Source: Folioceros fuciformis (Eukaryota). Taken from it: a stretch of 52,170 bases of DNA. The DNA is taken from the NCBI GenBank assembly GCA_049999805.1, contig JBNGIO010006164.1:89769-141938 (forward strand), written 5' to 3'. This document shows, one piece after another, positions 1 to 52,170 of the stretch. The notes under the pieces were generated by a model. That model did not search any database, had not been told where the DNA came from, and saw only the letters and a program-made list of their open reading frames with translations. The translations under genes and the position numbers were made by a program. Each line of letters begins with the position of its first letter. Within the stretch, counting starts at the first letter, position 1.

Positions 1-1
1 G

Positions 2-928
2 CACATCCTGCTGATCCCGGGCTACCTCAGCCTCGGAAACATATATGAGAAGCCAGTCCCCGGCCACATCCGAGCCCGCCCGGCCGCCATCCCCGAGCTC
101 TGCCAGCTGCTGCACCAAGTCCCGGATCTGCTTCCTGACCCTAGCCCCCGGCCGCTCTGCGGGCCTTAGGGCCATGTCCCCGAGCGACTCCACCAGATTA
201 ACCACATCCGCCTTGATTGCGATCCGCTGCAGCTCTCGCCTCACCAGCTCCGCCTTTGCAGCCGCCTCCAGACTTAGAGCCTCCGCGGCAGCTTCCCTAC
301 CGCGCTCACCGTCCCGCTGCCTTCTCCGCATCTCGAAAGCCATGGGAATGGCCACCAGGGGCGTGAACACGAACCATCTCTCCCCGAGCGCCACCAGCGC
401 CGAGAGTTCGTAGGCTGCGAACTGCTCGGCCGCGGCGGCTCCTGCCTCCACAAGACCCTCGGCCGTCTGGAAGAAATGGAAGGGGTTGAAGTCCAGCACC
501 GAATTGGCCAAGTTCCGCAGGCGCCCAAACGCCTCCCGCCTCCATTCCTCTTGCAGCTCCTGGTCACCGCTGATGAACGCCTTCAGGTCCTTTTCAAGGA
601 GCTCGGGACTCACCACCGTCTGGCCGCTCACCACCGTGGTGAACACCTTGTCCACCACCTTGAGCACAGAGTTTCCGCTCCCCGTCGACATCACCACCTC
701 CGCCTGCCGGTACGGCATCGGGATCGGCCCCGCCTCCGCCGTTCCGCACGGGCAGGCTACAAGGTAGGCAGCCAGCGCCGCGCTCGCCATCGCCTTGCGC
801 GACATAGCAGGCAGAAACGAGAGCGCGGCCGGTGCCGGCCGGGCAGGCGCCGGGGAGGCTGCCGCGTCGACGGCCTCTCCCCTGACACTGCAATGCGGCG
901 GCGCCAAGCACCGGGCCGCCATCGCCAT
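2..928 (-). CDS. Partial CDS (runs off window start) of a plastid-targeted PAP/fibrillin-domain-like protein
   Basis: Manual translation from ATG at 928 is open to the window edge, so it is absent from the ORF track. Ala/Pro-rich transit-peptide-like start (MAMAARCLAPPHCSVRG), a hydrophobic stretch, then IKADVVNLVESLG...RKQIRDLVQQLAEL...VAGDWLLIYVSE, resembling the start of a PAP_fibrillin domain (GxWxLxY). Confidence 0.55.
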   Translation of the reverse strand, partial: MAMAARCLAPPHCSVRGEAVDAAASPAPARPAPAALSFLPAMSRKAMASAALAAYLVACPCGTAEAGPIPMPYRQAEVVMSTGSGNSVLKVVDKVFTTVVSGQTVVSPELLEKDLKAFISGDQELQEEWRREAFGRLRNLANSVLDFNPFHFFQTAEGLVEAGAAAAEQFAAYELSALVALGERWFVFTPLVAIPMAFEMRRRQRDGERGREAAAEALSLEAAAKAELVRRELQRIAIKADVVNLVESLGDMALRPAERPGARVRKQIRDLVQQLAELGDGGRAGSDVAGDWLLIYVSEAEVARDQQDV

Positions 929-1927
929 GATTCCTCGTCACAATTCGCTGCTGCTGTTGCTTCTCCCTCCTTGTTGGGGTCGCGTCGCCAGGTCCGTAAA
1001 GGACGCTCGTCGCACGACCAACCAACCCCGCCATCATCACCCCAAGCAAGCCAGGCCACGAAAACGCGTCCCAGCAACGTGGTGATCAACGGACCGCCAG
1101 CTCTTTACCGGCAATTAGCCGGTCGGCACTGTCACCTCGTACCGGTCTCGGTAGAATTGTCGACGCACCGTCTCCCAGCCGCTGTGCAGTGTGAACCCAC
1201 TCTTTTGAACCTGATCACATTTTCATAAGTGGTTGCAAGTGATCTTTCAAGAGTAAACTACACTGGAGTTTAAGTTACTGTAGGAAAACAATACCCTAAT
1301 ATATGAAATCATATTATATGACGTGATTTCATCTATTCTTATAATGAATGTCTTTGCATGTACAACTTATATCTCTTTGATCAAACTCTATTGAGAGTTT
1401 ACTAAATGTGGTGTCTCGTGTATGGCATTACACAAAAATTCCACATAGTTTAGGCTTTCATTGCATTGTAATAACTTGATAAATTTTCCATAAGTACCAA
1501 AGTAGTACATAATGATAAATAGGTTGAAAATTTTCAACCAAATTTGAATGGACTAAGAGATCATCTACGTCTCGAAAGCATTACAATGATTAGGGTTTAG
1601 GGTAATGTAGCTTGTGCCATTTGATTTTTATTTGCAGTTTATTGGAATAAAGTCTTACTGGTAGACATAATGAAGAGGATCAGGATAGGTTATTTTCCAT
1701 CTCCCTCATAAGAAGACCTATTTGAAATGAAATACAAAAGAGGGCAAGTCTTTGTGCCCTTTGCTATTACAATGTATGGGACCATAGGGCAAAGCCTTTT
1801 CTAAATTTCTTAAGGCATGTGTAAGAGTACTATATCTAAAGAATTCAGAGGGATTGGCATGCATGGATTGTGTCCATTGGGACGTCCTCTAACAAGGTAG
1901 TACCATATTTGGAGGGGTGGGATTGAC

Positions 1928-2172
1928 AGCCAATCCCTCTCCTCTTGCAGGCATTGTAGCCAATCCTTAGCAGCCAATCCTTCTTCCTCTAATCCCTCTT
2001 CCTCTTGCATACATAGTAGCCAATCCCTCTTCCTCTTGCATGCATTGTAGCCAATTTGATCCCTCCAATCCCTCTTCCTCTTGCATGCATTGTAGCCAAT
2101 TCAATCCCTCCAATCCCTCTTCCTCTTGCATGCATTGTAGCCAATCATTCTTCCTCTTACATGCATTGTAGC
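1928..2172. repeat. Imperfect tandem repeat, about 6 copies of a 31-45 bp unit (AGCCAAT...CCCTCTTCCTCTTGCATGCATTGT)
   Basis: Repeated unit directly visible. It produces the spurious repetitive ORFs 1810..2010 and 1967..2179. Confidence 0.85.
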
Positions 2173-2786
2173 TGTTCACCTTTAGGATGGTCCTCTATTA
2201 GATAGAGACCAAGGCTATGTATAGAATGATAATAAGTGCAATGCATAAGATATCTTAGCTTCGGCACTCACTTGGTGACTATACTCACATTGGTGTTCTC
2301 AGGGTTGGTTAAGTGCGCAATGCCTCAAAAATTTGATTTGGTGTTCTTAGATGAATTCATCCCTTCATAACCATGCAGAGTGCAGCAGCCCCTTGGGCGA
2401 GTAACACCAACCTTCCTTTCCAACACAAAGGGAAGAGGAACTGTACTTACCGCTCTGCGATCAGATCTACTTTCCACAAGTAGATATGTTTGGAATACCC
2501 CTGGTGCAACCAAGGGGTAGGCTCAGCGTCAGGCAGCATACAGAAGAGTTACAAACACAGGGACGACGCGAATTCATCTTATGAAAGGACTCCAAAGAGC
2601 AAAACCCAAAATACTTCACATAAGATATCACGCTTCAAATACTCAGGTGCCACTGTTTTAACCTCGACGGAGCTGCTGCTAAGTTCGCAATAACTAAGTT
2701 CTCAACTGAGACACTATATAGAAGACCTACTGCAGCCAAGAAGCGCGGGCCTCAGCAAGCGGAAAAATTTGCTAACGTACAGCCGT

Positions 2787-4323
2787 TTAAAGGAGATCGG
2801 CCACATTGTTAGGCAACTCCTCAATTACAGTGTTGTAGAACCTCTGGATGTCCTGCAACATCCGCTCGTCCTCCTTTGTGACAAAATTGATGGCCACTCC
2901 TTTCCTTCCAAACCGACCACTGCGGCCAATACGGTGGAGGTAGTTCTCCGGCTGTGTCGGCAGATCATAGTTGATCACCAGCGACACCTGCTGCACATCA
3001 ATGCCCCGGGCCAGCAGGTCTGTGGTGATGAGCACACGGGATGAGCCTGAGCGAAATTCCCTCATTATGATGTCCCGGGTGTTCTGGTCCATGTCTCCGT
3101 GGGTGGCAGACACTGTGTGGTCACGCGCCCTCATCTTGTCCGTCAGCCAGTCCACTTTCCTCCTCGTGTTGATAAATATGACACTCTGAGTGATGGCCAG
3201 AGTCTCGTACAGGTCACACAAGGTGTCCAACTTCCACTCCTCCCTATCAACATTGACATAAAACTGCTTGATACCCTCGAGAGTAAGCTCGTCCCTTTTC
3301 ACAAGGATCTTCACAGGCTTGTTCATAAACTTCCTGGTGATCTCAAGGGCTTCCGGTGGCATGGTTGCCGAGAACACTCCGACCTGGAGCTTCTGCGGAA
3401 GGAGCTGGAAGATGTCGTAAATCTGCCACCCAGCACAGTCGAGAGCATCAGAAGAGATCCCCAAGCCGCGTTTCAAACGCCATACAGACAAAAACCCACA
3501 AGGCACAGATCCACTTACCTGATCCTTAAACCCACGAGACAGCATCTCGTCGGCCTCGTCCAGCACGAAGCACTTGATGGAGTCGGGGCGAAGGGCGTGG
3601 CGCCTGAGCATGTCGTAGACACGCCCTGGCGTTCCCACCACCACATGAACACCACTTTGGAGGATACGCTGATCCTCGCGAACGCTGGTGCCTCCCACAC
3701 AGGCATGCACTTTCACGGAGAGGTAGTCCCCCAGGGCACGCATCACTTTCTCAATCTGCTGCGCAAGCTCACGGGTAGGCGCAAGCACCAAGGCCTGACA
3801 TTCCAGCAAACTGTACTCCAGCTGCTGCAAAATTCCGGAGCAGAAGGTGGCAGTCTTTCCAGTTCCAGACTGTGCCTGCTGAATGACATCAAGACCCTTG
3901 CAAAAGGGCACAATTCCGCGTTGTTGGATCGCTGAGGGCTTCTCAAAACCTGAGACAGACGGAAGTTGAGTTAATCACGCGACGTTCGAGGGAGCCCACC
4001 GTCAACTCCAAAACGATGCGCTGTGGAACGCTGAACATACCGTAGGCGTAAATTCCCCTCAGCAAATTCTCATGGAGACCCATGGCATCAAAGGTCTCGT
4101 GAACCTCATCCCAGGTAGATATGAAGTCATCTCCTTCCTGGTTCAAGCTGCAACAGAGGAGAAGGCCGCCGAAAGGTCACATCCACAGCTTAAACGACGG
4201 AAGCCACAACAGAGAAAGGCAAAACACTCGAGGAAGGTCCAATTCGAAAGCTTACATTGAGTCCATACGGGCGTCATACTGGCGCGCATCAAAAGCGGAA
4301 CCCTCGGGTGCCAAACCAGCCAT
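2787..4323 (-). CDS. eIF4A: Eukaryotic translation initiation factor 4A (DEAD-box helicase); coding exons 4323-4256, 4147-4041, 3949-3519, 3422-2787
   Basis: Plant eIF4A N-terminus [17 protein letters not shown]; motifs [21 protein letters not shown] and HRIGRSGR; C-terminus [14 protein letters not shown] introns join in phase; intron 3423-3518 is 96 nt and in frame. Confidence 0.97.
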
Positions 4324-5282
4324 TCTCTGCAAAGCAGCACACAGATCAGCCGCCTAGGGCAACATGGGAAGCAAAATCCTTCACAACCGACTGCTGCAAG
4401 CAAGATACAATCAGGAGGATGCAAGGCACTGCTTGCAGCGGCGGATCTAGCAACCCTTTCACACTAGCAAAGCAGCAAACGAAGCAAGAAAGGGATAGAG
4501 GAAGGCATCTGGGCAGCCAAGGGAAAAGAGGCCTCAACAGCATAGGCAAGAACAAGAGCGGTGAGAGGGATCCGATCCGACAGCACAGCAAGCGCGGCGT
4601 GCGCACAGCACCAGCTGGGCCTCAGAAGCAGACACTGTGATGAGAGGAAAGCAGCGGCACAGACACCAAAACAGAACAGCAACACACCTGTACGCGGAAG
4701 GGTGCACGAGGAGGGGGTTCGCAGGGGCGAGCAAGGTCGACGTTGGCGGCGCTCAAAGGAAAACCCAGCAGCTGCCCCGTAGAGCAGTCTGTGTGAAAGT
4801 TCAGAGACAGAAAAGAAGGCGTATTTGTATGTAGATATAAGCTAGGGCTTTGGTTCTCGGCTCTCGTGACCTAAAATGGCTTCCCCCAGGCCTCCCGCCC
4901 AAATTTTTCCATCTTGGGGGCCTCGGCACCAGCCTCCACGAGCCATTGTGACCCTCGTCGAGAGACTGCCGAACCCAACGTCCGGGATTAGGGCTGTCCA
5001 CCCACAGCAAGATATTTGTCAGGGTTCCACCTGGAGAAAAAAAATATTGACATATACCGACCGACAATCTAGTACGTTCGAGGTCGAGTAGGTTCCACGT
5101 TGGACTGAGCAGGTTACGATCAGGGCTCTTTGCAAGCAAATTAGGCGACTACCCATCTAAGGTGAAGATGGAGGGCGGCGTTCTTTCTCTAAGGACGCAC
5201 CGTTCTTCCCACACTCTAGAAAAGCCACAGATTTTCATCAGGCACTTTCCACATAGGTATCCAGTTCCCACACTGCTTGTCT

Positions 5283-8123
5283 TTAAGGCCTCCATTTCTG
5301 CTTCTGACCCGTCAACAACTTGTCCCTGCCGTAAGGTCCGCTCTCCGTGTCCCACAGGCGAGTCTTCCACTTCACAGACTGTGCTATTACTTCCACTTGC
5401 TCTGCCACAAGCTTGGATTCACGGATGAGGACCCAGCCGCCGGGTCGCAAAATCCGGTCCATTTCCACCACAATGTGTGCGACGTTACACCTGTTCCAGA
5501 GTTCTAACATCAGTGCTCAATATCTGGAGCAACGCTGAGCATGCCATGGCAAGACAGCCTACCTCTTCTGCTCGCTGGAAAAAAGTCCCACAGCGTGCAT
5601 CAAGTCATAAGTTCGAGGGTAGGTGTCAAATGGTTCGCACCTGCAACTTCGAGTGTCAGACGAAACTTTCAAACGTATATAACATGCAAAAGTTAGAAAG
5701 CGTAGCATTTGAGTAACCACTGACCAGTCATGTGCGACACCGATCAGGCCACGGTCGTAGATGATCGGCAAGGTGTTGGGCCCACTGATTGGTACCACGT
5801 TCATTACCCACCAATCAACCTTTTGATTGATGAGGGCTGCGGCAAATCTGGTGGAATCATGCAAAACCAGTTAAAACCACCTACATCACGAGAAAGGCAC
5901 AGCTTCAGGCTGACAAGAAATAGCTAACACCGAACTTCTACACATACCCTCCATATCCGGCATTCATGTCCATCACGTTTCTCACTCTGTCCTTCTTTAT
6001 GCCGAGGCCACGCAAGTAGCCTTCTACAATAGCGTGCCAGTATCGCTGGTCAGCCGAAAACACCTCCTGCCTTGCTTCGCTGGCATCCATGGGAACCATT
6101 AGTAATCTATCAGGAGCATGTGACAACCTCGCTGGCCAGTCGGTCACATTTTGCCCCCAGGTATTGCTGGAGACTAAAGTAACACATGCCTTCAATGGGT
6201 AATACCTGAGGTTACAAACGGAGAGTCAGAAACTTGAACGGCAGGCAAACATCAATGGTCAAGACGTCACGACTTATCACCCAAAACAATCGCCAGACGC
6301 AAATTTACCATACGAGGTTTGGATCTTCTTCTGAACTGCAAATAGGAGGAGTTGCATTGACCCTCTGCTCAATACAAACATTATCTTGAGGCTTGCGCCA
6401 GATTGCTAAGTAATGTTGCTTTGCTACAAGCGTCCAGCAAATCGATTGAGCTAGACTGGACATATCTGCAGTTCTCGATATCCGTACAGATTGTCGTTAG
6501 GTATTTGAGTACGAATCCAGCAGAGAAAAAGGCAAGAAACACTCATGCACGAAGAAGGACATTTGTCCAAGTCAAACTAAACAGAGCAGGATGCACGCAT
6601 GACATGTGTGGTTCCATAAAACCCACATACCCTCCCAAGCTTTTTGAAGTTCTTCTCCTTGTTTATAAACAGGGCGAGAAGCCCATGCAAAGTAGCCTCC
6701 GGGCCTGAGAAGCCGATCTACCTCAAGCAACAAAATCCCTCCTGAACGCAAGATCCACAGCACGACCAGATGAGTTAATTGCAAAACGTAAAAGCCTGAA
6801 CCGAAACGAATCTGGGAAGCTCTCACAAGGCTCCTACACTTGAAAGAACCTTTTGGTCAGTCAGTAGCGGAAGAACGAGTGTTATAAGGGGACTGACCAC
6901 AACATTCCAATACCAAAATCACTTCAATCGACTGTCATGATGCTTCAGACAATACCATCACGGGTCCAATCAATTCGGCACCGTGAACAGTGGATGAGCT
7001 CAAATGCGTGGCTTGGGTACGGCAAGCGGTGAGTTGCCAAGACTCCCAGCATAGCTGGAATGCCACGCTCCAGCGCAAACTGTATCTGATTCTCATGGAC
7101 GTCCTTGGGAGCAATAGACATTGTCACTACATTACGGGAGAGAAGGTATCCACCCCAACTTGCAACTCCGCAACCTACGTCCAACGCCACTCGAGTCCGG
7201 ATACCGAATGCAAGATCAGGGACCATCTGCAGGAATCAGGGAAAAACAACCGATTAGCTGAAACGGTATACCATGCAATGACCAAACTGCAGTACGAGTC
7301 GCGGCTAGAACGTACATTAGCCATTTCATCCAGATACTCATCAGCACCATGCGCAAACTGAGTTCCACCACCAGGAAACACAAATTTCTCTCTGTCGATT
7401 GCGATCCAGTTTTGACCTCCTTTATCAGCTACCAAGCGCGCATGGGGCACGTTACTGAACAATACCTGCGGGCCAGTCGCTATGAGCAGCATGAAGGTGC
7501 CGTGAAAAACCATGGCACAAGACCCACCCCCAAAAAAAAAGCGGGGAAAAAGATCCACAGCAAACCTGATCTCTGCTCCGAGGCCAAGGGATCGGAGTCT
7601 TCCAGGCCTCGGGTGCTGCAATTAGACAGCACATTCGAGAAAGTTTGGACAAGGGGCAGTGCCGTTCATAGCGCTCCCCTCGTGCTGTAGAAGGAAGACT
7701 AGCAATAGCTTCGGCGTTGTCAAGACAAGGAACATACTCCTTCCACTTGGAAGGACATGTATCAAACTTGTAGTGCCTTGCCTTCGGCCTCGAATTCTTT
7801 GGTGGGGCATCAGAAACCAGGCTGGAAGATTCCTCCTCCACGAAATCCTCCAACGCCTCCACGCTGTTAGCCAAAAACTGGTCATCGATGCCACCATCCA
7901 GCTTCAGGAGGCCGACGAAGACATGGGAGCCGGAAGGCGAAATGTGCGGCCCTGTTCCCCTGAGGTCCACCGCTCGCAGCAAGATGTGGTAGTGTTTGGG
8001 AGCTACATGTGTCCGAATTGAGCTGCTGGCTATGGAAGACCGCCTGGCGACATACACGCACAGACAACCGAGCAAGAAGAACAAAACAAGGCCGTGGCGC
8101 AGAATCTCTCCGCTGGACTTCAT
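5283..8123 (-). CDS. PMT-family (DUF248/Methyltransf_29) SAM-dependent methyltransferase, type II membrane protein, multi-exon
   Basis: N-terminal TM helix followed by [94 protein letters not shown] and [10 protein letters not shown], spread over GT-AG-bounded exons. Confidence 0.93.
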
Positions 8124-8425
8124 CTTGAGTCTCCTCTCATATCGGGACGATGCGATTGCACATTCGACTCCCCTGCACGTTGCCGCTCGCACCGGCACCC
8201 CGTTCAGCCTAAACCCGGCGAAAGAAGGCCCAAGCTGTCGAATTGGAAACGCTATGTAAACGGGTTCGGGAGTTTTTTAAACCCGAAGCCAGGGGGAAAG
8301 AAGAAGGGAGAAACCCTTTAGTTCTGTCTTCTCTGTTAGGCTTTTTGGTCGCGTCGCGGCGTCTGCTCCCTCAGCTTCTTTGGCTTTTGCCTGGAGCGCT
8401 TGCAAGTACCAAGCACGCAGCAGCG

Positions 8426-8812
8426 ATGGCTATGGAGGCAGTGAACCCGAAGGCTTACCCGATGGCGGACGGGCAGCTCACCAGGGCCATCTACGACGTG
8501 GTACAACAAGCGGCTAATTACAAGCAGCTGAAGAAAGGAGCGAACGAGGCGACCAAGACTTTGAACCGCGGCACCGCAGAGATCGTGGTGATGGCGGCCG
8601 ACACGGAGCCACTGGAGATTCTATTGCACCTGCCGCTGCTGGCCGAGGACAAGAACGTGCCTTACGTGTTCGTGCCGTCGAAGCAGGCGCTCGGTCGGGC
8701 TTGCGGCGTCTCTAGGCCCGTCATTGCCTGTTCCGTCACCACTAACGAAGGCAGCCAGTTGAAGTCTCAAGTGCAGGGTCTCAAGGACGCCATCGAGAAG
8801 CTGCTCATCTGA
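8426..8812 (+). CDS. SNU13: SNU13/NHP2L1 (15.5K) L7Ae-family box C/D snoRNP and U4 snRNP protein, intronless, 128 aa
   Basis: [10 protein letters not shown]...[16 protein letters not shown]...[46 protein letters not shown]...IEKLLI. The ORF track's upstream extension from 8243 is probably UTR or promoter. Confidence 0.96.
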
Positions 8813-9657
8813 TTGTTTTTGTTTTGAGTGAGCCAGCCAGCCTCAGGCTAGTCTGCCAGGCCAAGTTTTGTTGCTGTCTTGTTTGCTCGCTCTTGGCAGA
8901 CGGACAGGCGGAGTTGAGTTTGCAGGCATCACTGATGAGATGGTCATGTGGTTGGACGAGGAGGATAGGATGGATGGTTTTGGTTTCCTCTTGTGACTCG
9001 TTCATTCAGCCCGATATCATGACTGTTGAGGTAGGCAGCGGCAGCGGCGCTTAGATCCTCTGCTTTCAGCTTCCTTGGTTGCTGCTACTGCCAGCTTGCC
9101 CTCAGAGAGAGGGACGGAGGGATGGTCACGACACTTTTCTTATTGTAGCTCAAGATGTAGTTCTTCTATAGTTGTAGTTCTGCTATAGTTGTAGTTCGGA
9201 TTGCTTTTCTTCGTGAATGGGGCCTCGTGGTTGAGGAGGCCTCTGTTTGCCCTGCGAATCGTGTTCCTCTCCGACTTCATAAGTAAAATCGGCCATCCGG
9301 TCCTTTGTTCTTCCTTTGTTTTTGAATGTGTTGCACGTTCTGTGACGGTCGGTCGAGGAAGCATTAGGATATGATTCAGCGTTGCAACGGCGGCGTTGTC
9401 TTTTAGCTAGGAAGGGAATCAAACGCGCGTCACAAGGATCTCACACGAGCGGGGGAAGGTACTCTGGGTTGCACTCTTCCCGACAAAGCCACGCGCGTAC
9501 TTGATATTACATACAAATGATGCGAACGGACCGTCATCTTCTAAAAATTGGGTAGGCAGTTGCAAGACCTAACCAGCCTCGAATGTCATAGGTAATCAAT
9601 GGCAAGGGTCATTCATTTCTAACCCCTGCGGTATACGTACAGATGTCAAAGATCGTC

Positions 9658-11246
9658 CTAGAGGATCAAGAGCAGAATTACCACGAAGACTACAAGTACG
9701 CCTAATATCTTTAAGATCAACCACCGATTCGAACTTATTGAATTGAAATACTTCAGCAAGGCTCCCTGCGCCCCTTCCACATTTGCCAACGTCTCATCCA
9801 TGTTCTCGTCAATTCTGCAGACATACGGACACGAGAGCTTGTCAGCCAGCAGGAAGTGGAACCAAACAGGTCTACACTTCAGGGCAAAGATCCAGAAAAC
9901 ATCCAACTGACCCACACGAAGGTGGCAGCATGGAAGAATCGAAGGTCTGAGCAATTGGCAGAGACCTGATTGCCATTTCCCCTTGTTCCGCAACCATGGT
10001 TGCTAATTGTGTAAAGATGTTGCTGAGTTCGTGGATGGTCGACTCCACATTCTGAAGAGCCTCGGCCCTATTTTGCATGTAGCTATCCTGAGCCACTGCC
10101 AACTGCTGTTGCTGCAATTGCCCTTGCGACGCCCTTGGGGATGAAGTGGCCTCAACTGTAGGCCGCCGTCTGATTAAGCTACAGAAATCAGATCCACACA
10201 CTAAGCAACCCTACCTACTACCATTCTGCAACTCAGTGAAGGGAACACTTATCACGAAAGAGAGGAGCTGTCAAAACGTTACCTTGATGCAGTAATCTCT
10301 TTGGCATTGAAAAGTCGAGGACCCGATGCTGTACCATTTTCCCAAGGGGCAGGAGAGGCACTACTTGAGCTGGCCATGCCATTTGCAAGACCAAGAGGCT
10401 TCTGGCGGGCGAAGGGATTCCCACCAGCTTGTGAAGATGTCGCAGAAAACAACTGCCGCCTGTTCTCATGCACTTTCAGATTCTGCAGTTCTCAACAGAA
10501 CATCCAGACGTTACTAATCGGTACACCGCTATGCATGCCTCCCTCCCTGCACCTCTGTTTTGCTTCCAAGCTTTTAGAAATCGAAGGCTAACCTCTGTCC
10601 TCATGGTAAGAACATCCTTGAACTCCTTAGTTGTGCTCATCAATTTGCTTTTCAAAGAATCAACTACTGTGGTCGAATGCTCCGAACCTTGTCTAGATTG
10701 ACTCCCAGAATCATTCCTGCTATCACACAACTCTTGCAAATCGGAAATTGCAGCGTTTAGGGCAGTGATGTCCTGCTTGATCACAGCTGTGAGCTCTTGA
10801 ATCTCCGTAGCAGGGTCGTCGAACATAGAAGTCCTTTTTGCCACTGCAAGTTACTGCAAGGACAGTCAGCGACAAACTATGCTAAACGTCCCCGTAGAGC
10901 ACCTATCCAGGAAGGAACACGCGTTTCTAGACTCAAGCTGCAGCAAGAGGCATCCGGAACTCCACTTACGCTTGGCTAGCTTGGACAGCTTCACCGAGGT
11001 CTGATGGATGCTCAAACCAATCCGTGACGCCTTCGCGCTGAATTCGGACTGCATTGACGACGAAGCCTGCGGTCCCCCCAAGAGGGGAGCCGAAGCTTCT
11101 GTGGAACCATTGGACGAGTAGTGGTAAGAATTGGTTGCAGATCCGGAGGGGGCCTGATTTTTCCTTAATATATCGGCCACAGAATGTAGTTCAGCTGTTC
11201 GGTCCCTGTAAGAGGAGAGCGGCGCGGAGCTTAAGGAAACCGGCAT
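9658..11246 (-). CDS. SYP3: SYP3-class (Sed5/syntaxin-5-like) Golgi Qa-SNARE; exons 11246-10970, 10843-10593, 10482-10283, 10178-9966, 9814-9658
   Basis: RDRTAE N-peptide, KLSKLAKLAKRTSMFDDPATEIQELTAVIKQDI, SNARE motif RAEALQNVESTIHELSNIFTQLATMVAEQGEMAIRIDENMDETL, and a C-terminal TM helix. Confidence 0.94.
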
Positions 11247-12207
11247 CCTCGAGATCTACACTGGCTCCAACCCCTGCTGCGGTAAACACTCCGCCGCCTC
11301 CGCCTGCTCCTCCTCCTCGCCCGAGTTGCCTATTCAAAAGAAGTTAGGAGCGGGTGTGCAAAGAAGAGCACTTGATGAACCACAAAAACAGGGGATTGGC
11401 CACGGTCCTCCACGCATCCACCAAACCTAGCTACCAAGGCATCAAGCCTGCATCACGCGCTCTTTCCTGCAGCAAAACCGATGGGAAGCAGCAGATCGGA
11501 AGTAGCACAGAAGGCTGAAGGCGCATGCAGTGTCAGCCGACAAGCGCTACATGTAGAGATAGCTGGCGCGCCACCGCACAGCGAGAATTGTGATATTCAC
11601 CGAACACGGCAGCTGCTGGCTGCTCCGAGGGCTGATAGGAATCCACTTCCTCTACCCCAAATGGCTGCAGCAAATGCATCAAACTCTTCTTTAACGATGT
11701 CAGGTCTACGTCGCGCCGTGCCTCATGCTCCAGGGAGAAGAGCGGTAGCAGCGGACCAGTGTGGAAACATTGAATAACCGGGGACGCCAGCAGGTGCCCA
11801 GCGCATCACGCGTACAGTGGTAGGTAGATGCGACGCAAAATCCTTTACAAGACACCCTAAACCAAAACAAACAGGGGTTTAACGTTTCGCGGAGATACGA
11901 CCTCCATATTATTTTAACATAGATAAGCACGTTCCATTGTAGCGGGTTCTTTGCCCGAGTCTCGTAAGTGGGAAGTGCTGTATTCCATCCAAGTGAGTGA
12001 TCACTCTACACGCTATGGGCATCCACATGCGAGCTGTGTATGTATGTCCATATGCCTGGCCATAACCATAGCCATAGCCTGGGCCTGTGCCTGGGTCCCC
12101 TGGACATGCTACCATACATAGGAAGCAGGTCCATTGCACGATCCAATGTCAGTGATGTCCCTCAGCGTTTTTCGTGAGCCTCATCTTCCGACAGCGCTCC
12201 CTGGACG

Positions 12208-14638
12208 ATGGCCACAGTGTGGCAGCCGGATCCGGTCTGGACCCAACAAATTGGTGTGTCTCCAGGAGTGTACGAGGAGCCCTCGCTGAGCCCACCTTGG
12301 AGGTGTGGCCGTGGCAAAGAACCAGGTGTCCAGGTGCAGCAGTGCACCAAGCCCAGCAGCTGCTCCACTTGCCAGGAACTCTGTGCGTTGGGGCCAATTT
12401 GGCACTGATGGGGCTCGCGAGGTGCAGGAGTACGTGTGGCAACAATTCTTTCTGGACCCTACCCTGTGGTGGGACGACAGACGAGATAAGAAGAGCTCCT
12501 GTGCACCTGACTTCCGGCGTAAGGAATCCAGCGAGGGCCTGGGGTTAAAAGCGTGCTCAAGCCAGCCTGGGTCGATGAGCAACTCTTGTCCTTGGATATG
12601 CACGTGGCTCAAGGTGCCTCTCCTTCCAAGTCCAGGTCTGTGGGTAATACTGAACCTGGCAGGAGTGCAGGATCGGAAATGGGCGCCGTAACGGCTGTAA
12701 CCGTGCACACGTCACGCCAGCAGGGGAAGCTCTCTGAGGCCGTTGGAGCTTTGGAATCTCTGGCGCAAGCAGACCCTGCTACCTCGCATTCTCTGGTCTA
12801 CGCTGTTCTGAAACTGCGCACAGCTAAGAAGGACCTGGTTATGGGGCGACGAGTTCATGACCTCGTTGTCCGACTTGGTTACGAGTCGGATCCTTACTTG
12901 GGGAACCATATATTGCGCATATACGTATGCATCTGGAGGTAGGCTGCAGGCGGCCATGGATGTGTTCACCAGGGTGGGGAAGCCAAATGTGTTCATGTGG
13001 TTTTCCATAATCTCTTCACATGCCAAACACGGCAAACCTCATGAGGCCATACGACTGTACCATGAGATGCGCAGGTCAGGAGTGAAGGCGGATGGCCACG
13101 TCTTCGTAGCTGTCCTTCGAGCTTGTGCATTCGCTGCTGACTTGGAGTCTGGCAGGAGAGTGCACCGCGATGTGTTTGCACAGCGGCATTCCTCCCGACT
13201 TGTTCGTTGAAAACTGCCTTCTGAACATGTATTATCAAGTGTAAAGCACTGGGAGATGCACGCCGCGTTTTTGGCAGTTTGGGCACCAAGGATGTGGTGA
13301 CATGGAACACCCTCATAGCGGGGTATGCACAGCAAGGACTTGGCCGAGAGGCGCTTGTTGTGTATGGACAAATGGAGCAGGAGGGCCTCATCACGGCCGA
13401 CCATGTCACTTTCGCTTGCCTTCTCAAGGCCTGTGCAAGCACGGGTGCCTTACAGCAGGGCAGGCAGCTGCACTCACTCATTGTGGAAAGGGGGCAGCTG
13501 GACACAATGTTGGGCAACTGCCTGGTGGACATGTATGCAAAATGTGGTGACCTGGAACGTGCACGCCACGTTTTCGAAAGCTTGGCCACAAAGGATGTGG
13601 TGACCTGGACGGCACTGATTGATGGGTATGTGAAGCAAGGGCTGGGGCATGAGGCACTTGTTGTGTATGGACGCATGGAGCAGGAGGGCCTGAGCAGATC
13701 TAACCATTTCACTTTTTCTTGCCTCCTGAAGGCGTGTGCAAGCACTGGCGCCTTGCAGATGGGCAAGCATTTGCACTCACAGATTGTGGGAAAAGGGTAG
13801 CTGGATATTGTGTTGGCCAACAGCCTGGTGGACATGTATGCGAAATGTGGTGAAATGGAAGCTGCACGCCAGGTTTTTGACAGCTTGGCCAGGAAGATGT
13901 GGTGACATGGACCACCATGATATGTGGGTATGCACAGCAAGGACTGGGCCAGGAGGCGCTTGGTCTTTTCGGACAGAGATGGAGCAGAAGGGCCTAATTT
14001 TGGCTGATGATGTGACTTTTGTTTGCCTTCTGAAGGCGTGTGCAAGCACTGGTGCCTTGCAGGCGGGCAGGCAGCTGCACTCGCTGATTGTGGAAAGAGG
14101 TCAGCTGGACATAAAGTTGGGCAACTGCCTGCTGGACATGTATGCAAAGTGTGGCGAACTTGGAGATGCTCGCCAGGTCTTCGACAGCTTGGGCTCCAAG
14201 GATGTGGTGACATGGAATGCCCTCATAGCTGGGTATGCACAGCAAGGTCTGGGTCAGGAGTCGCTCCTCCTGTACGGACAGATGGAGTAGGATGGGCTGA
14301 TTTCGGCTAACCCTGTGACTTTTTCTTGCCTGCTGAAGGCCTGTGCAAGCACCGGCGCGTTGCAGAAGGGCAGGGAGCTGCACTCACAGATCGTCGAAAG
14401 AGAAATGCTGGATAACATCGTGTTGGGCAACTGCCTGGCGGACATGTACGCCAAATGTGGCGAACTGGAAGTTGCACGCCAGGTTTTCGACAGCTTGGCG
14501 TCAAAGAACGTGGTGACATGGAATGCCTTGACAGACGGGTGTGGTTCTAGGGTTGAACACAGGGACATCGTTGTGAGGGACGGCTACCGCGTGGATCGAT
14601 TGGCAGCTGGTAGTTGCACTTGTAAGAGTCGACCGTGA
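12208..14638 (+). pseudogene. Pseudogene of a GRP-type PLS-DYW:KP PPR gene (PDF motif, PPR array, truncated DYW tail)
   Basis: Colinear with paralogues at 19478 and 22461 from MATVWQPDP onward, but split across frames (shifts near 12550, 12925, 13180-13245 and 13890-13975). In-frame TAG at 13798 and 14288. The last PPR is joined directly to the DYW tail RDIVVRDGYRVDRLAAGSCTCKSRP*. Confidence 0.9.
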
Positions 14639-15072
14639 CGTGAGAGGACACATCCCTATTGCACACCGTTGGTAATAATATTTCTCTTAAGAGCCCAGCC
14701 TGGTGTGACATATTAGTGGAATGAACAGGACGTTTTCGTTTCTTTCTTCGACACGCAGTGAAAAGACGAGCTTTCAAGTCACAGGAGGCTTGATCTCGCC
14801 TATCAATCGGCCCGACGGTCGGGACCAGGGCCTGATCGAGATTAGATGGCGTATTAGACTTCACAAAAGGCATGCCACGTTACGTGACAAACATGCAAGA
14901 GTAGTGGGCGACGACCCTGACAAGTGGAGCATCCATGGGATACATCTTGTTGCTAGCTTCTAGAGGACAACACCTGGAGGTCCGTGGCGTAGGTTTTCCG
15001 CCCCGAGAAGGTGTGGATGGCAATGCCAGCGGCTGTGCAAGATGCCTTTACATCGTGTTGCCCAATGGACTC

Positions 15073-17616
15073 TCAACACCGATCTCTGCATGAACAAGCC
15101 CCGTCCAAGAACCGATGCACTCGATGCGAATCTCGCACCACGATCTCCCGCTTCTCAAGCCGTGACATGATTTTGGTGCTGCTGTGGCAGTCGTTGCACA
15201 TGCGCAGATTCTTGGTCACTACCAAAGTTGTGCCATCCGGTGTGCTCAGCAGACCATACGCCAAGGCCAGTTTCTCTGCATGCCCACACAGCGCATCCTC
15301 TTTCTCCTGCTCCGATACGGCCCTCAACACTAATTCTGTTTGTGGCACGTGGCCCCCTTCATCCTTCAACCTGGAGCTCATACTTGTTAGCGTTCCCAAA
15401 ATGTCAGCCCTCTTCTCCCCAACAGTGAACTCGTGCACCTCGTTCTTCACTTCGATGCACGCCTTTGCAGGCTTCTTCACGGCACCTGCTGCCTTTCTCA
15501 AGCTTTCTATTGTATCAACAGCATCCCACCAGCCTGCTTTGGCATACATGCTACCCAACAACACATAGGCACTTGCATTTTCTGGTTCCAGCTCTACAAG
15601 ATGCTCGAAGCATCGATGCCCACGCTTTACATCACCGTGGCTTTTGCAAGCACTCAGCAACGCTTTCCAGCCCACGGCCACATTCATATAGGAGAGAGTT
15701 TGCAGAATATTTTCAGCCTCAGCCAGATAACCTGACCGACCAAGGAGACTGACCATGCAGCTATAGTGATACTCAGTGGGCGTGATTCCATGTTCCTCGA
15801 TCATCATCCTGAAATAACGCAGGCCCTCACGTACCAGGCCTGCATGACTACATGCCACGAAAAGACAGGTGAAACTTGTTTCGTCTGGTTGGATTCCTTG
15901 CTGAAGCATCTCTTGGAAACACTGAATTGCCCTTTGACCATCTCCGTGTTCAGCATACCCATTGAGCATCGCTGTCCATGTCACCAGATTTTGGGTGGCC
16001 ATCTTGTCAAACACTTTTCGGGCGTCTTCTAAACTACCGCATTTGGAGTACATGTCCACCAGGCAGCTGCCGAGGAGCACATCATCTTCCAAACCAGCTT
16101 GCTGGATCTGCCTAGCAAGCTGCTTCCCCTGCTGGAGGGCACCCACACTGGTACATGCCCGGAGAAGGCACCCAAGGGTGAACGAGTCCAGTGGGGAGAT
16201 ACCCTCCTGCTGCATGCTTGCATACAGATACAGAGCTTCTCGACCCAGATCCTGCTGGGCATACAATGCAACCATAGTAGTCCACATTTCCACATCTCTG
16301 TTGGGGCAAGTGTCAAACACTTTGCGGGCATCCTCCAAGCTCCCGCATTTTGCGTACATATTCACCAGGCAGTTACCGATGGCTACATCACCTTCAAGGC
16401 CTCTTTGTCGAATCTGCGAGTGGAGCTGCTTCCCCTGCTGCAGTTCTCTGACAGCAGCACACGCCTGGAGAAGACAAACAAAAGTCACGCGGTTGGCTGG
16501 ACCGATGCCCTCGTGCTGCATCCTTGCATACAGAGCTAGAGCTTCTGTCCCGAGCCCCTGCTGAGTATATCCATCAATCAGGGCAGTCCATGTCACCACA
16601 TCTCTTGTGGGCATGATTTCAAACACCTCGCGGGCCTCGTTCAAGGCTCCACACTTGGCGTACATGTTCACCAGGCTATTCTTGACAAAAAGATCCGTCT
16701 TGTCCGCACTAGCCTCAACATGTACGTGAACCTCCTTCCCCGACACCAGGTCCCGTGCTGAGGCACAGGCCTTGAGGACTGCCACGAAAACATGGTTATT
16801 AGGCTCCGCACCGAATGCTCGCAATTGCTCATAGAGGTTGATAGCCTGCGTATGCTGCCCGTGTCGGACATGTGCCAGAATGATGGACGCCCACATGTGA
16901 ATGCTGGGAACAGGCACTCGGGAAAAGGCATCAACTGCACCATCCAACCTGCCATGAGAGGAGAACATACCAATGAAGTGGTTGGCCAAGAATGCGTTGG
17001 AACCATGCCCACATTGGAGTGCCAGAGCATGCACGCGCTCACCACAGACGAGATTCTTCTCTGCCATGCACCTCTTGAGGACACGATAAAAGAGGGTGTC
17101 GGAGACGTGGCACTCTCGATGCACCAGGGTGTCCAATGCCTCGACAGCAGCATTCAGCTCTGCCTCTTGGCAACATTTGCTCAGGCTGTGGAACATGGGA
17201 TCGAGTCCAGGTGAGGCACGAGGCCCCCTCATGAGGACATCTAACCTGGCCAGCTGCGCGTCCACCCAAGCCGGCTTCCGAGCGCTGTTGAGCCACAGCG
17301 GCTCCCTGGAGGTTTTGTGCCTGAAGTCGGGATGTGTGGGACCCCTCTTGTCCGGTCTGTTATCCCACCAGTCTGAGGGATCCTGGAAGAATCGGTGCCA
17401 CAGCTGCTCCTGCCGCGTGTCTTCATCTTCATTCCGTTGGGAGGCTTGGCTCCCTTCCACTTGGCCAAGTGCAGGAACCAGGGTTCGGGATGCGACCGGA
17501 TAGCAGCCCGATTTGCCAGCGGCGGCCGCACCACGCACACGTCCACTTGCATCGTAGCCATGGGATCTCTGAATTGCTGGCCTCCCTGGTGTTAAAGGGA
17601 AAGGAAGAGCAGGCAT
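15073..17616 (-). CDS. PLS-class PPR protein with N-terminal OSB-like PDF motif, about 14 PPR motifs, E1/E2 and a DYW:KP domain of DRH-like type (ends CSCRDRC)
   Basis: 847-aa intronless ORF with P-L-S triplets, P2-L2-S2, KKPAKACIEV, GHAEKLALAYG, KNLRMCNDCH and RDSHRVHRF. An additional upstream exon cannot be excluded (CAG immediately precedes the ATG). Confidence 0.93.
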   Translation of the reverse strand: MPALPFPLTPGRPAIQRSHGYDASGRVRGAAAAGKSGCYPVASRTLVPALGQVEGSQASQRNEDEDTRQEQLWHRFFQDPSDWWDNRPDKRGPTHPDFRHKTSREPLWLNSARKPAWVDAQLARLDVLMRGPRASPGLDPMFHSLSKCCQEAELNAAVEALDTLVHRECHVSDTLFYRVLKRCMAEKNLVCGERVHALALQCGHGSNAFLANHFIGMFSSHGRLDGAVDAFSRVPVPSIHMWASIILAHVRHGQHTQAINLYEQLRAFGAEPNNHVFVAVLKACASARDLVSGKEVHVHVEASADKTDLFVKNSLVNMYAKCGALNEAREVFEIMPTRDVVTWTALIDGYTQQGLGTEALALYARMQHEGIGPANRVTFVCLLQACAAVRELQQGKQLHSQIRQRGLEGDVAIGNCLVNMYAKCGSLEDARKVFDTCPNRDVEMWTTMVALYAQQDLGREALYLYASMQQEGISPLDSFTLGCLLRACTSVGALQQGKQLARQIQQAGLEDDVLLGSCLVDMYSKCGSLEDARKVFDKMATQNLVTWTAMLNGYAEHGDGQRAIQCFQEMLQQGIQPDETSFTCLFVACSHAGLVREGLRYFRMMIEEHGITPTEYHYSCMVSLLGRSGYLAEAENILQTLSYMNVAVGWKALLSACKSHGDVKRGHRCFEHLVELEPENASAYVLLGSMYAKAGWWDAVDTIESLRKAAGAVKKPAKACIEVKNEVHEFTVGEKRADILGTLTSMSSRLKDEGGHVPQTELVLRAVSEQEKEDALCGHAEKLALAYGLLSTPDGTTLVVTKNLRMCNDCHSSTKIMSRLEKREIVVRDSHRVHRFLDGACSCRDRC

Positions 17617-18618
17617 CTGATTTCCTTAACAGTTCATAGCTCTGCGACGCTTACTTGCTGTTCAAACCCATCCTTACACGGCCAGAAGCTTTCCCGCTTG
17701 CGAAGCATGCATTGAGAGAACCCTCAGGGGGGTTGGATGAACGCAGGGGCGTTGGATGAAGCATAAGCCCAGCGGTCTCGCCAGACACAGCGGAAATACC
17801 GATCCAGTTTAGGGTTCACGGTCTTCACCGACGGTGCTAGCGTATCCTCGTGTTCGACTTGTTGACAAGTCCACCGCCTCGAGTCCAGAAGTAGTCGAGT
17901 CTGTGTTTTTGTGTCTGCATGAATACAGGCTGATTTCAGTAGCTGAGAGGGATGCAAGTCCTCCAAGGATTCAAAGCTAAAGCCGAAGAAATTCTGCCGT
18001 GGAGCAGGAAGGAACATTTTTTTCACTCTGCGCATGAGCTAACAGGCTTACGGTTAGTTCGAATTGTCCAAGGTGTAGGAAGCCGTCCAATCTGCTTGAC
18101 AATCCGGATTCGAGACCCGTAGTGACATGAAATGTGTTCACAGGAGATGTCCTACAAGGACGGGGGCAATACTCCTTGCGACGAAGTCTGGAGCACCGAA
18201 AGCTTACCGGCCTCATGTTTCCTTCTCCAGATCTCTGATGCCTGCATCTCTGAGGCACAGGGGGACTGAGGAAGCTTGCAAAGTGGCCCGTCTTTCATGC
18301 AGACCAAGGTTTTGGCCGGTGGTGTAGCCGGGCCGGTCCCAGGGCTGTCAAGGAAAGCAACGCCGTTGCCTGGACGAACTGCGCAGCCGCACAGAGCTCC
18401 TCCTCCGCCAGCTCCGTCCCCGGCTCATCTCAGACGACGTTACCACGGCCTCCTGGGGCAGCGAGCACACTATTATTATCATATCAAGGTTGGAGGTGCC
18501 CTATGCTCCGGAACTGTGAATCTTCAAACATTCCACGAATAACAATTATTTATGTAATTAAGTCTGTGTAAGGGCTTGGCAGTACTCAATAGCTGGGCAT
18601 CCTGCCATACCATCGGCA

Positions 18619-18667
18619 GGCAGATTGTATTGTGGGAGGCAGATTGTATTGTGGCCGGCAGATTGTG
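18619..18667. repeat. Short tandem repeat, about 2.5 x 19 bp (GGCAGATTGTATTGTGG)
   Basis: Directly visible. Confidence 0.7.
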
Positions 18668-19006
18668 CGGTTAGACTCGTCTCCCCGTACCAAGCCGTGG
18701 AAATTGGCAGGCAACGCAACCGGACCCGTCGTGAATTCAGCCTCCGAATTGGTGTGTACGAAGATTGTAGAACGAGGCCCCTGGCTCCCGTCACTTCAGG
18801 GCGTGAACCGGCGGCAAACAAAGCCCTAGCCCCAAGTACAGGGTGCAGCAGGGGAAGGAGCCGCGAGAAATGTGTGCAACACGCCTCGCCTAAAGCTGAC
18901 CAGCTTGGGTTTCCGGTCGTGGTGGCCAGTAGTGCATCTTCTTCTAAACGTGTTCAGATATAATTATTTAGCTATTAAATTTAATGTTACGAACCACCCG
19001 TCATCT

Positions 19007-19090
19007 GTCAGGATGGCCGAGTGGTCTAAGGCGCCAGACTCAAGTTCTGGTCTTCGGAAGGGGGCGTGGGTTCAAATCCCACTTCTGACA
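19007..19090 (+). tRNA. trnL-CAA: tRNA-Leu(CAA), intronless, long variable arm
   Basis: Acceptor stem GTCAGGA/TTCTGAC plus discriminator A; A-box TGGCCGAGTGG; anticodon arm CCAGA-CTCAAGT-TCTGG (CAA at 19041-19043); T-arm GTGGG-TTCAAAT-CCCAC; TTTT at 19118-19121. Confidence 0.97.
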
Positions 19091-19130
19091 GGATTGGGTA
19101 GGATGGTTGTCTATAACTTTTCAACCCGAA

Positions 19131-19230
19131 AGGGGTTGTGGGTTTAGATCCCACTACCTATTTCAGGGGTTGTGGGTTTAGATCCCACTGCCTAGGTCAG
19201 GGGTTGTGGGTTTAGTTCCCACTTGCGACA
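19131..19230 (+). repeat. Three tandem 34-bp copies of a tRNA T-arm-like hairpin (AGGGGTTGTGGGTTTAGATCCCACT...)
   Basis: Units start at 19131, 19165 and 19199. Each holds GTGGG-N7-CCCAC, the same stem as the T-arm of the upstream tRNA-Leu. Confidence 0.85.
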
Positions 19231-19477
19231 TAGGTACGGAAGTTGCCCTGGTATTCATTTTTCATGCTTGAGGGAATCTTGGTTCGCTTGAGGTAGGGTA
19301 ATATAGATAGATTTGGACAAATCCTGTATGGCCATGCTCATCCTGTCTTCACAACCTATTCGTCAGTTCATGGTATGAATTCAGGCTTGAGTACAGCGTG
19401 GTGATGCACATCACCCGCCACCATTCCTTGTTGGCCTGCCTCATCGGGCTCTTTTGCTCATCAGGGGTCTGTGAAGG

Positions 19478-21895
19478 ATGGCCACAGCATGGCAACTGGA
19501 CCCCATGACAACCCAACAAAATGGAAATGGTGTGCGGAAAGGGATTCTAGCAGCAGCTCCCGCTCACCTCATCCCAGGAAGTCAAGCTCTGGCCACCAGA
19601 TGCAGCATTGTTAGGACCCCGGCACTCCCACTGCCCAACAAATTCGTGGGTGGAGACGGGCTCTCGACCAATGTCCGACTCCAGGAGCAGAAGCAGGAGC
19701 AGGAGCGCCTGTGGTGTCAACTGTTTCTGGAGCCCACCAGGTGGTGGGACAACAGACGAGAGAAGAAGAGCTCCCGTTCGCCTGACTTTTGGCGTAAGGG
19801 GTCCGGCGAGCTCCTCTGGTTGAACCACACGTTTAAGCCAGCTTGGGTTGATGAGCAGCTGGTCTCCATGGATATGCATATGTGTCATGGCGCCTCTGCT
19901 TCCAAGTCCAGTTCTTGGGATGAGCCTGAACTTGGTAGGTGTGGAGGATCGGGGAGGGGCGTCGTGACGGCTGCAACCGTGAGCAGGTTATGTCAGCAGG
20001 GGAAGCTTTCTGAGGCCGTTGGAGCTCTGGAGTCTCTGGCGCAGACGGATTGTGCCATTTCCCAGTCTCTGTTTTATACAGTCTTGAAACTGTGTACAGC
20101 TAAGAAGGATTTGGCTGTGGGGCGACGAGTTCATGATGTCACTGTCAGACTGGGACATGATACGAATGCATACCTGGGCAACCATATTTTGCGCCTGTAT
20201 GCATCTGGAGGTAGGCTGAAGGAGGCGATGGATGTGTTCACCAGGGTGAGGAAACCGGATGCCTTCATGTGGTCTTCAATAATCTCCGCTCACGCTAAGC
20301 ATGGTAGGCCTGAAGAGGCCGTCCAGCTGTACCATGAGATGCGTAGGTCAGGAGTGAAGGCGGATGCTCACGTCTTCGTAGCTGCTCTTCAGGCCTGTGC
20401 ATTGGCTGCCGACTTGGAATCTGGCACAAAGGTGCACCGTGATGTGGTGCACAGTGGCATCACCACTAACTTGTTTGTTGGCAACTGCCTGGTGGACATG
20501 TATGCAAAGTGTGGCGAGCTGAAAGAGGCACGCCAGGTGTTTGACAGCATGGCTGAAAGGGATGTGGTGACCTGGAATGCCCTGTTAACCGGGTATGCAA
20601 AATGTGGCGAGCTCAGACATGCACGCCAAGTTTTCGACACCATGGCCACGAAGGATGTGGTGACATGGAATGGCCTGATTGCTGGGTATGCACAGCAAGG
20701 ACTTGGCCAAGAGGCGCTTGCTGTGTACCAACGAATGGAGCACGAAGGTGTCGTTGTGGCCAACCATGTTACTTTTGCTTGCCTTCTCAAGGCGTGTGCA
20801 AGCTCCGGTGCCTTACAACAGGGCAGGCAGCTGCACTCACAGATCGTGGAAAGAGGACTGCTGGGTAACCTGCAGGTGGGCAACTGCCTGGTGGACATGT
20901 ATGCAAAATGTGGTGAACTGGGAGGGGCACGCCAGGTCTTTGACAGCATGAAGACGAAGGATGTGGTGACATGGACGGCCCTCATATCTGGGTATGGTGC
21001 ATGTGACCAAGGCGACAAGGCGCTGGCCTGTTTTGAGGACATGTTGGCTGCCGGGATTCAGCCCAACGATGCTACCTTTATTTGCCTTTTGGTAGCGTGC
21101 AGTCATGGTGGGCTGGTGGACCACGGTCGCAAGCTCTTTGGTTGCATGGCTGAACAGCATGGCATCAAACCAAGTATTGAGCATTACAATTGCATGATCG
21201 ATCTCCTTGGGCGTGCAGGCCATTTAGATGAGGCAGAGAACATGCTAGCAGAGGAGATGCGACTATCAGCCCGGGGGGGCCAAAACATTGTCGTGGGATT
21301 GACGTCCTTGTTGAATGCCTGCAAAAGTCACGGGGATCTGGAGAGGGCGATGTGGTGTTTTGAAAGCATTGTTAAGCTTGACCCCCTTGAAGGGCCCGCC
21401 TACGTGCTCATGGCCCATGCCTATGCAGATGCAGGTAGGTGGACCGATGTAGACAGGATCGAAACGCAGAGGAAAGTAGCAGGAGCAAGCAAGAAGCCTG
21501 CAGTGGCCACCATCGAGGTCAATAAGGAAGTGCATAGATTTGTGGTGGGAGACAAAAGAGAGGATATTGCTCTGAAGGTAGAGTGCACGAATGCCCGTCT
21601 GAAGCAGGAGGGAGGCCACGTACCTCACACCAAGTTGGTGTTGAAGCCACTGTCTGAGAAGGAGAAGGAGGATTCGCTTTGTGGGCATGCAGAGAAGCTA
21701 GCTCTGGCGTTCGGTCTGTTGAACACTCCGAGTGGGATACCTCTGGTGGTAACGAAGAATCTGCGCATGTGCAGTGACTGCCACAGTTCCACGCAGATCA
21801 TGTCAAAGCTTGAACAGAGGGACATTGTTGTGAGGGATGCGTATCGTGTGCATAGATTCGCAGCGGGTTGTTGCAGTTGTAAGGGTCGACCGTGA
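19478..21895 (+). CDS. PLS-class PPR protein with N-terminal PDF motif, about 12 PPR motifs (one SS), E1/E2 and a GRP-type DYW:KP domain
   Basis: 805-aa intronless ORF with KKPAVATIEV, CGHAEKLALAFG and KNLRMCSDCH, ending CCSCKGRP. Confidence 0.94.
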   Translation: MATAWQLDPMTTQQNGNGVRKGILAAAPAHLIPGSQALATRCSIVRTPALPLPNKFVGGDGLSTNVRLQEQKQEQERLWCQLFLEPTRWWDNRREKKSSRSPDFWRKGSGELLWLNHTFKPAWVDEQLVSMDMHMCHGASASKSSSWDEPELGRCGGSGRGVVTAATVSRLCQQGKLSEAVGALESLAQTDCAISQSLFYTVLKLCTAKKDLAVGRRVHDVTVRLGHDTNAYLGNHILRLYASGGRLKEAMDVFTRVRKPDAFMWSSIISAHAKHGRPEEAVQLYHEMRRSGVKADAHVFVAALQACALAADLESGTKVHRDVVHSGITTNLFVGNCLVDMYAKCGELKEARQVFDSMAERDVVTWNALLTGYAKCGELRHARQVFDTMATKDVVTWNGLIAGYAQQGLGQEALAVYQRMEHEGVVVANHVTFACLLKACASSGALQQGRQLHSQIVERGLLGNLQVGNCLVDMYAKCGELGGARQVFDSMKTKDVVTWTALISGYGACDQGDKALACFEDMLAAGIQPNDATFICLLVACSHGGLVDHGRKLFGCMAEQHGIKPSIEHYNCMIDLLGRAGHLDEAENMLAEEMRLSARGGQNIVVGLTSLLNACKSHGDLERAMWCFESIVKLDPLEGPAYVLMAHAYADAGRWTDVDRIETQRKVAGASKKPAVATIEVNKEVHRFVVGDKREDIALKVECTNARLKQEGGHVPHTKLVLKPLSEKEKEDSLCGHAEKLALAFGLLNTPSGIPLVVTKNLRMCSDCHSSTQIMSKLEQRDIVVRDAYRVHRFAAGCCSCKGRP

Positions 21896-22460
21896 AAAGC
21901 ACCCTGCTCCTGTGTCTGCCAGAGAATACATGCAAATTGCTCTTGAGCTGAAATTGCTTGGTTCATTCCATTCCTGTCGGAACCGGACTCTGCGTGGCAC
22001 GCAGACTTGGACAGGTAACACTGAAGCACCTCTTCTCTGCCATGACAGGCATATACATGCTGCAAAATCAGAATCCGCCGGAATGTCTCGTCGTTCTGGG
22101 AGGCAGATGGAATTCATCCGTACACTAAGCTAATCACACTAGGGCGGGCACGGATCGGATCGCTCTCTGTCCAAAACTTCGGAGCCGGAATTCAAAGTGC
22201 GGTGGTTCTCTTCCTTGACCCACCAAAGGGTGGTAACGTCGCTGGGTGGGGTGAATCCGGTGGACCTGCCAACGTCGCCTGATAGTAAGCAGGCTTGCCT
22301 CCTTCCCTCAGGGTGGTGTGGACACAGGACGTGGTGGGCATCCTGGCAGGAGGATCCTTTCTTTTGTTGTTACACACTTTCAGTCGTGACACAGAGGGCA
22401 TTGGACATTCTGGCAGGAACATTCTGTTGTCGTTGGATTCGTCTTGCGATTCATCGCGAT

Positions 22461-24956
22461 ATGGCTACGGTATGGCCACCGGACCCGTTGTGGACCGAAC
22501 AAGTGGGCGTGTGTACCGAAATGGTGTTACTAGGTCGAGCACCCGCACACCTCAGCTTAGGGAGTCAACTCATTGCTAGAGAAGAGGCATTCAGGTGCTG
22601 CAGTATGAGGATCCAAGCGCTTCCACTTCCGACAAAATGTGTGCCTCGGGACGGGTTTCACAACAATGGCCGTTGCCAGGAGGAGGAGCTCTTGTGGCAA
22701 CAATTTTTTCAGAATCCTACCATGTGGTGGGATAACAGACGAGATAAGAAGAGCTCCCGTTCGCCTGATTTCCGGCGGAAGGGATCCGGCCAGGTGCTGT
22801 GGTTAGACAGCATGTTTAAGCCAGCTTGGGTTGATGAGCAGCTCGTTTCCTTGGATATGCAGCTTGGTCATGGTGCCTCTTCTTCCGAGTTCAGGTTTCC
22901 GGATAAGCCTGAACCTGAAAAGAGTGGAGGATCCAGTATGGGCGTTGTCACGGCTGGCACCGTGAGCATGTTATGTCAACAGGGGAGGCTTTCTGAGGGT
23001 GTTGGAGGCCTGGAAGCTCTGGCGCAGACAGGCGCTGCCATTCCACAGTCTCTGTTTTACACCCTGCTGAAACTATGTACAGCTAAGAAGGATTTGGTGT
23101 TAGGTCGACGAGTTCATGATGTCACTGTCAAGCTTGGGTACAATTTGAATGCATACTTGGGGAACCATATCTTGCGCCTGTACGCATCATGTGGAGGTAG
23201 GCTAGAGGAGGCCATGGATGTGTTCACCAGGGTAGGCAAACCAGATGCCTTCATGTGGTCTTCTTTGATCTCGGCTTACGCCAAGCATGGAAAAGCTAAC
23301 GAGGCTGTACAACTGTACCATGAGATGCGTGGGTCAGGAGTGAAGGCTGATGCTCACGTCTTTGTAGCTGCCCTCCAAGCTTGTGCATTGGCCGCCGACG
23401 TGGAATCTGGCAGAAGAGTGCACAGTGATGTGGTGCACAGTGGCATTCCTCCTGACTTGTTTGTTGCCAACTGTCTGGTGGACATGTATGCAAAGTGTGG
23501 CGAACTGAAAGATGCGATCCGGGTTTTTGACAGCATGGCCACAAAGGATGTGGTGACATGGAACGCCCTGATTTCTGGGTATGCGAAATGTGGTGAAATG
23601 AAAGATGCGCGCCAAGTTTTCGACAGCATGCCCACAAAGGATTTGGTGACTTGGAATGCCCTGATATCTGGTTATGCAAAATGTGCTGAACTGAAGGAAG
23701 CACGCCAGCTTTTTGATACCATGGCCACAAAGGATGTGGTAACATGGAATACCCTGATTGCTGGGTATGCACAGCAAGGACTTGGCGAACAGGCTCTTGT
23801 TGTGTATGAACTCATGGAGCAAGAGGGCCTCATTTTGGCTAACCATGTCACCTTTGCTTGCCTTCTGAAGGCTTGTGCAAGCACTGGTGCCTTGCAGAAG
23901 GGCAGACAGCTGCACAAGCAGATCGTTGAAAGAGGACTGCTGGATAACGTACTAGTGGGCAACTGCCTGGTGGACATGTACGCAAAATGTGGTGAACTGG
24001 AAGACGCACGCCAGGTTTTCGACAGCATGAACACAAAGGATGTGGTGACATGGACCGCCCTGATATCTGGGTATGGTACGTGTGATGAAGGTCACAGGGC
24101 ACTTGCTTGTTTTGAGGAGATGTTAGTGTCCGGTGTTCAGCCTGATGATGCGACTTTCACGAGCCTTCTAGTAGCATGCAGTCATGAGGGACTGGTGAAC
24201 GAGGGTCGCAAGTACTTTGATTCCATGGCTGAAGAGCATGGCATGCAACCCACTCTCGAGCACTACAATGGCATGATTGATCTTCTCGGGCGTGCAGGCC
24301 GTTTGGATGAGGCACAGACAATGCTCTTGTCATGCGAGGGCCAAAGCAACGTTGTGGGCTTGAGGTCTTTAATGAATGCTTGCAGAAGTTACGGGGATGT
24401 GAACAGGGCTATGTGGTGTTTTGAAAGCATTGTCAAGCTGGAGCCCCAGGAGGCACCAGCGTATGTGCTCATGGCAAATGCCTACGCAGACGCAGGTAGG
24501 TGGACCGATGTACACAGGATTGAGACGCAGAGAAGGGTAGCAAGAGCTAATAAGAAACCTGCAATGGCGACCGTCGAGGTCAGTGAACAGGTACATAGAT
24601 TCGTGGTGGGAGAAAGGAGACAAGATATTGCGCTTAAGGTAAAGAGCACAAATGCCCGTCTGAAGCAGGAAGGAGGCCACGTACCTCACACGAAGCTGGT
24701 GTTGAAGCCGCTGTGTGAGGAGGAGAAGGAGGATGTGCTTTGTGGGCATGCTGAGAAGCTGGCTCTGGCGTTTGGTCTCTTGAACACTCCGAGTGGGACA
24801 CCTCTTGTGGTGACCAAGAATCTACGGATGTGCAGCGACTGCCACAGTTCCACGGAGATCATGTCCAAACTAGAAGAGAGACACATTGTTGTAAGGGATG
24901 GGTACCGTGTGCATCGATTCGCAGCTGGTTGTTGCAGTTGTAAGGGTCGACCGTGA
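22461..24956 (+). CDS. PLS-class PPR protein, tandem paralogue of 19478, with PDF motif, about 13 PPR motifs (two SS), E1/E2 and a GRP-type DYW:KP domain
   Basis: Start placed at ATG 22461 (MATVWPPDP) by homology with both paralogues; the track's 22197 start is a GTG extension. Contains KKPAMATVEV, HAEKLALAFG and CSDCH and ends CCSCKGRP; 831 aa. Confidence 0.93.
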   Translation: MATVWPPDPLWTEQVGVCTEMVLLGRAPAHLSLGSQLIAREEAFRCCSMRIQALPLPTKCVPRDGFHNNGRCQEEELLWQQFFQNPTMWWDNRRDKKSSRSPDFRRKGSGQVLWLDSMFKPAWVDEQLVSLDMQLGHGASSSEFRFPDKPEPEKSGGSSMGVVTAGTVSMLCQQGRLSEGVGGLEALAQTGAAIPQSLFYTLLKLCTAKKDLVLGRRVHDVTVKLGYNLNAYLGNHILRLYASCGGRLEEAMDVFTRVGKPDAFMWSSLISAYAKHGKANEAVQLYHEMRGSGVKADAHVFVAALQACALAADVESGRRVHSDVVHSGIPPDLFVANCLVDMYAKCGELKDAIRVFDSMATKDVVTWNALISGYAKCGEMKDARQVFDSMPTKDLVTWNALISGYAKCAELKEARQLFDTMATKDVVTWNTLIAGYAQQGLGEQALVVYELMEQEGLILANHVTFACLLKACASTGALQKGRQLHKQIVERGLLDNVLVGNCLVDMYAKCGELEDARQVFDSMNTKDVVTWTALISGYGTCDEGHRALACFEEMLVSGVQPDDATFTSLLVACSHEGLVNEGRKYFDSMAEEHGMQPTLEHYNGMIDLLGRAGRLDEAQTMLLSCEGQSNVVGLRSLMNACRSYGDVNRAMWCFESIVKLEPQEAPAYVLMANAYADAGRWTDVHRIETQRRVARANKKPAMATVEVSEQVHRFVVGERRQDIALKVKSTNARLKQEGGHVPHTKLVLKPLCEEEKEDVLCGHAEKLALAFGLLNTPSGTPLVVTKNLRMCSDCHSSTEIMSKLEERHIVVRDGYRVHRFAAGCCSCKGRP

Positions 24957-25157
24957 GTGTCACGGCGAAGTAGCCAGTGATTCCAGTGGTCCAGAGACAG
25001 AAGGAACTTGGCAACTGTTCTTCTGGCGGGGAGAAATCGATACGACACTGTGTAGGGCGGGGTTCCCTCAGGTGTGTGCTTTGTCCTTGTTTCTACTTCT
25101 ACAGCCACTGCCAAGTTCCTGCCCTCCCTTCCTCAAGCGCGGGGGGGGGGGGTGGGG

Positions 25158-25257
25158 NNNNNNNNNNNNNNNNNNNNNNNNNNNNNNNNNNNNNNNNNNN
25201 NNNNNNNNNNNNNNNNNNNNNNNNNNNNNNNNNNNNNNNNNNNNNNNNNNNNNNNNN
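25158..25257. other. Assembly gap (100 N)
   Basis: Run of N preceded by a G homopolymer. Confidence 0.99.
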
Positions 25258-26011
25258 GCTGTGGACAAACCTTTTTGTTATCTGCTGTTCATCATAACTG
25301 GGAGTCGTGCATGATGTACATGGCCACAGATCATGTCACTCTGAGCACAGGAAGAGCCAAGGTGAGAAGAGAGAAGCTTCCTGCCAGGAAATGCAGATGC
25401 TCATCTCTGCAACCATTTGTGGATCGTGTTGTTGAATCAGAAAAGGTGAAGGCAGAGCCAGCCCGAAGGTGCGAGCCCATTGCAGCTCCGCCAGCCCCAA
25501 GGAAAGTCCCGGCGTGACAAAGTCGTTCCTGCGCACGCCTGCCTCCCACTGAGTAACTTGATGACGTAACAAAAGAACACATTTATTGAAAATGCACAAA
25601 GCAAAACAGAGATCCGATCAAACAGAGAAAGACCTTGTGTTGTTCGAAGAAAGGTCGGCATGCACGGAATGTAGTCAATAATTCAGGTGCCCTATTAACC
25701 AAGTTATTGAAGTCAGTGGGAACGTTGGCTAATAGCAGTGTGTGTGCCACTGGTGTGCGAGAGGAACACCTGCTGCACATGACTACCTTACCGCTCCGCT
25801 GCGTACACAACATATCCATGTAACGCAGCCACGGGTCGCAGTAGCGGTGAAGAAATCGAGTTTCGATCCAGACCTTGCCTCAGCACAGCACACTGTACTC
25901 CTCGCTTGCCTTTGCGTCTCAGCCTGGTGCACCAGCCTTCGCTTCCACTCCGCCTTCCGCCATTTGCTGCGTGATCGAGCCACTCTCCATCCCCGGACGA
26001 CAAGTCGGCCC

Positions 26012-29000
26012 ATGACCTCAACTGTGCGCCACAGCCCTCCCCGGCATCGCCACGATGGCACCTCCCCTCTGCCCCTGGGCATGGACGCTAGCCCTGCCCC
26101 CGCCCGCTGGGTACGTCAATTCTCTCCTCTCAATGTGCCTGCTCCGCCCCCGCCACGATGCCGATCAATCGGAGGCGCGGCTAGTTGAATGCTCCAGGGC
26201 CGGAATTCTGCGCTCTCCCGTTCNNNNNNNNNNNNNNNNNNNNNNNNNNNNNNNNNNNNNNNNNNNNNNNNNNNNNNNNNNNNNNNNNNNNNNNNNNNNN
26301 NNNNNNNNNNNNNNNNNNNNNNNGTCGTCGTGCTTTGCTTCGCCGGAGATGATCCGGTGTCGAATTTCGTGCTTGATTGCCTCTGGATCTCTGTGCTCTA
26401 CCACCTGACTCCCGAATTTGAGTGCGTCGTTGAGTTCGTATGTTGCATGACCTATTTGATGGACGTTGGATGATTTGAATCTTCCGGGAATTGAGTGTGA
26501 CGTGTGGCTCAGGTGCTTCAGTCTGGTTCTTAAGGTGTTTGGCTGTAGTCAGGAAGTTCGGTACCAGAGTTTGAGCGTGTGTGTGGATCTGTTGCGTCCT
26601 TCACGTGATTGTCCGTGGTTGGAAGACCTAGTTGATCTCTCCAGAATTGCAGCCTCCTGCGGACGCAGTTTAGAACTTCTTTCTGTTTTGGTGAAGCTGA
26701 TGTGGGAGGCCATGTATGGTATGGTGGATTGCAGAATGGTGCATCTACGGTGTGGCCACACGATCCGCGCACCGGCTGGAGTTACTGTGTCCTCATACCT
26801 TCATGGGAAATCCTGCCTGAAGCCAGGACCGCTGACGGCGTCGGCATAAACCCGACAGTGGTAAGGGTCTAGCTTGCAAGGGAGTAGATTGCTTTCACGA
26901 GCCTTTTCAGGCAGGAAGTGATGGGGCACTGCAATGTTCCCTGTGCATTTTGGCACTTAACTGTCTCGCTGTTGTTGGGGTGAATGCAGTACTTCAGGGT
27001 TCAGGTTGGCATTCAGTCACCACAAGGTGTGAGTGTTCGCCATCGCACTCTTCGGCGATTCAGTGATTTTTTGAAGCTGCAAGCTGCAGTACGCACCTGC
27101 CTCTATTGAAGTGGAAGGGATCTTGTGCTGGGTCGCGTCGCTGGAATGATGCGCATAGGCTTATGTTTCACTCATTGTTTGCCCGGCCTGGACAGCTGAA
27201 GCGAGTCTTTCCCAAGAAGAGGATACCTTCAGCTCCTCCCAAAAGCGCTTTGCTGCGGATAAACGCCAGTCACTCTTTGTTGCAAGAGGTAGGTTTACTG
27301 GCGTTTTGGATTCACTCGTGCGTGGCACCCATTGTTTGCGTTTGTGCGGAAACTGTTGTCCCTGATCGGACATGCCGTGAGCTTCTTACAGAGGAGGCGT
27401 GCGTTAGAGGATTGGATGGAAAGATTGTTGGCGGACATCGATATCTCACGAAGTGCGACAATGGCATCTTTTCTGGAACTTGAAGCTGCTGCCAGAGAAG
27501 GTAGTTGGCCCCATCTGATAACTGAGTTCCATTTGTCTCCACGAAGGACCTGCTGTCAGGCTGACCTGCTTGCCCAGTAGACCCCAGTTCTGACTTTCTT
27601 CATGTATGACACAGCTTTGCCCTCACGAGATCAGCTTTGACTCTGTGCAGCTGCAAGTACTGTCAGCGAAGGTCATGAGGCAACTACCCCAGTGGTTGAC
27701 GACATTTCTGCTGTTTCACAGTCTGTCCCAAACTTAAGGTCTAGCTTTTTATGGACAGGTAGTGCTGCATCAGGATCTCTGAGTACAACATATAGTACAT
27801 CTGGTTTACAAACCCCTATAAAGAGCGGTGACTCATCGGAGATTGAAATGGAAGCCATTGTCACTAGTGAAGCACTAGACGCAATCAGGCAAGCAGTGGA
27901 TACAAAACGAGGGGAATACATCCCACAAGGAGAGCATGCCAGTCCCCAAGTGGATACCCAGGAGGCGTCAGATGCAGGCTCAGCTATCCTTGGACAGCCT
28001 AAGTGGACTTCTGGAACTGATGCAGGGTATCAGGGTATTGTGAAGGGACCAGAGTTGGTGAATGCATTAGACTCAGTTGGATCGCACCTCCAAAGGAAGG
28101 CCTCGTGTAACAGTATTGCAAGTGAATTTAGCTCTGCTCGAGACAGTGAGCAGACACTTCTTGCTTCAGTACCAACTGCTAGTGAGACGGGTTCCCGACG
28201 TGACTTTCGAGATGGAAAAGCTGAACCTCTGGGGTCCTCTGACTTGGATTTTCTTAAGGGAGTGGGCATTGTTCTACCAAAGGACAATCGAAGCAAAGTG
28301 AACCGTGTTTTCATGTCGTTGCAACGGAGGGTCTCTGTAGCTGAAACAGACATCGAGGAGCTTGTGACACGGCTTAGTCAGGAGACAGCCGTGAAAGAAT
28401 TCTTGGCAACTAAGGTGTGGTTCTGCCTCCTACAAGCTATTTCTGTGTTTTGCGTTAAGTGTGGAGACGTCAATGTGGATCAGGTTGCTTGGGCTTTCCC
28501 TCCTACAGTGTTTGTCGTCCTTGATTCAGTGCAGGTCAAAGATTTGGAAGCTGATCTGGACAACGCCCGTCGGAAAAGTAAGGAGGTTTTAAGGCATGCT
28601 GTGTTTACTGAAAGGGAACGAATTACTAGTCTGCAGTGGGAGCTTGAAGATACTCGCGCAGCTCTTGTGAATCTTGAGGATAGCGTCAAAGAAGAGCAGG
28701 TGGGAATGAAGTTGATGCATACGTAGATACGAAATACGGTGGTGGTGGAATGCATTGTCTAGATTTTTTGAACCTGCTCATTTTACCTTACTCTGTGGTT
28801 TAGATTGCCCGGAAGGAGGCTGATACCGGTCTTCAAGCAGCAACTTCAGCCCAGCAGAAAGCAGAGGAGGAAGTTCTGAAATTGCAAGAGAAGTGCACAT
28901 CACTTCAGGAGGCTTTATCCACTCTTGAGGCACAAGCAAAATCTGATAGGAAAATCATGGCCAAGGAGATTAAAACGTTGCGCAGAGTACATCCTGAGCT

Positions 29001-29790
29001 AAAGGATGAGGTGCAACAGGCCCTAAAGGCAAAACTTGAGATTGAGGTATCACTTTTGATCTGTGCTTACAACCCTGTTCAGATCTGCAGGATTACCGGA
29101 GTGAGACCCTGCAGAATCTGGGAGTCTCATGGGATGCTTGTGGCCCTCTGCGGTGGTAGTGTCAAATGATTGACAAATGTGCATTACAGGCCAAGTTATT
29201 GGAGCAGAAGCAAAAAGAGGAAAGAGAAACTATGCTGCGGTCTCAATTTTTGCATGAAGTAAGTGTTTTGCGGCAGAGACTCCAGGAGTGCAGTGTCGAG
29301 TTCCTTGCGAAGGAGGAAGGGCAAGGTGCTAGTCATGGGCTGTCGCAAGACGCGCATGCCCTGGACCTTCTTGAAACATCTGACAACAGGATAGGCTTCC
29401 TTGTTGCAGAGGTGAGGGTTAAACAACTGAACTAGAAAAACATGTCTTCTACCTTTTCCTCTTTGTCTGAACAACAGTGTCTGACTCCTTCAGGCACAAC
29501 TTCTTGCTGAGGAAGGACGCAGCAAAACAGGGAATCCCTTCACGAATGGATCATCTCGAAATGGCCCCTTGCATAATGGAGCGCAAGAATCTCAAGAGGA
29601 TTCAGGGATTGATCATTCTGTAAGAAAGATTCTTACTGATGTCTTCATTGAAAATGCCCAGTTGCGGAAGTCTGTCAATGCCTTATCTAGAAATGCCCTC
29701 TTGAGAGCAGAGAGAAAGGGGAGTGATGCAAACTTAGAGGAAACTGTAAACAGAAAAAGTGTACTAGGGTCTCTTCTGAAGGGCTCGTAG
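26012..29790 (+). CDS. PX-domain and coiled-coil protein of the EREX/EREL (RAB5 effector) family, multi-exon; first intron spans the gap at 26224-26323
   Basis: Exon 1 (26012-26110) [33 protein letters not shown]; exon 2 from 26735 [24 protein letters not shown]; then [13 protein letters not shown]...[75 protein letters not shown] and [15 protein letters not shown]. Confidence 0.88.
26224..26323. other. Assembly gap (100 N)
   Basis: Run of N inside intron 1 of the PX gene. Confidence 0.99.
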
Positions 29791-31026
29791 TTTGTAATCT
29801 TGCTCGATGTTTTGTACAAACGCGAGCCTCAGGCTTCGGTGTTAACTCAAGTGAAGGGAAACATGATTAGCACTCCATTACAGTGCGTTAGGTGCAACTC
29901 AACACAAGTCCGTGTGCACTTTTTCCACGAGTGGCACACCCAAATTCATTATTGTGGGACTTCCTATATTTATGTCATCCTCTCCAAACAAACCCAATGC
30001 ATACTGTGCCTAATGCTTTGATGCAACCTGCAGGAGATTTGCTTCTGAGAACTGAGCAGTCATACGACTGGACGCTTTGAGTTAGCTCTAATTCGGCCTG
30101 CTGGACAGATCGAGACATAGGACTCCTCCGACTCCTGGGTGGGAGTCGCGTCAGCTTAAGGGGTGTGTTCTTGTGTCTGCAACGAGTCATTTGTCTCTAT
30201 CCTTGGGAAGTCAATTGAATGGGGGCATGACCCAGGTGGAACTTTTTGTTTCGGGAGGCGGTTGCTTACTTAGCTCTTGCACACCTGTCACCGCGCCCTC
30301 ACTGCCGACAGAGCCTCGTAGTACTAAGTGCAGGAGGTCGCAGTATGCATCTACTGTAGTTCCATTTCAGTCAACAAAAGGGAAGGTGAAAACGACCTAC
30401 TTCAGTCAAGGTTTTGCAGCTCCTGAATGGCAGTAGTGAAGAGAGCAGCAGCTGCGTTTCAATCTCCGAATCGACCGACGCGACGAATGCTTCACTCCTG
30501 TGAAATCATACGTGGCATGCCATGCCCCGTCCATACACAGAACACCATTCGCCTAAGGCTAAGGCTAGCCAGCACACATACGGCTTTGCGACGACGCGGA
30601 TTTCACGGGAGTGAAGCATTCATCAGATTGAGACGAGATTGAGACGCAGCCCAGAAACAGAGGCGAAGACATACCCTGATCGCCCGCGGCTTCTGAAGAC
30701 CAGGAACCCCCAAATTTGTTGCCAGTCACCTGCACACCATGGTTATCGTTCTTCCATTTCCTCCTCAAATTCCTGAATACAGTTAGCTGGCTACCTGGAA
30801 TCCTGTATCGACTGGGATGCGATCCAGAGCACACCGGCTGCTTGCTGAAGCGCTCGATGGTGCGATCCGGTTCGCCCACGATGCAGAATGCTCGACAGCC
30901 AGACATCTCACGGCAGGCAATAGCATGGAGGATCGGGCCAGCTGCAGCGGAACTTCTTTTGGATGGCATCCTTGAGTGTGGCGCTGGATATATGCATTCC
31001 TCTTTGCTGAGTTGCCCGGATGAATG

Positions 31027-31048
31027 AGCAGCAGCAGCAGCAGCAGCA
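31027..31048. repeat. (GCA)n microsatellite, about 7 units
   Basis: Directly visible. Confidence 0.8.
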
Positions 31049-31193
31049 GAATTTGATCCTTCACTGGCGGTGCTTACTCTTATGCGCAACACAAGTGTGG
31101 GGCGGATGCTGGTGAGGCTTTATCCCGGTCAAAGGTGTGGCGTGGGGCAGTCTCTAGTGGTTGCAGAATCACGCACATGAATCCGGACACGTC

Positions 31194-34016
31194 ATGACGC
31201 TCCAGCTGCCAGTGCCCGTGCCCGTGCCCGTGCCCAATTGCGCCATTCCCGACTGGGGCATTTCGGTGAACCAGCAACACCGATTCTGTGCTCCTGCAAG
31301 TCAGCATCCACCACGAAGGCCGGGTGCTTTCAGTGCTGAGGAGACTTCGGGCACTCAAGGATTCGGTGTTGCAGAGAAGGAGCGACTGGAGGTCCTGTGG
31401 CAACGCTTTTTTCTTGATCCTACACAGTGGTGGGACAACAGGGCAGATAAGAAGAGCTCCCGGCATCCCGACTTCAGGCACAAGACCTCTAAGCAGGCCT
31501 TGTGGCTGGAAGACTGTTTCAAACCTGGGTGGGTGGATTTGGAGTTGGAGTTGGCCTCCTGGGTTCCTTCAGGCAGGGAAGACGGTCCACAAGATGAGAG
31601 GCTGCGGGTGCGGTGTGAGGAAGCGGAGCTAAGGGAGGCTGTCGAGGCGTTGGCCATTCTGGTGCAGGAAGGAGCTTATGTTGATACCTCTCTTTTGTAT
31701 TGTCTTCTGAAGAGGTGCATAGCAGAAGAGGATCTAATCCTTGGCAGGCGAGTTCATGCTCTTGTTCTGAAGAGTGGATATGAGTCGAACGCATTCCTGG
31801 GTAATCACATCATGGGTATGTATGTTTGTCATGGGAAATTGGCGGAAGCTGTGCGAGTTTTGGACGACGTGACTGCACCAGACGCCTACATGTGGGCCAC
31901 CATCATTTTAGGGCATGTTCGACATGGTCAGCCCGTTGATGCCATGCGTCTGTATCGACGGATGAGGTACTTTGGGGTGGAGCCAGACAACCATGTGTTT
32001 GTGGCAGTTCTCAAGGCTTGCGCAGTGGCGGAGGATTTGGATTTTGGCAAAGAGGTCCATGCTGACATTTTCGCCAGCTTCGTTAGAGTCAACACAATCG
32101 TGGGCAACAGCCTTGTTAACATGTATGCAAAATGTGGAAGCTTAGATGATGCACGACTAGTGTTTGATGAGCTGCAAGCAAGAGACGTGGTTACATGGAC
32201 TGCCATGATTGCAGGATATGCACAGCGGGGCATGGGTCAAGAAGCCCTGGACTTGTACGCAGATATGCAGCAGGAAGGCATAATACCAGTCAATCATGTG
32301 ACGTATGTTTGTCTACTGAAAGCGTGCGCCAGCGTTCAAGCTCTGCACCAGGGGAAGCAGCTTCATGTTCATATTCAGCAACGTGGACTGGAAACCAATG
32401 TGCCTGTGGCCAACTGCCTGGTGGATATGTACTCAAAATGTGGGAATATTGAAGACGCACGGAAAGTGTTTGACAGTTTGCCCACCCGAGATGAGGTGAC
32501 ATGGAGTGCAATGATATCAGGATACACGCAGCAAGGGCTCGGTGGAGAAGCTCTTGCTCTGTATTCGAGGATGAAACAGGAATACATAACCCCAGCAGAT
32601 CCCGTCACCTTTTTGTGCATTATGCAAGCATGTGCCAGTGTCGGAGCTCTGCATCCGGGAAAGGAGCTTCATGTACAGATAGAGGAAAGGGGAATGGAAT
32701 CTGATGAAATCCTTGGCAGCTGCCTGGTCGATATGTATGTCAAATGCGGGAGCTTGGAAAATGCTCGCAGAGTTTTCAATAGACTGCCCAGTAAGACTAT
32801 GGTGACGTGGACTGCCATGGTCGCAGGTTGTGTGCAGCATGGTCTTGGTCGGGAAGCCCTTGGTGTTTACTCGAGAATGCTAGAAGAGGGTGTTACACCA
32901 ACTGATTCTGTTACCTTTGTTTGTCTACTGCAAGCATGTGCCAGTGTTGGAGCTCTGCAGCAGGGAAGGCAGCTTCACTCACAAATATTTGAAAGAGGGT
33001 TGGAAGGTGATGTGTTTACTGGCAGCTGCCTGGTGGACATGTATGCAAAATGTGGGAGCTTGGAAAGTGCTCGCCAAGTTTTTGATAGACTTCTTACAAA
33101 AAATGTGGTGACATGGAATGCTCTGCTCGCAGCCTACGCGGAGCACGGGGATGGTCAAGGTGCAATGAGCTGCGTCACAGATATGCGGCAGCAGGGTTTT
33201 GAGCCGAATGAGGCTACTTTTGTCTGTGTACTTGTGGCTTGCAGTCACGGGGGTTTGGTACACGAGGGCCGAGAGTATTTCAGGATGATGGTTGAGGACT
33301 ACAACATCATGCCAACCGATGACCACTACAATTGTCTGGTGGATCTCCTAGGCCGGTCAGGCTGCCTCAACGAGGCAGAAGACATGATGTACAAGGTACA
33401 GCTCAGAAATTACCTTGTGGGATGGACATCTTTGCTCAGTGCATGTAAAAGTCATAGTGATATTGAGCGGGGAAAGCGATGTTTTGACCGGCTTGTGAAA
33501 CTGGAACCTGGGAATGCAGGAGCCTACGTTCTCATGGGTACCATTTATGCAAGTGCTGGCAGGTGGACGGATGTCGATAGAATAGAGAACCTAAGAAAAG
33601 TGGCATCTGCTTGGAAGAAGCCTGCTAAAGTGTGCATTGAGGTGATGAACAAAGTTCACGAGTTCACCGTGGGTGAGGAAAGGACAGACATCTCGTCGAC
33701 CCTGAAGACTGTGAGCATGAGGTTGAAGGAAGGGGGCCATAAACCACAAACCGATCTGGTGCTGAAGGCAGCGTCTGAGCAGGAGAAGGAAGATGCTTTG
33801 TGTGGACACGCAGAGAAACTGGCTTTGGCCTACGGTTTGCTGAACACACCAGACGGCACTACTTTGATTGTCACTAAGAATCTTCGAATGTGCAATGACT
33901 GCCACAGTAGCACCAAGCTTTTGTCTAGTCTCGAGAAGCGACAAATTATAGTTAGGGACGCCCACCGAGTACATCATTTTCTTGACGGGTCTTGTTCTTG
34001 CAGAGACCTACATTAA
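31194..34016 (+). CDS. PLS-class PPR protein with N-terminal PDF motif, about 17 PPR motifs, E1/E2 and a DYW:KP domain of DRH-like type (ends CSCRDLH)
   Basis: First ATG of the 31161 ORF (MTLQLPVPVPVP). Contains KKPAKVCIEV, GHAEKLALAYG, KNLRMCNDCH and RDAHRVHHF. The start is uncertain because of a possible splice acceptor at about 31166. Confidence 0.92.
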   Translation: MTLQLPVPVPVPVPNCAIPDWGISVNQQHRFCAPASQHPPRRPGAFSAEETSGTQGFGVAEKERLEVLWQRFFLDPTQWWDNRADKKSSRHPDFRHKTSKQALWLEDCFKPGWVDLELELASWVPSGREDGPQDERLRVRCEEAELREAVEALAILVQEGAYVDTSLLYCLLKRCIAEEDLILGRRVHALVLKSGYESNAFLGNHIMGMYVCHGKLAEAVRVLDDVTAPDAYMWATIILGHVRHGQPVDAMRLYRRMRYFGVEPDNHVFVAVLKACAVAEDLDFGKEVHADIFASFVRVNTIVGNSLVNMYAKCGSLDDARLVFDELQARDVVTWTAMIAGYAQRGMGQEALDLYADMQQEGIIPVNHVTYVCLLKACASVQALHQGKQLHVHIQQRGLETNVPVANCLVDMYSKCGNIEDARKVFDSLPTRDEVTWSAMISGYTQQGLGGEALALYSRMKQEYITPADPVTFLCIMQACASVGALHPGKELHVQIEERGMESDEILGSCLVDMYVKCGSLENARRVFNRLPSKTMVTWTAMVAGCVQHGLGREALGVYSRMLEEGVTPTDSVTFVCLLQACASVGALQQGRQLHSQIFERGLEGDVFTGSCLVDMYAKCGSLESARQVFDRLLTKNVVTWNALLAAYAEHGDGQGAMSCVTDMRQQGFEPNEATFVCVLVACSHGGLVHEGREYFRMMVEDYNIMPTDDHYNCLVDLLGRSGCLNEAEDMMYKVQLRNYLVGWTSLLSACKSHSDIERGKRCFDRLVKLEPGNAGAYVLMGTIYASAGRWTDVDRIENLRKVASAWKKPAKVCIEVMNKVHEFTVGEERTDISSTLKTVSMRLKEGGHKPQTDLVLKAASEQEKEDALCGHAEKLALAYGLLNTPDGTTLIVTKNLRMCNDCHSSTKLLSSLEKRQIIVRDAHRVHHFLDGSCSCRDLH

Positions 34017-34195
34017 CGTGGTGCTGAGATTTGTTGACAACACGAATGCAGATTGCGGCAAGCCAGATTGGAACAACCCTCAGATCACGAGTCCAGCAAC
34101 ACAATCGAAAAGCGTACAAGTGGTAGTTTATGGTGCCACGTCCAAAAGCGATGCACGGGGTTTCTGAATGAAAACTCATGATGTTCTTAGTTTCT

Positions 34196-35554
34196 TCACG
34201 TCAGGCGAATGAGCAACACCATGAACATGAACATCCCGCACATAATAAACACAGCTAAGCATGCTAAGCAATTTGTACCAAAACTCTTGGAGTAGATTTC
34301 TCCTGCTTTCATATTTGCCTGCTTTGTTGCTTCAAGACTGTGCTCTACAGCTCGTTCTGTGGAATCCAGAACCTAATGAGACGACGACACCTGGATTAGT
34401 GTGAAAGGCAGATGATTGTGACCAGCAGACTTCCAGAGATACCAACGAATGATCAACGTGGGAATCCCAGGAGCCACCTTTTCCGTATCACGCAGTGAAT
34501 GGCCCATTATAAGACTGGTTTCCTTGATTTGCCGAGCCAGGAGGACCATCTCATCTGTTAAATCCTCCTGAAGTTGTCTGAAGATCAACACCGTTGCACA
34601 AGTCAGTCCTGGCCAGCTGGCTCAAGGAACGCATGAGACAAGCCTGGTACACGCAAAGGATGCAACACGCAGCTGAAGAATGACCTGTTTCTCTGCAAAA
34701 TTTTGTGTGCTTCAGAGTCCAACTTCTTATCATCTTCAGCTGCATGAGAGCTCTCCTTTTTGCTGTCCTTGTCCTTGACGCTGTTGACAGAAGCCGTGAG
34801 ACAAGCAGCAACACAATTGTCACATGCAGCCCCGCAGAATAACCTGATATGCTTAGTGGAAGGAAAGAACGAAAGAAAGCCTAACACTTGCTCCTCACAT
34901 GTTCCGTCTCCTCGGACCTGCCGGGTCACTCTGAGAGGGCACAGACGCAGCATCAGCAACAGGCTGTTGGACGTCTGCACCAGCGGCCGTGACAGCAGCC
35001 GAGGATGCCAGATTCCGTTGCCTATCATCTTGCGGTCTCAAGCTCTCCCATATATCCAACTGCAAGCATATCAGAAGCAGCTTTGCAATCAAGCATACCG
35101 AAACGTAGGGACTGCACCCCGCGCCTCTCCTCACCGCCAAACAGACAAAGCAAGACGTCTAACCGGAGGATTCGCGTTGATCTTCTCGGCCAATGATAGA
35201 ATGCGGTCCGAATACTCCTTCGTCTTAGCAGGGGTTATTCTGCAACAAAACACCCTTTCAAGGACTGCCAATTCCTCCAATCGAAGGTTTAAACATCTCA
35301 GACTCGATCTTGCACACCTGGGCAGATTTTCCGCGTCCTCCCCTGTGAGAATCAGGAGCTGTTCCCTCGAAGTTGCTAAATACTGCAAAGACAGCCGTCC
35401 AGATAGTCAGCCAGAAATTAGAGGAGCAAGGTATGTTCAATGCCAATGGCTGGAAACATATCCTCCTCACATGCTTTAATTTCGCTTGATTCGTCTGCTC
35501 TGACAACGCTGCGAGCAGGCGACGCAACTTCACCTCCGCTTTGCTGAGCCCCAT
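34196..35554 (-). CDS. USE1: USE1-like ER Qc-SNARE, 7 coding exons
   Basis: [16 protein letters not shown]...[21 protein letters not shown] motif [48 protein letters not shown]-terminal TM ...[16 protein letters not shown] phases are consistent. Confidence 0.88.
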
Positions 35555-35879
35555 TTCAACACAAAAGTGATCCCCCTGGCTGCTTCCGCACGAATGGTCT
35601 CCGTGGCTATAACATCATAGGCGTTGTAACTCTGCTCCTCATCGGCCTGGGTACTCGGTATCGTTGTCACAGGCTCCGACATTCTCCCCACACAGTCCTA
35701 ATGATTAAGTTGCGTTATTCGATTTTACATTTAGCGATCGTAAATCATCCCCGCGCCATGCCCTGCATATACTGTATGGACGTCCCCATGTACAGTTCCT
35801 CGATATAACCTAACCTATTTGTATTATCTCCAGTGGTAGGGTAGGGGAGACCCTTCCTTCTCCTTAGTGAGCGGAGCGA

Positions 35880-38800
35880 CATATGTTTGCTAAGGTCCAA
35901 GTGAAGTCATTTTCCTTTAGGGATCTATCGCTCCTCATACATGTAAGCCTTGTCCACCACACTTCCTTTCTCCCTCTTTTGGTGCTTCAGAGCACTCCCT
36001 ATCCTATCCTGCGACTTCCTTGGAGAGGGAGAGACATTTACATCAAAAGATATCATATCATAGTTGAAGTTTCATCAAACACTTTTGATAAAACAGAAGC
36101 TCGGTTTAAGGCTTAGGCTATGAGTCTTAAGGAGTCTTAATCTAACTTTTTTTAGCTTGGAATGAGCATAAAAAAGTGTTGTTCATCCCTTGATGGCATG
36201 CCCTTGCAAGAGTACTTTGGGAATTGAGTGTCTTATCTACTACTAAGGCATGAAATCCTAGCTAACTCATTTGCTAATGAACTTTAAAATCCTTAGAGAC
36301 GTTAAGGATTTCTCCAAAAGACATGCCTAGCAGAGAAAAACAATCTCAACCTTCTCACAAGTAGGGGCAACTCTAGATAGTAGCGGCTCAAAGTTTAAAT
36401 GTGTTTTCTGTCCCCCATATTTTTTACACAAAAATGTTGAGGCGCCAAGCAAGGCCCATGGAGCTTAGAGCAAGGGGGAATAAAAACATGACCATACTAC
36501 ATAGAGACGTCCTTCTACACTTTGTTTGTTGAGCATCCCTCCCTCCATGACCCATGGGGCGTGGAGGATTGATTGTGATGTGCTCACAAATAGAGTGTGC
36601 TTGGTGATCCACGTTTGCAATACAAAGACTCTCTTCTCTTTCCTGGATGAAACACCTGGATGGATGGATGCATGCATGGTTGAGTAAGAAGCTAAGCTTC
36701 CACTCTCTTCCTTGAACATGAATGAATATGTGTGCAAGAGGCCTAAGAATAGATGAGGCCATGAGAAAAGCCCCTCTATGCTTTCTTGCTTACTTACTTA
36801 CTTATGCTTTCTTGCTTACTTACTTCACTCCCTCCCACTACATTTAGGACAGGCCCAAGGCTTGTCCTGAATCTTTTATCTTTTAACTCTTGGACACATG
36901 TGCTCGCAGTCAGTAGTAGTCCGTAGCCTCCTTAATACACACGTCAATGCAAAACCAAGTGCTATGCATGTGTCTTACCTCAGCAAGCAATGCAACCACT
37001 TGCAATGCAGGGTCTTTAGGTGCATCATTGCAAGAAAACTCTTTAGGTGCATCATTGCAAGAAAACTCTTGTTCTGGAATGCCATAGTCAGCATCGTCCT
37101 CATCATCCACACCATACGCACGCAGGGTCATTATCCCTGCAAGCCTGTCTTCAGCCTAGAATGCCTTTGCAAAAACGTGACCAAGAATGTCTCTATCCGC
37201 AAATTTCATTTTTCTCACCTTGTGCAAATTCCACACTCGGAGTAAATCAAGGCTGGCCTGCAAATTGTGTATATATGCCTTGTACAAGAAAACCCACTTT
37301 TCCTTGAAGGACCTTCAAAAGTGTTTAATTCTATAGAGATTAATCCTCCTTGCCCCGCCCTACAATAAGCATAGTCGTTCAAGGCCCAATCTGCTCCCCA
37401 ACTTCCTTATTGACTCCCTCCCTTGTACCCCCAACCCGACTACAAAGGCCCTCACGTAGTTGTGGACCGAGGGTCCTTTGATGAGGTTATTCTCATTCTC
37501 TCTTGGTTGTGCCCTCTTAAAATGTGCCTCTATCAAGTTGTGCTCCGTTGCATAGTCCGACCTCAACCATTGCGGATGGCCGAATCTCTACAAAGCCCCA
37601 AGGTATGCATCATAGTTGGTTTGTGCTCACTTGTTGTCCACTAACACTGCCCATGTTATGGAGTGTGTTGCCCCATTGATCGTTGTATGCACCTTCATGT
37701 AGAACATATATATCTTGTCATATGTTGCACTCAAGCCATTCGTAGTTGTTAGGCAGGTGGGTTCAGTGACAAGATTCACGCAATAGAGTCTAGGCACTTA
37801 CAATCCATGTGCCACATGTACATTAGTGTCCAATTTGTGTACAACACCCATCAAATATGATTCCGTGCATACAAGGGCACTCCCTTTGGTTGCTTTGCCC
37901 GTAGGGTAGCTTTGCTTACCTGCTTACCTCCTAAGCACTATGTTCCCTGCATCTAGCAATGTTGCCTTCACTACTTTGACACCAAAATTGTCATGTTGTG
38001 CCACTAAACATCGCACTCATGCATGATTCATTAGTTAACAATATTCACACCACATCACATTACATACACATTAAATACTGCATGATGGTGTTGCAGCTCT
38101 ACAAGAGTGAAGCGTTTGCTCCTTCAGTCACCACAAAATCTCCTCCACCTACATCCACACTTCTTAGAGTTATAACTTGGCTTCTCAAATCCTTGATCGG
38201 GTCACATGATCTTGCACACTAGGCACACACACACCTCAACAGGATTTCCAACAAGAGAATGCTTTATCAAGGGAAAGCCTATTCCTAAAAAGCAAGAGAA
38301 AACAAGCTTACAATTGAAGCGGACACCGCTCAGCTAGGCTTTTATGCTTGCTACTTGAGACCTATTGTAGCCACATCCACAACTAGATATACACACTGTT
38401 ACATCGTTGTGTGTTTATCTAGTTGACTTTATATTATATTTTCTAATCATCTTCACTAAATAGTTATTAATTATCACTCATATCATTCATTAGCATCATT
38501 AATTATAAACTAATTACTATTTGCATGCATCTAAGCGACAGCACACAATCATGCTTATCATGCTTTATAGCCCTTTAAGCTGGCTTGCGTAAGTATGCAA
38601 ATTGTTGCACTCCATCGTCGTGTTAATGATGGCAAACAAGGTTGATCATATTTTGTGACGTGGGCACCCGTTTGTCCAACTAATGACGGTGCGTGTACAA
38701 TATGGCTAGGGCTCTTGCTACCTCGTCATCCATTGACTAGAACTCACTCGCATGCTCCTAACCTAGGCAAGGTGCATTGATCTACGCACCGTCTTGGGCT

Positions 38801-40890
38801 CCTTGGTTGCTGCCTAGACTAGGATTGGAGGTAGCCGAGCTTTGGCGTGAATCACCTAGGTCAAGGGTTGCCTGCCCCAGGGATAGATCGGGGCCATGGG
38901 CCTCTTTTTGTTATCTCGGGGAATGGCAACGACCTTGAAAGGGCTACAAGCACAAGAGTAGAACCCAAAGGGAGGGAAGACTCAAAATGGAACACATAGG
39001 GTTAGAGTGGGAGATAGGAGGACACAGCAGGCTGCGGGTTTAAGGAGGGTGGTGGGCCCCAATGGATTACAAATTTGGAGGCTACGGGCTTGGAGGAAGT
39101 AGTGACTGATGGATGAGGGCTATGTTGCGGAGGCAATGCCTGAAATCATTGCAACCATCGCTATAGGAAAGTGGGATTGGCGCAAGCCAAGAAAGCTGAG
39201 GAAGGCTATGCCGATGCAAATGCGCTCTTCAATAGGTGGAGGTATCTAGACATGCAATGGAGGCAACAACTTTAGCGATGATTACAAAGACTAAGCTACA
39301 AATAGAAGAAGCTCTGCATGTTGTTGCAGGCACTGGAGGCAAGTGTGTCATTGGCGGCACCACTCATGAGTGGGTGGGTACCCTTTTCAAAGGCCTCCAA
39401 CCCCTATTCAAATGAGAGATAGTAGGAAGGGGAGGCATGGCGTAGTGTGAAGATAGCTTCACTAAAGAGGTAGTAGCGCAATGCCTATGAGCTGTTGTGA
39501 TCAATGGAATTGCTAGGCGACGATTGGTTGGAGAGACTGCTGATTGCGAGGCCATTGAGAGGGAAGTGATGCGAGGGTTGTAGTCAATGGAGGGTGGCAT
39601 GGAGAGCTTGCAAGAAGGCTTGTAGGTGGGGCTGGATTCCCTCAAGGCAAGCATGCAGTCTGGGCTGGGCAACTTTATGGAGAGGCTATGAGAACTCACA
39701 ACAAAGATGGATAATGTGAAGCAGGTTGTGGAAATGATAGAGTAGGCTAGCCTGAGGGAGGGCTAGTATAGACTAGACTATGCTAGGGAGAGTGAGTGAG
39801 GACTGGGTAGGTGATGTTGAGGGAGAAAGCAACATTTTGGGACATTTGTGTTTGCTTCTGTTTTTGTTTTTGGTTTTTTTTGTGGTGAAACCTTACAACT
39901 CAAAAATTGTGGTGTGGTATTTACTTTGCCTTTGTGTAGGATGAATTGTCCCAAGAAGAAAGTAGCGAAGTAGAGGCCCTTGGTGGTTGCTAGAGGACTG
40001 TTTTTTGTTTTGTTTTGTGTTTCTTATGCATGTAGGATCAAGCATTCTAGGTTGAAACCCATGAACTCTATAGAGGCCCCTTTTGAGAGCCATTCGGCAC
40101 AACTTGGATGTTTTTCGGGAGAACGGCATGGTAGTGAGGCTTGGAGAAATGCCATGGGCACTAAGGGACTTGACCATTGGTCGAGGAGCCATGTTCCTAC
40201 CCAAGGTGATGAATGCTTTAGGCATGCTTGAATCCCATACGTAGCTGAAGGGAGGTGCCAGCTGAGGCCCATTCTTGTAGGTAGTTTGCTTTAGGTGTGC
40301 AGACTAAGGCACATTCTGGTAGGTGGCAAGAATGCAGCACTTTGGCCTAGTGGAATTTGCAGCAATTGGCTTAGAAGAAACTAAACTTTGCTTGGTTTCT
40401 TCAACAACTGTCTCTTAAGAAACCCACTTTGCTTGGTTTCTTGAGCAACGGGCTCATTCTAAACACAAATTTGCTTGGTTTGTGCATCCTTGTCTTTGTA
40501 TAAAGTGTATTGAGAGATGTTGCAGTGGTCGTGAGGTTTAGCCCAAACCCTATTTTCAAGGGCCACAATGCATGCTGTGAGGATGATCCCAAACCCTATT
40601 TAATGAAGGCCACAATGCAGGAGGGTTGTAGCTTTAGGAAGGGATTGAGCCTAGTGGCTTCATGGCCTTGTGTGATGAAGCAACCCTAAACAAACCCTAA
40701 AACATGAAGGCCCGGATGATGAATGCAGAATGACATGAAGGCAAGAGAAGTGTTTTTGGGAAAAATGTGAAAACATGTGCAATTTTGAGTGGAGTATGGT
40801 ATGGCTAAAGAGTATGCTTGGGGGTGACTCCCATGGGCAAAAATACAAAGGCATCTTGGGGTATATACCCATAGATACCCAAGTGAAAAG
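35880..40890. mobile_element. About 5 kb gene-free island of probable decayed transposon sequence
   Basis: No intact ORF. Visibly CG-poor and rich in TAG/CTA/CAT compared with flanking genes. Small tandem duplications at about 36778-36825 and 37013-37068, and a stop-riddled coiled-coil-like frame at 39362-39745. No TE family could be identified. Confidence 0.45.
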
Positions 40891-40893
40891 CGT

Positions 40894-41062
40894 TAAATAA
40901 TCCAACCTCCCACCAATGTCCGGTTTGGTATGCCATTTAAATAGTCCAGCCTACCCCTATGTCCTGTTGGGTATGCCATTTAAACATACCCATTTAAATA
41001 GTCCAGCTTCCCGTGTGTTCGATTTGGTATGCCATTCCCCCATGTCCGGTTCGGTGTGCCAT
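40894..41062. repeat. About 4 imperfect tandem copies of a ~40-45 bp unit (TAAATAGTCCAGC...TGTCCGGTTTGGTATGCCATT)
   Basis: Directly visible immediately upstream of the RPL31 promoter. Confidence 0.75.
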
Positions 41063-41086
41063 ATGTGATTAATGCTTTTCAATTCC

Positions 41087-41101
41087 TAGGGTTTAGGGTT
41101 T
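41087..41101 (-). promoter_or_regulatory. Telo-box (AAACCCTA x2) upstream of RPL31
   Basis: CTAGGGTTTAGGGTTT about 105 bp before the ATG. Telo-boxes are well known in plant ribosomal-protein promoters. Confidence 0.7.
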
Positions 41102-41206
41102 GGCTTGAAATCGGAAGAGGAAGACCCATTTGTTCTCTTCGAAGGCGGCTGGAGGTGGTAGCGCGGTTGGACCCTTTGCCGCTGTCGTGTTTCAGCAGTT
41201 GGCGCC

Positions 41207-41727
41207 ATGGTGGAGAAAGGGAAGAAGCGACCTAACGAGGTTGTCACACGGGAGTACACTATCAATCTGCACAAGCGGCTACATGGCTGGTAGGTGGTCT
41301 CTATGGCGAGAAAAACGTGCGTTGATGTGTGGGATGTGTGTGTGGAGCAGATGGTGAGTCACACCTCAGTTGCGCTGCTCTGCGCTGTATCGGACGTTGT
41401 GAGCCAGTTTAGGGTTTGGGCGTTGCTGACATCCCGTGGGTTTGCAGCACTTTCAAGAAGATGGCTCCCAAGGCCGTGAAGGAGATCAGGAAGTTCGCTC
41501 AGAAGGCCATGGGGACTACCGACGTGAGGCTGGATGTGAAACTGAACAAGCACATATGGAGCCGGGGTGTGAGGAACGTCCCTACTAGAGTCCGTGTGCG
41601 CATCGCCAGGAAGCGCAACGACGATGAGGATGCAAAGGAGGAGCTGTACTCGTATGTCACAGCTGCCGAGGTGCCGCAGACCGGGTTTTCCAACCTGGGA
41701 ACCAAGGTCGTGGAGGAGGAGGATTAG
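41207..41727 (+). CDS. RPL31: 60S ribosomal protein L31 (eL31); exons 41207-41289 and 41448-41727
   Basis: [86 protein letters not shown]. Confidence 0.97.
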
Positions 41728-42817
41728 GATGCCATCGCGTGTCTAAGATCACGTGTCGTGGGCCTTAATTTTGTAGAATTATTTTATTCCAAGGTAGAGG
41801 GCTGGAGTCCTCTTGCGATTGTTAGTTTGCGTTTTCTCTGTGCTCATCCATGTCCTCTATTCTCTGAGGGGAAGGTTTGGTAGGGATTGATCCATTCGCT
41901 CATGTGGAGTGTCGTGTCAGTTTCTCGATTTGGGTCATCTGGTGCCTCTCACGGGATGGGTAAGACGGAGGTGTTTAGTCCCAGAGTTTGGTGTGGTCGC
42001 TGAGCTGTGGAATGTCTTGGCCCCCTTTCACGTAGAGCACCTGGCTCGCTCATCGCAGCAGTCTCTGTGGAAATTGTGATACTGGATCACCGTAAGTGGC
42101 ATTTGTGCCAGAAATCTTGATGGAGCCTCAGGTATCGCGGGGTGTGTTGTTGAATAGAGCTGCATGCTAGCAGTTGCTTCATTGAGTTCATTCTACGTGG
42201 ATTGTCACTGCCCACAGTTTTCCCTGGCCTAAAGCCTGGAGCTTGTTGTAGAAAGATCTCGAGACTTGCATGATAAAAGAGCTTGCTGCGTATCGCGCCT
42301 TTTCGAACCGAAAACTGTGGGTGACTACAGTGAGTCGGTGAATACATCGAGTTGGAGACACGGAAAGCAGAACCCGACCCAAACTCACTTACGCTTCATA
42401 CATGACGACACTCGAGTACTGGAGGTTATACTTGCTTGCTCGATAAGCAACTTTACAGATGGAGTTGTCCATCCCTTACTAAACTTTGGAGAAATAAATA
42501 AATCGTGAATATGGTCCGCGAGCGACGAACACATCTTTGAAGTTTATGCAGTTCTCAAGTTTATGTAGTTCTAATCAAATTGTGATGGGGTGGCAGGTTG
42601 TTAGATGGGCCTAATATTAAAATATTATTTAAGTTATTTAATAACAAATAAATCCTCGAGGAAAATACTGGTACGAAGAAACCCTAGGCGCGGACCTGGA
42701 CCAAAACGTCGTGCTTGCTGCAAACCCTATTCGTCTCTTAAAGCTAGGCTAGGTTAGGCTAGGTACGCAGTGTGATGCTAGTGTCAAAGCTGTACGGCCG
42801 CGGCCGAGAGGAGCCCC

Positions 42818-42917
42818 NNNNNNNNNNNNNNNNNNNNNNNNNNNNNNNNNNNNNNNNNNNNNNNNNNNNNNNNNNNNNNNNNNNNNNNNNNNNNNNNNNN
42901 NNNNNNNNNNNNNNNNN
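42818..42917. other. Assembly gap (100 N)
   Basis: Run of N. Confidence 0.99.
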
Positions 42918-43205
42918 GCGAGAAAGCTCCGTACCAGCTCAGGTAATTACCAAAACTTCATGACCCAAATCATGTATTTTTCCTCACATATTTTGATTTT
43001 TATGGACGATGTTCTGGAGTGCACATGTACAAGTAAATCCTGTTCAAAAATTCCTTCCACATCCCTCGACATCGTACGCGTCTAGCCCTCGTTGAGGTCT
43101 CGAAAGCAGCCAGCCAACCACAACTGCGGGAGGCGTGATTCCAAAGAATCCCACCTGTCCCTTACTGGTAGAGCCCCAGATGCCCTTCCTCACCCTCTTC
43201 CCGTG

Positions 43206-46200
43206 TCAAGGTCTCTCCCTGTCCCTATCCCCATGACGATTCCAGTCCCGGTCCCGATCCCGATCCCGATCCCTGTGACCTCCAGATTTGTGAAACCGAT
43301 TCCCGGATACCTGATCTCCATGCCTCCTGTCTCCGTGCCTGTACACTTCATCTTCTCTCTCCCTTCTCCTTTTCCTATCCCTGTCCTTGCCCACGAATTT
43401 GTGACCCCGTCTGAAGTCCCGGTCTCGATCCCTGTTTTGATGCTCGCCATCGTGACTTCTGTCACCTACGCGATCTCTTTCCTGTTCTCTATCCTTTCCC
43501 CAGTGCCGATCTGGCTCTTTAGTAGTTTCAGTTGATTCTATACCAGAGCGTCCTCGTGACCTGAACATATGTAAGTACACAACACACAGTCTGTCTTAGA
43601 CAGCACACCAATACAGAACTGCAGACTCGATGGCACAAGTCCTATTAGCAGAGAGTGTATCGCTCGAAGCACATAGACACGAGTTAGGATCCAGACACTT
43701 ACTTCTCGTCCTCTCCATCCCGATCTTTCAACTGATTGATCCTCTCGTCCTATATAAGTCAAGCCAAAGGCAACCGAAGAAACCGGTGTTAGCCAACATA
43801 CCAACTGTGTCCGCATGCAACCCAACGCAGTGCTTGTTCTACCACACTGACAGAGAAAAGGCCACAGCCGGAACAACAACTTACCCTCAGATCCATAAGC
43901 TTCTCGCGTATTTGCATGTACCCAAGATGAAGTTTTCCGCCAAAATGATCAGCCAGCCGGCGATCACTGTTGAAAATGCCATCATGGTTCCTTTATCTTA
44001 GTATCACGGACTAGTCGTGAGCATTTTGACAATGCAATGCATTCTCAGACAGAGATTAGACACACCCCACGAAGTGCAGCTGGAAACAAAATTCCTTCGA
44101 CACACTACTGTATCACAATGCCAGACAGAAGACACTATTTGCGCTTCGACTTGCCGCAATACTAGCGAAAAGCTGATCCTGAAATGAGTGGCACAATACT
44201 GAATCAAACTTGGAGAAGCAAAATACATACAGTCAACAAGTGTGGAATGCCATCTCCAAGACCCAAGACTTTCCTTCTGCCAAACACCAACATTGGCAAT
44301 TAAGGGGTGCAGCCACCAACCAAGTGAGTGAAGACTCTACAGGTGTAACTACATACCTATCGTATATGCTCAGAAATGCTCCACAGATGTCACAGACACG
44401 AAGCTTCTGATCAGCCTGCACCTTCAGTTCCCAAAGAAGTCAAGAATCTAGCCAAGTCTTCAATCACATCTCCGTACTGTGAATGGAAGCAACCAACTTC
44501 TCATCTTCCTCTGCAGCAAACAGACATATGACCACATGGTGACATACCACACGAACATCCTGCGCAGCCGTCTTCAAGGGATCTGTTCCTTGTTCAAGTC
44601 TCGAACCAAGCTGTAGGCAATTGCACCCCACAGTCTTAATAACTCTACACCATTAAGAACCGGGGAAGACAACTAACCCCAACACATCACACTCCTCGCA
44701 AAGAATACCTTTCTGAGAGCTTCAGCCTCCTCCATAGCCTTCTGTGCCTCATCCACTCGTCCTTGCTCACCTGAGGTCAATGACACACATATTCCAACAA
44801 CCATCAAGATACACTGAGACGGACAACTATGCAGGAAAAGGTGCGTGACCATGGTCCCAAACACATCCTTGCAAGCAGAGAAAGCGTCGTAGACGACATA
44901 CCAAGCTCCTCAGCAATTTTAAGCTTCTGCCTGATTAGCTCCTGTGTTCTAGGGTCGGGTGCCAAAGTCCCCGGCGTTGGCAATGGCGCTAGAGGAGGTG
45001 GATTGGGCAGTGGTTGAGGGGCCATAGCCCTGTCTTTGTTAAAGGCCTCCAGCAGGGACATAGCCTGCACCACAGCCAACTTAGCAAAACAGCAAAACAC
45101 TGGAGGTGTCGCATCAAAGGTTACACATACGACTGCATACACACCTGCCGATCAGCGCGCTTGGCTCTAAGTTCCTCAACGGTCTCCAGTATCCTAATTT
45201 TCTCATCTGTCTTACCTTCGAGGTCTGCAAGTCAAATCATCCCGTAAGTGCAACCAGCCTAAACCTGAATCACAGCTGTGACTCCTGGCAAATCGAAGTA
45301 ACCTACAATGACCATAATATGAAAAAAAAACGTTATTCACCGTCAAATGCCTACCAAGATATTCAGCTTCTTTCAGCTTCTCCTTGATCTGCCTTGTATA
45401 CTCACTGGCTTCGGTTGACTGGTAATTTCATAAAAGTCAGTTCTATCCAAGCACGACCACTATTCTCACAATGACTCAAAATACAAAACTTGTTACTGCA
45501 CTGAGGATGTTCATAACTGCAAAAAGAGATGCCAGCAGACACCTTCGTCACTTCTGATACAGCAATGGCCGTCGCCGCTCCAACATCATCATCCTCAAGA
45601 CGCTTGAGAGCTCTTGCAATTTTCCTGTCGCATTCCACAACATGCTTCTCCAAGCAGTCCTCGAGCTCTCTATCGTAACAATCCTTTCCTTTTGCTTTTG
45701 CTTCCTCATACCTGAGACGTGTTAAGGCAAGCCACGACATACGCAGCTCGATTCCCGACCTGACGACAAAGACCAGCAAAAGGCAGGCTACCCAAGAAGG
45801 ATACTCTTTCCTAAGTTGCAGCGAGTGAAACTTGGAGCAGGGACCTAAATCCATCTTCTGCAGCACACAAAATGAAGCATGAGAACGCTGAGCATATCAA
45901 GACCCCGATTATCCCAATTTTCCAGAACGCAGAAGCAGGCAACAGCTGCAGCTCCGGACAAATCGATTTCTATGCGGGCAGGAAGCACCGAAAAGGAGGG
46001 CGAAATTCCAGAAAAAAAGACGAAACTCGGTAAGACCTAGCACAACACTACTAGAGCCTCCATCACGTACGTCTACCAACAATCCACAAGCTAAAGCGAT
46101 GTAGTGAGCAAATCCACTTCACAGAATGCGGTAGAGAGGTTGATGAAAGTAAGGCATCATGTTCAGGAGTAGGTGACGCACCGTGAGCTGAAAGAGGTCA

Positions 46201-46328
46201 TGCGGACAAAGGCCGGTGAGGTAGAGGCGACAGACATCCCGGTCGTAGTATTTCCGCTTCACCTCTCGCACGTCCCCGTTCCGATTTGCTCCCATTAACG
46301 CATCCAGCTGCTTCCTAAACGCATCCAT
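43206..46328 (-). CDS. LUC7: LUC7 U1 snRNP zinc-finger protein with RD/RE-rich tail, about 12 coding exons
   Basis: MDAFRKQLDALMGANRNGD; ZnF1 CRLYLTGLCPHDLFQLTKMDLGPCSKFH; ZnF2 DQKLRVCDICGAFLSIYDSDRRLADHFGGKLHLGY; RDRDRD tail. Confidence 0.93.
45712..45804 (-). other. U12-type (minor spliceosome) GT-AG intron in LUC7
   Basis: 5' site GTATCCTT at 45804-45797. Branch-site TTGCCTTAAC ends 9 nt before the end of the intron (CAG). Splicing restores LRKE|YEEAKAKG. Confidence 0.85.
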
Positions 46329-46665
46329 GGCGCACAATGGAAGACGGCTCGCCAAAAACCTCCCACGGCCCGGCCACTGCCAAACCCAAGTGCTGAGCCG
46401 GTCAGCACCCGAGGAATTTTTATCGTGTGCGTAAGTACCCTTTTTCTGTTTTTTTGTTTTTTCGGTTTTCTCTTGACTTGTTTTAAGTATTTAGGTAGCT
46501 GGTTCTTGTAGTTGACGGCCGCACACAATGGTTATACTGTGCTACACAAGCTTTTGCACACGGATCAGAGGTTAAAGTTTTATGGTTGAAATTAATTGAA
46601 TTTATGTAATGTAGGATGGGGGGCCTCCTTATTATGTATATGTCATGAGAGAACATAGGTACCAT

Positions 46666-46777
46666 GGGAAGATGTAAAGGCCATATTCATGTAAGAAGTA
46701 CCCAAGAAATATATATATTGAGGGAAGATGTAAAGCCATATGTATTCTTGTAGAAGCACCCAAGAAATATATATATT
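46666..46777. repeat. Imperfect direct duplication, 2 x ~55 bp (GGGAAGATGTAAAG...CCCAAGAAATATATATATT)
   Basis: Directly visible. Confidence 0.75.
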
Positions 46778-48176
46778 AACAATGACGCAACATAGGTCAT
46801 AGGCAGACTTAAAAAAAAAGTTCTTATTGTATACTTATTGTTATCACAAAGATTACCACATCCGTAAGCAACCTCTTAATTAGTTACCTCAACCTTGTTT
46901 AGATTATTGTAGTTGTGATTTTGGTATGAACTCTTGGTTTTGTTGCTTTCTTTCCCATTTGTAAACGTTGTTTTGCTTCTTTGTAGTTCATTGCTGCTGC
47001 GGTCTAAAGATGAGAAAGCACGTTAAACATTTCGCAAATTGGCTTTTTTTCTCCAAAAAAAATATTGAGATTAATATTGTCGTCCTCTTACAATACTAAG
47101 GGGACCCCCTGCCTACATATTTACATAGCATGAGCACAGGATCGGGAGAAAAATCGACCTCGTGCCCAGCCCTCTGAACAGGCAGGCGAGGAGAAGGCTC
47201 CCCACCACCATGATAAATCCCCCCCCCCCCAGGGCCATGGGGCTCACCTTCCCCAAGGGCACAAATTGGCTTCCCTACAGGCAAAGTTGAACCCTTTGGT
47301 TCAATCACCAGTAAGTATGCATGTCATGAGAAAGACACACATTCTCGAGTGCTTATTACCTCATTCAATGTTTTAGAGTGCTTGATAGGTGAACAAATAC
47401 ATGCTATCAGGGGAAAGTAGCTCTCATTAGTATGCTGCTTGTGGATGTCTTGCTAGGGTAGTATGTACCTTACTATTGATGTTTAGCACAACCAAGCCTC
47501 CCTACCTTGAAGGTGCATCAAAAGGGGACTTAAGGAGATTGCAACATGTTTTGGCAAACTTCTTATGGTCCAACAAATTGAATCTTACTAGGTGATTTGA
47601 CATCGTAGAATTCAACCAAGGCAAACGAGAGGAGGAGGGGGCAAGGTAGGTGAGGACATGGGAAAGTTAGAGTTGGTGGATCCAGTAAGCACGATGAATG
47701 TTGTGCTAAACAGCATCAGTCATAAGCGCAAGGACTTACCACGTACACTAACCATATGGTTACACGCTAATATGCTAGTTAGGCCATAATATGCTAGTTA
47801 GGCCGCTGGTTGGAGCATAGGCAAGATTGTCTTGTCTAAGAATAAGGAAAACGAGCTAACTCCTTATCCAAATGAAAACCAACACAACACCTTGTGAGGA
47901 AACGCCCTAGCATTCTATCACGCACATCAATCAGTTCTAAACAAAGAAAACGTCACAGTGAGCTCAGCTCGCAACCTTTCACTGAAGTATATTCCATACG
48001 AAAGATGTATAGTATGATTTACAAATATATGCAAACACAATCTCCATCCTAGAAAGGCAAAGGAGCAAGCACACCTATTCAACACTACCTACTTTTAAAA
48101 AGTAATATTTGAGTCCAAAATAAAATATAATAAGCATAGATAGTATCAAGGATGCTCAAAATAAAGCAGCTGCAAA

Positions 48177-48479
48177 CAATAGGTCTTAAGGAAAGATTGC
48201 TCCTATGTCATCTCCTATGACATNNNNNNNNNNNNNNNNNNNNNNNNNNNNNNNNNNNNNNNNNNNNNNNNNNNNNNNNNNNNNNNNNNNNNNNNNNNNN
48301 NNNNNNNNNNNNNNNNNNNNNNNCAATAGGTCTTAAGGAAAGATTGCTCCTATGTCATCTCCTATGACATTCTTTGTCTTGTTAGCAAAGGAATAAAAGC
48401 CATTACAAACAATAGGTCTTGAGAAAAGGTTGCTCCTACCTTATCTACTTTGACATTCTTTGTTTTGTTAGCAAAGGAA
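48177..48479. repeat. ~86-bp tandem repeat flanking the 100-N gap at 48224-48323
   Basis: 48177-48223 is identical to 48324-48370; a diverged copy starts at 48410. Confidence 0.8.
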
Positions 48480-48703
48480 GGTTATATAAGTTCATAGTAA
48501 GTTAGCAAGGGAAAGCTTATTTCATAACATCCATCTTAGTGTGAGAAAAAGTTGTTTAGTCCTAAATTATATTATTGTAGCCCTCCTAGTGGAATGCGTA
48601 AGTTGATCTTCTTTTTGAAATAAAATTTAAATTTAATTATTTTTAATATAAAAATAAAATAATAATAATAACTGTATATAAAAACGAGTGTGAAAGAAAA
48701 AAC

Positions 48704-48947
48704 AACACCCAATAATGTACCAAGGTGTACAATATATAAAAGCAGCCTTACAGCTAGGCTAGCTACAGTTAGCTACCGCAGCCTTCCAGCCTTACAGCTA
48801 GGCTAGCTACAGTTCGCTAGTGCAGCACTTAGTGGTACATTATTGCGTGTCAAAATTATTGTTAATATATTATTGGACTTAAAAAACCATTACTCGTACA
48901 TCATTGGGTGTTAAAAAATATTATAGCAGCAGCCAATAATGTATCAA
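48704..48947. repeat. AT-rich foldback/MITE-like segment with a 17-bp motif in both orientations and an internal ~33-bp direct repeat
   Basis: AACACCCAATAATGTAC (48704-48720) pairs with GTACATCATTGGGTGTT (48896-48912, one mismatch). Further copies at 48835-48850 and about 48933. CAGCCTTACAGCTAGGCTAGCTACAGTT occurs twice. Confidence 0.6.
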
Positions 48948-49504
48948 CTGCAAGGACGGTACGGTAAAGTGTACATTTTTTGCGTTTTGTTACCTTTTCG
49001 TCTACAAACGCGTCCATGTTGGGCTTTCTACTGAGAGGACACGGACGAACCATGACAATGGGACCGACTGGGTAGATAAAGCGGGCATGCTACAGCGAAA
49101 TCATACTTTCTCGTGAACCCCTCTGAAAAGTATTGAATTTCCAGCGAAATGGACTGCAACGAAACACGAGATCTTGCAATTATGAATGAATTCTTTCACA
49201 AGCCATGACGAAAAACGCCCAGCTTCCCGTGGTGACGTCTACCTATCTGGATGCACGCCAGATACAAATTGGTACCTGAAGAATGACAAAGACGGCAAGA
49301 ATTTCTCTGCTATATACCGCAACACAGAACACAAGGCCAACGTGTTCCCTGGCAAGCTTCAACTATGCAAGCTAGTGTACATTGCCTCAGCCTAGGTCTA
49401 CACCCAAAACTTTGAAACTCGTGACTCTTCACCCGTGTCTCACCAACCCCGAGCCCGTCTCGAGCCACGGACTTCAAACTCAGAAGCCATCAATCAGGTG
49501 ATGC

Positions 49505-51220
49505 TCAAACGTCAGCTGTCAGCAATGATCCTGTCAGAGTAATCTGCGACAAAAGATCCCCAAGACTCGACATTAGCACCTGCATCGTATGGCCAGGAGC
49601 CCGTCGTACAAGCTCCCCAACCGGGGATCGCACAAGCTCAGACAAACATAACGTGTACCTTCTCCCCTAGCTGGAAAGGGGGCAATCCCTTGTAAGGGCA
49701 ACTCCTGCAACGGAAAGCATCTCCAAGACCACACTGGACATAGCAAAACCACGGTGAGATACGTGCCAGCAGCAAGTGTGATTGCATCAAACGATTGGAT
49801 GAAAGCTCCGTTACTCACACTTCCACAGGCCGATTTCGGGTTATTCAGTTGGGCAGTTGAGAGTTTTCCGCTTTCCTCTGCCTCTTCAAGCTCAGCTCGG
49901 CCACAAGTGCAATTCTTGCAAGCTTTCTTCCCAGCCTTACCAACCTCGCAGTCATCAGATGCTGCACAGTCCGAAGTTACCCGAGTGTAAGGCATTTCCA
50001 AGTCCACGAGCAACACATGGATCCAGCACAGCATAAGATCACCTACATACATGGTACCACAGGAGGCTTCCGGTCTTCCTCTGTTAACAGCTCGTCCTCG
50101 TCCACCAACTCTTCGTCAACATCTTTGTCAGCCACCTTCCACAACGATGACCCGTTCGGTGTTGGAGGCTTGAACTCAAAGTTCAACTCATTCATCTCCT
50201 CGGAAGCCAACCTTACAGCTGCTCCGTTACTTTTCACGGCTGTGACAAGGATCCAGATGACACATTCAACACATGCCCTCACATCCAAATTGCACTAAAT
50301 GCCCGATTAAGTACTCACTACACACCTACCCTTCTTTGCACTCGTCTTCTTCAACCCAAAGGACTCCCCTGTTGTCCATCTAGGCTTATTTACTCTCACC
50401 TGAGACAGGTCAAAGAAACGTAGCGGTTAGAAAACCAAATACAGCTGCAAAGATGGACTCGTAACACATACCAATGATCGATTCATGTCACGTTGCGATT
50501 CATATGCTTCAGCTGCAGCATCTCCCAACCACTAAATCTACATCTAGAATGCTGCACAGTGAGGGTGGACAGGTGAACCAGGAGGCTTACGGCAACTTGT
50601 TCGAACAGATCCGATGAAATCGCAGAAACAGCGGCAGCAAGTCCCACTCCCTCAATGGGCTTATCAACCCTGGCCTCCACAAACCCGGCAAGCAGCAGAT
50701 TCCGCTCCAAGCCAGCTTGAGTCTGCACTGAAAGTCCAAGTGACTGCAGTACCCCAACTGGTCAGTACCTCATCTCGTTGCACAGCAACAGCCAAACATT
50801 AAAGCAGCAGAACTCACATCCGCTTCCTCCTTCGATACAGCTCTTTTTGCCAGGGGCTCCTGAAGAACAAGAGTGCCACCTGGCCTCATAACCTTGACGA
50901 TTTCATTGAGCCTTGCTGCCGAATGGTAGCCAGGAGTCTCAGCCAGAGAGACAAACACATCCACCGACCCCGCCGCCACTTTCAACTCCACTCCTGCGCA
51001 CCAGACCCACACTCAGCACCAACGCCATGCAAACAAGACAGACGAAGAGGCCAAACTCCACAATCACGCCTTGCAGAATCTCACCGCTTGCTTGAGTGAT
51101 CACAGCCACGTCCTTGCCGGGTCCCAAGTTATCTTGAAAAGCTCCCACGGCCCACAGCACAACCCTTGCCGGAAGAGCGGCAACGTCAGTGACAAGAAGC
51201 ACAGCCGCGTCGATGGCCAT
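49505..51220 (-). CDS. DRE2: Anamorsin/DRE2 (CIAPIN1) cytosolic Fe-S assembly protein, multi-exon
   Basis: N-terminal methyltransferase-like region ([27 protein letters not shown]), acidic linker [13 protein letters not shown], Fe-S motifs [20 protein letters not shown] and [26 protein letters not shown], ending LLTADV*. A 5' UTR intron probably extends to about 52017. Confidence 0.93.
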
Positions 51221-52170
51221 ATCTGCAACCCGTTCTTAAACCTTACAGCTGCCAGAAGGAAAACAGCAGACAGAGGAATCCCGTCAGGATCGAATTCCGG
51301 CCCAGCAGGGCGGGCAGCACACACTGGCTCTCAGGCTTGATAGAACTGTCGGAGCAGCGAGGGAGGCCTGGTATCTATACAGCCATCACAAAGGCCGCTG
51401 CCTCACAGGCAAAGGATGTATGGACAGGTACAAAACAGAAAGAGGGCCGGCTCTGCTCAAGGGACAGAGTCACACACAAGGGAGATGCATACGGCAAATT
51501 AATACTTCCCAGGACAGGACAGGGCAAGGCGAGGCCGAGTACTATGCCGAACAGGGATTCAGTACCTCCTAAAACCTAGACAAGAATACCGCAACAAGGT
51601 GTAGCGTGCAGCATGATCCCTGCTGGAGCTGGAATAGTAACACACGGAGCCGCGCTGCCGAAAACAGTGATGAATTGCAGTACTGCCAAATCATGGGATA
51701 CAGAGCGAGCAACTTACACGTTGAACGGAAGGCGGGAGCAGCAGAAGTGGCGAGGAGGAGCGGCAGGGGCAGCAGTGCGTAAGCAGACAACAACACGAAC
51801 GCAGGGAGCCTGTGTGGGTGATATATAGTAGGTGGTAGTGGAGCAGATTGGGTTGGGTCGTCAAGCAGACTGATTGGCTGTGCCGGGCCTGCTGCTGCAA
51901 CAGCGGCAGCAGTGAAGTCGGACAGGAAAGGAATTCGGGTCGACGGTCTCGGTTTGCTCCAGTCTGCCAGGCCAGGCTACCAGGCAACCAGGCGGCCTGA
52001 ACAGCGGGCACACTCACATTAACAATGACGTGAGAGGGAATGTTCTAACCGCTTTGTCCCCGGCGCAACCTGGCGACCGGTCGCCCGCACCCCACGCCTA
52101 CTCCAGGGCGCGGCCACGCGCCTCCGACCGCTCCCTGCGTGTTGGCCTCGCCAGCAGCATGCGGTTCGAG

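What the first reader, a model, noticed from the sequence alone, without database searches (positions are those of the whole stretch)
12434..31547. All five PPR editing-factor loci carry an N-terminal OSB-type PDF ssDNA-binding motif (PDF-PLS-DYW:KP fusion family)
Seen: a conserved ~50-aa non-PPR module precedes the first PPR in every copy, at 12434-12585 (pseudogene), 17251-17404 (minus), 19709-19861, 22692-22844 and 31395-31547. Examples are LWQRFFLDPTQWWDNRADKKSSRHPDFRHKTSKQALWLEDCFKPGWV and LWHRFFQDPSDWWDNRPDKRGPTHPDFRHKTSREPLWLNSARKPAWV. It is kept in both GRP-type and DRH-like genes although the flanking linkers are unalignable between the two types, which implies purifying selection and an origin before they split. 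Established: from memory, this matches the PDF motif of plant organellar single-stranded DNA-binding proteins (OSB1-4/PTAC9; LWxxFFxNPxxWWDNRxxKxxPxxPDFKHKxxGEALWL), which mediates ssDNA binding there. Canonical PLS-DYW editing factors have only a transit peptide at this position. Inference: a single-stranded nucleic-acid-binding module fused to a candidate reverse (U-to-C) editase could tether it to nucleoids or transcription bubbles, hold RNA single-stranded, serve as a built-in editing cofactor, or allow action on ssDNA. I cannot tell whether this fusion is already published.
Basis: partly seen in the sequence, partly recalled or inferred. Interest (0 to 1): 0.92.

Follow-up and report, generated by a model that had tools for sequence, protein, structure and literature searches.

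The report
OSB-type PDF motif on PPR editors

Summary
All five PPR loci in the window (four intact intronless genes and one pseudogene) carry one ~50-aa motif between a divergent presequence and the PPR array.

The motif is homologous to the PDF motif of OSB proteins:
- A profile of the five copies hits proteins that sources name OSB1-, OSB2- and OSB3-like, at E 1e-23 to 1e-26 among 1.84 billion proteins.
- A profile built only from OSB-architecture proteins finds exactly the five window sites.

The motif is under purifying selection and has no indels, unlike its flanks.

The proposed U-to-C link fails. Among the listed database hits, 89 proteins combine PDF and PPR. By source name they come from Diphasiastrum, Sphagnum, Calypogeia and ferns, and none from a seed plant. 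Of these, 32 have a DYW domain, and all 32 are the canonical PG type.

So this is an old, widespread PDF-PLS architecture. The window holds its DYW:KP (hornwort-type) members.

The likely function is inferred, not shown: a flexibly tethered, sequence-unspecific binder of single-stranded nucleic acid.

I found no paper describing the fusion, but three key papers were not held.

The parts
12398..14569 (+). PPR pseudogene. It is frameshifted, keeps the N-terminal region and PPR repeats only, and has no E/DYW part.
   Evidence: The tblastn pieces switch between frames 1 and 2 and stop at query residues ~590-757. Only short ORFs are present.
12434..12585 (+). PDF motif copy in the pseudogene. It is recognisable over ~12425-12553, and its C-terminal third is degraded.
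   Evidence: The OSB-only profile gives 50.2 bits over profile positions 1-43.
15073..17616 (-). Intact intronless gene of 847 aa: presequence, PDF, PLS PPR array, E motif and KP-type DYW domain (ends DRC).
   Evidence: ORF. Pfam PPR, E_motif and DYW_deaminase at residues 755-845. KKPAKACIEV and HAEKLA boxes.
17251..17403 (-). PDF motif of the minus-strand gene (residues 72-119, plus 3 more).
Evidence: OSB-only profile 76.1 bits.
19478..21895 (+). Intact gene of 805 aa with PDF-PLS-E-DYW:KP architecture, GRP type.
   Evidence: The AF2 full-length model has PPR and DYW parts at pLDDT mostly above 90.
19709..19861 (+). PDF motif.
   Evidence: 65.5 bits.
22461..24956 (+). Intact gene of 831 aa with PDF-PLS-E-DYW:KP architecture, GRP type. 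It is a tandem paralogue of 19478-21895.
   Evidence: 72% identity by tblastn.
22692..22844 (+). PDF motif.
   Evidence: 74.5 bits.
31194..34016 (+). Intact gene of 940 aa with PDF-PLS-E-DYW:KP architecture, DRH-like (ends DLH).
31395..31547 (+). PDF motif.
   Evidence: 71.1 bits.

Best explanation
Shown:
- The window holds a cluster of five nuclear PLS-class PPR loci, four intact and one decayed. By their GRP and DRH-like DYW:KP ends they are most likely from a hornwort.
- Each protein consists of a poorly conserved, predicted-disordered presequence of ~65-75 aa, one ~50-aa PDF motif, a variable linker of ~25-45 aa, the PPR array, the E motif and a KP-type DYW domain.
- The PDF motif is homologous to the motif that follows the SSB-like domain in OSB proteins, and it is kept by purifying selection.
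- The fusion is not peculiar to these genes. N-terminal PDF-PPR proteins with 1-3 PDF copies are numerous in a lycophyte, in Sphagnum, in a leafy liverwort and in ferns. They occur with canonical DYW:PG domains or with no DYW domain.
- Most PPR-linked PDF motifs fall in one clade of the motif tree. This points to one or a few old fusions of an OSB-derived PDF unit to a PLS PPR gene, followed by expansion with the family.

Inferred:
- The PDF unit stays on the mature protein as a flexibly tethered mini-domain rich in Trp, Phe, Lys and Arg.
- It adds sequence-unspecific affinity for single-stranded nucleic acid.
- PPR arrays bind RNA with the N-terminus toward the 5' side (general knowledge). 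The PDF unit would therefore contact RNA 5' of the PPR footprint, or ssDNA of the transcribing nucleoid. Either would raise local concentration or on-rate, independently of the direction of editing.
For: Homology:
- A profile of the five window motifs gives 900 hits at E <= 1e-3 and 350 at E <= 1e-10 among 1.84 billion proteins.
- Hits that sources name include OSB1-like Populus (P0052, 3.9e-26, 2 motifs near the C-terminus), OSB3 Anthurium (P0066) and OSB2-like Telopea (P0056). P0052 and P0066 match PF00436 SSB N-terminally, the former below Pfam's cut-off; P0056 had no Pfam match.
- The reciprocal OSB-only profile finds exactly the five window sites.
- The consensus of 138 PPR-linked motif instances and that of 376 other instances are nearly the same.

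Architecture:
- Pfam finds PPR, E_motif and DYW_deaminase in all four intact proteins.
- All four have KP-type boxes.

Selection:
- In the one pair whose dS is not saturated (19478 vs 22461), dN/dS is 0.26 for PDF, 0.48 for the presequence, 0.73 for the linker, 0.19 for PPR+E and 0.13 for DYW.
- No pair has an indel in the PDF motif.

Spread:
- 89 of the 250 listed database hits have both PDF and PPR.
- In 87 of those 89 the PDF lies wholly N-terminal of the PPR tract.
- 32 of the 89 have a DYW domain, and all 32 are PG type.
- Source names (my manual count): Diphasiastrum 59, Sphagnum 13, ferns 8, Calypogeia 3, unnamed 6, seed plants 0.

Tree:
- The PPR/other label changes 10 times on the motif tree, against 109-128 in 100 shuffles.
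- 134 of 138 PPR-linked motifs sit in one clade of 148.

Structure:
- The motif folded alone gives pLDDT 79 with three short helices.
- In the full-length model, residues 1-64 are below pLDDT 30, the linker 133-159 is below 50, and the PPR array is above 90. This fits a tethered module.

Function of PDF in OSB:
- Reviews state that the PDF motif of AtOSB1 suffices for ssDNA binding, and that OSB1/2 prefer ssDNA over dsDNA or RNA (PMC6963530 and PMC4166229, passages seen).
Against: - No binding, localisation or expression data exist for these proteins. I could obtain no RNA evidence.
- OSB1/2 were reported to prefer ssDNA to RNA, so RNA binding by this PDF is not a given.
- The PDF region has only moderate to low confidence in the full-length model: block means of 40-72, with residues 88-103 and 105-111 below 50. 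The isolated motif has no structural match in the PDB, so the fold gives no functional clue.
- Editing assays work without such N-termini. Designer KP proteins edit without one. Physcomitrium PPR56 was cloned with only 14 aa upstream of its first PPR, but I did not check whether PPR56 has a PDF motif. The module is at most an accessory.
- The motif tree rests on 56 columns, and the main clade has SH-like support of 78 on a midpoint root. It also holds 14 motifs from non-PPR or fragmentary proteins.
- The taxon counts come from the best 120 of 201 hits and the best 150 of 900 hits. They are inflated by one lycophyte genome.
- Gene starts are taken from the first ATG of each ORF, without transcript support.
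Confidence: 0.6

Rival explanations
1. The PDF unit is a protein-protein interaction or assembly module. It might dock the editing factor to OSB, other nucleoid proteins or other PDF-bearing editing factors, rather than binding nucleic acid itself.
For: - PDF units occur in tandem arrays of 2-13 copies and on unrelated scaffolds, such as a kinesin (P0049). That pattern suits a generic adaptor.
- AtOSB2 is reported to be a tetramer (PMC6963530 passage).
- Non-seed plants lack MORF helper proteins (PMC13386178 passages). Some other way of assembling an editosome could exist there.
Against: - The only experimental statement available is that the PDF motif of OSB1 suffices for ssDNA binding.
- The invariant residues are aromatic and basic (W, F, R, K), as expected for contacts with single strands.
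- I made no test of interaction.
Confidence: 0.2
2. The PDF fusion is a specific adaptation of DYW:KP reverse editors, acting as a built-in cofactor for U-to-C amination.
For: - All four intact KP-type genes in the window have the motif.
- No hornwort proteome was available for comparing KP with PG proteins. The window's own proteins are not in the collection.
Against: - 32 of 32 PDF+PPR+DYW proteins outside the window are canonical PG type. They come from Sphagnum, Calypogeia and Diphasiastrum.
- 57 further PDF-PPR proteins have no DYW domain in the model on record.
- Designer KP2, KP3 and KP6, made of PLS motifs plus C-terminal domains, edit U to C in E. coli.
Confidence: 0.05
3. The motif is a passive relic or part of the import presequence. 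It is removed on import, or it has no role in the mature editing factor.
For: - It lies within the first 130 residues, directly after a disordered, divergent N-terminus.
- Heterologous assays routinely discard such N-termini.
Against: - dN/dS in the motif is as low as in the PPR array, and no indels occur, while both flanks evolve freely.
- The motif is retained across liverwort, moss, hornwort-type, lycophyte and fern proteins.
- Up to three copies sit on one protein.
- In the pseudogene the motif is decaying together with the rest of the gene.
Confidence: 0.07

Closest known systems
[quoted passage not shown] 2006, known to me only through reviews PMC6963530 and PMC4166229)
   Same: They share the ~50-aa PDF motif with the same signature (LW..FF..P..WWDNR..K..P..PDFKHK....ALW.....P.WV). 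Profile matches in both directions are highly significant.
   Different: - OSBs have an N-terminal SSB-like OB fold followed by 1-3 C-terminal PDF motifs.
- Here there is no SSB domain.
- Here the single PDF is N-terminal and is followed by a PPR array and a deaminase-like domain.
Hornwort DYW:KP proteins of the GRP and DRH types (candidate or demonstrated U-to-C editors; PMC9478123, PMC11845758)
   Same: - PLS array, E motif and a DYW domain with a KP box instead of a PG box.
- HAE instead of HSE.
- C-terminal ends GRP (two genes) or DRH-like (DRC, DLH).
   Different: In the passages and abstracts I could see, the published descriptions and designer proteins deal with the PLS array and the C-terminal domains. 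An N-terminal PDF module is not mentioned there.
Canonical PLS-E-DYW:PG C-to-U editing factors
   Same: The overall architecture is the same. In Sphagnum, Calypogeia and Diphasiastrum many of them carry the same N-terminal PDF motif.
   Different: - The window's genes have the KP variant of the DYW domain.
- No seed-plant editing factor appeared among the 83 named PDF-PPR hits.

Membership tests
PDF motif (sequence family defined on OSB proteins) | A motif of about 50 residues with the conserved Pro-Asp-Phe signature | tested here: met
   P28, D29 and F30 are invariant in all five copies and in 17 PPR-linked copies. The definition comes from PMC6963530.
PDF motif (sequence family defined on OSB proteins) | Significant profile similarity to the PDF motifs of proteins named OSB | tested here: met
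   Window profile against OSB1-, OSB2- and OSB3-named proteins gives E 3.9e-26, 1.5e-25 and 1.7e-23. The OSB-only profile against the window gives 50-76 bits at the five sites only.
PDF motif (sequence family defined on OSB proteins) | Binds single-stranded DNA | not testable with these tools
   Only literature statements for AtOSB1/2 are available.
OSB protein family | SSB-like OB-fold domain preceding the PDF motif(s) | tested here: not met
   None of the four proteins matches PF00436 at E <= 0.1. Three of ten OSB-like hits scanned do match it, and a fourth hit, a 13-motif protein, does so weakly. These genes are not OSB family members; they share one module with OSBs.
PLS-class PPR RNA-editing factors with a DYW domain | PPR array, E motif and a C-terminal DYW deaminase-like domain with HxE and CxxC zinc-binding signatures | tested here: met
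   PF01535/PF13041, PF20431 and PF14432 are all above their cut-offs in all four proteins. HAE and C(N/S)DCH are present.
DYW:KP subtype (U-to-C type) | The KP box replaces the PG box, the active-site region is altered, and the C-terminal triplet is not DYW (GRP or DRH in hornworts) | tested here: met
   The boxes are KKPAKACIEV, KKPAVATIEV, KKPAMATVEV and KKPAKVCIEV. HAEKLA is present. The ends are DRC, GRP, GRP and DLH. The criteria come from PMC9478123 passages. Two ends are variants of DRH, not DRH itself.
DYW:KP subtype (U-to-C type) | U-to-C editing activity, including the essential lysine reported for DYW:KP | not tested
   The lysine (Lys88) is named only in the abstract of PMC11845758. 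I did not map it onto these proteins. Activity cannot be tested here.

The most novel reading that the evidence does not exclude
The N-terminal PDF unit is the non-seed-plant solution to a job that MORF helpers do in seed plants.

It would be a built-in, sequence-unspecific single-strand clamp. It would tether PLS editing factors to the transcribing nucleoid or to nascent RNA, for either direction of editing, and so make editing co-transcriptional.

The distributions seen here are complementary. PDF-PPR fusions appear in liverwort, Sphagnum, hornwort-type, lycophyte and fern proteins, and in 0 of 83 named hits from seed plants. [quoted passage not shown]

A bolder corollary follows from the reported preference of PDF for ssDNA over RNA. 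Some of these enzymes might also reach single-stranded organellar DNA.
Probability: 0.15. Interest if true: 0.85.

Novelty: new variant of a known kind. Interest (0 to 1): 0.62.

Why it matters
PPR-DYW editing factors are usually described as a transit peptide, a PPR array and a deaminase. Native and designer proteins are routinely tested without their N-termini.

A conserved module known for ssDNA binding sits on scores of such proteins across bryophytes, lycophytes and ferns. Three consequences would follow:
- It would add a third functional part to the model of these enzymes.
- It would suggest a physical link between RNA editing and the organellar nucleoid.
- It would give an easily tested handle for improving native-like or engineered editors: add or remove about 55 residues.

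It also shows that the PDF motif is a mobile module, found on SSB-like, PPR and kinesin scaffolds, and not a hallmark of OSB proteins alone.

Tried and rejected
- Pfam has no model for the motif: 0 families for the five segments at E <= 10.
- Two word-indexed searches restricted to the motif region found no candidate. The cause is the three-word filter, so this says nothing about absence.
- No whole genome is held for the window. No census of PDF against DYW type in this genome was possible.
- The window's four proteins are not in the protein collection as exact sequences.
I therefore have no transcript evidence for gene starts or expression.
- The PDB holds no match to the motif: the best sequence E-value is 0.81, to CP29, which is chance. 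Foldseek returned 0 matches at E <= 10.
- Earlier findings of the scan returned nothing relevant.
- Literature searches found no description of a PDF-PPR fusion. The terms were: 'PDF motif' + pentatricopeptide (one review on mitochondrial DNA replication), OSB + DYW + PPR, 'organellar single-stranded DNA' + DYW, PDF/OSB/PPR/fern, WWDNR and 'conserved N-terminal' + DYW + PLS.
- Three papers were not held, so I cannot exclude a mention there: Gerke et al. 2020 and Gutmann et al. 2020 and Zaegel et al. 2006. Supplements were closed; supplementary alignments of PMC9478123 might show N-termini.
- Chance resemblance is rejected.
- dN/dS could not be used for five of the six gene pairs, because dS is saturated.
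Full report
**What is in the window**

ORF listing under the standard code gives four long intronless ORFs: 15073-17616 (minus strand, 847 aa), 19478-21895 (805 aa), 22461-24956 (831 aa) and 31194-34016 (940 aa).

Pfam finds PPR repeats, the E motif and the DYW deaminase-like domain in all four, all above the curated cut-offs.

Their DYW domains are of the KP kind:
- The first box reads KKPA...IEV rather than ..PG..WIEV.
- The catalytic box is HAEKLA rather than HSE.
- The C-terminal ends are DRC, GRP, GRP and DLH.

Passages of PMC9478123 say that GRP and DRH are the two hornwort subgroups of DYW:KP proteins. The window is therefore most likely hornwort nuclear DNA. This is an inference. The window's neighbours are ordinary plant nuclear genes: a DEAD-box helicase, a PF03141 methyltransferase and CIAPIN1.

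A tblastn map shows a fifth, frameshifted and truncated PPR locus at about 12.4-14.6 kb and no others.

**The observation**

The quoted peptides are present at the stated plus-strand coordinates.

The minus-strand copy is real but starts at 17403.

The five copies align with one single-residue gap (an extra residue in the pseudogene copy) and a 4-column gap at the pseudogene's degraded end, and 17 columns are invariant, including P-D-F. The pseudogene copy is decaying in its last third.

**Is it the OSB PDF motif?**

Pfam has no model for the motif, so I tested homology by profile searches.

Forward direction:
- A profile of the five copies, searched against 1.84 billion representative proteins, gave 900 hits at E <= 1e-3 and 350 at E <= 1e-10.
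- Most of the best 150 hits are 250-500-aa proteins with 2-4 copies of the motif in their C-terminal half.
- Those with source names include OSB1-like (Populus), OSB3 (Anthurium) and OSB2-like (Telopea).
- Three of the ten OSB-like hits I scanned (P0036, P0052, P0066) have an N-terminal match to the SSB family PF00436. A fourth, the 13-motif Kingdonia protein P0005, has a weak match near its C-terminus.
- This is the published OSB architecture (reviews PMC6963530 and PMC4166229, passages seen).

Reverse direction:
- I built a profile only from 178 motifs of 83 non-PPR, OSB-architecture proteins.
- Among 1117 six-frame ORFs of the window, it finds exactly the five sites (50-76 bits) and nothing else at E <= 10.

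The consensus of 138 PPR-linked motifs and that of 376 other motifs are almost the same string. Homology is therefore established.

These proteins are nevertheless not OSB family members, because they lack the SSB-like domain.

**Selection**

Between the two GRP paralogues, the only pair whose synonymous divergence is not saturated, dN/dS by region is:

| Region | dN/dS |
|---|---|
| Presequence | 0.48 |
| PDF motif | 0.26 |
| Linker | 0.73 |
| PPR+E | 0.19 |
| DYW | 0.13 |

In all six gene pairs the motif has no gapped column, while the flanks have many. Between GRP-type and DRH-like genes the motif is 54-68% identical, against 15-27% for the presequence and 21-25% for the linker.

**How widespread is the fusion?**

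Among the best 150 hits, 13 also contain PPR repeats. Source names place them in Diphasiastrum, Ceratopteris, Adiantum, Pteridium and Sphagnum.

A second search used a profile of 17 PPR-linked motifs (alignment A2) against longer proteins. It gave 201 proteins at E <= 1e-5, of which the best 120 are listed.

Over the union of the two lists (250 proteins):
- 89 proteins have both PDF and PPR.
- In 87 of the 89, every PDF copy lies N-terminal of the PPR tract. The other two are short fragments with overlapping envelopes.
- 60 proteins have one copy, 22 have two and 7 have three.
- 32 have a DYW domain, and all 32 are the canonical PG type (PG box, HSE, ending DYW or DFW).

By source name (counted by hand) the 89 are:

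| Source | Count |
|---|---|
| Diphasiastrum complanatum | 59 |
| Sphagnum | 13 |
| Ferns | 8 |
| Calypogeia fissa | 3 |
| Unnamed | 6 |
| Seed plants | 0 |

In contrast, the 31 non-PPR hits are mostly angiosperm OSB-like proteins, plus one green alga.

These counts have limits:
- Only the top of each hit list was visible.
- One lycophyte genome dominates.
- Hornwort proteomes seem to be missing from the collections. The window's own proteins are not there.

Even so, the result removes the proposed tie to U-to-C editing. It also contradicts the statement that canonical PLS-DYW factors have only a transit peptide at this position.

**Origin**

A FastTree of 514 motif instances (56 columns) needs 10 changes of the PPR/other label, against 109-128 in 100 shuffles. 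134 of the 138 PPR-linked motifs fall in one clade of 148, with SH-like support of 78 on a midpoint root.

The 14 other members of that clade are partly short fragments, one of which a source names a PPR protein. The rest are OSB-like proteins.

This fits one or a few old fusions. With so few columns it is not proof.

PDF motifs are reported from green algae onward, and one hit comes from a snow alga. The PLS class is, from general knowledge, a land-plant expansion. The likely direction is therefore from an OSB-type gene to a PPR gene.

**Structure**

- The motif folded alone with A2 gives mean pLDDT 79.3. It has a helix over LW..FF, a long loop carrying WWDNR and PDF, a short helix at LWL and a helix at WVD..L.
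- Neither sequence search nor Foldseek finds anything like it in the PDB.
- In a full-length model of the 805-aa GRP protein (mean pLDDT 80.0), residues 1-64 are below 30, the PDF region is 40-72, the linker 133-159 is below 50, and the PPR array is above 90.

This picture is a small module on flexible tethers, not a cap packed on the PPR superhelix. Low confidence in the PDF region could also reflect the shallow alignment.

**Mechanism**

Shown: homology, position, constraint and breadth.

Inferred: the module survives import and binds single-stranded nucleic acid without sequence preference, as the OSB1 motif is said to do for ssDNA. Because it sits at the N-terminus, it would lie 5' of the PPR footprint, or reach nucleoid ssDNA.

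It is an accessory and not part of the chemistry. Designer KP proteins without it convert U to C in E. coli.

Rivals are listed in their own section. They are a protein-docking module, a KP-specific cofactor (largely refuted here), and a relic that is cleaved off.

A speculative reading notes that MORF helpers exist only in seed plants (PMC13386178). That is exactly where PDF-PPR fusions were not seen.

**Novelty**

Six full-text searches found no paper that describes a PDF motif on PPR proteins.

The three most relevant papers were not held and supplements were closed. Prior mention cannot be excluded.

I rate the finding a new variant of a known kind.

Noticed in passing
P0049 (database hit, unnamed source): A 1526-aa protein combines three PDF motifs (at 14-24% of its length) with a kinesin motor domain (PF00225, E 1.8e-86). 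The PDF motif is therefore also fused to scaffolds other than SSB-like and PPR ones.
   Followed up: partly
P0005 (Kingdonia uniflora), P0006, P0007, P0009, P0011: These proteins carry 8-13 tandem PDF motifs. P0005 has 13 copies plus a weak SSB match near its C-terminus. That is far more than the 1-3 copies described for OSBs. They may be gene-model fusions or real arrays.
   Followed up: no
window 19478-21895 and 22461-24956: The two GRP-type genes are tandem paralogues. They are 72% identical by tblastn, with dS of about 0.33-0.86 depending on region. The DRH-like pair (15073-17616 and 31194-34016) is older, with saturated dS, and lies on opposite strands.
   Followed up: partly
window 12993-14213 (-), 16052-16564 (+), 20389-21042 (-), 23334-23846 (-): Long antisense ORFs of 160-406 aa lie inside the PPR genes. 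They are most likely by-products of the repeat and codon composition and not genes.
   Followed up: no
window 2787-3974 (-), 7452-8276 (-), 49573-50115 (-), 27641-28726 (+): Neighbouring reading frames match a DEAD-box helicase (PF00270 and PF00271), a plant PF03141 methyltransferase and CIAPIN1. A 361-aa frame at 27641-28726 has no Pfam match.
   Followed up: partly
window 25158-25257, 26224-26323, 42818-42917, 48224-48323: There are four runs of exactly 100 N, which are assembly gaps. Two of them lie between the GRP genes and the last PPR gene.
   Followed up: no
P0008 (unnamed source, 1371 aa): This PPR protein has three N-terminal PDF motifs. Its first motif is the closest listed relative of the window's motifs (64% identity to the 31194 copy). 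No DYW domain is present in the model on record.
   Followed up: partly
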